IMG/VR virus record: IMGVR_UViG_3300025133_009393 | DNA: 64,000 nt | Strand: one strand, 5' to 3' | From: a virus | In this document: piece by piece, positions 1 to 64,000 of the stretch | Layout: each line of letters starts with the position of its first letter | Position numbering within the stretch: the stretch's first letter is position 1 | Translations under genes and position numbers: made by a program | Notes under the pieces: generated by a model | Seen by the model: only the letters and a program-made list of their open reading frames with translations | Told to the model about the DNA's origin: nothing | The model's database searches: none

Positions 1-110
1 TCATCATAAAATGCGTAATAAGTCGGGCGCAGGTTGCCCTTTGACAACAAATATTTACCATATTGAGTCAATTCTAAATCAACAACATCTTCTTTTCGAT
101 CAAAAAACAT
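1..110 (-). CDS. 5' part of a phage structural-module protein running off the window edge (not in ORF track)
   Basis: ATG at 110 preceded by GGAGAGGA. Reads MFFDRKEDVVDLELTQYGKYLLSKGNLRPTYYAFYD and stays open to the window edge; directly downstream of the 4722-aa gene. Confidence 0.8.
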   Translation of the reverse strand, partial: MFFDRKEDVVDLELTQYGKYLLSKGNLRPTYYAFYD

Positions 111-177
111 TTCTTTCCTCTCCTACTAAATAGGGAATAATGTAAATTATTTAATTTATCTAAACTCGCTATCCATA

Positions 178-3100
178 CTATGAAGATTTTGTATAATCAT
201 ATTCCACTGTCAACTTGGCAACTTCTACCAGACTAAAGAAATCATAAGGCCAATTATAACTATATTTAGTATTCCATATGTTATCGGATATTGCTCCGCC
301 TGGTGGCGATATGCCTGGGGCTGCAGGATATTTAACCTGGCTCATGTACATATTAGCACGTTTCTTGACTTTGAAGACAAGCCACTTAAGACCAGGGTGG
401 GAGGGATCGGCAAAGATTTTCTTAAGAGTCCGTGTGTTTTTATTACGTCCATGGATATTATGTCCAAGGACCGTAATATCTAGAAGATCATCCAAACGCC
501 CAAAAAGCTCATATTGAGAGTTTGGTCCAGCGAGATCGGTACCTACTGAAGAAGCTTCTTTTTTCCCTCTCATTCCAGTATCCGGAAGGAGATTTTGCCA
601 GATATCTCCCAAGTCTTTACTATTTAGCTCTCTTTTAAACTCATGAATATACATAATGAATGGGTTCAGACCTGAGTGTTCATTGTTTCCAAATCTCCTG
701 CGCGTTATTTCATATTTCGCGTCCTCCGATGAGCCTATTCCTTTGTGATAAAAATCTAGTTCTGGGGGGATGATATATTTTGACACCATGTCCATGAGTG
801 CGGTAATACCAGTTTTTCCAATTGCCTGCTCCGGTTGATCTAAATTCAACTTCGTGTGCGCTGTCGGATCCGATGGGTGAATTTTCACCGCAGCGGCGCC
901 GGCATGGAAATTTTGCCACTGGGCAAAATATTCATCCGGATGGATTTTAATAAAGTTAATATCATCAATATTATATCTTGAAAATGGTCGGAACGTGACT
1001 TTTGGAATTTCTATTTCAAGGAACGGAATGGCAACAACGGCCTCTGATATCTCTTTCCCCGAAGCAATTTGACCAATATATTTTGATAACTCTTGAGGTT
1101 CGGTGTTATTATCTCTAAATCCAAGCGCATCTAAAAGTGAGCCGTTATGTGAGTCGTCCGTAAATGCGGCATCTGAAAGTGATAATTTTATGCCGCGCTT
1201 GGGGATAGAGACCTTAGTTCCATCCGGAAGGGTTGTTTTTTCCGCTTCGCCAACATTGCTAGTATTGCCATATCCCATCCAAATAGATCGGCCTGTGCGA
1301 TCACTAAAATATCCATCTTTGTTGTTTGAGCCAGGCACAAAGTCCGGACGGTGGCGATTTGATCCAACATAGCTGCTGCCAGAAAGATTTATAACCGGGC
1401 ACTCAAATTTTGTAGATATCTCCCATATATGGTCCACTTTATTAACTATTTGCGGCGGGAGAAGCGGGTCGGTCCCGCCGGGGCTGATGCGCTGGGGCGG
1501 GACTTCTACTTGAGTTATTACGGCCCTTTTCTTGAAAATGTCCAAAGAGGCCGTAAGTTTCATTCTATTTTCGTAGGCAAGGTGACCCCAGTAGCCGCTG
1601 GCGTGAGGGTAGGGCACGTCTCCGGCGGTGAGCGCTTCGTCGCGGCGCATTATATCTCTAGCGCGTACAGGTGTACCGTCCTCTCGGTAATAAAGTGGCC
1701 GGCCCAAATCATTAAACTCAGTTGTCAGTGGATTATTAATGATATTTGAATGAATCTCGTCGATTGTTGGGGTGGCGCCCATTTCATAGCCACCCTCTGT
1801 CGTGACCATTTTAGGCGTAGTGTGTGTATACGCTAGCCACTTATGTACCTTACCATAATAATATGGAGGCGTCCATGGGGCATATCCAGGATCTGCTTCG
1901 TGATATCGCAGATCATACATTTCTCCGCTAGAGCCAGTTGATTTAATATCACCAGCATTAGTGAGCAGTGGGCCAGTTGCAGTTGGCCCTCCAGTAAATT
2001 GTTGGCCATCGCGATGATCTTGATATGGCAGCGCTGGTCCGAAAATAGAGCCGCGTCGTGGTAGAGGCTGGAATTGCGTAGCGGTATCATTCATCGGAAC
2101 CAAAGGTTTGCGTGGACCCTCAGCCATGACAAATTCTCCGTTGACGCCGGCGTTGCCGGAGTTGGGGTGAGAATGTTCATCAAAAATTTCCAAGGTAACC
2201 TTCATGATATAAGTCTTACCCTCGATGAGATTCTTTATCTTGGATGAAGGAGCGGATTTAAAGTTGGTCAAACCTTTATTTTTTAAGAAGAAATTTGGAA
2301 TTTCGGATAAGAAATTATTCGCAGCCTTTTCATATAGCGGTCCTCGATGGCCGCCCCATGCTGCCCAAAAGCTGCCAGCCATTTTTTTACCTAGTTTAGC
2401 TTTGCCTTGATCGTCAGTACCACACTGAAACCATGCTGGCTCGGTATAATAAATTTTTGGTATCTCTGACAATTCTAGGCCGCGGCCATAGGTTTCAGTT
2501 GTTAAGCCCATGCTTGTTGCGAGGTCGCCGACTTGCTCAGATGAAGGTATCTTGCTTAGATCATAAATTGCCTCAAATGGCAATCTAAAGTTCGGCTTAA
2601 CCTGCATCATCACGCCATCTGTATAGTCCCTTAGAGCGACGACGGGCCCGCCTTCGGTGGTGGTGAATTCTGAGGGTGTCTGCGGCGTTGGATCGACGTC
2701 GGCTTGGTTAATATATACCGGGTAGTCAACAGCAATACCTGACTTAATAGTATTATACATGATGCCAGGAGCAAAAGTTGGCTGCAGCATGGCTTGCATT
2801 TTTCCGGCTCGGTGAACGTCCAATAACGCCTTTTTCCATCCAATTGATCCTTCATGGCCGGCATCTGCAAGATCAAACAATTTAGTTGAGAAATGAGCGC
2901 CGTCTTTGACCTTGAGCGCGATAGAGCTGGCGCCTGGGTCGATGGTGGGATATTCGGGATCTGCGCCCCAATATGGATCGCTTTCGATGTCGATGAGTTG
3001 GCCTTCAGCAGCCATCCCTGTTCTTAGTTGATAGGTGGGATGCTGACTGGCAGTTATAAATTCGGCGCCGGGTTCGGTGTAGTTGTCTGTAAAGCTGAAT

Positions 3101-6100
3101 CTTATGTCGTCTCCTAGAGGATTGTCATCAACAGCGTTATCGCCGTCATTCCACAGCTGTTTAATAGAATTGTAACCCAGATAAGTTCTTTTATTGATTT
3201 TATAAGTATCGGTGCTGGAACTTAAATATGGACCAATAGATTGTGAAAATAATGTAGCCAATTGTAACGTTCTTGTTACAGGATAAAAGCCATAATAAGG
3301 CATAAGCTTTGTAACAGCATCAAACCGAAGTTTTATTCTGCGAGGTATCTCAAAATCTTCTGCCATTTTATTACGATATCGTACAGAATCTGATATGCAA
3401 TAACGCCTCAAGAAATCTCTGTCCATAGTACCATTCATACCGCCCGGGTTGGCAATATCAGCACCTATACTTTCCAAGACGTCGGCCAAAGCAAGATCAT
3501 GTGAAGCAAATGGCTCATATCCTAAACTAGATGAAAGTTTGGCGCCCTTAAGAGTCAAGAATCCTGGATTGGGTCGTGTCCAATCAAAATTATACTGTGC
3601 ATATTCATCCATGTTTTCCGACATATTAAATTCGGCCAACACTCCGTAATCTTGTCCCAATGATCTTACATCATCAATATAGCTTTCGTATGAATCATAC
3701 CAAGGATTCTTGCCGGCAAGCTTGTTAGTTCTATAGTATGGAGCAGTCTTAACATATCCCAAAGCACCGGAAAAGTCTAATATATTCGTCTGTACTTCGG
3801 TGGGGCCTCCGTGGTGGCTGATCTTATATTTACCGCCGACGACGGTGCGGCCATGCAAAGTTTCGGCACTTCCACTTTCTTTTCCGGCTGGCCCACCAGA
3901 AAATGAAGCCGACAGGCCAATAACATTAAAGTTGTTATAAGGATCTCTAAAGAAACAAGGGGAGGCATAAGGTCGACGATATCCACCTCTAAACATCGTG
4001 CTAAAAGTTGGAGGCGATTGCCACACCGGCGCGTCGATGTCTTCATTGTTGACCAAAGCCTCGCGGTGAAGCTCATAATCTGAGCCGCCCATGGCAGTAT
4101 ATTCGTAGCCCGCGTTGATGGCGTCGCCCGGGCTTGAAGGCTGCGTATTTTGATTCGCAGCTGTCTTGTCAACAAACGGGTAGAAGAAAGATGCGGTACC
4201 ACATGCCCAATAAGCCGAAGCCCACGAAGTAAGGAAGTTCATTGACGGATCTTCTGCCAGCTCCCCCTTCATACCAAATGTGCCAGATACAAAATGATCT
4301 CCGAAGGTCGATCCGGATATTAAATTATAAGTACCGCGAAATACGGTCGAAGAGCCGGCGGCGTCGAGAGTTTCAGCAGTCGACATAGACTCGCGGCCTA
4401 GGCACTTCCGGAAGTCGTCCGTCTTACCCCATCTTTGTTTATAAGTTGGACCATACATTCCACCTTCATAAAGAGAATTAGGATGATAACTATGCACTTC
4501 CATTACGCCGCCATATTTGCCCTCGTCTAGCGGCCAAGCAGAAAGCGGCATATCTTGGAATGTAGAGCCAATGCAGGGATTGCAGAATGGTAAAACAGTC
4601 CCGCCAAAGTTCATATTCTCACTGGCAGAAACAACAGTGCAAGCCTTGCCACTCAGGGCTGTGGTGCCTAGGCCGAGGCCGGCAGCGACGGAAACCGCAT
4701 CACAGAAGGGCATTGGATCTGTTGGACCATAATCCATAAAATATGTTCCATCGTCCAGTTTGGGGCCTCCAAACCGACTCAAAAGCCAGCCTTGTGAATT
4801 ATATGCATAGCCTTCGTTTCTTTTTCTATCTGGAAAAGCTAAAGTATGTCTTCCTTTCCAGAAAGTATTATGGGAAATCTTATCAATTCCTTTCGGGCCA
4901 TGGCCTTGAATTTCTGCGTATTCTACTCTCTTTCTTGTCTCATTCAAATACGTATTAGAGCCCCGGGGCCAAACTGATTCAGTATAGCGATAAGGGGCGC
5001 CGACCAATTCGCTATCTATAACTGTTTGGTGTATATCATTGTCACTGCTTGCATGAAAATCAGAAACTTCATATATTTTCAGTCTTTCATTTAGCGCTTG
5101 ATTGCTGAATTTGATCATATTGTTTGCGTACGTATAAACAAAACGAGTATCGAGGCCGGTGCGTTGCCGTGCAGTGGCCGTCATTGGCTTAAACTTCGAA
5201 GTAACTGCAGGCTCTTTATATCTGCGGATTATTAGTCCGGAAGATAAAACTTTGCGGTGAGGATGTATAAGCGCGTACGCGCGGTAGATACTGCCCGGGC
5301 CAGACGGGTTAGCTCCCCACTCATAAGGTGTTTTATCTCCGAAAACGCCTTCTTCTCCAGTGATTGTGATAATACTGTTTTTACGTTGATGCCTGGCAAT
5401 TGGATGCTCTCCAGTTCTGATCTGCTTCCAAGAAGGATAGTGATAAGGTCCGTTTCTATGGAGAAGAATCCCGTTTAACACCTCAGCATTTCCAGCAATG
5501 CCGCCGGCGAGGGCGCCCATATGAGAGCCAATAGATGGCAATGTCGTCAATCCAGTTTTAAAATATTCAAAGAATTTAGAGCCGGTCGGAAGATAGCCTA
5601 AAGTATTCGAGCCTGTATCAAAAGACTCATGAATATTAGTATTCATTCCTACCATATCATTTGGCATAAAACCGGGAGAGGTAACATACGCACGAGATAC
5701 ACCATATTTCCAGTTTTCAACAAAATATTCGACATTAAAGCCGTCGAGGGCCCCCGGGGGTTGATTAATAACATAGAACGCCGACACTTTGTCGCGGTGA
5801 CTGCCCATATCAGAACTACTGACAAATCTAAATTGATGTGATGCAGTGGCATATCCCCATGGAGCAGTCGGATTTTGACTATTGTACGCCTCTGAAGAGC
5901 TGGCATACAAGTGACTAAATGGCTCTTGTTTCTGGTCTAGAGATCTCCAAATCCAATTATATTGAACGTCGCTTTGTGGAATTGGGCGCTGGACAAGCCA
6001 ATTGTCATGAACTGATTTAAGTATCGTATCGTTTCCTTGCCAATTAATATCGACTGAGTAATCCAAATAATTTGGCGTGCCGTCGACGAAATAGTCTATA

Positions 6101-9100
6101 CTAGAATCGCCTAGTATAACAGCGTCATGACTACCTTTCTGATCTTCAATTATTCCCTCGCCAGTAGCAACAGGACCTCCTGTAAAATCAACAGCAGTAA
6201 TATGATCGCCAACAGTTGTAATACTTTTATTTCCAGTAGAGCCGCCCACTTCTTGTGTGAGGGTAATTGTTTGATTCGAACCATCGGCTGCGCTTGAGCC
6301 TGGTGATATTGCTCCGAATGCAATTGCTGGATTGTCAGCTGCGAGGGCGATGGAGACAGTAGCGCTGTCTGCGACGAGGACTGTCTCGACGGCGATTGAG
6401 TATGGGTTACTCAAATCTTTTGTAGCTATTGTTAAAACTGGAGGGCTGACGTCAGTATTAAGAACATTATTTCCGAGAGATTGTGTTGAGTCAAATGCAA
6501 TCTTGAGCGAGTTTCCTGAAGCGTCTGTAAGAGTGATCGTTTGGCTGTCGAGGACCGATTGTGGAAGTATTCCAGTAGCACCGTCACTAAAAGACCATGG
6601 ATAAGACTGGCTGGATTCCTTACCCCAGCTTTGATTTGTGATATCGACACCCAAGAAAGATATAGTTTTATTTCCTGCGGCGCCTTCTGCATCTTGAGTT
6701 AATGTAATCGGAGACACAATGGTCACCAAGCCCGTAGCTGCATTGTTTAGGGTGTTTGTGGTTGGCTCGGTTGCAGTAATTTTCCAGCCATTTTGTTTTG
6801 CCAAAACAAACGCTTCATATATCCTATTTGATATAGCTGCTTTTGTAGCAGGATTGTCTCCAACTTTTATAGTTATAGTTTTTGGAGGGCCTGCAGCATA
6901 TGTCAGGGCGCCGTCGTTGCCGCCGCTAAACGTTGGAGGGCTAGCGCCCCAATTCCAGCCGCCGGATTTCTTTAATACACTTGACAAAGCTTCGTTGTGA
7001 AGGCCGATAGTGCCATTTCCAGCTTCACCTGATACATCCTGTACTAAATTTACACTCCATGGATTATCTGTAGCAGAGGTACCTCCTACAGCTGAATAAG
7101 AGCCGGCTGTAACCTTTAAAACGCCGGCGGCTTTAGCTTGAGTAACTGCATTAGAAATCGTGGCAGCAATAAGTTTAGGGGTGATCAGGCCGTCGTCTAT
7201 TTGTTGAAATGTACCCATTCCCATGCTAACTTCTGCTTTATAGCCCGTAGTAACATCCGCGGTTATCACAGTGGTATTATTAAAAGTCAACTCGTCTGTA
7301 CTAACAACAAGATCCTTTACAAAGTAAAATAATACTCGATTACCTTCTGTGTCTTTTATCCAAAATTTTTCAAATTGAGGAGTATTGGCGAGGAGCAGAG
7401 CGTTAAAATTACCGCCGGCGCTGGTCACTGCAGGAATTAAAAGAGTAGAATTTGTTGATGCAGCGGATGGCGCGGCGCTGGTGTGAGAAAACAAGAATTT
7501 TGCGGGGGTACCTTCATAATCTTCTAACTGAAAATATTCTCCATCCAAGGCAGACCAAAAATCAGACAGTGGTTCCGTTGGCTCAGGAACAAAGAAATCT
7601 TTACTAGCAGCGTTGCCAATAACTTCGGTCGGCCAAGAATCACCGCTGATAGTAACACTGCCTTCGGCATAAGTAGAATTTACGTAATCGGTATAATCTG
7701 ATCCACACTTATCATTTACATCGCCCATTGCCCACCAAGCAACCAAGTTGGAGACACTTGAATGCTCATTTAAGTTGGTTGATTTGCCACCATTATAGAT
7801 CTCTGTTACTTTATCCGCAGCAAGAGTAGCATCCCACAAACTTACCTCGTCTATGGTGGCATCACAACTATCCGTGACAGCTGCGCGGGCTCCGATGGTA
7901 AATTTATTGCTAGTGTTGGACATGCCGGTATATCCGGGACTTCCGGAGGTTCCAAAATCAGTAGTACCATTAGATGTTTTAAGCTCGCCATTTACATATA
8001 TAGACATGTTGGTTTTGCCGGCTGCGCTAGCGCCATTATATGTACATACTACGTTGTCCCACACATCATGCTTTCCGTTAAATCCGCTAGAGATATCATA
8101 GAAAAGTTTGTGGCCGGTCGCATTTGCATCGGCGGCGCATGTTCCGTCTAAACAAGTGCCAGGTTCTGCGCTTCCAAGCTGAAATACCAAGAACCTGTCA
8201 TCTTTGTCTGCAGAGACTGCAGTGCCCTCAGAACCAGTGGTATACAGGTATACCGCATATTCTCCGCTCTTGCCGGCTAGCCATTCTTTAGTATTTGTAG
8301 CTGTTACATCTTTTCTCTTAATCCACATGCTTAAGCTGAATGAGTCATCTTGTCCGGGGGTGCCGTTGTTAAAACTTAAATCATCATGATCTTCAGCCTC
8401 AACAATAACACTATTATCTGTCTGCGATCCAAAGTCAAAGCCTTTGCTGCCTGGAACGGTTACATAATTTGGACCGGCAGGAGCTGGTCTGTAAGAAGTA
8501 TTCCTGTGTATCTTGTGATACGACGCAGTTAGGAATACATCAACATCTCCATATAATTTTAAACCGTCGCCGTTGGGCGCGCCAACAGATTTTTGTTCTG
8601 CACCATCACGTAAGCCAAATTTCTCGCTATGTCTAACCAGAAGACTAGAGGTGCCAATATTTGCCAAGAATCTTCTTGTGCCCCAATTTCTCCAAGGAAG
8701 AGCATTGTAAACTGAGAAAGTTTCTGATGCGCGATCTAAAAAGCCTCTAGATAAGGTTGCAACGTCGCCTGGAGCAGAGAATCTTTCAGCAATAACAGTT
8801 TTATTTCTGGTACCATCAGCTAGCTTTCCGCGATCAACTAATTTATAGTCTTGCAAGCCGTACACAGCATCGAGATTGGATAAAGAATCTTCGACGCCTC
8901 CGGCGCCTTTTGATCCAGAACGGAACCACATATTATTAACATTGCGCCCAGAAGTTTGTACAACTTGATAATTGTGTTCATAATTACCAATAATCGTTGG
9001 TAGTTTTTGATGTCCCTTTTGTTCTTCTATTAATGTCTCCCCGCGGAAACGCCCAACTGCTCCGCCGGCCGGTGCAGAAGCTGTATGTTTGATATTCCTA

Positions 9101-12100
9101 ATGTTTACAGGCCTTTTTGCATATTCGTCGCGGTAATAAGGAGCGCGGGGACGATGCAAGTCAAATCTCAGAGAACTGTCTGTATCCTGCTTTGTTACCT
9201 TTTTGTAATTAATATCATACAAAGTCATTCTAGCGCTGTCTAATAAGTCTACGGGCAAAGATATATCGTCAATTGCTGCAAATCCGTTGCCACCAAAGCT
9301 TGTATGACCATGATTAACAATTCTAATAAAGAATTTAGTACCGATAAGCGACGACAAATCAATTTTTGCCAACTTCCACAAGCCTCCAAACTTGCCAGTA
9401 AGATGATGACCTTGGTCCCCTGTTATTGAAGTCGCATCAGTGCCATCCCAATTAACTGTAAAATCTGTAAATGTAGATGTAATTTCCTTTCCGCTGGCAT
9501 ACTGCACTCTTAACGTACCCGGGTTGGTGCCTCGTAGCTGATAATAAAATTTAAATTCCGGAGGGGCTGATATCGGATCGACATCACTTAAATCAATTTG
9601 CGGGGTAAAGAAACTAAATTCTCTGACTTTGGAAAATTCGTATTGGCCGCCGTTTATAAGATCATCGGCTGGCGATAATGGATTGCCTGTTTTTTTCGCG
9701 AAATTCAAAGCGGCGCCTTTGCTAATGGGGGTGAGAAGCATTCTATCGCCAGAACGTGGAAGGAGGAGTTTACCATACGACTTGGCGATGGCGCCCATTC
9801 CGGTACCTGTGTGGAGGCCAAAACCAAATGAAGGTACCTTGTCACCGATATCAATATATTTTAAAGCAGAGTCCGTTTGAGGGCGATTGTCAAAACCCAG
9901 ATCTCCTAAAGTATTATTTGCTTGATTAAACTGTGTTGAATTTTCCCATTGATCAAAGTTATCATTTATAAGATATTCGCCTTGTTTTCCTCCTACCGGA
10001 GCCTGTAGATACCAAGCTTCTGGGCGGGTTGCCTCAGTATCACTTCCTCTAATTGAAGAAGAATAATTTATATCAATGTGCCTGTGCTGCTGCCCACCAA
10101 CATATTTTTCAGTAAACGGACCTTGCATTGGTATCTCATTTCCAATAATATACTTATCTTCATGCAAATTTGTTACTGTAATTCTAGAGGCGCTTACAAA
10201 GGTGGCATAAGAAGGCTTGTCTATTGAAGCAGAATAAATTGAGAATGGAGCTATCAAGCCAGGCTTCATGTTGCCATAGATATTATAGCTCGAAGATTCA
10301 ATAGGTACTCCATTCGAATAAACCTGTGCCTTTCCTAATATTTTGCTCTTAATGCTTAATGATCTGTTCTCATCACACACGGGAGGCTGGGTTGTATTTT
10401 TTTCAAAAGTGATATATGAAAGTGGATCGGCCCACCTGATTGCATGCCGATGATAGCCATGAAGCTTATTCATACCTTCGTTTGATCCGCCGTCTAAATG
10501 TTTTGATTTTTCAATATCAAATTTGTATGGACGCGAAAGTCTTCTCAAGGCGTATGTTGAACCTTTGTACGTGGTTCCATCAGAACCTTTGCGACGAGGG
10601 CCGGATGCACTATTTTCAGTTGTGACAATATAATTTATAGTATTGCGCTGAGAGTCTAGAGTAGCATCTCCCGACGATAAGGCAGACAAATCTCGGTCAG
10701 CGCGTTCGTTCCACCACAGGCAGTTTTTATTCTGTTCTGTATGTGAACTTTTACTTGGATCGTCAGAAGCCGATGCGTGGCCGAACTTCCAGTTATATAA
10801 CAACTCATTAATTCCCATTATCTTGGCTTCTGGGGGAGGCTGATTCATCTCTAGCGTTGGAAACTTATTCCAATACTTGTTTCTTTCAAGAACATGGCTC
10901 TCGATCATATTACGCATACTATCACTAGCATTTGCAGAAGCCGGCAATAGACCCTGAATCATGCGTATTATTGCAGAATCAAACCACTTGTAATAGCTTA
11001 AGTATTTTTCTATATCCGGAGTATTCTGAACTCTCTCAAAGAAAAGTTGGCGGAGCTTGCCCATTTCTTTATAATCTTGTCGATATTTATTTATCGGATC
11101 GCCTATAACATTATTGAAATACTCTACAGTATCGAAGAAACTAATCATTTCTTCAGAGATTGTTTGATACATACTTTTCTCTAAAGCAATATAATATTGT
11201 ATAGGCTTGGTCTCTCTGGTAAAAACATCGTCGTCCTGTTCGACAATATTGATCATATCATCAGAATTTATAAGCTCCGGTAATTGTTTTTTACCTGCAG
11301 CGACGTAGAATTTATCAACTATCTTATTGCTACTAGTTGCAAAGAATTGCCCCTTAGCATCGTGATATTTATCTACGATATCAGCAAATAAGCTTGGATA
11401 TCTAGACAAATAATTACTTGAACCCGATGAGAAATCAGACACATAGAATGTTCCATCGGCGGCCGATGAAGATACGTTTTCAAAATCCCAATTTAATATT
11501 AATGTCTCGATAGGCCGGATGTGGGCGCCCGAAAGTTGATGCTGGCTAAAATATGAATTACCGTAATCATGAGATCTACCAAAATTCTTTGGATCCAAAG
11601 CGTGTGCTTTGACAGAAGCGGTAGGAAGATAGTCGAGCCAAGCTCTCACTGAGCCTATTTTTACGTCTGAGAGTGTTACTACGCTGCCAGTAAAGTCTGT
11701 GCGATGCGCACCAGCATATATTCTCTTTGGAGCAGATACAAATTTTCTTCCGCCGTCATATGAAAGGCTCTTTGTTACGTGAAATTCATTAACAATATGG
11801 CCTAATTCTCTATTAACTCCATAGAATTCTAATTTGTAACCAGTAGAGGCGTCAATAGAGCCGGATGAGCCAGAAACTAAATCAATATATTTTTTCTCAG
11901 GGCTTACCGAAACTGCAAAATTCCACTTCGAGTTATCGTAAACTTCTGGATAATATTCGGAACTAAGTGTGATTGAACCACTAAGATTTACAGCGAAGCG
12001 TGCGTCGGTATCATTAACGGTACTTTGTACCGAATATACCTTAAAATGAGCGTGATCGTTGCTAGCGTCGGCGCCATTCATCCATTTAATTGTGCTAGCG

Positions 12101-14346
12101 TTATTGGGATCCAGCTGATGCATTCCAAAAATAGAACTTGATCCTAAAATCGGTGCGGCGCCGAGTGTTTTATTTGTTGCAACTTTCTTAGGAAAGATTG
12201 CCTCTGCCTCAGCTGAAAAAGAAAATCCATCCAAATGCTCGCCATTAAAAATGTTAGTTCCGCTAATATAATTAACTGAATCTTCATTTACAGCATCTGT
12301 GTTCTGATATACTGTTCCTTGGAATGGAGCTTGTCCTAATGGTGTTCTATGTACGTAATCATTAAAGTCGACATATTTATTATCAAATGTGTTTACCCTG
12401 TAGTTATCTTCAAAGCGATAAGTGGCATTATCAGCGTATAAGTTAATTTTTATCAACTCGTCGTCGACGCCAAAGCTTCTTAAAACATTTCTCAGCGATC
12501 TTTCAGTACCCTTTGATTTATAAGTGGGTACCAAACCATTATAAATGTTTTGATAAATTAAATTTTTAATCTCCTCTATCTTCATTCCAAAAGAAGCGCT
12601 TTCATTGCGATTATAATATCTTTCAAGCGTCGAAAGATCAGTAAGCAAATCCGAAGTATCAAAACCATACGATTGCAATAATTTATCAGTAAATGCAATC
12701 GGCTTGTCATAAACAACTGCGCCGGCGCTGCTGCTAGGATATGTAATATTTTTTAATTTTGGCAGCTCGTCTATTTGTATTTGCAAGGTATCAAAATAGC
12801 TAGCCATAATTTGTGTAAGCTTTTTGAGTACAGCTGAGCCGCCCTTGCTTGATTCTGTATCAGATTCAATGATCCAAGATGGAAGACTGTGAAAGATTGA
12901 TGAGTTGTTCTTTACATCCCATTCGAGCCCTTCTTGTGCTTTCCTATCATAGTAGGCTTTAACATCCGGATGGGTTGAATATATGATAGGATCTTTATAT
13001 TCGGATTCTACATGTCCGGATTGAACGATCGCCGACTCAGTACTTCTAGAATCAGACTGATATCCTTCCCAAGCACCATTTGATATTCTACCAGAATAAT
13101 CTAGCGCGATGGAATCTTTTGCGCTATCTCCAGTAATTCCCTCATTAAACTTATAATAAACACCCAAATCTACATTTGAAGTATCTGTATTGGTGCCTCC
13201 ACCAACTTGAAATTTCCAAAAGCGGCCTATCTGCTTGGCGGTTCTAATTCTCTTCCAGTATCTAAATTCATCAAAAGAGGTATATGCAACATTTCCCCAG
13301 CCTTTGTCGCCAGAGGTAAGATTACTATCCTCACTCGGCGTAGTTATGTCTCCGGCTTGAGGAGACGCCTGTGCGCCAAGAGCTGCTACCATGTTGCCTT
13401 CAATCGAGCCTACATAGCCGCTAACTCCATCTCCATCGTAACTCGGAGCACTTAACGAAGATTGTTCTTTTCCGTCTACATATAATTTAGTAATATTAGA
13501 GTCGCTTTCTACCCCAAACGTAAGTGCATAATGATGCCATTGGCCGTCGGCGATATCGCTTAAACCAGTTTCGTGATCCCAACGATTGGCGACAGAGCCA
13601 GAACTAGCCCAAATTCTTATTTGTGATTTTACTGTAGCGTCATTGGCAGAATATAGTGCAAAGTGGCCATATTGCGCGCCGGTGGCTCCTATAGAGCCCA
13701 TATCATATAAATATTCTATTTTGCTAGCACCGGACCAATCATTCTTTTTCATCCAAAATTCAACAGTAATACCTCTACTCATATTAAATTCAAGGTTACT
13801 GCCTCTTAGACTACCAGTGTGGTATATGTTTGCTTTTGATTTTCCTTTTCCTGCGGGGCCCGTCGCGAGCGGGCTTTTATAGTCTCCATTGGGATCCGCG
13901 TGGGGGCCGCCATAAAAAAGAATATATTGTGGAGCGCTTGAGCTATAAACCGGCCAATCAGTATCAGAAAACTTAGTACTAGTATACGTGTGGGAAGCGC
14001 TATTAAATGTTGCGAATCCATTTGTCCTTGGATACTCTTTCTCGAAAATGAATCTCTGCAAGTAAGAGCCGGTATTGTGCCAAGAGATTTTCTCTTTTAG
14101 AGAGCCGTCATAAGGAAAGGTTTTGTAAATATTACTAATAGTATCTTTATAATATTCTTCGGCCGAACCATACCTGGCAAAATACTGAGGTTTTGAAAAA
14201 TCAACCGCTGGCATGAATCTTTCAGCGTCTCTTTCAAATTCGGTAACGTAGCTAGCGGATTCCATGCCATCGTCTAAGACGCCATTGAGCGTCTTGGAAG
14301 ATATAATTTTTCCGTCGCCTTTATTAAATAAGTTTTTAATACTCAT
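178..14346 (-). CDS. Giant (4722 aa) baseplate/tail-associated structural protein with LamG (ConA-like) domains, a MAM-like domain and internal repeats
   Basis: LamG signatures ITVEFWMKK...QWHHYALT...KLYVDG...FDEFRYW and FSLSMWIKR...IYVNG...IDEVSLWD...LVAWW. YKSKGTERSLRNVLRSFG is typical of baseplate wedge proteins. MAM-like FYYQLRG...GTLRV...WKLAKIDLS...AAIDDISL. Lies downstream of gp25/gp6-like genes. Confidence 0.8.
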   Translation of the reverse strand: MSIKNLFNKGDGKIISSKTLNGVLDDGMESASYVTEFERDAERFMPAVDFSKPQYFARYGSAEEYYKDTISNIYKTFPYDGSLKEKISWHNTGSYLQRFIFEKEYPRTNGFATFNSASHTYTSTKFSDTDWPVYSSSAPQYILFYGGPHADPNGDYKSPLATGPAGKGKSKANIYHTGSLRGSNLEFNMSRGITVEFWMKKNDWSGASKIEYLYDMGSIGATGAQYGHFALYSANDATVKSQIRIWASSGSVANRWDHETGLSDIADGQWHHYALTFGVESDSNITKLYVDGKEQSSLSAPSYDGDGVSGYVGSIEGNMVAALGAQASPQAGDITTPSEDSNLTSGDKGWGNVAYTSFDEFRYWKRIRTAKQIGRFWKFQVGGGTNTDTSNVDLGVYYKFNEGITGDSAKDSIALDYSGRISNGAWEGYQSDSRSTESAIVQSGHVESEYKDPIIYSTHPDVKAYYDRKAQEGLEWDVKNNSSIFHSLPSWIIESDTESSKGGSAVLKKLTQIMASYFDTLQIQIDELPKLKNITYPSSSAGAVVYDKPIAFTDKLLQSYGFDTSDLLTDLSTLERYYNRNESASFGMKIEEIKNLIYQNIYNGLVPTYKSKGTERSLRNVLRSFGVDDELIKINLYADNATYRFEDNYRVNTFDNKYVDFNDYVHRTPLGQAPFQGTVYQNTDAVNEDSVNYISGTNIFNGEHLDGFSFSAEAEAIFPKKVATNKTLGAAPILGSSSIFGMHQLDPNNASTIKWMNGADASNDHAHFKVYSVQSTVNDTDARFAVNLSGSITLSSEYYPEVYDNSKWNFAVSVSPEKKYIDLVSGSSGSIDASTGYKLEFYGVNRELGHIVNEFHVTKSLSYDGGRKFVSAPKRIYAGAHRTDFTGSVVTLSDVKIGSVRAWLDYLPTASVKAHALDPKNFGRSHDYGNSYFSQHQLSGAHIRPIETLILNWDFENVSSSAADGTFYVSDFSSGSSNYLSRYPSLFADIVDKYHDAKGQFFATSSNKIVDKFYVAAGKKQLPELINSDDMINIVEQDDDVFTRETKPIQYYIALEKSMYQTISEEMISFFDTVEYFNNVIGDPINKYRQDYKEMGKLRQLFFERVQNTPDIEKYLSYYKWFDSAIIRMIQGLLPASANASDSMRNMIESHVLERNKYWNKFPTLEMNQPPPEAKIMGINELLYNWKFGHASASDDPSKSSHTEQNKNCLWWNERADRDLSALSSGDATLDSQRNTINYIVTTENSASGPRRKGSDGTTYKGSTYALRRLSRPYKFDIEKSKHLDGGSNEGMNKLHGYHRHAIRWADPLSYITFEKNTTQPPVCDENRSLSIKSKILGKAQVYSNGVPIESSSYNIYGNMKPGLIAPFSIYSASIDKPSYATFVSASRITVTNLHEDKYIIGNEIPMQGPFTEKYVGGQQHRHIDINYSSSIRGSDTEATRPEAWYLQAPVGGKQGEYLINDNFDQWENSTQFNQANNTLGDLGFDNRPQTDSALKYIDIGDKVPSFGFGLHTGTGMGAIAKSYGKLLLPRSGDRMLLTPISKGAALNFAKKTGNPLSPADDLINGGQYEFSKVREFSFFTPQIDLSDVDPISAPPEFKFYYQLRGTNPGTLRVQYASGKEITSTFTDFTVNWDGTDATSITGDQGHHLTGKFGGLWKLAKIDLSSLIGTKFFIRIVNHGHTSFGGNGFAAIDDISLPVDLLDSARMTLYDINYKKVTKQDTDSSLRFDLHRPRAPYYRDEYAKRPVNIRNIKHTASAPAGGAVGRFRGETLIEEQKGHQKLPTIIGNYEHNYQVVQTSGRNVNNMWFRSGSKGAGGVEDSLSNLDAVYGLQDYKLVDRGKLADGTRNKTVIAERFSAPGDVATLSRGFLDRASETFSVYNALPWRNWGTRRFLANIGTSSLLVRHSEKFGLRDGAEQKSVGAPNGDGLKLYGDVDVFLTASYHKIHRNTSYRPAPAGPNYVTVPGSKGFDFGSQTDNSVIVEAEDHDDLSFNNGTPGQDDSFSLSMWIKRKDVTATNTKEWLAGKSGEYAVYLYTTGSEGTAVSADKDDRFLVFQLGSAEPGTCLDGTCAADANATGHKLFYDISSGFNGKHDVWDNVVCTYNGASAAGKTNMSIYVNGELKTSNGTTDFGTSGSPGYTGMSNTSNKFTIGARAAVTDSCDATIDEVSLWDATLAADKVTEIYNGGKSTNLNEHSSVSNLVAWWAMGDVNDKCGSDYTDYVNSTYAEGSVTISGDSWPTEVIGNAASKDFFVPEPTEPLSDFWSALDGEYFQLEDYEGTPAKFLFSHTSAAPSAASTNSTLLIPAVTSAGGNFNALLLANTPQFEKFWIKDTEGNRVLFYFVKDLVVSTDELTFNNTTVITADVTTGYKAEVSMGMGTFQQIDDGLITPKLIAATISNAVTQAKAAGVLKVTAGSYSAVGGTSATDNPWSVNLVQDVSGEAGNGTIGLHNEALSSVLKKSGGWNWGASPPTFSGGNDGALTYAAGPPKTITIKVGDNPATKAAISNRIYEAFVLAKQNGWKITATEPTTNTLNNAATGLVTIVSPITLTQDAEGAAGNKTISFLGVDITNQSWGKESSQSYPWSFSDGATGILPQSVLDSQTITLTDASGNSLKIAFDSTQSLGNNVLNTDVSPPVLTIATKDLSNPYSIAVETVLVADSATVSIALAADNPAIAFGAISPGSSAADGSNQTITLTQEVGGSTGNKSITTVGDHITAVDFTGGPVATGEGIIEDQKGSHDAVILGDSSIDYFVDGTPNYLDYSVDINWQGNDTILKSVHDNWLVQRPIPQSDVQYNWIWRSLDQKQEPFSHLYASSSEAYNSQNPTAPWGYATASHQFRFVSSSDMGSHRDKVSAFYVINQPPGALDGFNVEYFVENWKYGVSRAYVTSPGFMPNDMVGMNTNIHESFDTGSNTLGYLPTGSKFFEYFKTGLTTLPSIGSHMGALAGGIAGNAEVLNGILLHRNGPYHYPSWKQIRTGEHPIARHQRKNSIITITGEEGVFGDKTPYEWGANPSGPGSIYRAYALIHPHRKVLSSGLIIRRYKEPAVTSKFKPMTATARQRTGLDTRFVYTYANNMIKFSNQALNERLKIYEVSDFHASSDNDIHQTVIDSELVGAPYRYTESVWPRGSNTYLNETRKRVEYAEIQGHGPKGIDKISHNTFWKGRHTLAFPDRKRNEGYAYNSQGWLLSRFGGPKLDDGTYFMDYGPTDPMPFCDAVSVAAGLGLGTTALSGKACTVVSASENMNFGGTVLPFCNPCIGSTFQDMPLSAWPLDEGKYGGVMEVHSYHPNSLYEGGMYGPTYKQRWGKTDDFRKCLGRESMSTAETLDAAGSSTVFRGTYNLISGSTFGDHFVSGTFGMKGELAEDPSMNFLTSWASAYWACGTASFFYPFVDKTAANQNTQPSSPGDAINAGYEYTAMGGSDYELHREALVNNEDIDAPVWQSPPTFSTMFRGGYRRPYASPCFFRDPYNNFNVIGLSASFSGGPAGKESGSAETLHGRTVVGGKYKISHHGGPTEVQTNILDFSGALGYVKTAPYYRTNKLAGKNPWYDSYESYIDDVRSLGQDYGVLAEFNMSENMDEYAQYNFDWTRPNPGFLTLKGAKLSSSLGYEPFASHDLALADVLESIGADIANPGGMNGTMDRDFLRRYCISDSVRYRNKMAEDFEIPRRIKLRFDAVTKLMPYYGFYPVTRTLQLATLFSQSIGPYLSSSTDTYKINKRTYLGYNSIKQLWNDGDNAVDDNPLGDDIRFSFTDNYTEPGAEFITASQHPTYQLRTGMAAEGQLIDIESDPYWGADPEYPTIDPGASSIALKVKDGAHFSTKLFDLADAGHEGSIGWKKALLDVHRAGKMQAMLQPTFAPGIMYNTIKSGIAVDYPVYINQADVDPTPQTPSEFTTTEGGPVVALRDYTDGVMMQVKPNFRLPFEAIYDLSKIPSSEQVGDLATSMGLTTETYGRGLELSEIPKIYYTEPAWFQCGTDDQGKAKLGKKMAGSFWAAWGGHRGPLYEKAANNFLSEIPNFFLKNKGLTNFKSAPSSKIKNLIEGKTYIMKVTLEIFDEHSHPNSGNAGVNGEFVMAEGPRKPLVPMNDTATQFQPLPRRGSIFGPALPYQDHRDGQQFTGGPTATGPLLTNAGDIKSTGSSGEMYDLRYHEADPGYAPWTPPYYYGKVHKWLAYTHTTPKMVTTEGGYEMGATPTIDEIHSNIINNPLTTEFNDLGRPLYYREDGTPVRARDIMRRDEALTAGDVPYPHASGYWGHLAYENRMKLTASLDIFKKRAVITQVEVPPQRISPGGTDPLLPPQIVNKVDHIWEISTKFECPVINLSGSSYVGSNRHRPDFVPGSNNKDGYFSDRTGRSIWMGYGNTSNVGEAEKTTLPDGTKVSIPKRGIKLSLSDAAFTDDSHNGSLLDALGFRDNNTEPQELSKYIGQIASGKEISEAVVAIPFLEIEIPKVTFRPFSRYNIDDINFIKIHPDEYFAQWQNFHAGAAAVKIHPSDPTAHTKLNLDQPEQAIGKTGITALMDMVSKYIIPPELDFYHKGIGSSEDAKYEITRRRFGNNEHSGLNPFIMYIHEFKRELNSKDLGDIWQNLLPDTGMRGKKEASSVGTDLAGPNSQYELFGRLDDLLDITVLGHNIHGRNKNTRTLKKIFADPSHPGLKWLVFKVKKRANMYMSQVKYPAAPGISPPGGAISDNIWNTKYSYNWPYDFFSLVEVAKLTVEYDYTKSS

Positions 14347-15907
14347 CTTTGTCTACTCTAAACCTAAACTTTTCGTCTTGTTCATGATATTGCCCGCTTA
14401 AATAATATAAGAATTTTATTTCATACATGTAATCAGGCTCTAATAAATTCATTTCTAAATCAAAATAATTTCCCGAAACATCACAGGAAAGTCTTGTGTT
14501 ATACATCTGATTAGAGCCGGTACCATAAGATATGGCTTCAAAATCATCTGCTACTCTCACTACTTTATAGAAGGCGTCTTCAATTGCCATGGAGGTGGCC
14601 TTTTTCGATGCTTTTGTATAAACATTTGGATTCCAATCTTTAACTCTGGTAAATAGCCTCAGCCTAGGAGTCTCTTTTTTGTCATAAGATGGCTTAAGGT
14701 TTCTAAGACTAGTTACAAAATTTTGCTCTGCATCATTATAACCAGAAGCTGCAAAATTTTTAACATTTATTGTTCCTGTGAAATATTGATTACTGCCGCT
14801 AAACCAAACATCATGTATAATCGACGCCGTTGTATCAACTGCAATACTAGCAGAATATATACCTGCTTTATATATTCCACCAGTAACCGGTGTTAATGGT
14901 GCTGTAGTTATTGGATCGCCTGTCGCTACTCCGTCTACGTCTGCATATAAATTAACATATATATCTTGCTTTGTCGGCTCGGCAGTATGACCCAAAGGAA
15001 TATTTTTAAGCTGTCCTCTGACATAATTATATAGATAAACTTTATTTAAATTATCATCGGTGGCAACCAACGAGCTGCTAGCATAAAAACTCGCTCTTCT
15101 ATCTTTTACAGAAGAATCCCACTGGGCTTCTAGGCAGGGTTTCTTAAAGAAGAATTGTGTTCCTCTACTAAAGAACTTCTTTGTGTAATATGATCTCCTA
15201 TTAGTACCATCAAACTGACTTTCGTTTTCATATGTACCAGACATTCTTATCATTACACCGTCGTATCTTTGATATATCGCGCCCGAAGGACAAGCTCGAA
15301 GCCAAGCCTCGACCCAATCTGTCACATCGACTTTCATATCTTCGTTGCCGCGTTCGAAATATGCGCTAGCTGTAATCGAGCGCTCAGCGTGGCCAGAACT
15401 AGCCGGCTCGGTGCGATTATAATCTGTTGTACCAAAGGCGCCCGGGGATCCCCAATACTGATCAGTGCGCGCGCGGTTCCAATTAGAAGAGCCAGAATCA
15501 GTGTATCCTTCCATATCTAAGCCATAGCCTTCAGTCCAGCCTTCATTCTGCAATGGGTCTATAGCTTCTGGCCAGGCCTGTGTGTTAATTGGTAAAATAT
15601 GTAAATAATACTTTTCTGGCAATGTTTGTGAATGCCTTGCATTGAACATTCTTAAATAAAATTTTACCGAACCACTAGCAGGAATATCCTCTGTCGTGAA
15701 TCTAGAAGAAGATATCTCGTTTATGGGAAAGCTAATCAATATTCTTGATGCTTCTAGAGAGGATGACGATGCTTGGCCATAGATAGAAAATACCTCTAGA
15801 ATATCAGATGCTCCCATGTTGGCTTCGCTACCTGAGTTTGTCAGGTCTGCCTTGAAAGCATTTGTTATAGTATTGTCTTTATCAGCATAGAATCTTTTAA
15901 TTGCCAT
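14336..15907 (-). CDS. Putative virion structural protein of the baseplate module (523 aa)
   Basis: Long beta-rich ORF coupled to both neighbours, between the gp6-like gene and the giant tail protein. No enzyme motif recognised. Confidence 0.6.
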   Translation of the reverse strand: MAIKRFYADKDNTITNAFKADLTNSGSEANMGASDILEVFSIYGQASSSSLEASRILISFPINEISSSRFTTEDIPASGSVKFYLRMFNARHSQTLPEKYYLHILPINTQAWPEAIDPLQNEGWTEGYGLDMEGYTDSGSSNWNRARTDQYWGSPGAFGTTDYNRTEPASSGHAERSITASAYFERGNEDMKVDVTDWVEAWLRACPSGAIYQRYDGVMIRMSGTYENESQFDGTNRRSYYTKKFFSRGTQFFFKKPCLEAQWDSSVKDRRASFYASSSLVATDDNLNKVYLYNYVRGQLKNIPLGHTAEPTKQDIYVNLYADVDGVATGDPITTAPLTPVTGGIYKAGIYSASIAVDTTASIIHDVWFSGSNQYFTGTINVKNFAASGYNDAEQNFVTSLRNLKPSYDKKETPRLRLFTRVKDWNPNVYTKASKKATSMAIEDAFYKVVRVADDFEAISYGTGSNQMYNTRLSCDVSGNYFDLEMNLLEPDYMYEIKFLYYLSGQYHEQDEKFRFRVDKDEY

Positions 15908-15908
15908 T

Positions 15909-17702
15909 TTATCTGACCGTCCCTCTTATATCTTTTAAAGGAAATTTCATTTCCATAATCGTATCTTCCGGAACATCAATAAATCTTCCATCTGCAGAAA
16001 TATGTTCATCAATATTGAGAACAATACTAGAGTATGGATTACCGGATAGATTCTTTATTTTTACCGAGACGACATCAACGACGCCCGGGGTGTCATTAAT
16101 TACATCATATAGCCTCGTAATCATTAAAGGCTCTCCCATATCGTACGGATTGGTGAGAAATTCCTGCATTCTAACTATAATTCTATTGAAAACATCGTAT
16201 TTATTTGATCCCAAGTCTGATACAGCTACAAAGTCAATGCCAAAATTTGCAATTCTGCCATTAAGAATATCAATAGTATCATTAATCATTTTATACTGAC
16301 TTATCCAAGTTTTTAAATTATTTTTAATAGTGGCATTTGTATTCACCAATTGATTATCCGAATCTTCGGACAGCACATATAAATTTAAGTTTCTCTTAAA
16401 AGAGTCGTTATCATGAGTCATATTACACCTCTTAATCTTGCCAAATTTAGATGGCATAGCGTAAATCAAGCTCATATAATCGTTTTTTGTGACGGCTCTG
16501 TTTTGGGTTGGAAAAAATCCCAAAGCACGTCTTTTTAACTCTTCGCCATCTGGTGTGGCAACATCACCAATAATCGGCTCTTCATTGATGACTTCTAGAG
16601 AAGCTCTAACCAGAGCTTTCTTGATATTGGATGATGCATCTTGTGAAAATCTATACGTAGCTTCCACCGGTGCAGTGACCGTGCCAGCAGAAGCGTTGAT
16701 TACTGTAGAGGAGTTTCTACGAACCACAACCGTTAAACTAGTATTGGTTGGAGCAACGCCAAACTTATCAGTCTTTAAGAGTTTTGAAGGATCTAGATAA
16801 CTCAAAGTCTCATATGGCCTTCCGTGCCTTTCTAAAACTAAATTGCTTGGATGAACAATTGGATCAAGCCTCATTTCGGTATCTGATCCATAACCAAACC
16901 GCAGAAAGACATTGTTCTCATCATCTCTCTCGACAACATATCTCCTAGGAACACTCTGAGCCTTCAATATGTTGGGTGCCATTTTTTTGGTATTACCAGT
17001 ATTTGGAATCGATCGATAAATTATGTTTTGTGATAGATGATCAACTTCGTAATAAAGATGCCCCTCTGAGTCATATACAGTGGCTACCTCTGTTATGTTA
17101 TCGATGGGTACCTCAAGCCTCAAAAACTTCTCATACTCTCCAACTTCTAGAATAATTTCTTCAAGTTCGCCCGACATTACCTGTCCGTAGGTTTTTATGG
17201 CCCATCTGCTGACTGATCCGTTTGAAGCTTCGCCGGCCACAACTTCGTTGTCTGGGTGTGAAAAATCTACATCGTTCAACAAAACATACGTTGCTCCGCT
17301 ATCTGCCGAGAATCTAGAGCCTCGACGAAGAACCGGAGCATAAGTAGCATCTGGGCCTAGGCCGTCTGCAGTCGACGGTACCAAAAGATAAAGAGCCAAG
17401 CTGCCAAAAGAGGCTGCGGGGCCGGGACGTTTATAGCCTAGCTGTTCTGCATGCTTTGCAATATTCTCATATTCAGAAGCAGTAGACATGAAAGATTCAT
17501 TTACATTATAATCTACGTAAAACGATAACATGTCGCCGATGTAGGCAACTGTATCTAACATTAAAGAAGCAAATCCAGCATCAGAGAAATCCTGTACTGT
17601 ATCGGGATAATATATCCTAGCATACTCCTCCAGATCTTTCCTGATAGAAGCAAAATCTCTATTGGTGTACTTAATTGGAACTATTTCTTTGTTTTTTGCC
17701 AT
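15909..17702 (-). CDS. Baseplate wedge subunit, T4 gp6 / baseplate-J-like
   Basis: N-terminal YTNRDFASIRKDL...DFSDAG...AYIGDMLSFYVD, LRFG in the middle, and C-terminal QNRAVTKNDY, all characteristic of gp6-like wedge proteins. Follows the gp25-like gene. Confidence 0.9.
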   Translation of the reverse strand: MAKNKEIVPIKYTNRDFASIRKDLEEYARIYYPDTVQDFSDAGFASLMLDTVAYIGDMLSFYVDYNVNESFMSTASEYENIAKHAEQLGYKRPGPAASFGSLALYLLVPSTADGLGPDATYAPVLRRGSRFSADSGATYVLLNDVDFSHPDNEVVAGEASNGSVSRWAIKTYGQVMSGELEEIILEVGEYEKFLRLEVPIDNITEVATVYDSEGHLYYEVDHLSQNIIYRSIPNTGNTKKMAPNILKAQSVPRRYVVERDDENNVFLRFGYGSDTEMRLDPIVHPSNLVLERHGRPYETLSYLDPSKLLKTDKFGVAPTNTSLTVVVRRNSSTVINASAGTVTAPVEATYRFSQDASSNIKKALVRASLEVINEEPIIGDVATPDGEELKRRALGFFPTQNRAVTKNDYMSLIYAMPSKFGKIKRCNMTHDNDSFKRNLNLYVLSEDSDNQLVNTNATIKNNLKTWISQYKMINDTIDILNGRIANFGIDFVAVSDLGSNKYDVFNRIIVRMQEFLTNPYDMGEPLMITRLYDVINDTPGVVDVVSVKIKNLSGNPYSSIVLNIDEHISADGRFIDVPEDTIMEMKFPLKDIRGTVR

Positions 17703-17730
17703 CTTATTTCCTCATATAAATTAAGTAGTT

Positions 17731-18120
17731 CTATTGTGCAATATTCAAATCTATTAAATCACTAGTTCCCAGAGGTGTTATTTCATAAATTATTCTAACT
17801 TGTAATACTTCTTCTGCATACAACTCTTCTATATCCGGAGGGTATTTCACATCGAGTAATTTAATATAAGGCATATAGATTTTTACTTGATTTTGAATTT
17901 TTGCCCTTAAAGCAGATTTGCCTTCCTCTCTCTGTTCAAACAAAAAACGATATATACCCACACCAAAATTTATATCCATCATTCTCTCGCCCGGGCTGGT
18001 GAGGATGAGATTTTTGAAATTTTGCTTAATTGCCTCTTTAAACGTTTTCAGCATTGCATATTGACCATCGGTAGGATTCATTGTTAAGGGTAGGTGTGGT
18101 GTTATTCCATAAACGGGCAT
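17731..18120 (-). CDS. Baseplate wedge / sheath initiator, GPW/gp25 family
   Basis: 129 aa with IKQNFKNLILTSPGERMMDINFGVGI, the gp25-family T-x-x-GER-x(5)-FG signature. Confidence 0.92.
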   Translation of the reverse strand: MPVYGITPHLPLTMNPTDGQYAMLKTFKEAIKQNFKNLILTSPGERMMDINFGVGIYRFLFEQREEGKSALRAKIQNQVKIYMPYIKLLDVKYPPDIEELYAEEVLQVRIIYEITPLGTSDLIDLNIAQ

Positions 18121-18144
18121 ATATTTCTCCTTAGTATTTTAATT

Positions 18145-21100
18145 TTATGAAGTCGGAACATGCGCACAAGGATCAACACCTTCAAGCAACTCTTGTGCCA
18201 ATTCCTCTTTTTCTTGATCGAAGGCGTCAAAAAGACCTTCTGTAATAAGTAGCAAGCAATAAATAAATCCGAACAATGTCATGGGTGGCCCAACTCCCCA
18301 GCCAAAAGGCGGCGGCGGAAATAAAAATCCATATGGCAAGTTTACTGGGAATTGAGCAAATGAAATTGCCGGGACCATGAATGGAGAAATAGCCTCAACG
18401 ACTTTTTTAACTTCGTCGATAGCTTCTCTCATTTCCACTTCAGCCTCTTCAAGAGCATCTTCTGCGGATTGGATGCCATCTTTTATTCCTTGAACAGTAG
18501 CTTTTATTTTTTCGTATTCTGCTTTTAGCTCTGCTACTTCTTGTTGTTTTTGCTCTAGCTCAAATTGAACAGATGGATCCGGAGGCTGCTGTTTGTTAGC
18601 TTCTTTCTGGAGTTTGTCTATAGAAAGTTCTGTAGTATCAATAGCTATCTCCATCATTCCTGGCTTATCATCTGTTCCAACCGCCGATTCAGCTTTCTCT
18701 AATTGAGTTTTGAGTTCGGACAGGACCAAGCCTACGCTGGCTATAATTCCACTTCTTACCTCTTCGGCGATCATGATCGAAGTATTAACAATTGTCATAA
18801 TTAAATCGTTAATGGTTATGGCGGTACTAACACAAGGATCTGTTAATGTTACAACTCCCTTGAGAATTAATCTAGGCGTCGTATATAACATCTTCAGCGC
18901 TATATCTCCCCATGGCGTGTTGTGTGAGCTAGTCGATTGTGCGTCAGTGCCGATCTGGTAATTAGCTATACTACCATATGGTCGCATCGAATAAGGTAAT
19001 TCAAATTCTCCTTCCTCTATCAAGCCCATAACAAAATCTAGAATTATCTCGCGAGTTGCCTTAAAGCGATTCTCCATTCTAAGATCTTGGTTACTTAAGC
19101 CGGCGTGCAGACACATGAATGACAACAATCTATCATATGGAAATATATGATTAAACAATAAATTATATTCAGGAGTTTTTCTTAGTTGATTCATCAATTC
19201 AGGAACTGCCTTTGCATATGAAGCCGCTAAGGTACCCCTGCCTCCAACATCAGGCGGCCTAAACGCACCAAACTCCAAGGGGGCGCCGGTACAATATATC
19301 TCTTCTACATCTATAAGCGCGTCGGCAAAAGGAATTGGATGAACTCGCAGGCTCCGATGTTCTAGGCCGTCTTCAGTGCCACCGGACGTCTCATAATATT
19401 CGATCCTATCTCTGTATTCATTTAAATCAAAAGCTTTCTGCTTCGCCATCATTAATTCAAAAGAATTCATAATACCCTTGGTGCCGACGGATCCGGCGTC
19501 TTGTGCTTTTTTAGCATCGCTATAAAGCATATCCATGGCATCAGACAAGCCTTTTGTTATTTCAGCTCTATAGTCTTCATGTTCTTTAGTCTCTCCTTGG
19601 TGACGGCCGCCGCCATATTTGTCAGCTGGAGGGACATACATCAATCTTAAACCATATTTCATACAAATAAAATACTGTTTAAAATACTGCAAAGTTGTTG
19701 CATTTACATGTCCAGTTTTCGGAACTGTTATCGAATCATATTCGCCACTCCAAAAAGAATATTTATAGCCAGGCCGGTAGTTGCCGCCGGCGTGAAAGTC
19801 GTCGGGACCGGTCGAGTGGCTGTTAAGCGGACTACCGGCGTTCTGTTTTTCCCACTCTGATACCTCTTCAAAATATGCGCCGGCCTCAGTGGTGGAAGGT
19901 ATCATGCCTCCGTAGTTATAGGAGCCGCGGCCCCCTTGGCCGTATTCTAGACTAATCCTAGGATACGCCATACCCTGTTCTAAAATTTCGCTAAAGTGAG
20001 TCTCCGCGTTGTGCCAGCCATGTTCATCTGCGAGCTGGCCAAATGCTGAATCAATCATAATTAAGTTTGCATTTTCAAGTACATGTGACCAGCCGAAGAC
20101 GCGTCTATCACTAGTCGTATGAAGTTTAACATATTTATCGGTGTTGGCCACGGTGGGGCCGCCGGCGACCATCACGAGGGGATCGGACTCCAGCCCCACC
20201 GGGTTGTTGCCGCCCGTCCAAGTTTCTTTAGCACCTTCGGCTGTCATGACATATCCCGGGGGGTACTTTGGATTATAAACAAGGCGATCATATTGGGGGT
20301 TGAAATCATAATATTCATCAGACATATTATAAAGCTGTCCGGCGTCCATCGGGGTCTCGCCGACGGTCATATGGACATCGATGTGTGCGCGCGCTTTCGC
20401 TTCGACGCCGGTCAAGCCGAGGTGGAGCGTTGTATTCATCGCTGACAGTCTGATAAATTTATTTTTCAGGTCTACAAGCCTGCTATATGCTGCATGCTCG
20501 GCGTTCTTCACCGCGGCTTCTAGTTTAATTTGATTTTCTTTAAATTGTGGATCATCTTCTTCCATATATAGATCAACAGCGCTAGACTCAAGGAAACTGA
20601 GCTTGTATGCTTTTCGATATCTTAAATATTGTTTATGGACAGCCTCTAAAGTGATTATTCCGGTATAATTGGGGTTAGACACTGGGAAGAATCCATAGTC
20701 TGTCGTCTGTACGTCCATGGTACCATCTTCGTTCATATGAAGATCCAATGGCTCTCCATCTTCGTGAAGAAACTCATATCCAATGTTCGGAGAAGCTTTA
20801 TCCTTTACATAGGACTCATATACATCGTGAACGAGGCGTGGGAGACCGTCGATGGTATGACCAGCGTTATGGTTAGGAGAGGCAAACGGGAAGGCCGGGC
20901 CGAGCTTACGGAAGCCTACTAGATTTTTAAGGCCGGCAGAGGTTTGAGTTTCAAGAGTTGCGTAATCCAGCATTGTTCCGGCGGGGGGCACATCGGGGGC
21001 GGGCACATCGACGGTAAGTACTTTCCAAGGTGTACTCTTTGACTTGGTGATCTTGTTCACTGCCACATCGCGCGATGCGCTAATATCATCTTTGTATCTG

Positions 21101-24100
21101 AAAATACCCTGACAGGGTCGCATACAATCAAAAGAATATATTATGTCAAACAAATCATCGACTTTTTGAAGCATCTCTTGATACTTATCTGCATCCTTCG
21201 CTGCATGTGCGCCGACCTCGGGCACATGTCCATGAGCAATATTCCAACCAAATGGACGCCTGTGTCCCAAAGGTGTTTCCATAACAACATCATACAGGTA
21301 GTCAAAAGGACCGGCGATTTTCTCGAAAACTTCACCCCAGAAGTCTATGCTGCTAACTCCCGCTTCATCGAGTTTTTCATATGGTCTGTCTTTGTCCTCG
21401 AAAACCTGAATAAAAGGATCTAAAGTTGCAAGATCCGGGACATCGATAGCCATAGGATTGCCGAGTGTATCGGTCGGCTGGGGCATTGGATATGTCTTGT
21501 TAAACGCCGTATTGTAGATCTTGCTATGCTGGCCTGGAGTTTGGGGGTCGCCGGCGGCATTTCTGTGTTGCACCCACAGATAAGGCTGCAAGATAAAGCC
21601 TCCGTCTCTTAAAAGTTTCTCTTGGTTGCTTACACTCATCTTAAAAAGATTGGACGGATAAGCATTGGCAGAATGATTAGCTACCAGGGCCCCGCCATTT
21701 TTTGTTTTCTGGGCAGCTCCCTTATTCCAGTCATTTGTATACTCAACTAAATTATTGTCCGGACTTTTTGAATTAATATATAGTCCATAATCCGGATGCT
21801 CGGTGGGGCCCGCAATGCCGAACTGATGGGCGGCAGGCCGGCCGACTGCATAAAGTTGATTCGTGTTAAGCCCAGAAGCGAAAGGAGCAATAATGAGGTT
21901 ATCGACAAAATCATGATAATTTTTAATTCTCAAATGTGAATGACCTAGATCATCCAAGAGCCTGTTCATTGTCGCTACCATAACAGAGTATTGTCTTTCA
22001 AATATTCTTTCAATGGCTTTGTGTGCGGGCCATCTTTTGTGATCTTCCTCTAACTCGTGTTTGTGGTTGTAATTTTTGCCATCATCGAGGCCTACAGTAT
22101 AAATCGGCTTGTGAAGAACATAGTTCTTAATTCTATGTTTGTGAGGGCGCCCGAACCCTTGTGGGTCGGCGCCTGGAGATACAATCTCCACCGCCCATCC
22201 ATCACCATTTTTATCAATTTCATATGTATGTTTATGATAACTTTTATTGGGATGTTGAGTTATGCCTCTTCCGTCAGCCAATTCGTCCAGCAAGATTGAA
22301 CTACATCGAGCGCCGATAAGTTCATAATATTCTGGAGATTCAGACTTTAGCTGATTCATCACTCTATTGATGGCCAAAGATCTAAAATATTGTTTATGCA
22401 TGGCGGGGCGCACATCAAAAGTTGTTGCAACTGGTAAATATTCAAATAAAATTTGCATTGCAGACAATCGAAGTCTCATTTGAAGGAGACCATCGAGGGA
22501 AGCTTCTTCGATGGGCTCTAGGCCGAGGGCCTGATCTTTGCTGCCCTCGACGGCCTCTAGATACATTGCATCTTGCTGCATTATTTTTTTATCTTCTTCT
22601 GATATAAGCAATGGCTGTCGGCATAATACCTCTCTTAACCGATTATCTATCTGCTCTCTTAGCGGCTCTAGACCCAACAATCTTTCAGCGACAGTGCCAT
22701 CGTTAAACTCGCATATATCCGAATATGAAGTTAAAAATAATTTTCTAATAAACTTATCAATAAATTTGACACTAAAGAACGGAGATACTAAAGTTCTTTC
22801 CCGCATCTTGTGTACAATACGCTCTGTTTCAAAAGGGTGTATGTGGTTCGCGAAAACAGCCGATATCTTTTCCTCGGACTGCTGGGTCAGACTAAAATCT
22901 TTAACAGCAAAATTTGGATCCGCATCAGAACTGGGATTTGATTTCCAAGGTAACCTTCTGGTAAATTGAGCAACGGTCAGTTTACCGAACAGGTCAGCAA
23001 CTGATCTTGGCTGTTTGGTAATGTCTATCCCGGATGCTTCCATCGCATTAAGAGAGGCCTGTGACCAATCTTTTGTTTCAAGTTCATCAATCAATTTTAA
23101 GCCAGAATTATCAACATTTATACGAAATGCATCAGAAGACTTGCCTGATGCATCTATATCCGATTCTATTACTTCGTATGAAACTTCCAGGCTAGATTGA
23201 TTAACCCTATCCATCAGCTTTGATGTAGCTTTGGATGTAATACCGCTTACTTCCTCGTATGTTTCATCAGGCCGGCCGGTTAGCGCTAAACTAAATGCCT
23301 GTCTCATTGCCTTTTCGGCGCCCGGGTCGTAGTCTCGGATCATCTCAAAAAATTCAGGCTTCATGGTTGTCGGATCTTTGTGTGAAGGATCGGTGCCATA
23401 AGAGCCGGCTGTGGACGTCGGACCATTAACTGCAGTAAGCAGCTGAGATTGTGCTTCGCTTCTCGGAACAGTCAAAATATGCTTAACAGTACTATCTTTG
23501 TCGTCATATATCCACTCTCCCTTTACCCAATGCGCCGGCTGTTTATAGTGGCCAGGCACCCATACAAGCTTAGACTGCGATGAGGTAGCAACCTCTTTGG
23601 CCTCGATCGCCAGCTCGGACCGGGTCATTGCGTCGGCTTCGGCTTCATCATCCTTTGAAAGCTCTCCATAGGACCAATAGCCGCCAATCCATACCTCTTC
23701 TTCTCCAGTAATCGGTACATGGTGGCCAGGAACATATCTTACATCCGGCGCAGACTCTCTTTTCAAAGCGCTGCGATCTGATAAAGAATCGTAAAGTCGT
23801 TGGAAGGGCTTGAGTGGTGGCTCTGCTTTCATAAGAGCTGCCGGGTCTTGTTGTGGTAGTTCAAAAGTAAGGCCGCGATCTCGCAATTCTTGAAGCGGAA
23901 TAAGAGTTGTACAAGAACGATGGGGCAGCCCGGGCTCCAAGTCATGACCCCGGGCATGATATCGACACCAGTTTTTGTATCCGTCATCATCTGTGTTCCC
24001 GCCTTCGCCAAAGTCAATTGGACTAGTTGGATACCCCCGGGGCAGTGGGGAGCCTGCGATCTGGTAGGTGCCTTGCTCATCCATAAGTCTTTTTAGAGTC

Positions 24101-27100
24101 TGCTTGTCCGCGAGACTAACCAAGCCAGACCCATTTTTTTCATTGAAGCCACCCGGGTGGCGACCAGTTTTGTCATAGCAAAAAGCCATTACGTAATCTT
24201 CATACGCAAAGTCGACTATAGTTTTGCCACTTTTTTCATAATGTACATTCTTTTCTTCATAATCAGTTTCGTATTGAAACGTAAGCGGCCTCTTTAAAAT
24301 AACAGCATAATAGCGTTTACGTCCGGACGGCCAATTGTCCATCCATTGCTGCCACCAATCATCTTCGCGTATTAACACTGCAGGAGTATGATTGAAAACA
24401 TATTTACCATCAATATATAAAAACTCCGGAGCGTCGTTGGGCTTGCCGCGCTGGGCGCCTTCGATGTGACGGTCGTCGGTGATCTTCCAGCCACGACCCT
24501 TATCGGCAAAAACAAACGATTTTGATTCTTTCTGGCGTGTGATCATTGGGCCACGACCGGGGGCTACTGCTCCTAGCTGGTCCAAGCCAGGATCAGTAGT
24601 AAATTTTGGAGCAGGATACTTTTTATAATCAGGGGCGCTAGCGACCCATTCATCCATAGAGCCCAAAACAGCAGCCATATCAGCCATCACCGCTGCTTCT
24701 CTTGCGGGGTCCGGACTAATAATTGCCTTAATAGAGGATGCTTCTTTTCGAAAAATGTTTTTAATTATGCCAAAGATGGTATCCAAAACCATTTTGTTGG
24801 CCCGAGCGATGGACGGGGCGACGCCGCCAGGAATTAAATCTTCACAACGAAGAGTGGGAAGTTTATTTCTCAACAACTCAGAGGGATCTTGTCTCAGTAG
24901 GCTCATTAAATCTTTTATTTTTTCCAAATTACCATCAAGCTCATTTTTAAGTTGAGATTCGATTTCTTCATCCGAAAATCCATGAGATAAAAGGGCGGCG
25001 CGTTTGCCGGCAAGAGAATCAAAATCTTCACACAAATCTTCAATGTAAGGAACATATTCTTGATACTCCTCACACACGTCTAAATCAATGTAGCTACCAA
25101 CATGTGTAAAGAACATACGGATATCCGGCAAAGTACTGAGTGCTGGTAAATATTCTTGATAGTCTCTTTCTATTAAAGATCTTATTAACATCAGTATACT
25201 TTGTGGGCTCACACCATTAAAGAGGTTGCATAATTCTCGTCCGGTTAACATTCTCGCCACGTTTTTCATAAATCTAGCGGAATTGTCTGTTGGGAGATCA
25301 TATGCTTCGTAAGCTTCCCTTAAGGCTGGGCCAGCTGCTTCACTAACAAATGCCGGGAATCGATTTTCGAGTACTCCATATTCACCGGAACCAACACTTG
25401 GGCCCGGGCCTGGCTCTGTAAGACATGCATTCATCAGCTCGGACATTGCACCTTCGACGAGGCCGGAAACGATACCGGCAGTTATCTCCCAAAGCATATC
25501 TTCGTAAATTTCTACTAAGTCTCCATTAGAGCTTGTTATCTTCTTATATTTTGGAAACGTAAATTTTGGTATTGTCGGGAGATCCGGAACAAAATCCATA
25601 AGGAATTGCCAATCAAACGAACCTTCCGGAGTTGTGAGATCCTCAAATACAGCTGTGGGGTCTTCTAAGAAATCTCCCGGGAGGTCCAACATTGTCTGAG
25701 TAATATCTGTACAGATCTGCTTAAAGTCAAAAAATTGTTTTAACTCTTGTATAAAAGCATCTACATCTTCGGCAACGACGGCTGTGTCTGCCATAAACTC
25801 CGCAACGTTTCCGGAATCATCACCAGGGACGCCGCTTTGAGCAGCTGTGTATTCTGCCGGAGACATGCCAGTGCCAGCTTCGACGGCTTCCCCTATAACA
25901 ACGCCAAAAGGATCTGCTACATAATCAGATTCTACTTGAGACTGCATTTCGGATTGGGCGCCGGCGGCGGAAGAAGCAATTGCTTCTACATCATGTAAGC
26001 CTTGTTGAATAACACTATTGCTGTTGGTGCTTTCTCCTGTGAATATTTCCTCCGGAGTTCCGCCGAAAGCCGAAGTGGTTAAGCCATCGATAGTTCCCAT
26101 CGTTACTGCTCCAGAAGCACTTAAAACCAAACGCATTTCGTCGACACCAATAGCTTTAAGCAGCTCTCTAAATAAATATTCGCATAATGCTTCGCCAGTA
26201 AGTGGAATTCCAGCTAAATGTGATAGACACTTTAATATCTGAGCCCAAACATGTTTCATATCAACTTGATTGAAAAGTTTCATATAGATATCTTCAAATG
26301 TTTTCCACTCTTCAGATTCTAGCCAAGATGGTTCATATATAGGATCGCTGTCTGAATCTCTCTCTTTCGATGCAGCGAGATAGGCCTGTGTACGACTTTT
26401 TCTAATAGCAACGGTTTTTTCTAGTTCTTGTTGTTCATGATATTCTTTTTCTGTCAAGATTGATTTTTGATATAGCTCATCCAATCTTTCTTTATCTTTT
26501 TTCTCTTTTCCTTGTACAGCTTCGTAGTCAGAGGCCGTCATCCCAGAGCCGTTAGGATAGATTTTAACAGCAGGATATATTACGCCGTTGACGAACTCTA
26601 TCCATTCATCTGTATTTCCTTTTTTCTTGGTATCGTACGCGTATATTTCTTTATACAGAGAAACTAAATGTAATGTTCTGGGTGAGATTTTATTTCTTAA
26701 ACATTCCAATCCAACATGGCATATAGACAATGCAGTGGTTTTTGCACCAAAAGACACCTGAGATATTAACATATTATCCTGGGCACATTGAAATTCCATA
26801 TATGCTCTCGGAGTTTTTATACCCTCTGGAAAGCCTTCCGGCTCGTATCCCTGGCCTGGATATTTCAAAAACTCATCAACTATGTCATTCAAACTTTCAA
26901 GCTGTCGGGCCTCATGAGCCAGGTCAAGATGATGTATTACTCCGCCTCTTCTTTCAAAATCTTTAACTTTTTTATCATATCTTCTCAATATGCTGGCGAT
27001 TTTTTTCATTGTTGTGGAAAAAGAAGAAGCCCCCAAGTCAAAGAACGTATTAAAACAGCCTCCATGCTCGGCACAATATTGTTTATGATCATGAAGCTTT

Positions 27101-28638
27101 GCCTTGCTTATATCACCTTCGAAGGGTATGCTATCTATGAAAGCTCGGCTGACCGCAACAAAAACGTGGCGGCGGCCGTCTCTGGGGTCTATATAGACAC
27201 CAAAAGAGTCCGGAAACCTCTCCGTCTGATATCGGCCAGCGACGTTTGCCGCGGCTGTAGCCATAGCCCCCGGGGGTGGATTCGGTACAAAAGCTATATC
27301 GTTAGATATCGGAGCTTCGGTTGGTGGGGGCTTGGGATCCAGCAAAGATATTTTTTCCATCAACGCGGCGCGCGTATTCAGGCCGGCTGATTCCAAATTT
27401 TTTCTAAAAAACTTAACTACTTTTTCTACGCCATCTGCTCTTTGTTCAAGATAGCCCGGGCTTGGTAGAAGACGAACTACTTTTACACACCAAAAATCCT
27501 CTCCAAGTAAGCCTGGATCAGGAATTGGAAGATTCGGATCTTTTTCAAGCCAAGCCAAAGGATAGCGACGTATCTGAACCAGGCGTGTTTGCCACCTCCG
27601 TAAGCCCCATTGCCCTTTTTTTGGCAGCGGTATATCTTGAAGTACGGAAGGGATAGCAATGTTTGGATTTCGTTTTACTCTTTCATAGCCATGAAAATTT
27701 AACTGATACTCGCGAGTTTGAATAATGTCCAAGCCATGTTGTGGCGCCTTCGGGTGTGGAATTTGATCTAACTTAGAATCCCAACGCTCTCCTTTGATAT
27801 AAGGGCCGGGCTTATTCGGGCCTAGGCCTACGTAGTACGTTGTAAAGGTCTTCAGTCTGCACAACATAGGGGCACAATCGTCCATCTTTTTGTACCAATT
27901 GAAGCCTTTGTTTTTGCTCATCGAGTCAGCAATCGAGGCTGGTGTCCAGGTATAGTTTTTTGGTGGCTGTGAAGGGAATGGCAGCGGATGCCATGGTGGC
28001 TTGGCCGGATCGGTTTCGGGGGCCGCCCCTTCCAAAACAGGTGGGAGATCATCTAAAAGCTTGACTAGTGTTTCGCGGAAATTAGCTTCATCAATATTGA
28101 AACTAGCCTCATATCGAAAAGAATATCCATCCAAATCTCCGTGCGTTTCAGCGGGATTAATAGAGTCAGCAAAAGGAAAGTCTGCACCTATGGTGAAATC
28201 CTTAATCTGAGAAAACCAGTCTATAATAAAACTCGGAGGCGGATCAGGATGAGGGTTCACATCCGGATCAGATGTACCCCAAAATTTAGGCCAGTCACTA
28301 TGAGTGCCGGTACCAATGACCCATCTAAAATCTATCATCTTTGTGAGTTTTTTGGAATATTGTATAGCAGAAGCATGAGAAACCGGGTCGCCGTCGTCTA
28401 TACCTACAGACTCTCTCCATACTCTAAATTTTTCACTATCTTTAGTAAAGAATTCATAGAAAGTCTTCTTAACTGTAAATTCAGATGACTTTATTATTTG
28501 CTGAAGTGAATCCTCTGAAATTTCTAAAGTCCAGCCGCCGGTATCATGATACTCTTTCCAAAAATTCTTCTTCGTAGAAACTCCTGAAATATTATATTGA
28601 ATATTCGAAGGCGATTTTAATGTTATAACTGTTCCCAT
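18145..28638 (-). CDS. Giant (3497 aa) hypothetical virion-associated protein
   Basis: Uninterrupted ORF between the spike and gp25-like genes. Contains an HxH cluster, W/Y-x-x-G-x-W/Y/H repeats, a C-terminal coiled coil and a hydrophobic Pro-rich tail. Function inferred from position only. Confidence 0.6.
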   Translation of the reverse strand: MGTVITLKSPSNIQYNISGVSTKKNFWKEYHDTGGWTLEISEDSLQQIIKSSEFTVKKTFYEFFTKDSEKFRVWRESVGIDDGDPVSHASAIQYSKKLTKMIDFRWVIGTGTHSDWPKFWGTSDPDVNPHPDPPPSFIIDWFSQIKDFTIGADFPFADSINPAETHGDLDGYSFRYEASFNIDEANFRETLVKLLDDLPPVLEGAAPETDPAKPPWHPLPFPSQPPKNYTWTPASIADSMSKNKGFNWYKKMDDCAPMLCRLKTFTTYYVGLGPNKPGPYIKGERWDSKLDQIPHPKAPQHGLDIIQTREYQLNFHGYERVKRNPNIAIPSVLQDIPLPKKGQWGLRRWQTRLVQIRRYPLAWLEKDPNLPIPDPGLLGEDFWCVKVVRLLPSPGYLEQRADGVEKVVKFFRKNLESAGLNTRAALMEKISLLDPKPPPTEAPISNDIAFVPNPPPGAMATAAANVAGRYQTERFPDSFGVYIDPRDGRRHVFVAVSRAFIDSIPFEGDISKAKLHDHKQYCAEHGGCFNTFFDLGASSFSTTMKKIASILRRYDKKVKDFERRGGVIHHLDLAHEARQLESLNDIVDEFLKYPGQGYEPEGFPEGIKTPRAYMEFQCAQDNMLISQVSFGAKTTALSICHVGLECLRNKISPRTLHLVSLYKEIYAYDTKKKGNTDEWIEFVNGVIYPAVKIYPNGSGMTASDYEAVQGKEKKDKERLDELYQKSILTEKEYHEQQELEKTVAIRKSRTQAYLAASKERDSDSDPIYEPSWLESEEWKTFEDIYMKLFNQVDMKHVWAQILKCLSHLAGIPLTGEALCEYLFRELLKAIGVDEMRLVLSASGAVTMGTIDGLTTSAFGGTPEEIFTGESTNSNSVIQQGLHDVEAIASSAAGAQSEMQSQVESDYVADPFGVVIGEAVEAGTGMSPAEYTAAQSGVPGDDSGNVAEFMADTAVVAEDVDAFIQELKQFFDFKQICTDITQTMLDLPGDFLEDPTAVFEDLTTPEGSFDWQFLMDFVPDLPTIPKFTFPKYKKITSSNGDLVEIYEDMLWEITAGIVSGLVEGAMSELMNACLTEPGPGPSVGSGEYGVLENRFPAFVSEAAGPALREAYEAYDLPTDNSARFMKNVARMLTGRELCNLFNGVSPQSILMLIRSLIERDYQEYLPALSTLPDIRMFFTHVGSYIDLDVCEEYQEYVPYIEDLCEDFDSLAGKRAALLSHGFSDEEIESQLKNELDGNLEKIKDLMSLLRQDPSELLRNKLPTLRCEDLIPGGVAPSIARANKMVLDTIFGIIKNIFRKEASSIKAIISPDPAREAAVMADMAAVLGSMDEWVASAPDYKKYPAPKFTTDPGLDQLGAVAPGRGPMITRQKESKSFVFADKGRGWKITDDRHIEGAQRGKPNDAPEFLYIDGKYVFNHTPAVLIREDDWWQQWMDNWPSGRKRYYAVILKRPLTFQYETDYEEKNVHYEKSGKTIVDFAYEDYVMAFCYDKTGRHPGGFNEKNGSGLVSLADKQTLKRLMDEQGTYQIAGSPLPRGYPTSPIDFGEGGNTDDDGYKNWCRYHARGHDLEPGLPHRSCTTLIPLQELRDRGLTFELPQQDPAALMKAEPPLKPFQRLYDSLSDRSALKRESAPDVRYVPGHHVPITGEEEVWIGGYWSYGELSKDDEAEADAMTRSELAIEAKEVATSSQSKLVWVPGHYKQPAHWVKGEWIYDDKDSTVKHILTVPRSEAQSQLLTAVNGPTSTAGSYGTDPSHKDPTTMKPEFFEMIRDYDPGAEKAMRQAFSLALTGRPDETYEEVSGITSKATSKLMDRVNQSSLEVSYEVIESDIDASGKSSDAFRINVDNSGLKLIDELETKDWSQASLNAMEASGIDITKQPRSVADLFGKLTVAQFTRRLPWKSNPSSDADPNFAVKDFSLTQQSEEKISAVFANHIHPFETERIVHKMRERTLVSPFFSVKFIDKFIRKLFLTSYSDICEFNDGTVAERLLGLEPLREQIDNRLREVLCRQPLLISEEDKKIMQQDAMYLEAVEGSKDQALGLEPIEEASLDGLLQMRLRLSAMQILFEYLPVATTFDVRPAMHKQYFRSLAINRVMNQLKSESPEYYELIGARCSSILLDELADGRGITQHPNKSYHKHTYEIDKNGDGWAVEIVSPGADPQGFGRPHKHRIKNYVLHKPIYTVGLDDGKNYNHKHELEEDHKRWPAHKAIERIFERQYSVMVATMNRLLDDLGHSHLRIKNYHDFVDNLIIAPFASGLNTNQLYAVGRPAAHQFGIAGPTEHPDYGLYINSKSPDNNLVEYTNDWNKGAAQKTKNGGALVANHSANAYPSNLFKMSVSNQEKLLRDGGFILQPYLWVQHRNAAGDPQTPGQHSKIYNTAFNKTYPMPQPTDTLGNPMAIDVPDLATLDPFIQVFEDKDRPYEKLDEAGVSSIDFWGEVFEKIAGPFDYLYDVVMETPLGHRRPFGWNIAHGHVPEVGAHAAKDADKYQEMLQKVDDLFDIIYSFDCMRPCQGIFRYKDDISASRDVAVNKITKSKSTPWKVLTVDVPAPDVPPAGTMLDYATLETQTSAGLKNLVGFRKLGPAFPFASPNHNAGHTIDGLPRLVHDVYESYVKDKASPNIGYEFLHEDGEPLDLHMNEDGTMDVQTTDYGFFPVSNPNYTGIITLEAVHKQYLRYRKAYKLSFLESSAVDLYMEEDDPQFKENQIKLEAAVKNAEHAAYSRLVDLKNKFIRLSAMNTTLHLGLTGVEAKARAHIDVHMTVGETPMDAGQLYNMSDEYYDFNPQYDRLVYNPKYPPGYVMTAEGAKETWTGGNNPVGLESDPLVMVAGGPTVANTDKYVKLHTTSDRRVFGWSHVLENANLIMIDSAFGQLADEHGWHNAETHFSEILEQGMAYPRISLEYGQGGRGSYNYGGMIPSTTEAGAYFEEVSEWEKQNAGSPLNSHSTGPDDFHAGGNYRPGYKYSFWSGEYDSITVPKTGHVNATTLQYFKQYFICMKYGLRLMYVPPADKYGGGRHQGETKEHEDYRAEITKGLSDAMDMLYSDAKKAQDAGSVGTKGIMNSFELMMAKQKAFDLNEYRDRIEYYETSGGTEDGLEHRSLRVHPIPFADALIDVEEIYCTGAPLEFGAFRPPDVGGRGTLAASYAKAVPELMNQLRKTPEYNLLFNHIFPYDRLLSFMCLHAGLSNQDLRMENRFKATREIILDFVMGLIEEGEFELPYSMRPYGSIANYQIGTDAQSTSSHNTPWGDIALKMLYTTPRLILKGVVTLTDPCVSTAITINDLIMTIVNTSIMIAEEVRSGIIASVGLVLSELKTQLEKAESAVGTDDKPGMMEIAIDTTELSIDKLQKEANKQQPPDPSVQFELEQKQQEVAELKAEYEKIKATVQGIKDGIQSAEDALEEAEVEMREAIDEVKKVVEAISPFMVPAISFAQFPVNLPYGFLFPPPPFGWGVGPPMTLFGFIYCLLLITEGLFDAFDQEKEELAQELLEGVDPCAHVPTS

Positions 28639-28651
28639 ATCTTATTCTCTT

Positions 28652-29689
28652 TTAGTTTGTCATATTCCATTTGCTCAAGCTTGGCCACATGCCGCTGGCC
28701 ACGACTTTTTTGTATTCTTCTGAAGTGATCGTCCGGACCCCGGTCTTAGTTTTCTCTAGTTCAACTCTTCCTAAACCCCAATCTATTTTCAAGGTTTTTA
28801 AAAAGCGCTGAAAGTTAAGAATTTCAGTCTTTTGCTCTTTGATAACATCTATCATTTTTTGAGGCAAACTTTTAACCCCCTCTGGCGAGGGAGTGGTTTT
28901 TCCAAAATAAAACGGCGAATGATGCTCGTGGAGCGCAATAACTTCCCATACTTTCAGCGCGTGTTCCATATAACGATCGTACATCTTTGTTGAGTCAATT
29001 ATCTGATCTATAATTACGCTAAGCAGCATATTTAAATTAAGACCTTTTACTAGCGGCTGAATTGGGTAGTCCTCGTCAGTATCCCTTTGTGGATTTTCAG
29101 ATTGATTGCCGGCTATAAGATGAATTCCGCCAACAGATTGTATTTTTCCGTTTTTTGGGCCGCGCGAATCATAAGGATCAGTATAAGTAACTAATTTTAT
29201 AGTTCGGCGGCCGACGATGCGTACATCATCAGCCTTGACAGCTACGGCAGATAACCCCTTTCCAGAGCGAAGTATTTTGCTTTTTATGTCTAAATAATCA
29301 TCTATATTTGCTTTTTGACTAACATATATTCTGGCTGCGTCGCGACGAAAATCTGTGTTTGTATAGGTAGCAGATCCATTTTGATAGGCCTTTGTATATC
29401 TTCCGACAACGATATCAACAGCTCCGCATTGGGTGTGTGTGCGGCCGGCGTAGCCACTGGCTTTTGAGCCCGGGCGGTCGCGTCCGAGAACAATATAACA
29501 ATTATTTGCATCACCTGAGCCTGGACACAGTTCTTCCCAATCAGCTTTAATAAACTTTGCTGAGCCATCGATGACATTACCTCGATCTAGATTCGCATCT
29601 ATTCGATCCTCAACCGAGATTCTATCGTGTTTGTTTTTTATTTTTGGATCTAAATTATCTTGATCTAATGATTTTTTTCCGGTACTCAT
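28652..29689 (-). CDS. Putative baseplate spike protein (gp5-C/gpV-like beta-strand region with apical His motif)
   Basis: Short beta-strand runs (AARIYVSQK, AVAVKADDVRIVGRRTIKLVT), then PLVKG and LHEHHS resembling the HxH apex of phage spikes. Lies directly after the OB-fold gene. Confidence 0.55.
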   Translation of the reverse strand: MSTGKKSLDQDNLDPKIKNKHDRISVEDRIDANLDRGNVIDGSAKFIKADWEELCPGSGDANNCYIVLGRDRPGSKASGYAGRTHTQCGAVDIVVGRYTKAYQNGSATYTNTDFRRDAARIYVSQKANIDDYLDIKSKILRSGKGLSAVAVKADDVRIVGRRTIKLVTYTDPYDSRGPKNGKIQSVGGIHLIAGNQSENPQRDTDEDYPIQPLVKGLNLNMLLSVIIDQIIDSTKMYDRYMEHALKVWEVIALHEHHSPFYFGKTTPSPEGVKSLPQKMIDVIKEQKTEILNFQRFLKTLKIDWGLGRVELEKTKTGVRTITSEEYKKVVASGMWPSLSKWNMTN

Positions 29690-29707
29690 TTAATTCCTTT
29701 TGTTTCT

Positions 29708-32230
29708 CTAAGCTTTAAATCTTTTTAATACTTCTATCCATGATATGTTTGATTTATTTCCTTTTGCTACCGTTTTATTGGCGCCGCCGGTGCCCATCCA
29801 AACGCATAGCATACTTGCCGGATGAGTTTTTTGCATTTCTATAACAGCCTCGACGTTGCCGTAGACTTTTCCTGTCTTAGGATTAAACCGGCCGGAGTCT
29901 ATCACGGGAGCAAATTTGCGAGAAGCCTTACGAGCTTCTTTATGATGTATCTTAATCTTCTTTTTATAAGTCTTGGCAATTGTTGCATATACCATCGGAG
30001 CATAAAGATCAAACATTTGATTTAACTCTTTAGTTCTCGCCTTCAACACTCCGGATGACCATTTCGACATGCATGTATTTGCAAGAGGAATCCCGGGAGC
30101 AGTAGCACGAAAAGCTCTTACAAATTCTGACATCCTGCCAACCACATCCGGATAAAAAGGCGATCCACTGGTGCCTAGCCACTGCTTCTCAGCATTAACC
30201 CAATGAAGCTTCGAGCCTAGTTTTAAGGCGCGTTGGGCCATTAAAACACCCTCTCTTGCTGCTTGTTCGTAGCTCGTACAATAACTATACGCCCAAGTAT
30301 GAAGAGGGACATTTGCCCTGACAGAAAGATTCTTTATAATTGCACAATGTTCTGCGAAGCTCTTAGCGCCTCTGTAATTTTTTTCAAACTTCATCTCGCC
30401 GCAGCCGCTCTTCGCACACACAAAGCCAAAATGCTTGATATATTCCGGATTAATTGCATCTCCTGTCGCTCCGGTAGCATAATACATAAAACCAATGGGA
30501 GGGCCTGCGCCGCTTCGCTTAACAGCTGTTTTGAGAGCGCCTTTTAGGACAGGAGCATACTTGTATGTTTTGCATGGAACACAATTGGGCGGCTTTGATT
30601 TGTTGAGCTTGTTTTCTAATTCTTTTATCGTTTCTTGTATTTTGTTTAATTCCTTTTTTAAGTCGTCTGGTGGATTTTCGCCAGCAGCCTTGATCTTTTC
30701 TTGTATTTCCGTTCTTTGTTTTTGAGCTGCAGCAAGACGTTGTTCGTCTGCCGCATTTGAATTATCAGTTCCTGATTTTCCTTCTTTTTTGAAGACCTCT
30801 CCTCCCTCATCAAGAAGTTGGTCTTTGTTCTCCTTGGAAGCAGTTTTATCAGCCTCGGCGGAGGGTGACTTACTTTTTTCTGCAGGAGCTGGGGCTTCCT
30901 TGCCCGGGGCGGGTTTAACAGCTCTTGCTTTTGCCCCGAACCTTATTGCGATGTTAGCAACATATTCTGTTGCACCTTTTTCATCCAAGTGTAAGCCATC
31001 ATGATCTGTTTTTCTACCCATGTACTTGGGAAGATATTTTCCCCAATCTTTAATTGGATCAACATAATATAAAGTTTTGCCATAGCCCCACTGTGAAGAT
31101 AGTGAGGAATTAAAATTTTTGTTGATCGTTGTTCGATAAGCAAATTTTCCTGGCTTTTTTATTTGATGTAAATCATCGCCGGTGTACCTGCCGCCGGGTA
31201 CAACCGGCGGGCAGCCGCATATTATAATTGCACCAGATTGAGTTGGGTTAGTCCAGCCGGCTTGTTGGCGTATTCTCTGTATTAATTTAACCATATCCGG
31301 AGCAGCTTGGGCCTGCCATGGCTCGCCCTTGTTATTACCACCCATACTAACAACAATTAAGGCCGGCTTATATTTTGCAATATATTCAGCAATACAACCC
31401 CACAACTCAGCTTTTGCTGGATTGGTTGCAACTTTACATTTAGATGCATCCGCAGAAAGCCATGGATCAACTCTTGCTCCGGAGCGGTGGACGCGTTTGG
31501 TTTTCCACCCAGAACTCTTGAAATATGCTTCCAATGTTTTACCAAAATATCCGGCTATTTGGCTATCTCCAAAAACAAGACATCTATTGTTTCCCGTCTT
31601 CGGAACTAATGAACCTTTTGCGATTGGGAACGTACTTGTATCAATGGGCGAGCCGCCGCCTTTCCCATAACTCAAGCACCCCTTAATACATTTTTCAGCA
31701 CCCTGTTTTGCAGACATAGCAGCCCTCGCGGCGGCGGCTGCGTCGAGCATGCCAAGCGGCGGTGCAATAACTGGTCCTAAATATATTGGACCGGTCCAAT
31801 TTTGTTTATTTTGATAATCAACCCACACCAATTCTCCAATTTTTGGCTCTGGTACATTGTTATCTTTGGCCGTAAAAGTTGGATGCATATCAATAATATT
31901 ATGATCATCCGAATGTGCCGGCTCCATAACCGGCGAATGAACTTCTGGGATTCTTGCTTTTATCTGTACCCGAACTGACAAGCCGGCTCCAACGTCAGTT
32001 TTAGATATATCTGCAAAATTATTAGGCTCTGGGGCTCCAGCTTCAATACGCAGTACATATGCCAAAAAAGGACCAGTATTGTTAAATAAATCGGCCCTAT
32101 AAGCCTTGTTGTGGCTCCAATTCGCACCTCGAAGCCAATCGCTTTCTTTGGAGTCCATTCGATCTCCAGAAGATGGCATCTCTATCGGGTTTAAATCACC
32201 CCAAGCATATTTTTTAAAGGGAACTCCCAT
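29708..32230 (-). CDS. gp5-like hub/spike protein: N-terminal OB-fold, SGNH/GDSL hydrolase and C-terminal GH25-like glycoside hydrolase barrel
   Basis: IKARIPE...PKIGELVWVDY...PIYLG (gp5/VgrG-type OB fold). SGNH blocks VFGDS, SMGGNN and DGLH. FVCAK...HTWAYSY...EQAARE...WVNAE...YAPMVY resembles GH25-type muramidase barrels. Confidence 0.65.
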   Translation of the reverse strand: MGVPFKKYAWGDLNPIEMPSSGDRMDSKESDWLRGANWSHNKAYRADLFNNTGPFLAYVLRIEAGAPEPNNFADISKTDVGAGLSVRVQIKARIPEVHSPVMEPAHSDDHNIIDMHPTFTAKDNNVPEPKIGELVWVDYQNKQNWTGPIYLGPVIAPPLGMLDAAAAARAAMSAKQGAEKCIKGCLSYGKGGGSPIDTSTFPIAKGSLVPKTGNNRCLVFGDSQIAGYFGKTLEAYFKSSGWKTKRVHRSGARVDPWLSADASKCKVATNPAKAELWGCIAEYIAKYKPALIVVSMGGNNKGEPWQAQAAPDMVKLIQRIRQQAGWTNPTQSGAIIICGCPPVVPGGRYTGDDLHQIKKPGKFAYRTTINKNFNSSLSSQWGYGKTLYYVDPIKDWGKYLPKYMGRKTDHDGLHLDEKGATEYVANIAIRFGAKARAVKPAPGKEAPAPAEKSKSPSAEADKTASKENKDQLLDEGGEVFKKEGKSGTDNSNAADEQRLAAAQKQRTEIQEKIKAAGENPPDDLKKELNKIQETIKELENKLNKSKPPNCVPCKTYKYAPVLKGALKTAVKRSGAGPPIGFMYYATGATGDAINPEYIKHFGFVCAKSGCGEMKFEKNYRGAKSFAEHCAIIKNLSVRANVPLHTWAYSYCTSYEQAAREGVLMAQRALKLGSKLHWVNAEKQWLGTSGSPFYPDVVGRMSEFVRAFRATAPGIPLANTCMSKWSSGVLKARTKELNQMFDLYAPMVYATIAKTYKKKIKIHHKEARKASRKFAPVIDSGRFNPKTGKVYGNVEAVIEMQKTHPASMLCVWMGTGGANKTVAKGNKSNISWIEVLKRFKA

Positions 32231-32236
32231 TATAAA

Positions 32237-32533
32237 CTATTCCTGATTAATTAAATCAAACAACTCTTCTTTATCTTTACTGGAAAGTCCTACCTCAACA
32301 TTACTCTTTTTATGCATCAAGCCTGTGATTTTCACCAGTTGCTCATTTGATCTCTGTAGGGTCTCCAAATACTTAGCAGCAACCGGGCCAAAATATTGAT
32401 GCTTAGAATCATCAGTTTTTATATGAATCATTAAGTCAGCCAACAACTTCATTGCCAATGCGCGGTCATGTTTGACATTCTGTATAGCGTCTACCATACA
32501 TTCTTCTGTATCTAAATTTCGCCTTTTTCCCAT
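32237..32533 (-). CDS. Hypothetical protein (98 aa, helical)
   Basis: ORF overlapping the end of the sigma-like gene, within the operon. Confidence 0.65.
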   Translation of the reverse strand: MGKRRNLDTEECMVDAIQNVKHDRALAMKLLADLMIHIKTDDSKHQYFGPVAAKYLETLQRSNEQLVKITGLMHKKSNVEVGLSSKDKEELFDLINQE

Positions 32534-33213
32534 TTTTTTCTAAAAACCCTATATTTGATTCTCATCTTATTTAAGTTGTTAACAACTTGTTTTGTATTAA
32601 GACCAGTAATTTCCCTAATATATAGATAAATAGCTTTTTTATTAAAAATTTCTATTTCATCTGATGTTTCAAAAAGAATTTTAATTGCTTCTAATACTTT
32701 GCGCTCGTTTTCTTTAAGTTTCATTTTTTCCCAACTTTGGATCTCACGCCAAAAATTGTTCCAAAATTCATATTGTTCGCGAGCATGGGCATATGAATTC
32801 TGTGTAGATAGATATTCGCATTCTAAATCGTTTGTCAGGTCATCAAAATGCACTTCTCTCTTCATACTTCTAGAATTTTTTTTAGTTTTATGAATAAACC
32901 AATTTTTTGTAATAACACTGAAGTATGAAAAAGCCTTCGAGCCCTTGCTGGGTTCAAACTTATCCAATATGGTAGTAAGCCATATCTTGCACTCTTCTTT
33001 CAAAACATCTATGTTTGGAAGATTAGTAAACTTATAAGTATATACAATCTTGTCAACCATCTCATTAAAGGCCGGCTGAATCCACTTGATATATAATTCT
33101 GTTCTTATTTTATTGTCGCTAGTTCGAGCATATTTTACAATTGCATCTTCATGCGCTTGCGTAAAATAATCATTCTTGCTCTTCTTGCGACGTCTTCTCT
33201 TCTGCTTGATCAT
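32512..33213 (-). CDS. Phage sigma-like transcription factor (T4 gp55-type late sigma)
   Basis: YF...AIVKY, YKFTN and LDKFEPSKGSKAFSYFSVITKNWF match the sigma region-2 / gp55 pattern (KFDP..s.aFaYft.i..n.f). Start placed at ATG 33213 after GAGGA. Confidence 0.75.
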   Translation of the reverse strand: MIKQKRRRRKKSKNDYFTQAHEDAIVKYARTSDNKIRTELYIKWIQPAFNEMVDKIVYTYKFTNLPNIDVLKEECKIWLTTILDKFEPSKGSKAFSYFSVITKNWFIHKTKKNSRSMKREVHFDDLTNDLECEYLSTQNSYAHAREQYEFWNNFWREIQSWEKMKLKENERKVLEAIKILFETSDEIEIFNKKAIYLYIREITGLNTKQVVNNLNKMRIKYRVFRKKWEKGEI

Positions 33214-33553
33214 CGTTTTCCTCTTCTTCAAAGAAATATTTTTCTCTATAAAAATCCATCTCATTAATCAATTCACCCAAGTGGACGATCATGCCTTTGA
33301 GAGTTTCATCACCATAGAACATCTCCATTTCGTACAGCTGTTTAATATGATTTTCAAATTCTTCCATGTCTTGTAGTATATTAGAAAAATCCTCATTAAT
33401 CTCGTTATAGTGGCTCAAAGTCTTTCCAATATACCACATCAATCCACATATTGCCAAGATCGAAAGAAAAAGAAACAATTCAGTGTATCCAATAACATAT
33501 CCTATTAATATAGCGTTTGCCAAAACTGACAATCCAATGCCTATTTTAATCAT
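33170..33553 (-). CDS. Hypothetical membrane protein with coiled coil (127 aa)
   Basis: Two N-terminal hydrophobic segments followed by an acidic coiled coil; ATGA overlap with the upstream gene. Confidence 0.6.
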   Translation of the reverse strand: MIKIGIGLSVLANAILIGYVIGYTELFLFLSILAICGLMWYIGKTLSHYNEINEDFSNILQDMEEFENHIKQLYEMEMFYGDETLKGMIVHLGELINEMDFYREKYFFEEEENDDQAEEKTSQEEQE

Positions 33554-33807
33554 TCGTACTCCTTCTCCTGAAAGGTTCTTTTCTCTTCTTTCAGATCCTG
33601 CTTGAACTCTTCTATTTTACTCTTAACAACGTCACCAACTTTGCCCGTGGCGGTGCTATCTTTTATATTTGCAACATAAAAAGAAGGTACCCTAAAAAGG
33701 GTTCCTTCTTCTTCGCACTTCTGACAGTCTTTTAGACGCTCAGAAATAGAATGAAAAGTCTCAAATTCATTTTCACATTCCCCACACCGGTAAATATACC
33801 TAGGCAT
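33550..33807 (-). CDS. FmdB-family zinc-ribbon protein
   Basis: MPRYIYRCGECENEFE...CQKC is the MP-x-Y-x-Y-x-C-x-x-C...C-x-x-C pattern. Confidence 0.85.
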   Translation of the reverse strand: MPRYIYRCGECENEFETFHSISERLKDCQKCEEEGTLFRVPSFYVANIKDSTATGKVGDVVKSKIEEFKQDLKEEKRTFQEKEYE

Positions 33808-33988
33808 CGTCGCTAGCTTCTTCGTTTCCGAATTTGACTATTGGAGGATTCATAATATAAAGTTTAGAGTCTTCACTTACTTTGAATTCAAAACCTTTTA
33901 AAGTTGGAACAATATCACTTTGTTCTAATAATGATTTTTGAAGAGCCATCATTACTGCTCCTAACGCTTCGTCAGATAATTTTAACAT
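33800..33988 (-). CDS. Hypothetical protein (62 aa)
   Basis: AGGAGA RBS; overlaps the start of the next gene. Confidence 0.7.
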   Translation of the reverse strand: MLKLSDEALGAVMMALQKSLLEQSDIVPTLKGFEFKVSEDSKLYIMNPPIVKFGNEEASDDA

Positions 33989-33999
33989 TTATTTCTCCT

Positions 34000-34800
34000 T
34001 TAAATATTTTTTTTAGTTATTTTACAGGCAGCTTGTGCCGAATTAACAACATATGCTAACCACTCATATTCAACTTCGTACTTTTCTACAAATTCTATGA
34101 AAGCCTTATATTCGTGTAACTTCCAAGCATTATAACCAATCAGTTCATCAAACATAATAACAGTGCCAGGTATTATCTTGTGTTGTAGAGATTCAAGTAC
34201 ATCAACCGCAGAACTATATATATCACTATCGATGTGTAAGAGAGCGCAAGGCTTGTCATAATCTTTGATAAATTTCGGAATTGTATCCTTAAACCATCCT
34301 TTTATAAACCTAGCACCATCAACTTGAGGTATTTTTCCCTCTGCTGACAGCCCTCCTTTTTTAGTACCCTCTCCTGTCCATTCTTCAGGCAAGCCTTCAA
34401 AAGAATCAAAGCCATAAAACAACTCTTTTGAATCCGGATACAGCTCTTTTTTCAAAGAAGTTAAATATCTAGCGCTTGTACCCTCAAACGTTCCAAATTC
34501 AGCCCACAATCCATCAATCTCTACTTTGGACAGACAATGTCTATAATAAGAAAATTCTCTTGCTAAAACATGCTCGGTGGCCTTGTTAGGCACTTTATGA
34601 CGTGGATGCATTTTGTAAAATCTATAGCCTTGATTAAAAAGCTCTGGCAATTCTAATATGACTTCTTGTTGAATTGGAGCAATTAAGTTAACCGAAATAT
34701 TTCCTTCTAGGCCGTTTTCGTCGACCGCCGTCGTGGATCTTATAATTCCTTGCCTCTCTCTTAAAAGTAAGCTAAATTTTTCATCTGTTTGTATTGTCAC
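34000..34800 (-). CDS. TylF/MycF-like class I SAM-dependent O-methyltransferase
   Basis: EFGTFEG, YGFDSFEGLPE, IKGWFKDT, LHIDSDIYSS, GTVIMFDE. Confidence 0.85.
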   Translation of the reverse strand: MTIQTDEKFSLLLRERQGIIRSTTAVDENGLEGNISVNLIAPIQQEVILELPELFNQGYRFYKMHPRHKVPNKATEHVLAREFSYYRHCLSKVEIDGLWAEFGTFEGTSARYLTSLKKELYPDSKELFYGFDSFEGLPEEWTGEGTKKGGLSAEGKIPQVDGARFIKGWFKDTIPKFIKDYDKPCALLHIDSDIYSSAVDVLESLQHKIIPGTVIMFDELIGYNAWKLHEYKAFIEFVEKYEVEYEWLAYVVNSAQAACKITKKNI

Positions 34801-35102
34801 TATTTTTCCTTAAAAAATACTTCTGAATTTATATTTTTATCGTCTATAAAAAGATCGTATGCCGGCTTACCTAGTTTTAGCTCATGGTATTTTACACCCC
34901 ATTCACTAAATTGTTTTTCAGTAACTTCTCTCCAATCTAGGCCGGTACCTGTCCCTCTCGCGGTCCAATAAACAATTGTATTTCCATTATCGTACAATTC
35001 ATTGATTTTGTTAATATGTTTTTGCATTGGCTTTGCAAGAGAATAATCTCTACTTTCGGGGGTGATACATATTGTTTCATCTATATCTACATATATAATC
35101 AT
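34800..35102 (-). CDS. Small HAD-superfamily phosphatase (capsule-biosynthesis type)
   Basis: YVDIDETIC (DxD), WTARG, GKP...FIDDK. Confidence 0.85.
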   Translation of the reverse strand: MIIYVDIDETICITPESRDYSLAKPMQKHINKINELYDNGNTIVYWTARGTGTGLDWREVTEKQFSEWGVKYHELKLGKPAYDLFIDDKNINSEVFFKEK

Positions 35103-35106
35103 TATT

Positions 35107-35973
35107 TTACCTTATTACTGAATATAGCCAGCGACCACATTGTGGATCGTCCAGCTGTTTATCGGGATCGTTTAAATAAACAATCTCAATATTATTCTCC
35201 TGTAAGTGTGTGTGGAGTTGATACTCTACAGCATACTTTTTTGATTCGGGACCATGGTCATATTTTTCCATAGGTGGATAAGCATCTTCTTTTTCATTTA
35301 AAGAGCAATATATATCCATAACGGATGGGCATCCAAAAGCAAAGCCATCAAATAAGTATCTATCCATAAACCGATTTTCCGCAGGGGGAAGCCAGCCGCC
35401 AAAAAGAAATATTTTGTTGTCTATGCTGCCGTATTGTCTGATTGTTCGGGCTACCAATTCTTCGAAATCTATACCAATATTCAGCGTATAATCGTACCTA
35501 CTACGTATAATTAGATCATATTCAAAGCCGCCATCTTTGGCATATTGACGTGCCAATTGATTGCTTCTGCTCATCTTGTGAAGTTGCCTTTTTTTTAACC
35601 ACTGCCATTTTGTTATTTTTTCAACTTCATTGTTGTCCTCGTCGATATCTTCATCTTCAATGTATAGTTTCTTCAGCCTATCTCCGCATATATCATTTAT
35701 TCTATCAGTTATTATTCGATCATCAACATTGTAAATTATACCGTACGTATTGAACATCTTCATCCAGCCAATTCCACCAGGAAGATATTCCTTTACTACT
35801 CCATTTAACGGCGGCAAATTTACATTCGAAGCAACTCCTTTTTTTTGAGTAACTGCATTTGATGTGTAAGCAAAAACGTCAACATCGTTAAATGCCATGA
35901 GAGCTAGCTGATGATTTGCATGTGCATCTGCAAAGCGATTAATCTGTCCGGAATAACATAAAGCGATTTTCAT
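35107..35973 (-). CDS. Putative glycan-locus protein, possibly glycosyltransferase-like
   Basis: MKIALCYSGQ...DVF...YDLIIRSRYD...DGFAFG pattern seen in phage/viral glycan clusters; family not assigned with certainty. Confidence 0.5.
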   Translation of the reverse strand: MKIALCYSGQINRFADAHANHQLALMAFNDVDVFAYTSNAVTQKKGVASNVNLPPLNGVVKEYLPGGIGWMKMFNTYGIIYNVDDRIITDRINDICGDRLKKLYIEDEDIDEDNNEVEKITKWQWLKKRQLHKMSRSNQLARQYAKDGGFEYDLIIRSRYDYTLNIGIDFEELVARTIRQYGSIDNKIFLFGGWLPPAENRFMDRYLFDGFAFGCPSVMDIYCSLNEKEDAYPPMEKYDHGPESKKYAVEYQLHTHLQENNIEIVYLNDPDKQLDDPQCGRWLYSVIR

Positions 35974-36662
35974 TCTTTTTTTTCGTTTAAAAATTTATAC
36001 ATAGCTTCGCACAAATCAAATTGCCACTCGTAATCGATGTCGAACACTTCTTCTTCTGGAACGGGAGTCAATTTAATATCTCCTTTTTTACGAAAATCGC
36101 CCATCCAGATCCCTTTGCCAACTTTATCTAGTCTCGCTGCATACAAACAATGTGCAGCCTCATTGATAACTTTGGTAGTCCTTGTATTCATACAATCCTC
36201 GGTTAGAGGTGTTAAACACTCTTCCTCGTCGTTCCAAAAATAATTCTTTTTTTGTATAACTCCGAACATACCATCTGAGTCTGAGTTGATATACTGTTCA
36301 ACAAAATTATCAATAGTTTCGATCTTAATCAGAGGACAGCATGCACTGACAAGTATTGCGTATTTAAAAGGTAGCTTATCCCACCACTCATATAGCTCTG
36401 TCAGTTTTGGATTGTCTGCTTCAGCAGACTCCTTGCTTCTGTGGTAAATATTAACACCATGTTTTCTTCCTATCTCCAACAGCTCTTCTTCGTATACAGA
36501 AAGATAAAAATTCTCTTTTGGTATAATCTTAGAATTTAAAATCTTTTCAACGCAAATATCTGTTATGGTCGTGCCCGCAAAAGGCCTTGTCATTTTTCCA
36601 GGTGTCCTCTTAGAAGAAAGTCTAGCCTGTACAATCACACACACATCTTTTATATCTTTCAT
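35970..36662 (-). CDS. neuA: Acylneuraminate (nonulosonate) cytidylyltransferase, CTP_transf_3 family
   Basis: QARLSSKRTPGKMTRPFAG, CCPL and FDIDYEWQF match the CMP-Neu5Ac synthetase motifs. Confidence 0.85.
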   Translation of the reverse strand: MKDIKDVCVIVQARLSSKRTPGKMTRPFAGTTITDICVEKILNSKIIPKENFYLSVYEEELLEIGRKHGVNIYHRSKESAEADNPKLTELYEWWDKLPFKYAILVSACCPLIKIETIDNFVEQYINSDSDGMFGVIQKKNYFWNDEEECLTPLTEDCMNTRTTKVINEAAHCLYAARLDKVGKGIWMGDFRKKGDIKLTPVPEEEVFDIDYEWQFDLCEAMYKFLNEKKE

Positions 36663-37019
36663 TTAGTCCCCCTTTATAATCCTGTATGAGTCTTTATCAA
36701 AATGCTGAGTTGAGAATTCAAATAGTTCTGTGTCTTCTAGAGCCAACATTTGATGTCGCAAGCCCCTATACACATGAAAATTGTCTCCTTTGTTCAAAAT
36801 AATTTCTGCCGCGGCTTCAATATCATCTTCATCGGAATATTTTACAAGCATCTTTCCAGACTGAATGTAAAAAACCTCGTCTTTTAATTTATGATAATGC
36901 CAAGAACATCTTTTGTCTTTTGCAAAGTAAAGTAGTTTACCACAGTATTCCTCGCAATTTATAATCCATTTTTCAAATCCCCATCCTTTGGGGACAAATT
37001 TTATTTCTGGTTGTAACAT
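36663..37019 (-). CDS. Cupin-domain protein (sugar isomerase-like)
   Basis: KGWGFE...CSWHYHKLKDEVFYIQSG...H...EFST cupin motifs. Confidence 0.8.
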   Translation of the reverse strand: MLQPEIKFVPKGWGFEKWIINCEEYCGKLLYFAKDKRCSWHYHKLKDEVFYIQSGKMLVKYSDEDDIEAAAEIILNKGDNFHVYRGLRHQMLALEDTELFEFSTQHFDKDSYRIIKGD

Positions 37020-37020
37020 T

Positions 37021-37755
37021 TTATAATCCTTTTGTTAGCCATCCGCCATCAACGTATATGTCTTGTCCAGTTATATAATCAGAAGCATTCGAGGCTAGAA
37101 ATATTGCAATTCCAGCCAAGTCAGACGGATTGCCCCATCTTTTTAAAAAAGTCTTTTCTTTTCTTTCTTCATATGTTTTTGGGTTTGACCAGCTTTTTTT
37201 AGTCATCTCTGTTAACATATACCCCGGGCCAATATTGTTAACTCTTATATTATATTTTCCCAGATCACAAGCTAATGATTTGGTCAGTTGCTTGAGGCCG
37301 CCCTTCATCGCAACATATGCTGGATTATCCGGAAAAGCCATTTCTGCATTCAAGCTAGTAATATTAATAATTGATCCGCCACGATTTTTCATTTTTGTAG
37401 CCAATCTTCTCGATATCAAATAGGGCGCCTTTAAATTGACTTGGTATGTTTTTTCCCAATCTTCGTCTTTATAATCAAAGATATTATTTCCATATGTTAC
37501 GCCGGCGTTATTGACTAAAATATCAACATTTTCATTTTCTGCTTCAATTATGCTTAACGCCATATCGATATCTTTCTCATCAGACAAATCACATCTTATG
37601 TAATTCAATTCTGAATTCTCTAATATATCTAAATTATAAACTTTGGCGCCGGCTAAAGAAAGTCCACTAGCGATTGCCTGGCCATTTCCTTGAGAAGCGC
37701 CAGTTACGACTGCAACCTTCCCTTCCAGCGAAAAGAGATCTTTAATAGTTTTCAT
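37021..37755 (-). CDS. SDR-family oxidoreductase
   Basis: VTGASQGNG, LVNNAG, YVAMK (YxxxK), ITGQDIYVDGG. Confidence 0.93.
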   Translation of the reverse strand: MKTIKDLFSLEGKVAVVTGASQGNGQAIASGLSLAGAKVYNLDILENSELNYIRCDLSDEKDIDMALSIIEAENENVDILVNNAGVTYGNNIFDYKDEDWEKTYQVNLKAPYLISRRLATKMKNRGGSIINITSLNAEMAFPDNPAYVAMKGGLKQLTKSLACDLGKYNIRVNNIGPGYMLTEMTKKSWSNPKTYEERKEKTFLKRWGNPSDLAGIAIFLASNASDYITGQDIYVDGGWLTKGL

Positions 37756-38453
37756 CTTATTAAAACCCTATTAAGTCGTATTTCTTCAGATATCATATTG
37801 GAATCATACGATATAATCTTTACTATAAAGTCAGCAATTTCTTCCGGGCGCATAAAAGTATCATAATCTTGATTTCTAACTTGCAAGCCCATTGAAGTCT
37901 GTATTGAGCCAGGAGAAACTGAATATACACGTATTCCCTCTTCTTTCAACTCATCATAGAGTGAACGTGTGAGACCCAAAAGAGCATGTTTCGAAGCGCA
38001 ATATATTGACGTTTCTTTGAATCCGGCGTATGAGGAAGAGGAGCAAATATTTACTATCCTTCCCCACTTCCTTTCCTTCATTCTTTCGCTAAGAATTTTA
38101 CACAAAACGAATGGAGCACGTACATTAACATTAAAGCATTTATTATACATCGCAATAGAAGATTCTTCTAGAGTCGAAACAGGAAAAATACCAGCACAAT
38201 TAATTAAAATATCAATATCATTTACTGATAGGCATTTTTGCGCAGTATTCTTTATTTCTTCCACATTCTCTAGATTACAAACACTATAACCTAAAGAACT
38301 CTCTCCTAGACTTTCTTGTAATTCTAAGAGTTTTTTTTCATCTCTTCCTATTGTATATATGTTACAGCCGACAGAGGCTAAAAAAATAGAGATCTCTCTT
38401 CCCAGTCCGCGAGTGGCGCCGGTTACAAAAGCGTTTTTTCCATTTAAAAGCAT
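37752..38453 (-). CDS. SDR-family oxidoreductase
   Basis: VTGATRGLG, LINCAG, YCASK, VSPG. Confidence 0.93.
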   Translation of the reverse strand: MLLNGKNAFVTGATRGLGREISIFLASVGCNIYTIGRDEKKLLELQESLGESSLGYSVCNLENVEEIKNTAQKCLSVNDIDILINCAGIFPVSTLEESSIAMYNKCFNVNVRAPFVLCKILSERMKERKWGRIVNICSSSSYAGFKETSIYCASKHALLGLTRSLYDELKEEGIRVYSVSPGSIQTSMGLQVRNQDYDTFMRPEEIADFIVKIISYDSNMISEEIRLNRVLIR

Positions 38454-38456
38454 GGG

Positions 38457-39332
38457 CTATAGCTTTGCTTTCTGGTGCCAATAAGGATTTGCTAGCTTCT
38501 TACGAGAGGCTGCTTCTACTTCTGTCATTCTTTTGACACCATCGCCCATTGATTTTGCGGCAATATTCAAATAGCGTACCAACGTCTTAAAGCCTTGAGG
38601 CTCCAAAGATGCTGCCTGATCAGATCCGTACATTGTTCTATCTAGAGTAATATGTCTCTCGATACTAGTGGCGCCCAGAATAAAAGCCGCTACAGAAATT
38701 TGCAGGCCTCGCTCATGGCCACTATACCCAACATCGCAATTATATGCTTCTCTTAAAGCACTAATCATTTTAAGATTTGCCTCCTCATCTTCCATTGGGT
38801 AAGACGAGTTACAATGCATCAGCTCAAACGGACATTTATGATTTTCAAAAATCTTTACTGCGTTCTGTATTTCATCCAAAGTACTCATGCCAGTTGAAAT
38901 AAAAGTGTATTTTCCTTCTTCTGCAACCTTATGTAACATTGGATCTAGAGTTAGCATAGCCGATGCCACTTTGTTATATTTTAAATCATACTTGCGCAAG
39001 AATTCTTGACTTTTCAAATCCCATGCCGAGGCGAACCATTCAATATTTACCTTCTTACAAAATGCATCAATCTGATCATACTCTGCTTCACCAAATTCTA
39101 AACCATTTTTCTGTTCTCTATTTGTCTTTCCAAATGGACTTTCTCTAAATCGATCTAGATCTTCCGGAGTGTACACATCTTCTACTGTTCGTTTTTGAAA
39201 TTTTACAGCGTCGAAGCCGGCTTTTTTCGCCTCTACGATAAGCTTTTTAGCTGTTTTCATATCTCCATTGTGATTGATACCAATTTCTGCAATCAAAAAT
39301 GGTTTCTTTTCGTTTTTACCCGTTTCAAACAT
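38457..39332 (-). CDS. neuB: N-acetylneuraminate synthase family protein (short form, no SAF domain), copy 1
   Basis: IAEIGINHNG, KFQKR, ISTGMS, HCNSSYP, GYSGHE, IERHITLDR...GSDQ. Confidence 0.93.
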   Translation of the reverse strand: MFETGKNEKKPFLIAEIGINHNGDMKTAKKLIVEAKKAGFDAVKFQKRTVEDVYTPEDLDRFRESPFGKTNREQKNGLEFGEAEYDQIDAFCKKVNIEWFASAWDLKSQEFLRKYDLKYNKVASAMLTLDPMLHKVAEEGKYTFISTGMSTLDEIQNAVKIFENHKCPFELMHCNSSYPMEDEEANLKMISALREAYNCDVGYSGHERGLQISVAAFILGATSIERHITLDRTMYGSDQAASLEPQGFKTLVRYLNIAAKSMGDGVKRMTEVEAASRKKLANPYWHQKAKL

Positions 39333-39368
39333 AGTTCACCTCTCTTAAAATGTTGTTTTACGTGCCTT

Positions 39369-39397
39369 ACTATAACATATTTTACTATTTTTGTAAA
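39369..39397 (-). promoter_or_regulatory. Sigma70-type promoter upstream of neuB copy 1
   Basis: TTTACA (39397-39392) - 17 nt - TATAGT (39374-39369) with TG extension, in a 78-nt intergenic gap; GAGAGGTGA RBS follows. Confidence 0.65.
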
Positions 39398-39410
39398 GCC
39401 ACAACAGCTG

Positions 39411-40367
39411 TTATGCAAACTTCTGCAGCTTTTTATATTTCTCTTCTAAGGGGAAATTCTGCCTAGATATATCAGTAGACATATTCGAAGGATGTCCTTC
39501 TCCTAGGTTTTGAAATTTTACATTCTTTCCTATATCGTTAAGGAGATAGTCCCATAGAAATACGTAACCTCTCTTATAAACTCCATAATTACCCTTTCCA
39601 GTGCGTACTTTCTTTCCCTGAAAAGCATGCTTGACCACTTCTCCGTTTTCGTCTCCCTTCTTAAGACCGTCCATTCCTACGATATGTACTTCTTTGGCGC
39701 CAAGCAAAACAGCCATACACAACAACCTAGGAACTGTACCTATCTTACAACGAAATCTAGTGTGTGCGTATATAGCCCTATCCGGATACTTGTTCTTGAT
39801 AGATTGGAAATAATCTTCTTTCTTAAATTTATCTTCAATGCATATGATTGTTGAATTATTCTCTAGGTAATTGTGAAACTTTTCGTTATTTTCACTAAAA
39901 TCTGTCTCACCGGTAAAAAAGGCAAACGAAACATCTATATTCTTCATCTTTTCATTGTGATAAAAATGATTGCAAGAAAAAACATAGTCATACTCTTCGG
40001 GATCCCAATCACACTGTATCGCGGTGGGGCCTGCGCCGACGACCAAAATTTTACTATCTTTGAATTTTTCCAATTGAGGAATATTCTGGAAGATGGCCTC
40101 TTCGCTGCACAACATATCCTCTCCAAAAGCGTCATGATATAACTCTTTAACGAAAGATAAACCATATTGTTGATTATTGAGAAAATCTTCCTTGCTGCTC
40201 ATAAATGAACTATACAAACTAGGTGTGTTTGTCCAATTTTGAGCGGAAGAGAAACGTACTCCCTCTTCCAGATCTAGCCAGTGCGTTGCGTATTTGCCTT
40301 CTTTTACCTTTATTCGAGGCATTTTCTTGCAATTATTCCAAATAATCTCGTATTCATTATCAATCAT
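39411..40367 (-). CDS. Putative nonulosonate transferase, GT42 (CstII)/Maf-like
   Basis: ILVVGAGPT...YVFSCNHFY...AVLLGAKEVHIVGMDG parallels CstII IIAGNGPS...VFRCNQFY...AIALGYKEIYLSGIDF. Confidence 0.65.
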   Translation of the reverse strand: MIDNEYEIIWNNCKKMPRIKVKEGKYATHWLDLEEGVRFSSAQNWTNTPSLYSSFMSSKEDFLNNQQYGLSFVKELYHDAFGEDMLCSEEAIFQNIPQLEKFKDSKILVVGAGPTAIQCDWDPEEYDYVFSCNHFYHNEKMKNIDVSFAFFTGETDFSENNEKFHNYLENNSTIICIEDKFKKEDYFQSIKNKYPDRAIYAHTRFRCKIGTVPRLLCMAVLLGAKEVHIVGMDGLKKGDENGEVVKHAFQGKKVRTGKGNYGVYKRGYVFLWDYLLNDIGKNVKFQNLGEGHPSNMSTDISRQNFPLEEKYKKLQKFA

Positions 40368-41016
40368 TTATTTTCTCCACTTCTGCTAATTTAATTAATA
40401 GTTTTTTGCCATCAGATGTTTTGATATAAGCGTTAGGGTATGGATCTGATAACATTCGTATCTTGTTATAAAGATAACCTGACGGCTTACTCGCAAGTTC
40501 ATCTAGTGTTATTTCGCTTTGTTTTGGAGTGCGCCTAGGGTAATAAGTTGCTTTAGTTTCGTCTTGCTTGGCCGGCCTAGGCATTTCGTTTAAAATTTCT
40601 TTTGTCATCTCTGTGCCTTTTTCCACTATTCTCATAAATATTTCTTCCAAAGAGCCTCTTAACGACAAGTCTTTCTGCACTAGAATATCGCCAGCATCAT
40701 ACTCTTCATTTATTATAAATAAAGTAATTTTAGTATCTAATACTCCTCTTATAATTTGATTTTGCAAAGGAGAGCCACCTCTAAATCTAGGAAGATCAGA
40801 AGGGTGTAGCATAATTGATTTAAAATTTTTATGTATCTCCTCGTCAATTTGCCAACTCCATCCATAAAAAAATATAATATCTGGTTGAAAATCGAAGATT
40901 TTATTATTGTTAAAGCTCTCTTTGTTCAAAATTAAAAAGTCACATTCTAGATCTTTTATTAAATTTTGATATATTTCTATAGCCCACTTTCGATAGCCAA
41001 CGCAAGCTAGCTTCAC
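40360..41016 (-). CDS. N10-formyl-THF-dependent formyltransferase (sugar N-formyltransferase-like)
   Basis: LHPSDLPRFRGGSPL, YDAGDI, DPYPNAY. GTG start overlapping the upstream TGA (the ORF track extends it to 41022). Confidence 0.85.
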   Translation of the reverse strand: MKLACVGYRKWAIEIYQNLIKDLECDFLILNKESFNNNKIFDFQPDIIFFYGWSWQIDEEIHKNFKSIMLHPSDLPRFRGGSPLQNQIIRGVLDTKITLFIINEEYDAGDILVQKDLSLRGSLEEIFMRIVEKGTEMTKEILNEMPRPAKQDETKATYYPRRTPKQSEITLDELASKPSGYLYNKIRMLSDPYPNAYIKTSDGKKLLIKLAEVEKIND

Positions 41017-41687
41017 TTGCACATCCTTACAATCTGAAACGCTTCTGCATATTTATAACCACTTTGCATACCTCGCGACATAGACAAAGTTTTAATTCCC
41101 TCATCGCTCCTGGGGAATGGCCAAGGGCGACATTCAGTGAAATATTCTTTTATGGCCAGACACTTATTTTGCACATCTTCTTCGGACAAATTATAAAACA
41201 TATTTGGACAAAACGAGTCTTTAAAGCCCCACTCAGTACTACTCAACACCTCATAGCATAGTACTCTTTTTACAGTCGACATGCCAGGACGAGTTGCTAT
41301 CATTGTAGCATCATGCACTTTTCTATGATCAGTGTTGCTATCACTGCTCCAGTGAGTAAAGACAGTATCCGGTTTGAAATCTTGGATCTCTTTTTCGATC
41401 ATTTTGTTTATTGTTAGCTGCGGAACTTGATCTAATCTTCCACATGGCAAGTTGTTAAAAACAATATTAGATACTCTCACCCTTGATAATGCTCGACAAG
41501 CAGAATCATTACGAATTTGTATTTCTTTAGCGTATTTTTCTTGATCACTTGAATCAAAACGACATGTCGTGCCCTCGGCTATAAAAACAACCTTAAAATC
41601 GATTGATTTTGAAAACCTACTCATTATGCCGCCGCAGCCAAGAAGCTCATCGTCTGGGTGTGCAGCTATTACCAATGCTTTTTTCAT
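41013..41687 (-). CDS. PIG-L/LmbE-family N-deacetylase
   Basis: IAAHPDDELLGCGG, VFTH...DH, YE...S, AEAF. Start at ATG 41687 after GAGGAG. Confidence 0.9.
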   Translation of the reverse strand: MKKALVIAAHPDDELLGCGGIMSRFSKSIDFKVVFIAEGTTCRFDSSDQEKYAKEIQIRNDSACRALSRVRVSNIVFNNLPCGRLDQVPQLTINKMIEKEIQDFKPDTVFTHWSSDSNTDHRKVHDATMIATRPGMSTVKRVLCYEVLSSTEWGFKDSFCPNMFYNLSEEDVQNKCLAIKEYFTECRPWPFPRSDEGIKTLSMSRGMQSGYKYAEAFQIVRMCK

Positions 41688-42210
41688 AGTCTCCTCTAAG
41701 TAAAGATAAAATATGAGAATTATAGTACTTCCCATTATAATAATAATGCTGTCTCAAAGTAGCATCAATCGCAAAACCAGCTTTTTTGAAAAATTCCAGC
41801 TTCTTGTTGTCAATCTCATATATCTCAGCCCAAATCTTATTCATATTCATTATATGAAAACCGCGTTTAAGCATTAGTTCTAAAGCGCGTGGTGCATATT
41901 TTTCATCTATCCATTGAGCGTCTTGTCCGATATAAAAATGCAAATCACAGTGCTTGTTTAGCCAGTCTATATAAGTAAAACCAGCAACACCAACTGGATC
42001 TTTGCTTTCAACGAAGTTATCATAAATCATAAACATTTCAAATCGATCATCGTTAATCATTGAATCATACCACTTTTCTTTTTGAGAAAGTGAGAATTCT
42101 CTATATTCTCTAAAGTATCTTCTTAAATTTTCATTGTTTCTCCAGCGCTGTAATAGTTTTAAATCATCTTTCTCAATAGCCCTGATTCCAACAACTTCGT
42201 TGGCTATCAT
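41647..42210 (-). CDS. GNAT/RimJ-family N-acetyltransferase (PseH-like)
   Basis: IRAIEKDDL...WRN...YIG...KIWAEIYE...FFKKAGF...LRQH. Confidence 0.8.
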   Translation of the reverse strand: MIANEVVGIRAIEKDDLKLLQRWRNNENLRRYFREYREFSLSQKEKWYDSMINDDRFEMFMIYDNFVESKDPVGVAGFTYIDWLNKHCDLHFYIGQDAQWIDEKYAPRALELMLKRGFHIMNMNKIWAEIYEIDNKKLEFFKKAGFAIDATLRQHYYYNGKYYNSHILSLLRGDYEKSIGNSCTPRR

Positions 42211-43271
42211 CAAACATGCTCCTTTCTAAAATAATCTCCACTTTTAATCAACTTGTTAATTTTCTTTCCGATAATTTCATCAACTTTATTAATTGATATC
42301 GCATCCTGCGGGCTTGGTCTTTGAAACTGAATTGATTCTCGATCGATAATTTCGCCCGGGCGCATATCTCTGGTGGTTCTTATTGATCTTCTTTGCAAGA
42401 TGACAGTCTCTTCCTCGTTTGGTTGTACCTCTTTCGTACCATGACCCATAGATAACTCTAATAATCTAGCATCATCGACCATTGCACGCCAAGTTTTAGG
42501 ATCCATAGAAAAAGGATGATCAGGCCCGGGACGGCTAGTATCATCAGTAAAGTGTTTTTCAATAACTCTTGCGCCTAGGGCAATTGCTCCCAAAGCCGTA
42601 ACATGACCCAAAGTATGATCACTAAGTCCTAAAATTAAATCCGGATACATAGCCTGATATGTTTTAAGTACATTTAAATTAATGTACTTAAAATTTTCTT
42701 TTTTTGCAGTGTAGTTTGTATTACACTGCATCAATACAATCTGGCTATTATGAGGTCGGATAACTTCGACGGCTCTTTGGACTTCTCCAATATTCCCAGC
42801 GCCGGTTGCAAGAAGCACCGGCTTATTTGTCTCTGCGACGCTCTGTAACATTGCTTCCCATCCAAGGTCACCGCTTCCAATCTTGAAAGCAGGAACAAAT
42901 TCATTTAAATGTTGTACCATATCTAAATCGTACGGTGTTGAAAAAAAAGTTATTTGTAATTTTTTACAATGCTCTCTTAATTCTTGCGTCCAATTCAAAG
43001 GTACTTCTGCGTCTTTGTAGACTTCAAAAATCGATTTTTTCCAAGACGATTGATGGCTAAATTTGCCACCTAAATTTTTAAAACCATAGTCGCTTACATA
43101 TTTTGTAACATCATGGTGCTGGAATTTTACAGCGTTTGCGCCGGCTTGTTTTGCAAGCTCAATTAGTTTCTTTGCTCTTTCTAAGTTTCCATCATGATTG
43201 GCTGCAATATCAGCAATAAAATAAGTCTTAGAATTTTTTGAAATTTTACAGTTATCTATCTTTATAATCAT
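42210..43271 (-). CDS. neuB: N-acetylneuraminate synthase family protein with C-terminal SAF/AFP-like domain (PseI/LegI/SpsE-like), copy 2
   Basis: IADIAANHDG, KFQ, FSTPYD, KIGSGD, QCNTNY, GLSDHT, IEKHFT, GPDH, then RRSI...RP SAF tail. Confidence 0.93.
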   Translation of the reverse strand: MIIKIDNCKISKNSKTYFIADIAANHDGNLERAKKLIELAKQAGANAVKFQHHDVTKYVSDYGFKNLGGKFSHQSSWKKSIFEVYKDAEVPLNWTQELREHCKKLQITFFSTPYDLDMVQHLNEFVPAFKIGSGDLGWEAMLQSVAETNKPVLLATGAGNIGEVQRAVEVIRPHNSQIVLMQCNTNYTAKKENFKYINLNVLKTYQAMYPDLILGLSDHTLGHVTALGAIALGARVIEKHFTDDTSRPGPDHPFSMDPKTWRAMVDDARLLELSMGHGTKEVQPNEEETVILQRRSIRTTRDMRPGEIIDRESIQFQRPSPQDAISINKVDEIIGKKINKLIKSGDYFRKEHV

Positions 43272-44001
43272 TTTTTATTATCTCCATGCCTTCCAAAAAA
43301 GATACCGTCTTGTCCGGGTTTTCTAAAACAAGGTCTTGATATTCTATTTCAACAGGATTTATCAACTGTTGATCTAATCCAAGGATCTTTGCTAGTTCTG
43401 TTAAGAATTGATATTTGCTTATAGTTCTGTCACTTGCTATAGTATAAACCCCGCTTATTTTATTGTCAAGTAATTCTTTAATACATTCCGAAAGTTGATC
43501 AACATGTACAGGATTAAAAAAACTATTTTCATATCCGTTTATTTGCTTTCCATTTTTTAAACTGGTAAAAGCCCACTCAGCCAGATTTGAGGAACCATAT
43601 ATATTTGTTCGAATTACTAAATTATCTTCGTCCAGCAAGGCTATATTTTCACCTACTTTTTTAGTTTCAAAATAAACATTTTTTTTGTAAATTGATTTTT
43701 TCCATACTGGAATTGTCGAAATATACACAAGCTTTTTACAATGCTTACTGAGCAAATCGTTTATATAGGCATGTAAGATTTTACATTTTTCTCTATTTTC
43801 TTGGCAATACTTTAAATTTGTAAAAGCTGCACAATGTATTATTACATCATAATATTTATCTACGAACCATTTATTAGTTTCTTGAATATTAGTTAAATCT
43901 AAATCTTGTTTTCCATTCAACATATCCGCCGCCGGAAATATGTTAGATAATGATGAACCTAACATGCCGGTGGCGCCGGTTATAAGAATTTTATCATTCA
44001 T
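43252..44001 (-). CDS. RmlD-like NDP-4-keto-6-deoxysugar reductase
   Basis: ITGATGMLG, IIHCAA, YIST, YFETK (YxxxK), IRTNIYG, SKYQF. Confidence 0.8.
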   Translation of the reverse strand: MNDKILITGATGMLGSSLSNIFPAADMLNGKQDLDLTNIQETNKWFVDKYYDVIIHCAAFTNLKYCQENREKCKILHAYINDLLSKHCKKLVYISTIPVWKKSIYKKNVYFETKKVGENIALLDEDNLVIRTNIYGSSNLAEWAFTSLKNGKQINGYENSFFNPVHVDQLSECIKELLDNKISGVYTIASDRTISKYQFLTELAKILGLDQQLINPVEIEYQDLVLENPDKTVSFLEGMEIIKNDYKDR

Positions 44002-44003
44002 TT

Positions 44004-44702
44004 TTATTTTGTAACTTTAACAAAATGTTCAAAACCATTTGATGCATCTGGCGCATCATCGATATGTATAGTTCCTTTATCTTGATACAATTCATTAAAA
44101 TTATGTATATATCTCATACGGGTATTTGGCTTCTTTGAAAAAGACTCACCATGTTCTTCAGCATGTACAATACCTAAATTCGTATGATCATATATGCTAT
44201 TTACTATATTAGTTATATATTTTGTGTCTAGAAATCCTTTGGTAATCGCGATGACCTGTCCCGTGGCCGCTACCATGGTAGACCGATCTGATTCATCCCA
44301 ATTTGGAATATGTATTAACACTCCAGCTGTAAAAATTACATCAAATTTTCTACCTTTTAATTTACTTGATAAATCATAAATCGAGCCATGTATAGTTTCC
44401 ATAGCATCTAATTTAGATTTTGCATATTCTAATGCAGGCTTGTTAATATCATATCCTGTTAATTCAACAGATGAATCTAATTTGTGAATTTCTCGTAAAT
44501 TATATCCTCCTAGGCATCCTATTTCTAAAATCGACCTTGGATTAAGCTCAAGTATAAATTCTGCTAGTTTTGCTCTTCTTTCTGTTTTAAAATTTTCATA
44601 ACCAGAATGATCAAATTCGGACGTGCTAGCCCAATGTTTTTCTAATTCTTTAACTATCCAGGGTGTAGAAAGCGTGCGAGGAGGGTTGTTAGACTGTTTC
44701 AT
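44004..44702 (-). CDS. Class I SAM-dependent methyltransferase (pseudaminic-acid-locus-associated type)
   Basis: SILEIGCLGGYNL, GYDIN, FDVIFTAGVLIHI. Confidence 0.8.
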   Translation of the reverse strand: MKQSNNPPRTLSTPWIVKELEKHWASTSEFDHSGYENFKTERRAKLAEFILELNPRSILEIGCLGGYNLREIHKLDSSVELTGYDINKPALEYAKSKLDAMETIHGSIYDLSSKLKGRKFDVIFTAGVLIHIPNWDESDRSTMVAATGQVIAITKGFLDTKYITNIVNSIYDHTNLGIVHAEEHGESFSKKPNTRMRYIHNFNELYQDKGTIHIDDAPDASNGFEHFVKVTK

Positions 44703-44730
44703 TTTTTTCTCTCATTTTTATGTTTAATGT

Positions 44731-44782
44731 TATTAACATTTTAATCCTTTTTCTATTAACATTTTAATCCTTTTTCTATTAA
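44731..44782. repeat. Perfect 23-bp tandem duplication of the 3' end of the pseB-like gene
   Basis: TATTAACATTTTAATCCTTTTTC at 44731-44753 and 44754-44776, plus a partial third copy (TATTAA). Confidence 0.95.
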
Positions 44783-45739
44783 TTCTGCTAATTCGTTTAT
44801 ATCTTCTTTAACCCATAGGCCTGAATTAAACTCGGGGCCATGGTACTTGTTCCAATCCTGATATGTTTTTTTTGTATATTGAGGTCTAATTTGTAATAAA
44901 TTTATATTAGGTACTTCATATGTAAAATCTAATTCAGTTTTTGCTAACATATCCTCATGTAATTTTTCTCCTGGCCGGAGGCCTACGATGTTTATTTTTG
45001 ACTTAATAGTTGATATTTTTTCTAAGGCTTGTATACACAAAGGAAGTGTGTAAGAGTCAATCTGAGGCACAAAAACTTCACCTCCTATAGAATTTTGTAA
45101 TGCTCCTAAAACACAGTCGACAGCATCTTCTAATGTAAATAAAAATCTAGTCATTTCCACTGATGTTACTTGTAGCACTTCTCCCTTTTTCATCATATCT
45201 AACCATAAAGGAATAAAAGATCCTCGCGATGCAATTACATTTCCATATCTAACTGATGAAAATATAGTTGTATTGGAATTATAATCGTAATTTGTAAATA
45301 TTCTTTCTGCAATAAATTTACTCGACCCATAAACATTAACAGGCTGGCATGCTTTATCTGTCGAAACTAAAATACATTTTTTAATATTATTTTCTAATGC
45401 TGCTCTTGCAACATTTTCAGACCCTAATATATTTGTTTTTACACACTCATCAGGATGAATTTCCATATCATCGATACGTTTAAGTGCTGCAGCATGTATA
45501 ATATAATCTGGCTTATGGCGTTTTAATGTAACATTAAATTTATCATAATCTCTAATATCGCCAATTACACACTTTACTACAGGATCTCTACCAAAAATTA
45601 AAGCTTGCTTGCCCTCGTCGCGACTAAAAACAATTATTTCCCATTTCGGAAATTGCTCTTTAATCTTCTTGATCAAAGCTTTACCGAGCGATCCAGTGCC
45701 GCCGGTAATCATAATCTTCTTACTTTCTATCCTTTGCAT
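44756..45739 (-). CDS. pseB: UDP-GlcNAc 4,6-dehydratase, PseB/FlaA1/FnlA family
   Basis: ITGGTGSLG, FSRDEGKQ, GDIRD, HAAALK, STDKA, YGSSK, VRYGNVIASRGS, MTRF, RPGEKLHE. Inverting versus retaining activity cannot be read from the sequence. Confidence 0.85.
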   Translation of the reverse strand: MQRIESKKIMITGGTGSLGKALIKKIKEQFPKWEIIVFSRDEGKQALIFGRDPVVKCVIGDIRDYDKFNVTLKRHKPDYIIHAAALKRIDDMEIHPDECVKTNILGSENVARAALENNIKKCILVSTDKACQPVNVYGSSKFIAERIFTNYDYNSNTTIFSSVRYGNVIASRGSFIPLWLDMMKKGEVLQVTSVEMTRFLFTLEDAVDCVLGALQNSIGGEVFVPQIDSYTLPLCIQALEKISTIKSKINIVGLRPGEKLHEDMLAKTELDFTYEVPNINLLQIRPQYTKKTYQDWNKYHGPEFNSGLWVKEDINELAELIEKGLKC

Positions 45740-46622
45740 TTTGTTTTATCCCTCTGTAAGCATTGTATTTGCTATCCTCGCCTAAATTATTATACTCTAC
45801 ATTTAAATTTAGGCTAAACAAGTGGTGCCAAAAAACAAAAGCTTGTTGTTCAAAGCGCGCCGTATCATAAAAAGGCGGTGGATTTTTCTTGTCTTCAAAA
45901 GTATGAACTTTCATGTCATCACTCAAGAAACCATCCAATCCGACATAATCGATTTTTTTAGCTCCCAATAGCGCTGCTAAAAGTATAGCCCTTGATGTAT
46001 AACCTAAGCGCGAAAAGTACCTAGTCAAGAATAAAAAAACATCTGCTCCGTGATTTTTAAATTGATTCAAAGGATCTATGCCTCTGCGATCTGAATGTTC
46101 AAAGCCAATCAATGGATTAAATCTTTCGACATACTCAGCCAATGCTGAATCTTTTAAATCAACTTGGTGTCCCAGCAAGAGCAGATCTGCTTTTATATCC
46201 TTAAATCTTTCAGTTTTGTAAAAATAATTGCAAGAAAAAACATGATCATATTCACATACTTTTTCTGCATCTAGCTCATTGGTGCTGGGACCACCGCCGA
46301 GGACCAAAACCGAAGATCCAAGAAACTTTGCAAAGCTCTTGTTTCCGGTAATAACAACTTCTGGCGATAAAATTAAATTTTGATAATCGTCGTATTTATT
46401 TTTAGGGCCAAAGCTTTGATTAAAAAAATCTAATGCATAGCTTTCCATCCATTCTTCCGGAGGACAATTAAAATTGAACCAGCCGCCTTCATACTGTTGG
46501 TTTCTATTATTATATCCGAACGTCTGATCAGTTTTTGTATCTAGCCATTCATTTTTATTCTTTGCTGCAACAAAGCGTTTGCTCCAATCATCTTGCAGCG
46601 TAGGTAATAATTCTTGATCCAC
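45720..46622 (-). CDS. Putative nonulosonate transferase, GT42/Maf-like (paralog of 39411-40367)
   Basis: VLVLGGGPS...HVFSCNYFY...AALLGAKKIDYVGLDGF...HTF...NLGE. Confidence 0.65.
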   Translation of the reverse strand: MDQELLPTLQDDWSKRFVAAKNKNEWLDTKTDQTFGYNNRNQQYEGGWFNFNCPPEEWMESYALDFFNQSFGPKNKYDDYQNLILSPEVVITGNKSFAKFLGSSVLVLGGGPSTNELDAEKVCEYDHVFSCNYFYKTERFKDIKADLLLLGHQVDLKDSALAEYVERFNPLIGFEHSDRRGIDPLNQFKNHGADVFLFLTRYFSRLGYTSRAILLAALLGAKKIDYVGLDGFLSDDMKVHTFEDKKNPPPFYDTARFEQQAFVFWHHLFSLNLNVEYNNLGEDSKYNAYRGIKQNAKDRK

Positions 46623-47340
46623 TGTACACTCTCTTGCTATAAAATTTAGTAAAGCCTTTGGTTGCTAAATACTGCTCTAAAAGTTGAATATTGCATGACC
46701 AATAAGTTGTAAAGTCTCCATCGACTTCATCGCCGGGATAATATATCATAACCGGTTCAGCTGAACCATCTTTCCTGGCTGGCAAAGGCCACTCTCTTCT
46801 CCAAGAATAATACTCAGCATTAATTGTCTCTATAACCACCGTTTCTTTAGTCACAGAGAGAACTTTGTCCAAAATAGATAGTGGGTTAGGCAAATGATAG
46901 AAAACGCCTAAAAACAACGCTACGTCGTGCTCTCCGACGGTCTCTGGAGATATATCCTCCAGGGGCACTATACTATCCTGTACTTTGGAGTTTAAAATCT
47001 CTCTGGCCAAAAGAAATCCTTCTTGCTGATTCCAAATATCATCTTGGGTTTTTTCATCTAATTCTTGATTAGTCCATCGATACGGATCGACAGCTAAAAC
47101 ACTAGTTGCGCCACACTTTTCAGCGTGAAACGAAAAACAACCATCGCATGCTCCGATATCGATAACACTCTTGCCTTCAAAAAGATCTGGTGTCATTTCC
47201 CACTCTTTTAAGTCCAAAAAGGTATTTTTCTTTCCAGGGGTTATTTGTCCATTTCCCAAATCAATTTGCTGGCGCCACTTGATCTTGTCGACTCGCGCAT
47301 CATGATCCGGATTTGTATATTTAAAGTTAAAGTCTGCCAT
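46588..47340 (-). CDS. Class I SAM-dependent methyltransferase (CmoB/DUF1698-like)
   Basis: GKSVIDIGACDGCFSF, LAVD, LFLGVFYHLPNP, VIET. Confidence 0.8.
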   Translation of the reverse strand: MADFNFKYTNPDHDARVDKIKWRQQIDLGNGQITPGKKNTFLDLKEWEMTPDLFEGKSVIDIGACDGCFSFHAEKCGATSVLAVDPYRWTNQELDEKTQDDIWNQQEGFLLAREILNSKVQDSIVPLEDISPETVGEHDVALFLGVFYHLPNPLSILDKVLSVTKETVVIETINAEYYSWRREWPLPARKDGSAEPVMIYYPGDEVDGDFTTYWSCNIQLLEQYLATKGFTKFYSKRVYSGSRIITYAAR

Positions 47341-47341
47341 T

Positions 47342-48169
47342 TTAATTTCCTCTTAGTTTTTTACGTATTGGTTTTTCGCCTTCAGTCACTCGTTTCTCTC
47401 CGTCACCATACGCCAATTCTAGTTCTCTAACGCCTTTTACTAGCTTAATCAAGCCTTGTGGTTCAACAGAAGACATATGATCTGATCCCCATGTCGTACG
47501 ATCAAGGGTTATGTGTCTCTCAATGATAGAGGCGCCTAAATATACCGCAGCGACCGAAGTGCCAAGTCTAAATTCATGTCCACTGTAGCCAACCTCACAA
47601 TTGTATCGCTCTTTTAACGTCTTGATACAGCTAAGATTTAATTCTTCTAGAGGCGCCGGATACGTCGAGTTGCAATGAAGCATCGCAAAATCAGTGCCCT
47701 GCAGTATTTCAACAGCGGCGTCTATTTCTTCCAATGTGCTCATGCCGGTAGATATGATAACTCTTTTGCCGGTTGATGCAGCTGCTTTGAGAAGTTCGTG
47801 ATTTGTTAGCATTGCTGACGGCATTTTGATATATGGTACATCGTACGTCACCAAAAAGTTAAGACTATCTAAATCCCATGGCGAGGCTGTCCAAGCAATT
47901 CCTTTTTCCTTACAATAACGATCGATTTCATCATAATCGTGCCGGCCAAATTCTACCTTATATTTATAATCCAAATAAGTCATTCGACCCCATGGAGTAT
48001 CTCTCATTACTTTCTTCTGATGTTCAGGCACACAGACGTCTGGATTTCTTTTTTGAAATTTAACAGAATCACAACCAGCAACTGCTGCAATGTCTATCAA
48101 ACGCTTGGCAACAGCCAAACTTCCATTATGATTGATGCCTATTTCTGCTATAATATGTGTCTTTTTCAT
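47342..48169 (-). CDS. neuB: N-acetylneuraminate synthase family protein (short form), copy 3
   Basis: IAEIGINHNG, KFQKR, ISTGMS, HCNSTYP, GYSGHE, IERHITLDR...GSDH. Confidence 0.93.
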   Translation of the reverse strand: MKKTHIIAEIGINHNGSLAVAKRLIDIAAVAGCDSVKFQKRNPDVCVPEHQKKVMRDTPWGRMTYLDYKYKVEFGRHDYDEIDRYCKEKGIAWTASPWDLDSLNFLVTYDVPYIKMPSAMLTNHELLKAAASTGKRVIISTGMSTLEEIDAAVEILQGTDFAMLHCNSTYPAPLEELNLSCIKTLKERYNCEVGYSGHEFRLGTSVAAVYLGASIIERHITLDRTTWGSDHMSSVEPQGLIKLVKGVRELELAYGDGEKRVTEGEKPIRKKLRGN

Positions 48170-50232
48170 TATTTCTCCAAATATTTTCTAGGTACATTTT
48201 CGTGTACATGTGAGCCCGGGGCGGCGATATGTAAGTTAATGTTCTTTTCTTTTAGCCACTCATAAAAACTCTTGCTGGCTTCTATGTTCGTTTCGATTTC
48301 TTCATCTCGCATCGGATCTGATCTTCTAACCACATTCGGTACGTTTTCTTCTAAATCATAAAAATGTATTGATTTTGTCTCCCCGGGAGTTTCAAAATCC
48401 CAACCTATAGTATGCACGTTAGAAATACCTAAATGCTCAACTAAATAAAGACCAATTTCATACATCATTCCAGGGCCCCAAAGCCGATCTGTTGTTTTCT
48501 CTAAAACATAATCATCAAAATTTCTAGTAACTGCCAAGCTATGATTAAAGTCTTTGTTTGAGTTGACTATTGGTAAAAATATATCATATTCTTGTTGCTT
48601 TGTCCAGACGTGATTTACCATTACTTCTTCCGGTTCGCCGGCTGTGGCAATAATAACCGGTTGACTTTCTTTATAATCATAGACTTTAAAGTTGTTACAA
48701 TTGAAAAGGTGAAAATCAACTATATCTGGTACATAATCATACGCTTGTTTAATGGCTATTACTAATTTATCTTTCAACTTCTCTCTTAAGAATTCAGGTG
48801 AATAATTTTTGAGGGAAGGACCACAAGATAAAATATAGCAATCTTGACCCTTAAAGCTATCTTTCAATATATCAACCTTCTTTTTTGCATCAGATTGCGA
48901 ATTGATCTTAGATTTTAAAAAGCTAGTTTTAGAATTAGCGCTAGCTTCGATGTCTGATGTGTTGCTTTCTCCATCACCTAAAGTCTTGGCGGCGTTCATA
49001 ACAATTTTAGCCAATCCTTGGCCAATAGTTTTCTGATCCAGCTTAAGACTTTGCATGTGTTCCCAACCTATCCAGCCTTTTTCTTCCAAAGAATCTTGTC
49101 TCCACATTTCATATGCCCTTCTTAATTCTTTTCGAGCGCTTAAAATATGCGGTTCATATAAATTCATATCACAATGATATTCCGGACGAGTTGTATATGG
49201 TTTCCAATGGCCATCAACAAAAAAGGCCGCATTTTGATGTGCGAAATCCATATAGCCTGTGGCGCCGGGGACAAGAACTGGAGTGCGATGCATCAAAGCC
49301 TCCGCAACGGTTAAGCCATAGCCTTCTGCTCTTGTCAAAAGCGCAAATAAATCTGCCCTATTATACAGCCAAGATAATTGATTAAATGGTAAAGTATCTG
49401 TCAATAACATAATATTGGCATTTGACTGTTTTCCAGTTGGTGTAAAAATTTCTGATTTTACCTTCTTAATTTCACCAGCAATCATATTTGTCTGCTGCTG
49501 CATAGGATATCTATCAACAAAATCAGGCATTAAGTTTATATATGTCTTGATAATCAACACTGCGTCTTCATTATTGGCGAATTCCATTGCAAAAGATGAA
49601 ACCAACTTTTCAAAACCCTTTCGCATGGTCCACTGAGACATAGAAAATACGACAAATTTATCTTTTAATACCTCTTCCAAGTTATCGATTGGCCGAGGAT
49701 CAACAATATTGTTGTTCAAAACATAAGGTAAGAGATGACAATCAACGTCGATATCTCTTAAACTGTGTGAATAAACATTTTTATTCCATTCGCACGGCAC
49801 TATTACTGATTCCGTGTTGAGCTGCTTATATACCGTTTTCCAACTATCTGGAAGGGCATCCGCTTCCCAAACAGATATATTGATATTTTTTGTCGAATTG
49901 TGTATAAGTTTAAGGCCGGCTGCCCATACAGGATCTTTTTTAGATTGAAGAAAATACACCATGGGTGCGGGCATTTGCCAGACAGCTAAATATTCATTTT
50001 TGCAAAAGACATCGATCTCTTCTTCTGACTTAAACTCGTACTTCTCAATCAGTCTCTTTTCTTCTTTGGTAATACGATTTGTTTTATCCAGCTCGACAGG
50101 AATCGTATGAATCTTAAAATTAAAAGATCCGGGATTGTCTGTCAAAAAGTCATCAATCGCTTTAAGATAACCTCTAGCAGCCGAAGCATAGCCGCTAGTA
50201 TCGCGATACTGGCTTATAAATACAATATTCAC
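48169..50232 (-). CDS. Fusion of a GT4 glycosyltransferase and a C-terminal Maf/DUF115/GT42-like domain
   Basis: SGYASAAR, WEAD, RKG and EGYGLTVAEA (GT4 E-x7-E). C-terminal CYILSCGPSL...VIAIKQ...HLGISNVHTIGWD...HFY. Confidence 0.8.
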   Translation of the reverse strand: MNIVFISQYRDTSGYASAARGYLKAIDDFLTDNPGSFNFKIHTIPVELDKTNRITKEEKRLIEKYEFKSEEEIDVFCKNEYLAVWQMPAPMVYFLQSKKDPVWAAGLKLIHNSTKNINISVWEADALPDSWKTVYKQLNTESVIVPCEWNKNVYSHSLRDIDVDCHLLPYVLNNNIVDPRPIDNLEEVLKDKFVVFSMSQWTMRKGFEKLVSSFAMEFANNEDAVLIIKTYINLMPDFVDRYPMQQQTNMIAGEIKKVKSEIFTPTGKQSNANIMLLTDTLPFNQLSWLYNRADLFALLTRAEGYGLTVAEALMHRTPVLVPGATGYMDFAHQNAAFFVDGHWKPYTTRPEYHCDMNLYEPHILSARKELRRAYEMWRQDSLEEKGWIGWEHMQSLKLDQKTIGQGLAKIVMNAAKTLGDGESNTSDIEASANSKTSFLKSKINSQSDAKKKVDILKDSFKGQDCYILSCGPSLKNYSPEFLREKLKDKLVIAIKQAYDYVPDIVDFHLFNCNNFKVYDYKESQPVIIATAGEPEEVMVNHVWTKQQEYDIFLPIVNSNKDFNHSLAVTRNFDDYVLEKTTDRLWGPGMMYEIGLYLVEHLGISNVHTIGWDFETPGETKSIHFYDLEENVPNVVRRSDPMRDEEIETNIEASKSFYEWLKEKNINLHIAAPGSHVHENVPRKYLEK

Positions 50233-50233
50233 C

Positions 50234-51541
50234 CTACACCATCATAAATCTTGTATTGTTTTCTTGGTTGATCTGGGGTGTGTTAGAGACAACCACGTCC
50301 TCATTATAACATGCACTTATGGTATCGTTGACTTTCTGGTACATCTCTTCTTTCGTAAAACTCTTTACGATCCATTTCTTTAATTCAGTAGCCTGTTTTT
50401 TAAATCTACCGTAATCTTTGTAGACATCGCTCATTCTGTTCCTATACGATTTCTCTTCGGGGTAGCACCACATTGAATCAGCTACAACAACGCCTTCCCA
50501 TACTGCTTCCCTGGCAACCGGTCTTATAGTATAGTCGATCCGCGAAAACATAGCTTTATTTTTTACTTTACCTTTTTTGTTCTTTGTCGGCTTATATAAA
50601 AAGTCAACGTGACCACTCCAATCTGGAGCTATGACTGGCAGTCCATAGTAAGCAGCTTCGAATATTGGCAAGCCAAACCCTTCTCCATGCGTCGTCGTGA
50701 CGTAAGCTTTGACTTTTCGATTCGTATACAAAGATTTCATCTGTTCTTCGCTTAATTCGCCATGAAGAAGGTAGACTTTACACTTCCTATCGGGTGCTTT
50801 TCTGTTCACAATATCTTGAATTGCTCCAGATAAAGATATTCTGTCTAATAAATTATTTTTAACAACATTAGATTTTACTATCAATCCAACGTCTTCTTGA
50901 TCGTGGAACTCTTTTATAAAACCAAGCACTGTGGCTTCTAAGTTTTTTCTAGCTCCCCATTGCGCAACGGTCAAGAAATTAAAACTAGTTTTTAAATCCA
51001 AATCAATTTTAGATGTCTCTAGATCTTTAACAGGATAGTGGATTACATCAAACGGAGTAGACGTTTTAAAATTGGGAATTTTCTCACCCGTTTGTTTGTT
51101 TGTTACGCTATAGCTCGTATTTTGATAAGTATCTTTCGAGTGATTAGATACCACAATAATCCTATCCATCATGTTTGCGCGTTCGATCCACAATGGAGCA
51201 ACTTTTGTAGTCTCAATTCCTGCAGTTACGCCTATGTTGACTTTTGCCATCTTTTCCCATTCATTAGGAATCGTAACTTGTAGTGATAAATCATATTCAA
51301 CTGGCGTGTTATTTTTTTCGCTGTCTTGATGATAATTTATAGTCTTGTTTAAAATTGAATCAATATATTCTCGCTCTTCCGAGGCTTCATGAATCCACCC
51401 AGTCTTTCCCCAATTAACAGCCAGAGCATGTATATCATACTTTTCTTCCTGGCTTCTCAAAGCGCGAAGAATAAATCTTGCATGCTCACCGTAGCCGCTT
51501 CTTGTCAAGAGCGGCCCTCTTAAAATAACTCTCTTTTTCAT
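50234..51541 (-). CDS. GT4-family glycosyltransferase
   Basis: RSGYGEHAR, RKN, HGEGFGLPIFEA...PVIA...WSGH. Start at ATG 51541 (ATGA overlap). Confidence 0.9.
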   Translation of the reverse strand: MKKRVILRGPLLTRSGYGEHARFILRALRSQEEKYDIHALAVNWGKTGWIHEASEEREYIDSILNKTINYHQDSEKNNTPVEYDLSLQVTIPNEWEKMAKVNIGVTAGIETTKVAPLWIERANMMDRIIVVSNHSKDTYQNTSYSVTNKQTGEKIPNFKTSTPFDVIHYPVKDLETSKIDLDLKTSFNFLTVAQWGARKNLEATVLGFIKEFHDQEDVGLIVKSNVVKNNLLDRISLSGAIQDIVNRKAPDRKCKVYLLHGELSEEQMKSLYTNRKVKAYVTTTHGEGFGLPIFEAAYYGLPVIAPDWSGHVDFLYKPTKNKKGKVKNKAMFSRIDYTIRPVAREAVWEGVVVADSMWCYPEEKSYRNRMSDVYKDYGRFKKQATELKKWIVKSFTKEEMYQKVNDTISACYNEDVVVSNTPQINQENNTRFMMV

Positions 51542-52806
51542 TTCATCTCCATTAATTTCCAAGATTGGTATTTCTTGCGTGTTTCCCAAGAGCCATATGT
51601 TTTGTGAATATCAGTTAAAGTTTTATCCCAAGATTTACAGAAATTTTCAAAATTGTAATTCTCCAACACATGCTCGCGGCCGAGACGGCCTAACTCTTCT
51701 CTCTCTTCTTTCGTCATATTATATATTTTTTCTAACGCTCCCACAACCTGCTCTTCACTCTGTCTATCCTCATAAATCCAAGGAATCTCCTGAGAGCCGA
51801 TAATAGCTCTGGAAGCCGGAGTGAGGCCAACACCAAACCATTCTTCTCCGTCTGTAACTTGCTCTTGAAGGCCGCCTGTCATGTTAACAATAATTGGAGT
51901 TTCACACGAGAGAGATTCTAAAGTGGAAAGACCAAAACCTTCGGCATCAGATATATTTATTGTACAATCTGCTATATTGTACAGACTGGCCATGGCTTCA
52001 TCCGGCAGTTTATCTTGCGAAAATCTAACTTGACCATCTGTGATGCCCAACTCTTCGATGATAGCAACTAAGTCTTGTCCATTTGGATCTTTTACATCTG
52101 TATGCATTAGCAATATTGCTTTATCATGCCCGACTTTATCCAAGAACTTCTTAAACCAAAAGATCAAAGAGCCGCTTTGTTTTCTTCTAGCGTTACGATT
52201 GTTCCAGAAGAAAATTAGCTTCTCACTATCTTCTTCATCGAAATGAGCTTCTTTAAACTTTTTGGTCTGCTCAGAATCTAGTTTTTTAAACAATTCTGTA
52301 TCGACCGAATGGGGCAAATGCCTAACATCTAATTCTGGCGAAACCGTACGTACGATATCGTCTGTTACTTTTGAAATTGTCACGACTACATCAGATGAAT
52401 CATACCAAACTTTATTGAATTTTGGATAAGGATAGTTATCCCATACGTGATAATATACCATGGGCACCAGAGGCCTAATTTCATTTTCAATTTCCCACAG
52501 CCAGGCAAAAAATCTAGGATCTGTCATAAACCAAATCATATCCGGACGCTCGGTCCTCAAAACAGAACGAATCATATCTTGAGTACCATAACTATCAACA
52601 GGATATATTCTCCAGTCTTCTCCAAATTCCTCTGTGGTGACAGGGGTATAATCACGGTGTTTAATTGCGCCACCAAAGCTTATAAATTGATACTTACCAG
52701 TTCTAAGCATCGCCTGAATCATATTCTTTGTTTGTATCCCGACGCCCGAAGGAGAGAGGGGATGATCACTTATAGTGAAAATTTTAATTTTCTTTACCTT
52801 TTCCAT
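51538..52806 (-). CDS. GT4-family glycosyltransferase
   Basis: SDHPLSPSGVG, NRNARRK, AEGFGLSTLESL...TPII...TGGL. Start at ATG 52806 after GAGGA. Confidence 0.9.
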   Translation of the reverse strand: MEKVKKIKIFTISDHPLSPSGVGIQTKNMIQAMLRTGKYQFISFGGAIKHRDYTPVTTEEFGEDWRIYPVDSYGTQDMIRSVLRTERPDMIWFMTDPRFFAWLWEIENEIRPLVPMVYYHVWDNYPYPKFNKVWYDSSDVVVTISKVTDDIVRTVSPELDVRHLPHSVDTELFKKLDSEQTKKFKEAHFDEEDSEKLIFFWNNRNARRKQSGSLIFWFKKFLDKVGHDKAILLMHTDVKDPNGQDLVAIIEELGITDGQVRFSQDKLPDEAMASLYNIADCTINISDAEGFGLSTLESLSCETPIIVNMTGGLQEQVTDGEEWFGVGLTPASRAIIGSQEIPWIYEDRQSEEQVVGALEKIYNMTKEEREELGRLGREHVLENYNFENFCKSWDKTLTDIHKTYGSWETRKKYQSWKLMEMK

Positions 52807-52817
52807 ATTTTCCTCTT

Positions 52818-53804
52818 TTAGCGGCAAAATTTTGTTTCTTTCTCAAAATCGCGGTCATACATCATGATCGCCAATTGTTTGAAAGAAACTTCAGGTTGCC
52901 AACCCAATATTCTTTTAGCCTTCGAAGAATCTCCCCAAAGTTTTGGCACTTCACAAGGCCTATAAAACTTAGGATCAATTACTACATGGTCTGAGGCATT
53001 CAAACCAGCATAATTGAAGACATAGTGTAGAAAGTCATCTACTGAATTTGCTTGACCGGTAGAAATAACATAATCATCCGGCTCTGTATGCTGAAGCATC
53101 AAATGCATAGCTTTTACATAGTCCCCTGCGAAGCCCCAATCTCTTTTGGCCTCTAGGTTGCCTAGGCGCAACTCGTCCTGCAAACCTAGCTTAATTCGGG
53201 CTGCAGCCTTTGTTATCTTTCTAGTAACGAAATTCTCGCCTCTTCTTGGCGATTCATGATTAAATAGAATTCCAGAACTAGCGAATATTCCATAAGATTT
53301 TCTGTACGTGGCCACTAAATGATGAGCGGCTAATTTAGCACAGGCGTACGGAGACACCGGCGAAAAAGCAGTATTCTCATTCTGCGGGCACTTAATATTA
53401 TCTCCAAACATCTCAGATGTGGATGCTTGGTAAAATTTCATATTTATATCTATATTTCTTATAGATTCTAATATATTAAGAGCGCCAAGAGAATTAATCT
53501 CGACAGTAGACAAGGGGGATCTAAAAGATTGTCCAACATGACTTTGTGCTGCCAAATTGTAAATCTCTTGTGGCCTATATTTGGTAAGTAAGTTCTGGAT
53601 AGATGACATATCAGTTATATCACCCTCTTCTAGAATCAATCTTTCGTTATCTTTAATGGTAACTAGATTGCTTAATTTACCCTTCTCTGGGCATACAGTT
53701 CTTCTTAAAAGACCAACAACAGTATAGTCATTTTCTATTAAGTGTTCAGCTAAATATGAACCATCTTGACCATTGATTCCGGTCACTAAAGCTACTTTTT
53801 CCAA
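52818..53804 (-). CDS. gmd: GDP-mannose 4,6-dehydratase
   Basis: ALVTGINGQDGSYLAE, YNLAAQSHV, FYQASTSEMFG, SPYACAK, GILFNHESPRRG..FVTRKIT, LGNL.AKRDWG. TTG start. Confidence 0.95.
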   Translation of the reverse strand: MEKVALVTGINGQDGSYLAEHLIENDYTVVGLLRRTVCPEKGKLSNLVTIKDNERLILEEGDITDMSSIQNLLTKYRPQEIYNLAAQSHVGQSFRSPLSTVEINSLGALNILESIRNIDINMKFYQASTSEMFGDNIKCPQNENTAFSPVSPYACAKLAAHHLVATYRKSYGIFASSGILFNHESPRRGENFVTRKITKAAARIKLGLQDELRLGNLEAKRDWGFAGDYVKAMHLMLQHTEPDDYVISTGQANSVDDFLHYVFNYAGLNASDHVVIDPKFYRPCEVPKLWGDSSKAKRILGWQPEVSFKQLAIMMYDRDFEKETKFCR

Positions 53805-53816
53805 TTTATACCTATA

Positions 53817-54581
53817 TTATTTACAATGTTTGGTTTTATAAAATTCGCACCCATAGCCTCGTGTACAGGAGAGACGATTTTTAACAAATTTACTTCTCCC
53901 TATATTATACAATGCTTTGTCCAATAAGTTAAGTACATTTTGTGTTTTCTTCGCTCCGCTTGTCACGCGAAATATTTCAACTACATCTTTCTTTGCTGTT
54001 CTTTTTAGGAGAGCAAAATGTGTTTCAACATCTTTTGGATCAATAGAGTGCTTTTTTGCAAAAAAGTGTTTATAAAGCGTTAATTGGTAAGTGGTCATAC
54101 TATCAGATTTTCTTTTTGAATCCCACCCCCATGAACAAGTCTTCCAATCAATTACATGGTATTTGCCGTTTGCCTTAATGACAAGATCTACATAACCTTT
54201 AAATTTTGGATCATGATTGTCTATGTCTTCATAAAGCATCTCCTCTGTTGAAACCACTTCATATTTACCAAAATATGAATCAAGAGCAGGAAGCATTCTC
54301 TCTATCAACAGAGGTGCTTGTTTAAACATGTTTTTAATCAAATCTCTACTTTCGTCAATATCAAGCTCTTTAAGCCTAGACGAAAATTGATCATTAAACA
54401 TATCAACCGGATTTTCTACATTCTCTACTAAAAGCTTTTCTGCAACATTATGCAGTGCAGTGCCAAAAGCAGTATACTCATTTCCGTCAAATACATTAAC
54501 ACGATCAATATATGCTAATTTTTGTTTATACGGACACTCACTCCAAGTTTTTAACTCAGAAAACGAAATATGTTCTCGCAT
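53817..54581 (-). CDS. PD-(D/E)XK nuclease, Cas4/AddB-like, with probable Fe-S cysteines
   Basis: ISFS...CP, GTALH, GYVDL, IDWKT, QLTLY, and C-terminal C..C..C. Confidence 0.85.
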   Translation of the reverse strand: MREHISFSELKTWSECPYKQKLAYIDRVNVFDGNEYTAFGTALHNVAEKLLVENVENPVDMFNDQFSSRLKELDIDESRDLIKNMFKQAPLLIERMLPALDSYFGKYEVVSTEEMLYEDIDNHDPKFKGYVDLVIKANGKYHVIDWKTCSWGWDSKRKSDSMTTYQLTLYKHFFAKKHSIDPKDVETHFALLKRTAKKDVVEIFRVTSGAKKTQNVLNLLDKALYNIGRSKFVKNRLSCTRGYGCEFYKTKHCK

Positions 54582-54887
54582 CTATCCCTCGGTCTTTGTA
54601 TCTGTTTTTGCAACTACTTTTGTCGGCGTGCTTTTTTTAGTTTTTTTAGTTGTAGTCTTTTTTTCTACTGCAGAAAAAACCCATTGTGCTGTTAGCTGAT
54701 TCGGATTAGTATTCCATAATTCAGTCGGCTGTAAGCATTCTCCAACTTGTGTCTTCTTTTCTTGCAAAGCTAATTTAACGTCTTCTGTCGTTACAAGAAC
54801 GCGACGACCTCTAGTAGTTTTTATAGAAGGTACTGTAACTGTTACCACGAGTGTATTACCTTTTTTTTCAATTGAATCAATATTCAT
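54582..54887 (-). CDS. Hypothetical protein with Lys/Thr-rich tail
   Basis: GGAGG RBS before ATG 54887; operonic. Confidence 0.65.
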   Translation of the reverse strand: MNIDSIEKKGNTLVVTVTVPSIKTTRGRRVLVTTEDVKLALQEKKTQVGECLQPTELWNTNPNQLTAQWVFSAVEKKTTTKKTKKSTPTKVVAKTDTKTEG

Positions 54888-55557
54888 CTTTTTCCTCCAT
54901 GTTATATATAGTATCAATCTTTTGATATAATTTAGGACTTATATTATTTAAATATTTTCTGTCTCCCAGAACATATTCTTCAAATCCATTGGCGAAATAC
55001 TCTCTTAAAGAAGTAGCTCCATAAGCAGAGGCAAACAAGCCTTCAGTTAGGGCATTCAAAATAGGATAGCCTACAACTTGATAAAAAAAGCTATCTAATT
55101 TTTCTGAGTATTCTGGGTTGAGAAAATCATATGTCTCAATATCATAATTGTGATGTTTTATCAAGCTTCTTAATCGCACTCTTTTTCCTAAAAATTCCTC
55201 TTCGATCGAAGAATCGGAATAAATTTCGTCCTTAAAGTTCTCTTCTAGCGCATGAGATATCTCATGCACAATATCATCTAATATGCTTTCTTGATCATCT
55301 TGATCGCTATTCACATATATTGCGCGCTCATCGTAAAGAGCGCTTATATTTCTTTCCTCAAAGAAAGAAAATCTGCCAACATATATAGCGTCAATCAGAC
55401 TTAACATATATCTTGGAACTAGGCTTTCTATTACCTGTGTGATATATCCCAAATCAACTTCTTTTGGAAGGGGATTAATGATCATTATCGGCTTGTTATA
55501 AACCTTGTACCCTTGCGCGCTTTTTAAAATACTTTCTTTGATATAATTTTTAATCAT
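54877..55557 (-). CDS. Putative zinc metallopeptidase (HExxH)
   Basis: IVHEISHALE and a downstream Y...EYFA..F third-ligand motif. Confidence 0.6.
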   Translation of the reverse strand: MIKNYIKESILKSAQGYKVYNKPIMIINPLPKEVDLGYITQVIESLVPRYMLSLIDAIYVGRFSFFEERNISALYDERAIYVNSDQDDQESILDDIVHEISHALEENFKDEIYSDSSIEEEFLGKRVRLRSLIKHHNYDIETYDFLNPEYSEKLDSFFYQVVGYPILNALTEGLFASAYGATSLREYFANGFEEYVLGDRKYLNNISPKLYQKIDTIYNMEEKDEY

Positions 55558-55813
55558 TCTCTGTGTTTTGTTTTATCTCGCGTGCAGTTTCGACATCTGC
55601 CATTGCTTGCTGATATCCTAAAATCCAATTTTCTTCTGCCAAGGCTAATAAAAACTCTGGAAATTCTCTTGCCATAACTTCAACAATCATCTCTATGTTG
55701 ACATTAGAATCATTTGGATTTAGTTTTTCTCCAACATATTCTACTAACATGTTTTTCAGATCGTTTTCTGGCTCTATTGTTTCTTTTAATGTAGGGTTTT
55801 CTACCAAGTCCAT
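55550..55813 (-). CDS. Hypothetical protein
   Basis: GGAGG RBS before ATG 55813 (the ORF track starts at TTG 55825). Confidence 0.65.
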   Translation of the reverse strand: MDLVENPTLKETIEPENDLKNMLVEYVGEKLNPNDSNVNIEMIVEVMAREFPEFLLALAEENWILGYQQAMADVETAREIKQNTEND

Positions 55814-55897
55814 CTTTTCCTCCAATATATTTCATATCAACTGCGATTATGAACATTATTAATAATATAATAACCAAATACATAGTTGTAAATAGTA

Positions 55898-57205
55898 TTA
55901 TAACACTTTTGCAGCCAATGTTGCAACTTTTGACCTTTCTCCTTTTAATAGGGTCATATGGCCAGAGATTTCGTAATTCTTCAACTTTTCTACAGCGTAT
56001 GTTAAGCCATTAGAAGTCGCATCTAAATATGTATTATCGATCTGTTCAACATCTCCGGTCAAAATAATTTTTGTATTTTCTCCCACACGAGTAACAATTG
56101 TTTTAAGTTCATGGACTGATAAATTCTGTGCCTCATCTATAATAATATAAGCGTTAGAAATCGATCGACCTCTAATATAGGTAAGCGCTTCAATTTCTAT
56201 TGTGCCATTTTCAAAAAATATGTCCATGGCACTTTTCTTGCCACTCATTAGAAAATCTAGATTATCTTGTATAGGCATAAGCCAGGGTCTCATTTTTTCT
56301 TCCAGAGTACCAGGCAAAAATCCTATGTCTTTTCCTAACGGCTGTACGGGCCTAGATACGACTAATTTTTTATATATACTTTTTTCAAGTACCTGTTCCA
56401 AACCGCATGCCAAGGCCATTAAAGTCTTTCCACAGCCGGCTTTGCCAAACATTGTTACGATTGGCACATCCGGATCTAACAAGAGATTTAGCGCAAATGT
56501 CTGTTCTTTATTTCTAGGTTTAAGTCCCCATATTCCCTGCTTATAATCAGCAATTCTCTCTAAAGGAATATTGTAGTTTATAAACCGTGCTAGTGCAGTT
56601 TTCTTTTCATTGGAGTTTGAAACCAACATAACAAAGTGATTTGGAAATAATTCCACATCTTCTTTTTCTATTATCACCTCTTCGTTATTATAAAATCGAT
56701 CAACAGTCTCATCATCAACCAAGTGCTTGGAAAAGCCTGTATATAGATTACCAATATTATCAACAACTTGGTCTGATATATAATCTTCAGTTGGTATTTG
56801 TAGCGAATCGCATTTTACACGCATATTAATATCGCGGGTGACTACAATTACTTGTCTTTTTCCAACATGTTGCTTTTCTGTAATAGCAGTACCGATAATT
56901 TGATTATCTGCCGACGTCAAATCTAGATCCCCTGGTATTAATTTTGGATCATAAGATTTGATTGAGAGAATTCCTTTGCCTTTTCCTAATCTCACTCCTT
57001 TATACAGATTGCCTTTACTTCTTAATTTGTCTAAAGTGCGTATCGTCATTCTAGCGTTTAAGCCAACGCCATCTTGTCTTTTTTTGTGCTTATCAATCTC
57101 TTCTAACACCTTCAAAGGAATAATAATATCATTATTTTTGTAAGAAAATATTGACTCATGATTCGTTAAAAAGACATTAGTATCAATAACATATGTTTTT
57201 TTCAT
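55898..57205 (-). CDS. phoH: PIN-PhoH (PhoH2/YbeZ-like) ATPase
   Basis: YVIDTNV...EEID...ADNQI...TRDINMR (PIN), GKAGCGKT (Walker A), GFLPG, YIRGRS, IIDEAQN, GDVEQID, GERS. Confidence 0.93.
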   Translation of the reverse strand: MKKTYVIDTNVFLTNHESIFSYKNNDIIIPLKVLEEIDKHKKRQDGVGLNARMTIRTLDKLRSKGNLYKGVRLGKGKGILSIKSYDPKLIPGDLDLTSADNQIIGTAITEKQHVGKRQVIVVTRDINMRVKCDSLQIPTEDYISDQVVDNIGNLYTGFSKHLVDDETVDRFYNNEEVIIEKEDVELFPNHFVMLVSNSNEKKTALARFINYNIPLERIADYKQGIWGLKPRNKEQTFALNLLLDPDVPIVTMFGKAGCGKTLMALACGLEQVLEKSIYKKLVVSRPVQPLGKDIGFLPGTLEEKMRPWLMPIQDNLDFLMSGKKSAMDIFFENGTIEIEALTYIRGRSISNAYIIIDEAQNLSVHELKTIVTRVGENTKIILTGDVEQIDNTYLDATSNGLTYAVEKLKNYEISGHMTLLKGERSKVATLAAKVL

Positions 57206-57290
57206 TCATTTATCCTTTTAAAAATATACATAATTCTCCCTTAAGCTGACTAGGCAGAACTATATACCTTATAGGGGGGTAACTTGCAAT

Positions 57291-58031
57291 ATGAAAAAAT
57301 TATTTTTTTTAACACTGATTTTATCATTTTTAACAACTTCTTGTGTTACCACCAGACTGCCAGACTATAGTATAACTAGTATACTTCCTATAGATTCTTT
57401 TGTTAAAGTAGAAGTACAAGTAAAAGCAACAAAGTGTCAAGAAGGAGAAGATGGCGTCTGTGTTTCAAACAAGGCGGTGGCGCATGGATCAGGTGTTGTA
57501 CTACAGAATACCAAGGGGGGCGCTTACATTCTAACAGCTGGGCATGTTTGCGAAGAGGACGATCTTAAAAACGAATTAGAAAGCGAAGGCTTTATCTTCA
57601 ATATGCGGTTCGAAGTATTAAATGTGTATGGAAAAATTCACGACGCCGTGGTCGTAGGCATGGATAGAGGCTTAGATACATGTATTATGTTTGCCCAAGA
57701 TATGCAAGAAGACACTGTGCGTTTAAGACGATATAGTAAGCCAAAAATTGGTGAAAAAGTGTACAACGTTGCTGCTGCTGCAGCTATTTTTGATTATAAG
57801 ATGGTACCAATTCTAGAAGGTAGATATTCAGGTGATACTTCATCGATGATGGGAGATATAAAATTTTCCGTATATACAATTCCGGCGATCGGTGGGTCAA
57901 GTGGGTCGCCAATTGTCGACAAAGATGGAGTATTGGTAGGAATGATTCATTCTGTCCATGTAAGATTTCCAACGGTATCATTCTCTCCAAGAACAGAAGA
58001 TTTATATAAATTTATATATTCAGTTTTATAA
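57291..58031 (+). CDS. Trypsin-like serine protease, predicted lipoprotein
   Basis: MKK plus hydrophobic signal plus LTTS-C lipobox; triad motifs LTAGHV, D(TC) and GGSSGSP. Confidence 0.85.
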   Translation: MKKLFFLTLILSFLTTSCVTTRLPDYSITSILPIDSFVKVEVQVKATKCQEGEDGVCVSNKAVAHGSGVVLQNTKGGAYILTAGHVCEEDDLKNELESEGFIFNMRFEVLNVYGKIHDAVVVGMDRGLDTCIMFAQDMQEDTVRLRRYSKPKIGEKVYNVAAAAAIFDYKMVPILEGRYSGDTSSMMGDIKFSVYTIPAIGGSSGSPIVDKDGVLVGMIHSVHVRFPTVSFSPRTEDLYKFIYSVL

Positions 58032-58057
58032 AAAAAAAGAGGGGCATTGCCCCTCTT
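58030..58057 (-). terminator. Rho-independent terminator between convergent genes
   Basis: AAGAGGGGC-ATT-GCCCCTCTT hairpin (58037-58057) with an adjacent A-run that gives a U-tract on the minus strand. Confidence 0.85.
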
Positions 58058-58076
58058 AGCTCAAAAACTTAAATTT

Positions 58077-58160
58077 TTAAACCCAGCCTTTTTTACCGAC
58101 AACATACCCTACAACTAGGGAAACGCCGGCAACTAGACCAGTCAATAATAGACCTTCCAT
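58077..58160 (-). CDS. Small single-pass membrane peptide (27 aa; not in ORF track)
   Basis: AGGAGGTGA-N5-ATG. Reads MEGLLLTGLVAGVSLVVGYVVGKKGWV*, ending just before the terminator. Confidence 0.75.
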   Translation of the reverse strand: MEGLLLTGLVAGVSLVVGYVVGKKGWV

Positions 58161-58165
58161 TATAG

Positions 58166-58720
58166 TCACCTCCTTATTTTATTTGTATAATCATACATAA
58201 CGATACCAGAACTAGTACCAACATTCAAACTACGTACAGAGCCATATTGTGGTATCTCCACTACATAGTCCGACCACTCCAAAAGTGTTGATGTAACGCC
58301 CTCTCCTTCTTCGCCAAAGATCATCAAAGGCGGCTTTTCTAAGCGATTCCAATCAAAATCATCTAATTTCATGATATCATTTTTTTCAACATTATTGTCA
58401 AACGCAACGAAAGTATACCTCTCCTTGAGCGTTAATACGTCCTCTAGCGCATTTAGATGTTTTAAAGGGGTGTAGTGGTGAGTGCCGACTGCACCTCGTC
58501 TATCCCACTTTTTCTTACCGATATAGAAGACCTCTTTGGCATTAAATGCATTTGCATTGCGTACCATAGTTGAAATATTAAAATCGCCGTGCCAATGTTC
58601 CATTAAAACTGCATAATCAAAACATGTTTTTTGTAGAGTTTCTTGGATTTCTTTAGCGCTTAGACTTTTAAATTCGTCTTTTACATTTCTTGTCCAAAAG
58701 GACCATTTTTTCTTATTCAT
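58166..58720 (-). CDS. SpoU/TrmH-family RNA 2'-O-methyltransferase
   Basis: DFNISTMVRNANAF, IFGEEGEGV, VEIPQYGSVRSLNV (SPOUT knot). Start at ATG 58720. Confidence 0.9.
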   Translation of the reverse strand: MNKKKWSFWTRNVKDEFKSLSAKEIQETLQKTCFDYAVLMEHWHGDFNISTMVRNANAFNAKEVFYIGKKKWDRRGAVGTHHYTPLKHLNALEDVLTLKERYTFVAFDNNVEKNDIMKLDDFDWNRLEKPPLMIFGEEGEGVTSTLLEWSDYVVEIPQYGSVRSLNVGTSSGIVMYDYTNKIRR

Positions 58721-58964
58721 CTTCGGCTGGCGGAGTATCAAGTTTAGTATCTGGCGCGCCACTAACACGAATATTCTCGTCTAAAGTAGCCAACAAGTTT
58801 TCTGCTGTCGATAGCTTCTGTACTAAAAGATCAATTTCGTCTATTATCCCAGAATGGCCTGGTGTTACAGATGGATCGTTTAAATATAATGATAGTGTAG
58901 CCAAAGCTTCTTCTTTTTGCGCAGTATAACGCGCGACCAATGCTCTTAATAGTGCTGTTCCCAT
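58713..58964 (-). CDS. Hypothetical protein (83 aa, helical)
   Basis: AGGA RBS; operonic. Confidence 0.7.
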   Translation of the reverse strand: MGTALLRALVARYTAQKEEALATLSLYLNDPSVTPGHSGIIDEIDLLVQKLSTAENLLATLDENIRVSGAPDTKLDTPPAEDE

Positions 58965-58968
58965 ATTA

Positions 58969-59265
58969 TTATCCTTTTAGTTTTCTAAATTTTTCTTTAT
59001 GTGTATTTCTTATTTTTTCTGCAGCCTCTAATCTAGAAGAAAACTGCCCACAGAAAACGCTTGGAAAGGCATATGCAGTATATTTTATAATATATCTGTC
59101 TTTTACCCTTAACCTAAGAGACTTGTCGATTCGATATTTCTGCCAATCAATATCCTGTCTCTCTCTAATATCAAATTCTATATAGCCAGTACATATCTTG
59201 TCATGCCATACGTACTCTTTATTAGATTTTAGCTTATCTTTTTGGAAATTGATCTTTTGTTCCAT
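58969..59265 (-). CDS. Hypothetical protein (98 aa)
   Basis: Fills the gap in the minus-strand gene string. Confidence 0.55.
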   Translation of the reverse strand: MEQKINFQKDKLKSNKEYVWHDKICTGYIEFDIRERQDIDWQKYRIDKSLRLRVKDRYIIKYTAYAFPSVFCGQFSSRLEAAEKIRNTHKEKFRKLKG

Positions 59266-59288
59266 AAAAATAAACTAATAACTTTCTT

Positions 59289-59504
59289 TTATTTGTCAAG
59301 TTTTTTTATACTCTTTTCAGGAAAAGACATGTCTTTAACTGAGACTACATCCCACTCGCTCTTAAAAGAAGTAGTTCCCAAAGTATGACGAAATATATTT
59401 GCAGTAGGCATTGCGTCTGCAAAGCTTATTGCTTTAACTTCTAGATTTTCAATTTTTTTCGAAGTTTTGTCGAAAAAAGTAAAATAGTATAATTTATAAT
59501 TCAT
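59289..59504 (-). CDS. Hypothetical protein (71 aa)
   Basis: AGGA RBS; operonic. Confidence 0.6.
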   Translation of the reverse strand: MNYKLYYFTFFDKTSKKIENLEVKAISFADAMPTANIFRHTLGTTSFKSEWDVVSVKDMSFPEKSIKKLDK

Positions 59505-59507
59505 TTT

Positions 59508-59684
59508 TTATCCTAATAAGAGATCTTTTTCTTTGGTTGTTTCGTTAATCTTTTCTTTTTCATCTTGTTCAAGAAGATCTTCGAAATGTAGCTCTGCCAA
59601 GTGAGAATATTTCTCAAGTACTTGCTTGAGGGTCATATTTTCCTCCCTCATTATTTCTTTTATTTTTTTTATTACGTTTGGCAT
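59508..59684 (-). CDS. Hypothetical protein
   Basis: Likely start at ATG 59684; acidic/basic helical peptide. Confidence 0.55.
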   Translation of the reverse strand: MPNVIKKIKEIMREENMTLKQVLEKYSHLAELHFEDLLEQDEKEKINETTKEKDLLLG

Positions 59685-59892
59685 TTTTCTTTTTTTCTTT
59701 AATTGGTTCATAGTCCGGATGGAGGCGCGTTTTTACAACAAAGCTTTCGCGGCTAGCCATGAATTTAACTTTTACCTGCATTCCCTCGTGAGAAGAGTTA
59801 TCTTTCCACAAAGAGATAAGCTTATTCCTTTTTGCATCCGCCTCTTTATACGAGGTATGGAAAGATTCATTTTTCCATGGCTTGTTGCTCAT
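59614..59892 (-). CDS. Hypothetical basic protein (92 aa)
   Basis: ATGA overlap with the upstream gene. Confidence 0.6.
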   Translation of the reverse strand: MSNKPWKNESFHTSYKEADAKRNKLISLWKDNSSHEGMQVKVKFMASRESFVVKTRLHPDYEPIKEKKKNAKRNKKNKRNNEGGKYDPQAST

Positions 59893-60101
59893 TTCTTCTG
59901 CTTAGCTATAGCTTGCAGACCATCAACAACCTGATTTAAATCAACGGTAACTTGCTTTTTAAAATCATTCAATTCTTTTTTCAAAATGTGAAGCTCATCT
60001 GATAGTACGCTCATTCGATTTCTCACGTGATTACTAGACGAAATTACCTTTTGTATTTCGCCTTCCTTCGGTTGTGATGATGTTTTTTCGTTTTTAGCCA
60101 T
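59889..60101 (-). CDS. Hypothetical coiled-coil protein (70 aa)
   Basis: AAGGA RBS immediately downstream of the tmRNA. Confidence 0.65.
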   Translation of the reverse strand: MAKNEKTSSQPKEGEIQKVISSSNHVRNRMSVLSDELHILKKELNDFKKQVTVDLNQVVDGLQAIAKQKK

Positions 60102-60121
60102 TTTATTTTTCCTTTTGTGTT

Positions 60122-60434
60122 TGGTGGAGATGCCGGGAGTCGAACCCGGGTCCTAAATATTTTATTTATTAAGTCATTCACAAGGATAGTTGAAGACCAC
60201 CTTCCAACAACCACCTGTCATAGACAGGGTATCCGATTTTTCTCAATTTGTTAAGCTCAAAATGCAACTTTTGTTAACAAGGCAGTTACCGCCCCGTGAT
60301 TATGCCGCTAGGGCGTAATCAAAATTAACGCTATTATCGTTGGCGTTTAAAGTTTTGAGTGTTTTTACTGTGCCACACTCACACAGCCTTGCACTTAATA
60401 AAATCATATATCCAGTCGATACCAGTTCATCCCC
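60122..60434 (-). ncRNA. ssrA: tmRNA (one-piece, about 313 nt)
   Basis: 5' GGGGATGAACTGGTATCGAC; 3' CCGGGTTCGACTCCCGGCATCTCCACCA; acceptor stem with G3-U wobble; tag ORF 60344-60300 encodes ANDNSVNFDYALAA*. Confidence 0.95.
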
Positions 60435-60456
60435 ATATTTTAAAGATCTGTTCTTA

Positions 60457-60484
60457 ATTATACGTACAAAAAATATAAAGTCAA
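60457..60484 (-). promoter_or_regulatory. Sigma70-type promoter of the tmRNA
   Basis: TTGACT (60484-60479) - 16 nt - TATAAT (60462-60457), 22 nt upstream of the mature tmRNA 5' end. Confidence 0.8.
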
Positions 60485-60491
60485 GTATTTT

Positions 60492-60743
60492 TTATCGATC
60501 TGGCTCAAAAGTCACGCTTGACAATTGTGCTCTAAAGGCAGAAGCAATATCATTGCGATCTAATATTCGAAATAACTCCATTAATGCGTTCGCGACTGAG
60601 AGGCGCGCATTATTATCTCGTGAAACCTTCATTACTACTTGGTCGATCGCGTGGGTGACCGCCCAATCTGCATTTTCAGTAAGAAGTATTTTTTCCGCCT
60701 CTTCTTTAATAATTTGGTTTAATTGTGATTTTGTAATATTCAT
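60492..60743 (-). CDS. Hypothetical protein with N-terminal MxITKSQLxQIIKEE leader
   Basis: GAGGA RBS; ATGA overlap with the Fis-like gene. Confidence 0.7.
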   Translation of the reverse strand: MNITKSQLNQIIKEEAEKILLTENADWAVTHAIDQVVMKVSRDNNARLSVANALMELFRILDRNDIASAFRAQLSSVTFEPDR

Positions 60744-61108
60744 GATTTATCCTCTTTTATAAAATAATTAGTAATCTTATATTGTTTGAGCAATTTTCGA
60801 AATTCGTTTTTGCTGATTCCTAAAAAAGCAGCTGCTTCATTCTTTGTTCTTGCAGCTGAATATGAATATTTTAATGCTGCAGCTTTTGCAATTCTTGGAA
60901 GAGATTCCCATAATTTGAGGCCATATAATTTTCCGCCAATTGAACGTGCAGCCAATTCCAAGCGAAGAGCTATAATTTCTTCCATTGTCAAAGAAGAAAG
61001 CATAACTTCAAAATCACCGGTTATCTTGCCATCAGATTTGAGCTTATTTGATACTGAGTAATACTCTTGATCTGGCTTAGAATACCTTTTTCTTTTACGC
61101 TCCCACAT
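60740..61108 (-). CDS. Fis-type helix-turn-helix DNA-binding protein
   Basis: C-terminal KAAALKYS...TKNEAAAFLGISKNEFRKLLKQYKI matches the Fis/HTH_8 pattern (AA..LGISR..L..KL..Y.I). Confidence 0.75.
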   Translation of the reverse strand: MWERKRKRYSKPDQEYYSVSNKLKSDGKITGDFEVMLSSLTMEEIIALRLELAARSIGGKLYGLKLWESLPRIAKAAALKYSYSAARTKNEAAAFLGISKNEFRKLLKQYKITNYFIKEDKS

Positions 61109-63978
61109 TAGGCGCCCATTGGAGGCAATTCAGCTTGCGGCTCAGCTATAGGAGCCGGCTCGGCTTCTGTGGAAGTTTGAGCTTGTTTTTCATATTCATC
61201 AGTTGTTGGCTCTTTCACGTTAGTCTCAACTTCTTCTTCCCACTGATCAAAATATAATTTCATATTGGTCAAAAGCCAATCATAAAACATTTCTCTATCA
61301 TCCTGGCCTTCAATGTCAATATACATTTCTTCTATTTGTTTATTAACGTTTTTAAATGCGGTCAAGGCATCAGTTCTTCCTTGTCTTTGATTCGCTGTTT
61401 GATCGTGACCGGGAACTGAGAAGTCTTCACGCTCTTTTTCTTCTGGATCTGGCGTAGCTTCTTCTTCGGCTGCTTTAGCCGGAAGGCCGTCGTCGTCGAT
61501 CATTTTATCTTCGTCACTCATATCCAAAGTAATACCTTCTTCTTCTTGCTCCTCTAGCGGACCTTCGCCCAAAGCCGGTTGATCTGCAGGCACACCTTCA
61601 TCTCCCAACATGTTTCTATAAGGCCGCAGTAGATTTTCGATTCCATTGATAATATGTGCCCTAAAAGAGTCTCTTTGCTCCCTGTCTGATCTTAAACTTT
61701 TAAACCCATCCTTTAGGGTCGTTAACATTTGAGTTTTTTTGAATAATTTAGCCAATTTGTTAATACCAGTATTATCAAAATAATGCTCTTCTTTTGCTTC
61801 TTTGATCAAGCTGTGAATAACGCCTCTTAATTTTTGTTCTTCTAGGAGCGCTTGTTGTTCTTCTTCTATTTTTCTAGTTTTGATAGTCTTAATTGCTTCG
61901 CGAATAACTTGTCGCATCTTTAGTTCTTCTAAGAACTCGATTCTATTAAAAAATTCCATTATTAATGGCTCCCTTGCATCCTCTCTAATTAGGCTCTCTT
62001 CTTCTGAAACATCTCTTTTTCCAGGCGCGCCATGAAGGCCGCCCCCAGAGGCAGTTGAAATTTCTTCTAATTCTTCCTCTTCTTCAACATCTTCTTGCTT
62101 GGTGTATTTTTTCTTTTTCTTGCTTTTGCATGATGCCCCTTCATTCATAAACTCCTCAACCAATGAATATAGGGACTCCATAGTCAATGTTTTTTTTTCT
62201 TCATCTTCCGGCTGGTCTTCTATAGCTGATCCCAAGCCAACGCCTAGAATAGTCAATATCTTATCAACATCTTTTTCACTGCTTCTAGGAATATAATCTA
62301 ATATTATATTCATTTGATCTGGAAGATTTGCTAACGCTCTTCTAAAAGTTGTAGCACTCATATTTTCATTGTTTGAATCTAAAACAGTGGGTGTTGGTTC
62401 GATATGAACAGTAACATCGTTAGGATTATATCTTTTATCGTTTAATATAAACTCATATCTTTTTCCATCTTTTCCGCCGGCGGCTAAATAATATTCTACA
62501 TCTTCTGGATCTGATATTTTAACTAAATCGACGACTTCTCCAATTGGACCGCCGGATGTCGTTACAAAATCGACTCTTTTTTCTATTCCACTATTTTTTA
62601 GATAAATTTGCCAAATTTGCATTGCTTGTTCGGTCGTTACTGGATCTCCCAGCGTTTTATCGTTGCCAATATAGCGCATTGTTTTAGGATTATCACTCGT
62701 GCTCATAAAGATGGTGACAGCACCCTTTGGGCCGACGCGCTCCAAATAATCTTCTACCAAATTAAGGTGGCCGCGGTGGGGAGGCTTAAAGCCGCCGGCA
62801 ATTAAAGCAACTTTTCTCTTAGAGACAAAATCGTATTCTCCTTCAGGCTCTATTTCCGGAGTGTCTCTAAATTCAGTAGCCATACCCTCTAAAATAAAGT
62901 TGCCCGTCACTTTAACCGGATCTGCTTCTAATCCGCGTAGGACGACACCTTCATGTTCAAATAAATTACCAAACTCACTTTCTAGCGCTCTTTTTACGTC
63001 ATTGCCCAGCTTTCTAGTTGCTTCATTAAAAACAGCGCCGGCAATTGCTTTCTGCATGTCCTGATTAATATTAGAAAGAAAACTTGACAATGGATTTTTT
63101 TGCAAAACCTGCACATAAACATCCTTACTAATTGCCCATATTGGTCTTTCATTAATATTCAATACAGTATCATGACCCGGGTTTGTTGCAGTAGATAACC
63201 ACTGCTTAAGAGTGCGAGTATCAGGTTGTTTTTCTGTGATCATAATAGGAAATTCGGAATTTAATGTATCTGTGAAATCAACCTCTGAAACTAATCTGGC
63301 CGGAACATCTCCAACTAAGTTATAGCCCTCTTCGGCAGCGATCGATTGCACCTTTTCTATAAGTCTATTTAACACTTCTCTATCATAAGGTATTTCTATA
63401 CTTCCTACATCGGTTGTTGGCTTGCCAGTTTCATCAGTTGGTCTAGGTAAGCCCGGGCGATCCATCGATTGACCTCTTTCGACTCTCCATTTTTGTGCTT
63501 TCTTTTCGTAGAATTGATTTATTCCATGAACTGCTAAAATAGGCTCTGGATATTCAATGACATTAGTTTTGCCTTTTTTCATATATTCAGTATTAAAGAA
63601 TTTGGTTGGATCATCCCACATTCCTAATTCTCTCAATTCCGGCTTAATTAAAGGTAGCGCTTTGTTGAATATCCTCAATAAATCGTCAATAGCAGGGGGC
63701 ATACCATGGCCTTGAGGCCATTTTTTATAAGCATCGGCAGCTGTCATTCCAACAACAGATTCAATATGAGATGTGCCGCGGTCCATACGAAAGTCTTTTC
63801 CAGAAGGTTTTGTTTCATCATCAACTAGTTTGAAACTTACATTGATACCATCGAATTTAACACTTCCGCCATGTTCCTTAAGATGCTCTACGATCTTATT
63901 AAAATATTTTACTAAATCTAATCCTACTTGAACTTCTGTCACGTCAAATGGATGTTGCATATGTCCTGGTGTGCCCAT
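61108..63978 (-). CDS. Multidomain protein: ligase-like nucleotidyltransferase, HIGH-family (cytidylyltransferase-like) domain and acidic C-terminal region
   Basis: VKFDGIN, FNTEY, HEGVVLR and VKVTG (ligase-like motifs I, III, IV, V); GGFKPPHRGH and MSATTFR; AGGAG RBS. Confidence 0.7.
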   Translation of the reverse strand: MGTPGHMQHPFDVTEVQVGLDLVKYFNKIVEHLKEHGGSVKFDGINVSFKLVDDETKPSGKDFRMDRGTSHIESVVGMTAADAYKKWPQGHGMPPAIDDLLRIFNKALPLIKPELRELGMWDDPTKFFNTEYMKKGKTNVIEYPEPILAVHGINQFYEKKAQKWRVERGQSMDRPGLPRPTDETGKPTTDVGSIEIPYDREVLNRLIEKVQSIAAEEGYNLVGDVPARLVSEVDFTDTLNSEFPIMITEKQPDTRTLKQWLSTATNPGHDTVLNINERPIWAISKDVYVQVLQKNPLSSFLSNINQDMQKAIAGAVFNEATRKLGNDVKRALESEFGNLFEHEGVVLRGLEADPVKVTGNFILEGMATEFRDTPEIEPEGEYDFVSKRKVALIAGGFKPPHRGHLNLVEDYLERVGPKGAVTIFMSTSDNPKTMRYIGNDKTLGDPVTTEQAMQIWQIYLKNSGIEKRVDFVTTSGGPIGEVVDLVKISDPEDVEYYLAAGGKDGKRYEFILNDKRYNPNDVTVHIEPTPTVLDSNNENMSATTFRRALANLPDQMNIILDYIPRSSEKDVDKILTILGVGLGSAIEDQPEDEEKKTLTMESLYSLVEEFMNEGASCKSKKKKKYTKQEDVEEEEELEEISTASGGGLHGAPGKRDVSEEESLIREDAREPLIMEFFNRIEFLEELKMRQVIREAIKTIKTRKIEEEQQALLEEQKLRGVIHSLIKEAKEEHYFDNTGINKLAKLFKKTQMLTTLKDGFKSLRSDREQRDSFRAHIINGIENLLRPYRNMLGDEGVPADQPALGEGPLEEQEEEGITLDMSDEDKMIDDDGLPAKAAEEEATPDPEEKEREDFSVPGHDQTANQRQGRTDALTAFKNVNKQIEEMYIDIEGQDDREMFYDWLLTNMKLYFDQWEEEVETNVKEPTTDEYEKQAQTSTEAEPAPIAEPQAELPPMGA

Positions 63979-64000
63979 AAAAAACTCCTACTTTATATAA

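What the first reader, a model, noticed from the sequence alone, without database searches (positions are those of the whole stretch)
34000..53804. Phage-encoded multi-pathway nonulosonic acid (sialic-acid-like) glycosylation system, probably decorating the virion
Seen: 23 co-oriented genes between phage core genes (gp55-like sigma factor and Cas4-like nuclease), including three NeuB-family synthases, one NeuA, PseB-like, RmlD-like, Gmd, two SDRs, cupin, HAD, formyltransferase, deacetylase, GNAT, three methyltransferases, three GT4 domains and three Maf/GT42-like domains. None of these proteins has obvious transmembrane segments, and no Wzx/Wzy/ABC exporter or undecaprenyl-phosphate initiator is present. 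Known: NeuB plus NeuA make CMP-nonulosonates, and Maf-type enzymes transfer them to Ser/Thr of flagellin in the cytoplasm. Inference: the phage makes several modified nonulosonates and attaches them to soluble protein acceptors, most simply its own capsid/tail, as a glycan shield or adhesion coat. Alternatives are remodelling of host flagella/surface glycans, or DNA modification by the GT4 enzymes.
Basis: partly seen in the sequence, partly recalled or inferred. Interest (0 to 1): 0.92.

Follow-up and report, generated by a model that had tools for sequence, protein, structure and literature searches.

The report
Phage island for sialic-acid-like glycans
An uncultured marine T4-like phage devotes 20 kb to soluble enzymes that make up to three sialic-acid-like sugars and attach them with sialyltransferase-shaped enzymes, most likely to its own particle, which no paper I could find describes for a phage.

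Summary
Window 34000-53804 carries 23 co-oriented minus-strand genes:
- three NeuB-family synthases
- one CMP-sugar synthetase-like gene and a minimal HAD phosphatase
- PseB-like, RmlD-like and Gmd enzymes
- two SDRs and a cupin
- a formyltransferase, a PIG-L deacetylase and a GNAT
- three methyltransferases
- three GT4 domains
- three domains of the sialyltransferase (GT42/MptE-like) fold

The DNA is phage and correctly assembled. It has gp6/gp25-like baseplate genes. The same flanks bracket the island in independent viral contigs.

In 11 relatives the core is kept: GT4-GT4-GT4-short NeuB-GT42-like-cytidylyltransferase. The tailoring modules are swapped, so island size ranges from about 10 to 20 kb. 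None of the 23 proteins has a candidate membrane segment. Across the relatives' islands only 3 of 179 ORFs have one, and none has several.

Synthesis plus transfer of nonulosonates is well supported. The transferases resemble CstI/CstII more than Maf. The canonical pseudaminic route is incomplete, with no aminotransferase or PseG. There is only one cytidylyltransferase. The "gp55-like" flank is unconfirmed.

The acceptor is inferred, not shown: virion proteins about 0.45, host envelope about 0.3.

This scan has noted similar phage nonulosonate systems on other DNA (95 notes, at least 88 genomes). I found no publication describing one.

The parts
52818..53804 (-). g23: GDP-mannose 4,6-dehydratase (Gmd)
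   Evidence: Pfam GDP_Man_Dehyd 406.6 bits. A 44% identical homolog lies beside the NeuB of huge phage LR756508.
51538..52827 (-). g22: GT4 glycosyltransferase
   Evidence: Glycos_transf_1 48.7 bits. PDB hits are BshA-type GT4s and chlorovirus B736L. Conserved in all 11 related islands.
50234..51589 (-). g21: GT4 glycosyltransferase
   Evidence: Glycos_transf_1 30 bits. Conserved in all related islands. No PDB sequence hit.
48988..50232 (-). g20 N-terminal domain: GT4 glycosyltransferase (residues 1 to about 415 of the 687-aa fusion protein)
   Evidence: Glycos_transf_1 30.4 bits. The family profile's best PDB hit is chlorovirus GT B736L 3OY2, E 1.9e-8. The AF2 model shows a GT-B-like alternation of strands and helices.
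48172..48915 (-). g20 C-terminal domain: sialyltransferase-fold (MptE/GT42-like) domain (residues about 440-687)
   Evidence: MptE-like 21.7 bits, below cut-off. hhalign to the g17/g09 family gives probability 91.7%, E 7.6e-7. The domain is free-standing in relatives L012, L013 and L005. It is poorly modelled.
47342..48169 (-). g19: short NeuB-family nonulosonate synthase (275 aa, no SAF domain); the core synthase
   Evidence: Pfam NeuB 263.8 bits. The best PDB hit is the 290-aa sialic acid synthetase 6NCS, E 1.2e-40, with the GYSGHE and ERHIT motifs aligned. It is 71-88% identical in 14 viral contigs.
46588..47340 (-). g18: SAM methyltransferase
   Evidence: Methyltransf_23 39.8 bits.
45720..46622 (-). 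g17: GT42/CstI-like nonulosonate transferase candidate
   Evidence: CST-I 20.7 bits, below cut-off. Paralog of g09. The family profile hits CstII/CstI at E about 1e-8.
44756..45739 (-). g16: PseB/FnlA-like UDP-GlcNAc 4,6-dehydratase
   Evidence: Polysacc_synt_2 274.8 bits. NCBIfam PseB 278.8 bits, below the 407.75 cut-off.
44004..44702 (-). g15: methyltransferase (Pse-associated methylase-like)
   Evidence: Methyltransf_12/25. TIGR03587 46.8 bits, below cut-off.
43252..44001 (-). g14: RmlD-like 4-keto-sugar reductase
   Evidence: RmlD_sub_bind 82 bits.
42210..43271 (-). g13: full-length NeuB-family synthase with SAF domain
   Evidence: NeuB 242.1 bits plus SAF 34.2 bits. PDB 1XUU NeuB E 6.9e-50 and PseI 8H2C E 1.7e-45.
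41647..42213 (-). g12: GNAT N-acetyltransferase (PseH-like)
   Evidence: Acetyltransf_3 56.1 bits. PseH 60.9 bits, below the 93.1 cut-off.
41013..41735 (-). g11: PIG-L family de-N-acetylase
   Evidence: PIG-L 77.3 bits.
40360..41022 (-). g10: formyltransferase
   Evidence: Formyl_trans_N 46.3 bits. Fmt/ArnA-like in NCBIfam.
39411..40367 (-). g09: GT42/CstII-like nonulosonate transferase candidate with an extra N-terminal beta domain
   Evidence: AF2 model pLDDT 94.3. Foldseek top hits are CstII, CstI and the Pasteurella sialyltransferase, probability 1.0, E 3e-6. 127 homolog clusters, mostly marine metagenomic.
39369..39397 (-). candidate sigma70-like promoter in the 78-nt gap ahead of g08 (TTTACA-17-TATAGT, TG-extended)
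   Evidence: Consensus scan only; not evidence of function.
38457..39332 (-). g08: second short NeuB-family synthase (291 aa, no SAF)
   Evidence: NeuB 236.9 bits. 52.6% identical to g19. 57% identical homolog in L008, followed there by SDR and cupin genes too.
37752..38453 (-). g07: short-chain dehydrogenase
   Evidence: adh_short 156.6 bits.
37021..37755 (-). g06: short-chain dehydrogenase
   Evidence: adh_short_C2 193.9 bits.
36663..37019 (-). g05: cupin
   Evidence: Cupin_2 31.4 bits.
35970..36662 (-). g04: CMP-nonulosonate synthetase candidate (the only one in the island)
   Evidence: CTP_transf_3 48.2 bits. PDB hits are cytidylyltransferase 6OEW, murine CMP-Neu5Ac synthetase and PpNeuA. 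Present in 11 of 11 related islands.
35107..35973 (-). g03: unknown 288-aa protein
   Evidence: No Pfam or NCBIfam hit. The Atlas look-alikes are mostly viral clusters, with DUF7796 on 11-12% of members of two clusters and one cluster named 'capsular polysaccharide biosynthesis protein family'. This is a lead only.
34800..35102 (-). g02: minimal HAD phosphatase (100 aa)
   Evidence: Motifs DIDET, WTARG, GKP and DDK. TIGR01689 capsule biosynthesis phosphatase 26.4 bits, below cut-off. Lies beside the short NeuB in two distant phages.
34000..34800 (-). g01: TylF-type O-methyltransferase
   Evidence: TylF 50.2 bits and Methyltransf_24 44 bits.
53817..54581 (-). upstream flank: Cas4-like PD-(D/E)XK nuclease, conserved boundary of the island
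   Evidence: PDDEXK_1 62.7 bits. Immediately precedes the island in L003-L008 and L012.
32512..33807 (-). downstream flank: Zn-ribbon protein, 127-aa and 250-aa proteins leading into the baseplate hub; conserved boundary
   Evidence: Zn_ribbon_8 38.8 bits. The same order follows the island in L003 and L006.

Best explanation
The locus is a phage-encoded, fully cytoplasmic glycan factory at a fixed site of a marine T4-like phage lineage, just upstream of the baseplate hub module.

Shown by family and fold evidence:
- three NeuB-type aldolases that condense PEP with a hexose derivative into nine-carbon ulosonic acids
- one CMP-sugar synthetase-type enzyme
- a set of tailoring enzymes
- three GT4 glycosyltransferases
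- three sialyltransferase-fold domains

Inferred mechanism:
1. Gmd and the three GT4s (whose best solved relatives include the GDP-mannose-binding chlorovirus enzyme B736L) build a short neutral glycan on a soluble acceptor.
2. The core short NeuB, the minimal HAD phosphatase and the cytidylyltransferase make a CMP-nonulosonate. This probably runs through a phosphorylated intermediate, as in Kdn-9-P or Neu5Ac-9-P pathways, since no NeuC, PseG or LegG hydrolase is present.
3. Two accessory modules supply further variants. One is PseB-like/reductase/NeuB-SAF/GNAT/deacetylase/formyltransferase. The other is short NeuB/SDR/SDR/cupin.
4. Each synthase has its own CstI/CstII-like transferase, which caps the glycan.
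5. The acceptor is most likely one or more virion proteins. The result would be particles with a strain-variable acidic sugar coat.
For: - Enzyme identities.
- Transferase fold.
- GT4 link to the viral enzyme B736L; B736L binds GDP-Man (PMC9614988).
- Functional coupling: the short NeuB, a GT42/MptE-like gene and CTP_transf_3 co-occur in 11 of 11 related islands.
- A NeuB-HAD pair is also adjacent in two distant phages.
- Cytoplasmic and self-contained: no TM candidate in the 23 proteins. Only 3 single hydrophobic stretches and no multi-pass protein among 179 ORFs of 11 related islands.
- Fixed site next to the baseplate genes, same strand, with mosaic content as expected for an exposed structure under diversifying selection.
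- Real phage DNA: flat depth 15 over the whole island in run X1, and identical pieces in three other marine studies.
- Precedents for virus-made virion glycans: mycobacteriophages (Freeman 2023, cited) and giant viruses (PMC9614988).
Against: - No acceptor was identified. The window's structural proteins have no Ser/Thr-rich tract.
- The known acceptors of the closest solved transferases (CstI/CstII) are lipooligosaccharide sugars, not proteins.
- GT4 and GT42 enzymes can act on lipid-linked acceptors without having membrane segments, so soluble enzymes do not prove a soluble acceptor.
- The time of expression is unknown. The T4 late motif TATAAATA is not enriched.
- One cytidylyltransferase would have to serve three synthases.
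- All NCBIfam equivalog cut-offs are missed, so no product can be named.
- There is no experimental datum of any kind.
Confidence: 0.45

Rival explanations
1. Same biosynthesis, different acceptor. The enzymes remodel the infected host's envelope: LOS or LPS core, capsule precursors, or host flagellin, pilin or S-layer protein. They would use host lipid carriers and export systems. The purpose could be to block superinfection or to stop progeny sticking to debris.
For: - The closest solved transferases, CstI/CstII and the Pasteurella enzyme, sialylate LOS.
- LOS-type loci also lack flippases and polymerases.
- Phage-borne genes that alter host nonulosonate-containing capsules are known in Acinetobacter (PMC12053666, PMC6586298).
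- GT4 enzymes commonly work on lipid-linked acceptors.
Against: - Not one membrane-associated or initiating enzyme occurs in 11 islands with very diverse content.
- The known precedents listed are modifications of host capsule sugars by phage-borne genes, not a complete synthesis-plus-transfer island like this one.
- The island sits beside and co-oriented with the baseplate genes.
Confidence: 0.3
2. Auxiliary metabolism only. The phage boosts or diverts host nucleotide-sugar and CMP-nonulosonate pools, and the transferase-like proteins have another role. The phage would build no dedicated glycoconjugate.
For: - The host and timing are unknown.
- The Pse-like module is incomplete without host enzymes: no aminotransferase or PseG in the window.
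Against: - Six transferase domains are conserved with the synthase in every relative.
- A sialyltransferase-fold gene lies next to each NeuB.
Confidence: 0.07
3. The GT4 enzymes, or the whole system, glycosylate phage DNA (hypermodified bases) to evade restriction.
For: - Weak Pfam hits to 'GT4-conflict' (25-32 bits).
- Virus-encoded glycosyltransferases that hypermodify DNA are known (Pyle 2024, cited).
Against: - The complete relative G001 (203,859 bp, terminal repeats) has no thymidylate-synthase/dCMP-hydroxymethylase family gene.
- To my knowledge nonulosonates have never been reported on DNA.
- CstII-like enzymes act on sugars.
Confidence: 0.04
4. The island is a bacterial fragment mis-joined to a phage contig.
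For: The enzyme families are typical of bacteria. GC content (0.33-0.40) is slightly lower than in the structural region.
Against: - The same two flanks bracket the island in independent IMG/VR contigs L003 and L006, and the upstream flank does so in five more.
- Depth is flat across the island, and one contig runs 2.9 kb beyond the Cas4-like junction.
- Strand and GC skew are continuous with the flanks.
Confidence: 0.01

Closest known systems
Campylobacter jejuni LOS sialylation locus (neuB/neuC/neuA with GT42 sialyltransferases CstI, CstII, CstIII)
   Same: A NeuB-type synthase, a CMP-sugar synthetase and GT42-fold transferases lie in one soluble, membrane-protein-free cluster. CstII and CstI are the best sequence-profile and fold matches of g09/g17.
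   Different: - That locus is bacterial and acts on lipid A-core.
- It has NeuC, which is absent here.
- The phage proteins carry an extra N-terminal beta domain, reach only 15-17% identity and miss the Pfam CST-I cut-off.
- The phage has three synthases and many tailoring enzymes.
Flagellin O-glycosylation islands (Pse/Leg pathways plus Maf/PF01973 transferases) of Campylobacter, Helicobacter, Aeromonas and Magnetospirillum
   Same: Cytoplasmic glycosylation of a soluble protein with CMP-nonulosonates. The islands are hypervariable and rich in methyl-, formyl- and acetyl-transferases. MptE-like signatures occur in 15 of 17 family members.
   Different: - Maf 5MU5 is only rank 50 in the fold search.
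- There are no flagellin-binding extra domains.
- PseC and PseG are absent.
- GT4s are present.
- The locus is in a phage genome, with no flagellin gene.
Mycobacteriophage virion glycosylation (Freeman et al. 2023, Cell Host Microbe; PMC10527164, cited)
   Same: Phage-encoded glycosyltransferases that decorate the phage's own capsid and tail tube subunits.
   Different: As far as I know those phages carry only transferases, and no nonulosonate has been reported on them. Here the phage encodes about 17 sugar-synthesis and tailoring genes, and virion modification is not shown.
Giant-virus glycosylation machineries (chlorovirus PBCV-1/NY-2A with GMD and cytosolic GTs such as B736L; mimivirus fibril glycans; review PMC9614988)
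   Same: Virus-encoded nucleotide-sugar synthesis, including GDP-mannose 4,6-dehydratase, together with soluble GTs for virion glycans. B736L is the best solved relative of the g20 GT4 domain.
   Different: Those are eukaryotic viruses. That review contains no mention of nonulosonic, pseudaminic or legionaminic acids.
Kdn-9-phosphate and Neu5Ac-9-phosphate pathways (Bacteroides Kdn-9-P synthase plus C0-type HAD phosphatase; animal NANS/NANP); from general knowledge
   Same: A NeuB-family synthase is paired with a small HAD phosphatase and a CMP-synthetase, without a UDP-sugar hydrolase.
   Different: The substrate was not tested. g02 has only 100 aa. The assignment rests on gene neighbourhood alone.

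Membership tests
NeuB family nonulosonate synthases (PF03102) | Pfam score above the gathering threshold (22.1 bits) | tested here: met
   236.9, 242.1 and 263.8 bits for g08, g13 and g19.
NeuB family nonulosonate synthases (PF03102) | Conserved metal-binding His motifs of the TIM barrel | tested here: met
   GYSGHE and ERHIT in g19 and g08, and SDHT and EKHFT in g13, aligned to 6NCS.
NeuB family nonulosonate synthases (PF03102) | C-terminal SAF/antifreeze-like domain | tested here: not met
   Present only in g13 (SAF 34.2 bits). g19 (275 aa) and g08 (291 aa) end before it, as does the solved 290-aa enzyme 6NCS. Short forms therefore exist within the family.
NeuB_NnaB / PseI equivalogs (TIGR03569, TIGR03586) | Score above NCBIfam's curated cut-off, which is what would name the product | tested here: not met
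   Best scores are 247.8-286.3 bits against a cut-off of 399.65, and 186-248 bits against 340.25.
Canonical pseudaminic acid pathway (PseB, C, H, G, I, F) | All six enzymes present | tested here: not met
   PseB-, PseH-, PseI- and PseF-like proteins are present but all below cut-off. No DegT aminotransferase (PseC) or PseG was found in the island or the window. DegT does occur in two relatives' islands.
GT42 sialyltransferases (CstI/CstII; PF06002) | Sialyltransferase fold with the N-terminal G-x-G-P-S and C-N-x-F-F/Y nucleotide-binding motifs | tested here: met
   Foldseek probability 1.0 to 1RO8, 2P2V and 9C08 for the pLDDT 94 model of g09. The motifs are invariant in the family.
GT42 sialyltransferases (CstI/CstII; PF06002) | Pfam CST-I score above the gathering threshold (25 bits) | tested here: not met
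   g17 scores 20.7 bits, g09 has no hit, and 6 of 17 family members hit at E up to 1. This is a distinct, distant family.
GT42 sialyltransferases (CstI/CstII; PF06002) | CMP-nonulosonate-dependent transfer; catalytic His | not testable with these tools
   An invariant His (H240 in g17, H247 in g09) follows the G-x-D-G motif. Its equivalence to CstII His188 was not established.
Maf flagellin glycosyltransferases (PF01973 MptE-like/DUF115) | Pfam score above the gathering threshold (34.6 bits) and the Maf multi-domain architecture | tested here: not met
   The g20 C-terminal domain scores 21.7 bits. 15 of 17 g17/g09-family members hit, but only at E up to 1. Maf 5MU5 is rank 50, TM 0.32/0.18.
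CMP-nonulosonate synthetases (PF02348 CTP_transf_3) | Pfam score above the gathering threshold (22.6 bits) | tested here: met
   g04 scores 48.2 bits. The PseF equivalog scores only 37.5 against 205.7. PDB relatives are CMP-Neu5Ac synthetases.
Phage or virus virion glycosylation systems | Glycan demonstrated on a virion protein | not testable with these tools
   No isolate and no proteomic data exist. Only genomic position and the absence of export genes point this way.

The most novel reading that the evidence does not exclude
A widespread lineage of marine T4-like phages coats its own particles with phage-made glycans capped by sialic-acid-like sugars. The chemistry would be reshuffled between close relatives by swapping synthase, tailoring and transferase modules at one genomic hot spot. 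That would be a viral counterpart of bacterial O-antigen or flagellin-glycan variation, and the first nonulosonate glycocalyx on a bacteriophage.
Probability: 0.4. Interest if true: 0.88.

Novelty: new variant of a known kind. Interest (0 to 1): 0.74.

Why it matters
Sialic-acid-like sugars are known as cell-surface markers of animals and as decorations of bacterial flagella, capsules and LOS. A lytic phage that spends about a ninth of its genome making and attaching several of them would add a new layer to phage biology. The 175 kb genome size behind that fraction is taken from the longest contig holding g09.

Such a coat could change several things:
- particle charge and stability
- adhesion to mucus or marine particles
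- recognition by hosts, grazers or immune lectins

The locus also offers a natural library of short NeuB synthases, GT42-like transferases and tailoring enzymes for glycoengineering. The mosaic island at a fixed site makes the hypothesis testable by comparing natural variants.

Tried and rejected
- **Megablast of the island against 50,697 phage records:** no match.
- **NeuB tblastn against phage records:** only 3 records.
- **T4 late promoter TATAAATA:** 7 sites against 7.4 expected, none informative.
depleted, and placed before three ribosome-binding sites, but none lies in an intergenic site inside the island. Timing stays unknown.
- **Ser/Thr-rich acceptor search in the window's structural proteins:** none found; the maximum is 30 of 100 residues.
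- **Acceptor search in the closest relative G003:** the only mucin-like tract belongs to a secreted lipoprotein. A 502-aa protein with a Ser/Thr tail lies among replication genes, so neither is a convincing acceptor.
- **Hypervariable capsid insertion in relatives:** the island-less phage immuto also has a divergent, shorter region there, so there is no clean correlation.
- **AF2 model of the 687-aa fusion protein:** too poor in its C-terminal domain (pLDDT 63 overall) to use for fold search.
- **Profile of the g20 C-terminal domain against the PDB:** nothing significant.
- **Single-protein scan of bacterial genomes:** only three distant or short contigs.
- **Whole genome for the window:** none is held.
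- **Sequencing runs:** no RNA holder listed.
- **Read joints in other samples:** short sides (20-37 letters), so not used.
- **Seven literature searches:** no paper on a phage-encoded nonulosonate synthesis-plus-transfer system.

Full report
**1. The observation**

The stretch 34000-53804 holds exactly 23 contiguous ORFs on the minus strand. Most overlap or abut. The only gaps over 20 nt are 78 nt (39333-39410) and 53 nt (44703-44755).

In transcription order:
- Gmd (406.6 bits)
- two GT4 proteins
- a 687-aa GT4 fusion protein
- a 275-aa NeuB (263.8 bits)
- a methyltransferase
- a 300-aa protein with a sub-threshold CST-I hit
- a PseB/FnlA-like dehydratase (274.8 bits)
- a methyltransferase
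- an RmlD-like reductase
- a 353-aa NeuB with SAF domain (242.1 bits)
- a PseH-like GNAT
- a PIG-L deacetylase
- a formyltransferase
- a 318-aa protein without any Pfam hit
- a 291-aa NeuB (236.9 bits)
- two SDRs
- a cupin
- a CTP_transf_3 cytidylyltransferase (48.2 bits)
- an unknown 288-aa protein
- a 100-aa HAD phosphatase with all four HAD motifs
- a TylF-type methyltransferase

The Cas4-like flank is real (PDDEXK_1). The "gp55-like sigma factor" flank was not confirmed. The downstream ORFs gave a Zn-ribbon hit only, and the 250-aa ORF is a conserved hypothetical in related phages.

**2. Phage context and assembly**

The window is phage DNA:
- gp25-like and gp6-like baseplate wedge proteins at 17731-18120 and 15909-17702 (PHROGs)
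- two giant ORFs of 4722 and 3497 aa
- a hub-like protein with a GDSL/SGNH domain
- a PhoH-PIN fusion

Its nearest deposited relatives are Flavobacterium phage immuto, Microcystis phage Mel-JY01 and the 484-kb uncultured phage LR756508, at 27-29% identity for the gp6-like protein. Three IMG/VR relatives have a T4 gp23-type capsid protein, and one of them is a complete 203,859-bp genome with terminal repeats.

The island is not a mis-join. In IMG/VR contigs L003 and L006 it is bracketed by the same Cas4-like gene on one side and the Zn-ribbon/250-aa/hub genes on the other. In five more contigs the PhoH-...-Cas4-like flank directly precedes it.

In a marine metagenome run, two contigs cover the whole island at a flat depth of about 15, and one continues 2.9 kb past the Cas4-like junction. 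That run may be the source of the window. Identical short pieces from all three modules occur in three other marine studies.

Phage immuto has the flanking genes but no island.

**3. The transferases**

The 300-aa (g17) and 318-aa (g09) proteins are paralogs (27% identity, E 8e-26). The evidence for their fold:
- A profile of 17 family members from this window and related contigs hits CstII and CstI, the GT42 sialyltransferases of Campylobacter, at E about 1e-8. It aligns the G-x-G-P-S and C-N-x-F-Y motifs.
- 15 of the 17 members show weak MptE-like (DUF115/Maf) Pfam matches and 6 show CST-I matches.
- With 78 homologs, AlphaFold2 gave a g09 model of mean pLDDT 94.3.
- Foldseek ranks CstII, CstI and the Pasteurella LOS sialyltransferase first (probability 1.0, E 3e-6 to 4e-5). 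Animal GT29 sialyltransferases follow, and the flagellin transferase Maf (5MU5) is only rank 50.
- The C-terminal 250 residues of the 687-aa protein match this family by profile-profile comparison (91.7%, E 7.6e-7). In some relatives this domain is a separate gene.

So three sialyltransferase-fold domains are present, each next to one NeuB. They are nearer to glycan-acting GT42 enzymes than to Maf.

The best solved relative of the GT4 domain of the fusion protein is B736L of chlorovirus NY-2A (E 1.9e-8). B736L is a soluble viral enzyme that binds GDP-mannose (PMC9614988).

**4. The pathways**

None of the NeuB, PseB, PseH or PseF matches reaches NCBIfam's equivalog cut-off, so no product can be named.

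*Core module.* It consists of the short NeuB (g19), the cytidylyltransferase (g04) and, in several relatives, the small HAD (g02).
- No UDP-sugar hydrolase (NeuC, PseG, LegG) is present.
- The NeuB-HAD pair is also adjacent in LR756508 and in marine virus AG-345-L05.
- I infer a route through a phosphorylated nonulosonate, as in Kdn-9-P or Neu5Ac-9-P pathways. This is an inference from neighbourhood only.

*Second module.* It has a PseB-like dehydratase, a reductase, a full-length NeuB, a GNAT, a deacetylase and a formyltransferase, but no aminotransferase. It is therefore either non-canonical or dependent on host enzymes.

*Third module.* It pairs a second short NeuB, 52.6% identical to g19, with two SDRs and a cupin. 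The same combination occurs in relative L008.

Only one cytidylyltransferase is present for three synthases.

**5. Comparative genomics**

Fourteen IMG/VR loci carry a g19 homolog at 71-88% identity. In the 11 non-redundant ones the order GT4-GT4-(GT4-)GT42-like-short NeuB-GT42-like-cytidylyltransferase is kept. What follows differs from contig to contig, and islands with both flanks measure about 10, 12 and 20 kb.

Extra families in relatives include DegT aminotransferases, WbqC, split transketolase, a RuBisCO-like protein, a PLD-like protein, GT2, GT8, PhyH dioxygenases and a SPASM protein.

Among 179 ORFs of these islands, only three have a single hydrophobic stretch and none looks like a multi-pass membrane protein. 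The 23 proteins of the window have none.

A conserved core plus shuffled tailoring modules at one fixed site resembles the variation seen at bacterial surface-glycan loci.

**6. The acceptor**

This is the weak point.

For virion proteins:
- The system is entirely soluble and self-contained.
- It sits directly upstream of, and on the same strand as, the baseplate and fibre genes.
- It is hypervariable.
- Viruses that glycosylate their own particles with their own soluble enzymes are known (mycobacteriophages, chloroviruses, mimiviruses).

Against, or neutral:
- The closest solved transferases act on LOS.
- LOS-type loci also lack membrane proteins.
- I could not find an acceptor. The window's structural proteins are not Ser/Thr-rich.
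- In the closest relative, the only mucin-like tract belongs to a secreted lipoprotein, and a Ser/Thr-tailed protein lies among replication genes.
- The capsid proteins of three relatives have a hypervariable insertion of about 270 aa, rich in small residues, within an otherwise 62-95% conserved protein. The island-less phage immuto also has a divergent region there, so this is a lead only.
- Expression timing could not be inferred.

I put virion proteins at about 0.45 and host envelope glycoconjugates at about 0.3.

**7. Other readings**

DNA glycosylation is unlikely. The complete relative has no thymidylate-synthase/dCMP-hydroxymethylase family gene, and CstII-like enzymes act on sugars. 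A pure metabolic role does not explain six conserved transferase domains. Mis-assembly is excluded as far as these data allow.

**8. Novelty**

Seven full-text searches found no paper on a phage that both makes and transfers nonulosonates. The nearest items are:
- prophage genes that epimerise or O-acetylate such sugars in Acinetobacter capsules (PMC12053666, PMC6586298)
- mycobacteriophage virion glycosylation (PMC10527164)
- giant-virus glycans, whose 2022 review does not mention nonulosonates

Only three of 50,697 deposited phage records hold a homolog of the core NeuB. Sialyltransferase-fold proteins are nevertheless common among uncultured phage proteins in BFVD.

This scan has itself noted comparable systems on other DNA: 95 notes in at least 88 genomes, several followed up with the same tentative reading. 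Those are unchecked leads and I did not use them as support.

Three features stand out here:
- the T4-like marine lineage
- three synthase-transferase pairs in one island
- the clear core-plus-variable architecture at a fixed site

I class it as a new variant of a known kind: virus-encoded glycosylation built from nonulosonate-island parts.

**9. Verdict**

Interest is 0.74.

Noticed in passing
window 60122-60434 (-): A tmRNA gene predicted by ARAGORN, with tag peptide ANDNSVNFDYALAA. It is one-piece. This is a phage-borne tmRNA and a possible hint to the host group.
   Followed up: no
window 29708-32230 (-): An 840-aa hub-like protein just downstream of the island carries a GDSL/SGNH esterase domain (Lipase_GDSL_2, 31.2 bits). 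It could be a de-O-acetylase for a host surface glycan.
   Followed up: no
window 178-14346 and 18145-28638 (-): Two giant ORFs of 4722 and 3497 aa flank the baseplate wedge genes. The first has a Laminin_G_3 (ConA-like lectin) domain at residues 1990-2180. The second has no Pfam hit.
   Followed up: partly
window 127-133, 55889-55895, 60765-60771 (-): CTAWTTA is strongly depleted in the window (13 sites against 36.6 expected). Three minus-strand copies sit 10-25 nt upstream of a ribosome-binding site, which makes it a candidate phage promoter element. The copy at 55889 would drive a unit running through the Cas4-like gene into the island.
   Followed up: partly
window 55898-57205 (-), 58166-58768 (-), 57291-58031 (+): A PIN-PhoH fusion protein, a SpoU-type RNA methylase, and a lone plus-strand trypsin-like peptidase gene lie upstream of the island.
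   Followed up: no
window 61108-63978 (-): A 956-aa protein with weak cytidylyltransferase-like matches (PHROG 3041, E 1.1e-6; Pfam CTP_transf_like below cut-off). It is unrelated to the CTP_transf_3 enzyme of the island.
   Followed up: no
L027:10194-10484 (-) (relative G003): A 96-aa predicted lipoprotein (lipobox LAGC) followed by a tract that is 65% Thr/Ser, like a mucin. It is a possible secreted or surface protein of the infected cell.
   Followed up: partly
L018, L019, L020 (capsid genes of relatives G002, G003, G001): The gp23-type major capsid proteins (585-621 aa) have a hypervariable insertion of about 270 aa, rich in Ser/Thr/Gly/Ala (0-25% identical columns), within an otherwise 62-95% identical protein.
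   Followed up: partly
L024 (2.5-kb contig of a Pelagibacteraceae single-cell genome): It encodes a short NeuB 60.6% identical to g08, next to an ORF that resembles one in the related phage islands. This is a weak lead to SAR11 as host or gene source.
   Followed up: partly
window 33808-33999 (-): The 192-nt 'gap' after the island holds a small ORF with a good ribosome-binding site (AGGAGAAATAAATG), so gene packing is continuous into the baseplate module.
   Followed up: no

Follow-up and report, generated by a model that had tools for sequence, protein, structure and literature searches.

The CMP-pseudaminic acid pathway of Campylobacter jejuni and Helicobacter pylori runs through PseB, PseC, PseH, PseG, PseI and PseF. 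The phage cassette described here likewise begins with a PseB-type enzyme bearing the PseB Tyr, fills the PseH position with a GNAT, and includes a SAF-bearing NeuB-family synthase and a CTP_transf_3 enzyme; however, it has neither PseC nor PseG, an RmlD-type reductase is fixed beside its synthase, the shared enzymes all score under their equivalog cut-offs, and the synthase (NeuB1) falls in a clade of its own. In V. cholerae O37, a PseB/FnlA-type enzyme yields a 4-keto product that the RmlD homologue WbvR then reduces. The route to UDP-L-RhaNAc and UDP-L-QuiNAc (WbvB, WbvR, WbvD) and that through FnlA/CapE and FnlB/CapF follow a PseB/FnlA-family dehydratase with C4-keto reduction, as proposed here, but they end at a UDP-6-deoxy-L-HexNAc donor, include no NeuB or cytidylyltransferase, and use dehydratases of the Met type, whereas the phage dehydratase is of the Tyr type. 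The LPS of Fusobacterium nucleatum 25586 holds both 6-deoxy-L-AltNAc and a 3,5,9-trideoxy-nonulosonate. The trideoxy counterpart of fusaminic acid occurs in nature, in F. nucleatum LPS (PMC7371886); no description of the biosynthetic genes for fusaminic acid or this counterpart was found in the literature searched, and no Fusobacterium homologue was among the 120 best-scoring relatives of the bacterial reductase. In Ca. Kuenenia stuttgartiensis, a deacetylase and a formyltransferase inside a legionaminic-type nonulosonate cluster have been tied to CMP-sugars with a free amine or a formyl group (SugarBase preprint 10.64898/2026.04.20.719630). The phage cassette has the same internal pair; in contrast, the Kuenenia cluster is bacterial and contains LegB, LegC and LegG homologues, that is, an aminotransferase and a hydrolysing epimerase.

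The window (the whole stretch of DNA that was analysed, 64 kb) is marine T4-like phage DNA, not bacterial. We favour, with a probability of about 45%, the sequence-based reading that it carries, in phage form, a nonulosonic-acid cassette that is widespread but uncharacterised and in which C4 reduction replaces amination. The genes concerned are as follows.

44756-45739, minus strand: PseB-type UDP-GlcNAc 4,6-dehydratase (inverting), 327 aa; Polysacc_synt_2 1e-81, TIGR03589 PseB 279 bits
44004-44702, minus strand: SAM (class-I) methyltransferase, 232 aa; Methyltransf_12/25/11 ~1e-9
43252-44001, minus strand: RmlD-like short SDR, 249 aa, proposed C4 ketoreductase; RmlD_sub_bind 5e-23
42210-43271, minus strand: NeuB-family synthase with SAF (NeuB1), 353 aa; NeuB 8e-72, SAF 4e-8
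41647-42213, minus strand: GNAT acyltransferase, 188 aa; Acetyltransf_3 9e-15
41013-41735, minus strand: PIG-L/LmbE-type de-N-acetylase; PIG-L 2e-21
40360-41022, minus strand: formyltransferase-like protein, 220 aa; Formyl_trans_N 5e-12
39411-40367, minus strand: 318-aa protein with a Maf/MptE-like lead; MptE-like neighbours, TM 0.54-0.57
35970-36662, minus strand: CTP_transf_3 cytidylyltransferase, 230 aa; CTP_transf_3 2e-12

The seven cassette genes (40360-45739) all lie on the minus strand with stop and start codons that overlap or nearly abut, and Pfam and NCBIfam matches placed each family of the original prediction where it had been assigned. Both ends of the locus had also been said to be in the window, and the glycan island around it (~34000-53804) indeed has both its ends there. 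A PD-(D/E)XK exonuclease and PhoH lie on one flank; the other carries small conserved phage genes followed by genes for a GDSL protein and giant fibres. Relatives share these flanks. The same island holds two further NeuB paralogues, both without SAF, and three GT4 genes upstream.

The PseB score of the dehydratase is under the 408-bit equivalog cut-off, with FnlA at 224 bits, and among solved structures H. pylori FlaA1/PseB (2GN4) scores highest, at 219 bits. Its motif STDKA...VNVYGSSK has the PseB Tyr (Tyr-xxx-Lys) where CapE and FnlA have Met, which bears out the PseB-like identity first given to it. The methyltransferase matched TIGR03587 (pseudaminic-acid-associated methylase) weakly, at 47 bits against a cut-off of 112; it is an accessory gene with no copy in most related phage loci, and Clostridium and Acetobacterium islands carry methyltransferases unrelated to it. 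The RmlD-like SDR scored 84 bits against TIGR01214 (cut-off 224), and in alignments its GATGMLG (GxxGxxG), S95/T96 and Y110-xxx-K114 coincide with the catalytic residues of RmlD enzymes of solved structure. Since these residues are kept, the NAD(P) motif and Ser/Thr-Tyr-Lys being invariant in 15 relatives, the protein looks like a functional reductase; the phage proteins are shortened versions of a 300-aa bacterial form.

In phages and bacteria, the RmlD-like gene lies directly upstream of the NeuB1-clade gene, often with overlapping stop and start codons. This adjacency was seen in 10 of 11 clustered phage loci and in all 29 bacterial and archaeal loci (one with a small gene between), which were picked for having both genes. 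NeuB1 itself scored under both equivalog cut-offs (NeuB_NnaB, 286 of 400 bits; PseI, 248 of 340 bits) and, among solved structures, matched N. meningitidis NeuB (173 bits) and PseI 8H2C (159 bits). The tree placed it in a supported clade (99/97) whose members, from phages, bacteria and one archaeon, are all RmlD-linked synthases, separate from the DegT-linked NeuB of the phage contig L015. The only NeuA/PseF-type cytidylyltransferase, at 35970-36662, lies outside the interval of the original prediction and matched PseF weakly (37.5 bits). In most relatives it is directly 3' of the formyltransferase or GNAT gene; here an insertion comprising NeuB2, two SDRs and a cupin keeps it apart from them. 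We propose that it performs the CMP-activating step of the cassette.

Pfam and NCBIfam scans of ORFs of at least 100 aa and smaller called genes between 14.3 and 64 kb, leaving out a 140-aa plus-strand ORF (60340-60762) and the giants at 178-14346 and 18145-28638, revealed no DegT, class-III aminotransferase, PseG/GT28 or Epimerase_2 (NeuC). Six-frame tblastn of the whole 64-kb window with probes from related loci (five DegT, two class-III aminotransferase, two PseG) gave only noise (E > 0.3), in line with the predicted absence of an aminotransferase and PseG from the locus. The L015 DegT, used as a query, has many marine relatives, none of the best 120 being on the 174,960-bp phage contig; in a 121-kb relative (67% complete), DegT, PseG and NeuC were not found. 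The window, which belongs to a ~175-kb phage genome, encodes no UDP-sugar hydrolase, so at least one step would be outsourced.

The block of PseB, RmlD-like, NeuB, GNAT, PIG-L, formyltransferase and CMP-transferase genes was found in about 20 related phage contigs, of which only L015 had DegT within the fetched flanks. L015 has one PseB, but its genes form two branches that each contain a separate SAF-bearing NeuB: an RmlD-like gene followed by NeuB1 in one, and DegT, a different NeuB, a formyltransferase, a PIG-L and a more PseH-like GNAT in the other. Such a layout is expected if one and the same 4-keto sugar can go either to the reductase or to the aminotransferase. PseG was absent even from the DegT-bearing module, suggesting that the phages outsource at least that step. 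The core (PseB, CMP-transferase, RmlD-like, NeuB and GNAT) was present in no fewer than 30 loci of bacteria and archaea, comprising 29 that were clustered and Clostridium tetani. Flagellin glycosylation islands of C. tetani, C. carboxidivorans and Acetobacterium contain this core together with Maf and no DegT, and a true PseG adjoins that of C. carboxidivorans. Compared with these bacterial cassettes, that of the phage differs in its carrier and in the added PIG-L/formyltransferase pair and methyltransferase; phage carriage and the deacetylase/formyltransferase add-on are the novel element.

Of the 29 bacterial and archaeal cassettes, 20 enclosed no aminotransferase. Seven had one (class III or DegT) immediately upstream of the RmlD-like gene, and a further two had DegT next to NeuB; all except two of the nine carried an aldo/keto reductase as well. 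Reductase and aminotransferase can therefore coexist. True PseC was found in 1 of 28 cassette genomes and true PseG in 2, and 27 of the 28 carried other DegT enzymes elsewhere, scoring ~127-333 bits against the PseC model, under its cut-off. The aminotransferase-free order of PseB, RmlD-like and NeuB genes, kept in ~20 phage contigs and many bacteria, is thus no local accident.

In the proposed pathway, the RmlD-like SDR would use NAD(P)H to reduce the C4 keto group in place of PseC-type transamination, giving a UDP-6-deoxy-L-HexNAc (altro or ido), a step suggested by the intact catalytic residues, the fixed synteny and the missing aminotransferase. UDP would then be removed, a gap in the encoded set, and the NeuB1-clade synthase would condense the free sugar with PEP to a 5-acylamino-3,5,9-trideoxy-non-2-ulosonate with a hydroxyl at C7, from which the CTP_transf_3 enzyme would make the CMP donor. 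As the phage add-on, PIG-L would strip the N-acetyl group, the formyltransferase-like enzyme would re-acylate the amine, most likely with formyl, and a methyl group would come from the methyltransferase; for the GNAT, possible acceptors are the new C4/C7 hydroxyl (by O-acetylation) and the freed amine (by acylation). Judged by gene content, the sugar probably carries one nitrogen, not two, and the product is best read as a 7-hydroxy, 9-deoxy nonulosonate, possibly N-formylated. The constitution predicted here (a single nitrogen, at C5, with a substituent other than acetyl, and a 9-deoxy end) is that of the F. nucleatum sugars (PMC7371886), but the gluco stereochemistry of fusaminic acid differs from that expected of a simple PseB and L-altro route; the label fusaminic-acid-like holds for the 3,5,9-trideoxy-5-amino constitution and fails for stereochemistry.

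GNATs usually acylate amines. The GNAT here scored 61 bits against TIGR03585 PseH (cut-off 93) and 57 against SpeG; the nearest solved proteins are SpeG (60 bits), with PseH 4XPK at just 20 bits. Together with the cassette GNATs of 23 bacterial loci it makes up a single orthologous group, in which the phage copies show a one-residue deletion in the CoA pyrophosphate loop, and it belongs to the conserved core in 23 of 29 bacterial and 11 of 11 clustered phage loci. A conserved GNAT scoring best against PseH and SpeG counts against a single nitrogen, and leads to a doubtful but serious alternative, in which the product is a conventional 5,7-diamino sugar of the Pse, Leg or Fus type. The GNAT would then be a true PseH, the aminotransferase and UDP hydrolase would come from the host, another phage region or another bacterial locus, and the RmlD-like protein would do something extra, such as resetting a stereocentre. 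The seven aminotransferases adjoining RmlD-like genes, the DegT paralogues of 27 genomes and the missing PseG of L015 fit this explanation; because the UDP hydrolase is lacking, the phage must draw on an enzyme of its host, for which PseC is an equally good candidate. A phage lineage (L009-L012, L017) that keeps PseB, NeuB1, GNAT, PIG-L, formyltransferase and CTP genes works without the RmlD-like gene, which also counts against C4 reduction, as does a 2026 paper that explains the lack of PseC from a Clostridium flagellin island by a predicted PseC elsewhere, proposed as trans-encoded in C. beijerinckii (PMC13317340). However, DegT exceeded the PseC cut-off in a single genome, no L015-DegT relative among the best 120 lay on the 174,960-bp contig, the NeuB1 clade is distinct from the DegT-linked synthase, and the reductase/NeuB1 adjacency spans several bacterial phyla, one archaeon and phages. 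Moreover, PseB is the sole keto-generating enzyme of the compact cassette, so a ketoreductase has no other obvious substrate. The predicted C4 reduction thus draws support from intact reductase residues and a conserved aminotransferase-free order, and is weakened by the core GNAT, the missing UDP-releasing enzyme, the nine aminotransferase-bearing cassettes and the reductase-less lineage.

GH4 and GH109 glycosidases use transient oxidation, elimination and reduction. By similar chemistry the RmlD-like SDR could replace PseG/NeuC, its bound NAD+ transiently oxidising the UDP-sugar before UDP elimination, water addition and re-reduction to a free sugar for NeuB. This would fill the sole step without an encoded enzyme in cassettes that nearly always lack PseG and NeuC, and would suit the constant position of the RmlD-like gene immediately upstream of NeuB even where an aminotransferase is present; we nevertheless regard it as very improbable, since it is purely chemical speculation, we know of no precedent for UDP-releasing chemistry in the RmlD family, two Clostridium cassettes hold both the RmlD-like gene and a true PseG, and the missing aminotransferase of compact cassettes is left unexplained. 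Similarly improbable is that two pathways lie side by side, PseB and the RmlD-like enzyme making a UDP-6-deoxy-L-HexNAc donor for the neighbouring GT4s and NeuB1 acting on an unrelated substrate. PseB/FnlA-type enzymes with reductases do make UDP-L-RhaNAc, UDP-L-QuiNAc or UDP-L-FucNAc elsewhere, and the three upstream GT4 genes and the unencoded UDP hydrolase would agree, but the bacterial five-gene unit is compact and without GT4 partners, its cytidylyltransferase often sits between PseB and RmlD-like genes, and the RmlD-like/NeuB1 adjacency is nearly invariant (29/29 selected bacterial and archaeal, 10/11 phage loci).

Regarding the modifications proposed with C4 reduction, the true start of PIG-L is probably M17, at ~41687, homologues on other contigs being called at 224 aa, and the metal motifs AHPDD and D-x-N-x-DH are present in all relatives. 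The adjoining formyltransferase-like protein (fmt, 80 bits; ArnA, 74 bits) retains HPS(P/D)LPxxRGGSP and the DxGD Asp, whereas the catalytic Asn is Met across the whole subfamily, which counts against formylation. The predicted swap of N-acetyl for N-formyl is favoured by the pairing of the two genes, which always adjoin in related phages, and by the Ca. Kuenenia parallel, and disfavoured by the missing Asn. The 318-aa protein at 39411-40367 had no Pfam or NCBIfam match; language-model and structure look-up gave it MptE-like neighbours, and it is a paralogue of the protein at 45720-46622 and probably a transferase, not a pathway enzyme. Maf-type transferase genes adjoin the cassette in the Clostridium and Acetobacterium islands, and the nearby Maf-like proteins of the window would move the sugar onto a phage or host surface target.

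The seven genes that the original prediction placed at 40360-45739 were borne out by Pfam and NCBIfam. All are co-oriented on the minus strand, with stops and starts that overlap or almost touch, and their identities are as follows.

44756-45739, minus strand, Polysacc_synt_2/PseB-type dehydratase
44004-44702, minus strand, class-I methyltransferase
43252-44001, minus strand, RmlD_sub_bind reductase
42210-43271, minus strand, NeuB synthase with SAF domain (NeuB1)
41647-42213, minus strand, GNAT
41013-41735, minus strand, PIG-L deacetylase
40360-41022, minus strand, formyltransferase-like protein

All enzymes of the locus scored below the curated cut-off of their nearest equivalog (PseB, RmlD, NeuB/PseI, PseH or Fmt), and are family members rather than orthologues of characterized enzymes. 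The identical locus was present on marine metagenome contigs, the longest of which with the reductase measures 174,960 bp.

The further claim that no aminotransferase or nucleotide-releasing hydrolase is recognisable in the locus also held. The Pfam/NCBIfam scan covered the ORFs at 14.3-64 kb of the window, apart from one plus-strand ORF of 140 aa and the two giants, and recovered no aminotransferase, PseG or NeuC; probes from related loci (DegT, class-III aminotransferase and PseG), run against the entire window by tblastn in six frames, returned only noise. The window differs from the CMP-pseudaminic acid pathway in two defining enzymes: PseC, the DegT-family, PLP-dependent C4 aminotransferase, was absent from the 64 kb by ORF scans and in six frames, and for PseG, a GT-B fold UDP-sugar hydrolase, neither the window nor five related phage records matched TIGR03590 or GT28. 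The five records queried for PseG and NeuC yielded neither. DegT was absent from a 121-kb relative (67% complete) and from three further phage records; one DegT each occurred in a complete 52-kb phage and on the contig of the related phage locus L015. None of the best 120 database relatives of the L015 DegT was located on the 174,960-bp contig, which is a weak negative. Three proteins were considered as a hidden PseG and rejected by their look-up neighbours or family: 35107-35973 (neighbours capsule-transferase-like or DUF7796), 39411-40367 (neighbours MptE/Maf-like), and, in L015, the 275-aa protein encoded between PseB and DegT (PhyH-like).

The dehydratase reached 279 bits on TIGR03589 (cut-off 408). 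Among solved structures H. pylori FlaA1/PseB is its best relative, and its motif VNVYGSSK carries the PseB-type Tyr at the position where CapE/FnlA enzymes have Met; on this basis an inverting, PseB-type product is the best guess from sequence, and a CapE/FnlA-type dehydratase of the L-FucNAc route was rejected on the Tyr motif and the PseB-type best PDB match. The reductase scored 84 bits on TIGR01214 (cut-off 224); its GATGMLG, S95/T96 and Y110xxxK114 line up with the corresponding residues of solved RmlD enzymes and do not vary among 15 relatives, and the phage form is trimmed to about 240-250 aa compared with 300 aa in bacteria. It shares the SDR Ser/Thr-Tyr-Lys and the NAD(P) glycine motif with RmlD proper, but lacks both the equivalog score and the rmlA/B/C companions, since ORF scans revealed no RmlA, RmlB or RmlC in the window. 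In bacterial loci another reductase, of 283 aa, adjoins genes of 181 and 288 aa; judged solely from size and order, we read the three as rmlD, rmlC and rmlA.

NeuB1 scored 248 bits on the PseI model (cut-off 340) and higher on the NeuB model, and the CTP_transf_3 protein was a weak match to PseF (37.5 bits; cut-off 206). The GNAT gave 61 bits on the PseH model TIGR03585 (cut-off 93); among solved structures SpeG was a better match than PseH. The protein is about equally near to both and forms one orthologous group with the GNATs of the bacterial cassettes. The metal motifs of PIG-L (AHPDDE and NTDH) are intact and conserved among relatives. The formyltransferase-like protein, whose Pfam match covers profile positions 72-155 only, keeps the His (HPSDLP) and Asp (DAGD) of the triad, whereas across the subfamily Met (IMLHPS) replaces the catalytic Asn of Fmt, ArnA and PurN; its acyl donor or mechanism may therefore differ from those of standard N-formyltransferases.

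IMG/VR searches with NeuB1 and the reductase alignment as queries yielded about 20 distinct phage loci, in which the order PseB, RmlD-like, NeuB1, GNAT, PIG-L, formyltransferase and CTP_transf_3 was conserved. Three of these (L016, L020 and L115) are without the PIG-L and formyltransferase genes, indicating that this pair is an add-on, and in five (L009-L012 and L017) the reductase alone of the set is missing. L015 contains a single PseB, from which two branches follow. Either branch has a SAF-bearing NeuB of its own: RmlD-like, NeuB1 and GNAT make up one, and DegT, a different NeuB, formyltransferase, PIG-L and a GNAT nearer to PseH the other. The second module, at L015:9578-15297, reads PseB, PhyH-like dioxygenase, DegT, NeuB with SAF, formyltransferase, PIG-L and GNAT (87 bits on PseH), and this second module is also without PseG.

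The reductase alignment, used as query against species genomes, identified 80 loci, and together with the phage data synteny of co-oriented PseB-like, RmlD-like, NeuB1-clade synthase and CTP_transf_3 genes extended to about 20 phage and at least 30 bacterial or archaeal loci. We analyzed 29 of them, 28 from the reductase scan and the Acetobacterium locus; hosts were Bacteroidota, Clostridia, Pseudomonadota, Verrucomicrobiota, Omnitrophota, Saganbacteria, Ignavibacteriota, Balneolota and a Woesearchaeote. In these 29, which were selected for carrying both genes, the gene directly downstream of the reductase (in one locus after a small intervening gene) encodes a NeuB with 46-66% identity to NeuB1; the orthologous GNAT follows in 23, and PseB and the cytidylyltransferase are within the same block in most. 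No aminotransferase was found inside the cassette in 20 of the 29 loci. A class-III or DegT aminotransferase lies just upstream of the reductase in seven, and a DegT beside NeuB in two more; all but two of these nine loci, as well as one aminotransferase-less locus, contain an aldo/keto reductase. The RmlD-like enzyme was also considered as the partner of the GDP-mannose 4,6-dehydratase encoded at 52818-53804, and this was rejected because bacterial cassettes hold the reductase beside NeuB without that dehydratase.

A second type of bacterial cassette (e.g. L065:4292-7223 and L078:7186-9987) was also observed. Directly upstream of its RmlD-like gene are added an aldo/keto reductase, an SpsF-like cytidylyltransferase and an aminotransferase, the last of which belongs to class III or to DegT, depending on the locus. 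By analogy with KdnA/KdnB of Kdo8N, this add-on may convert a hydroxyl into an amine. The bacterial reductase family comprises 758 clusters at E <= 1e-30, the named ones being annotated as RmlD-family or SDR only, and its 120 best-scoring relatives included no Fusobacterium homologue.

In the NeuB tree, which was built without characterized PseI, LegI, NeuB and Fusobacterium synthases, the RmlD-linked synthases all fell into one supported clade (99/97) with the NeuB1 of the window inside it, and the DegT-linked NeuB of L015 and the SAF-less phage paralogues fell outside. NeuB1 grouped with other phages and a Balneolaceae MAG, whose locus (L054:6879-14018) resembles the phage block more closely than any other bacterial one (identity: NeuB1 66%, PIG-L 50%, formyltransferase 51%; a GT2 gene lies between NeuB and PIG-L). 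This grouping may point to the lineage of the host or to the source of the genes.

Because PseB is the sole keto-generating enzyme of a compact cassette and an intact ketoreductase is fixed beside a dedicated clade of synthases, reduction of the C4 keto group is the most economical reading. The RmlD-like enzyme would reduce this group before condensation with PEP, and the product would be a 5-acylamino-3,5,9-trideoxy-nonulosonate with a C7 hydroxyl, which would then be CMP-activated. Replacement of the N-acetyl group, formyl being the likeliest substitute, would be the task of PIG-L and the formyltransferase-like enzyme in the phage. We assign this reading, including the phage exchange, a probability of roughly 0.45. 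A deacetylase/formyltransferase pair inside a nonulosonate cluster of Ca. Kuenenia has been tied to free-amine and formyl CMP-sugars (10.64898/2026.04.20.719630). The pattern in L015 is as expected if a reductase and an aminotransferase compete for one 4-keto intermediate, each with its own synthase. We infer, rather than observe, the stereochemistry, the donor from which the formyltransferase-like enzyme takes its acyl group, and where the sugar is attached.

Three observations do not fit C4 reduction cleanly: the conserved GNAT, the lack of a UDP-releasing enzyme, and the presence of reductase and aminotransferase together in some bacterial cassettes. The GNAT could possibly O-acetylate the new hydroxyl, and where the two enzymes coexist the add-on could turn a hydroxyl into an amine later in the pathway. 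The main rival, supply of aminotransferase and hydrolase in trans with a di-amino sugar as product, is the explanation used for a PseC-less Clostridium island in a 2026 paper that nowhere mentions a reductase (PMC13317340). We consider it less likely than C4 reduction. Across 28 of the cassette-bearing genomes PseC exceeded its cut-off in one and PseG in two, both Clostridium and both with the gene adjoining the cassette, and the flagellin glycosylation islands of Acetobacterium carbinolicum, C. carboxidivorans P7 and C. tetani, in which the cassette lies beside a Maf/PseD-type transferase, contain no DegT within 10 kb. Smaller probabilities go to a UDP-releasing role for the RmlD-like SDR, which bears on the second of the three observations, and to two unrelated pathways merely side by side, against which the reductase-NeuB adjacency in the loci analyzed speaks. 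A joint reading, which we regard as a long shot, would make the five core genes self-sufficient without PseC or PseG: the RmlD-like SDR would set the C4 hydroxyl and free UDP by NAD-dependent transient oxidation, the PseH-like GNAT would O-acetylate that hydroxyl, and the product would mimic pseudaminic acid with oxygen in place of nitrogen, bearing a 7-O-acetyl group and, in the phage, a 5-N-formyl group. The Maf-like enzymes of the phage would attach it to the phage's giant fibres or the surface of the host.

Nonulosonic acids affect immune recognition, flagellar assembly and phage adsorption, and to our knowledge the textbook bacterial routes to 9-deoxy members all pass through a C4 aminotransferase. 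'PseC-less' clusters are now annotated as pseudaminic acid clusters, with PseC presumed elsewhere. The closest known systems include the CMP-pseudaminic acid pathway and the WbvB/WbvR type, a pair of dehydratase and RmlD-like reductase. Fusaminic-type trideoxy sugars are also among them (PMC7371886). The literature that we searched, on genes for fusaminic acid, the biosynthesis of trideoxy-ulosonates, flagellin bearing 9-deoxy nonulosonates and NeuB in phages, held no description of the cassette or of the role of its reductase. If true, a route that reduces instead of aminating would give genes to rare one-nitrogen 9-deoxy sugars, change the annotation of 'PseC-less' clusters and provide a new CMP-sugar for glycoengineering. 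The window contributes carriage by a marine T4-like phage family, a methyltransferase and the PIG-L/formyltransferase pair as add-ons, the L015 locus with its two branches and the Clostridium flagellin-island examples; since culturable C. tetani, C. carboxidivorans and Acetobacterium carry the cassette in flagellin islands, the question is directly testable by flagellin mass spectrometry.

The window is phage DNA, with gp25 and gp6-like baseplate proteins, PhoH, a PD-(D/E)XK exonuclease and giants of 4722 and 3497 aa; relatives of the 956-aa protein at its end were found only on a 5.8-kb contig with two unannotated genes. Megablast against INPHARED phages gave no match, and an exact 50-mer had none in IMG/VR. 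The seven-gene locus is housed in a 20-kb glycan island (about 34000-53804), whose other genes and surroundings are listed below.

52818-53804, GDP-mannose 4,6-dehydratase (TIGR01472 416 bits; cut-off 415)
47342-48169, SAF-less NeuB paralogue, 275 aa
38457-39332, SAF-less NeuB paralogue, 291 aa
37021-38453, two classical SDRs (KduD- or gluconate-5-dehydrogenase-like)
36663-37019, small cupin
35970-36662, CTP_transf_3 cytidylyltransferase, the only one in the island
further island genes: three GT4 proteins, a TylF-type methyltransferase and Maf-like unknowns
29708-32230, 840-aa protein with GDSL/SGNH hydrolase domain, between the giant fibre gene and the island
178-14346 (4722 aa) and 18145-28638 (3497 aa), giant ORFs on either side of the gp25 and gp6-like baseplate genes

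The position of the island was constant in comparison with L006, L014, L016 and L113 (PD-(D/E)XK exonuclease on one side; a 100-aa gene, a Zn-ribbon and a 250-aa gene on the other), and its gene content varies from phage to phage, so that it behaves as a variable cassette site. The two additional NeuB paralogues and Maf-like transferase genes of this island, together with the baseplate and giant fibre genes a few kilobases past its edge, suggest that these marine T4-like phages produce their own sialic-acid-like sugars, possibly for virion decoration or host-surface remodelling; the giant ORFs are candidate fibres and possible acceptors of the sugar. With their kin from other phage contigs, the SAF-less paralogues form a long-branched clade that is phage-only within the set of the tree; their nearest solved relative is 6NCS, a 290-aa SAF-less synthase, and each adjoins a Maf-like unknown. 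No GDP-4-keto-6-deoxymannose reductase/epimerase was recognizable among the ORFs scanned, which leaves the fate of the product of 52818-53804 unexplained. The two SDRs, the cupin and the NeuB2 paralogue are inserted between the formyltransferase and the cytidylyltransferase, a block absent from most relatives; the SDR/cupin part looks like an oxidise-epimerise-reduce tailoring set. The 840-aa GDSL/SGNH protein is a candidate sugar esterase carried on the virion.
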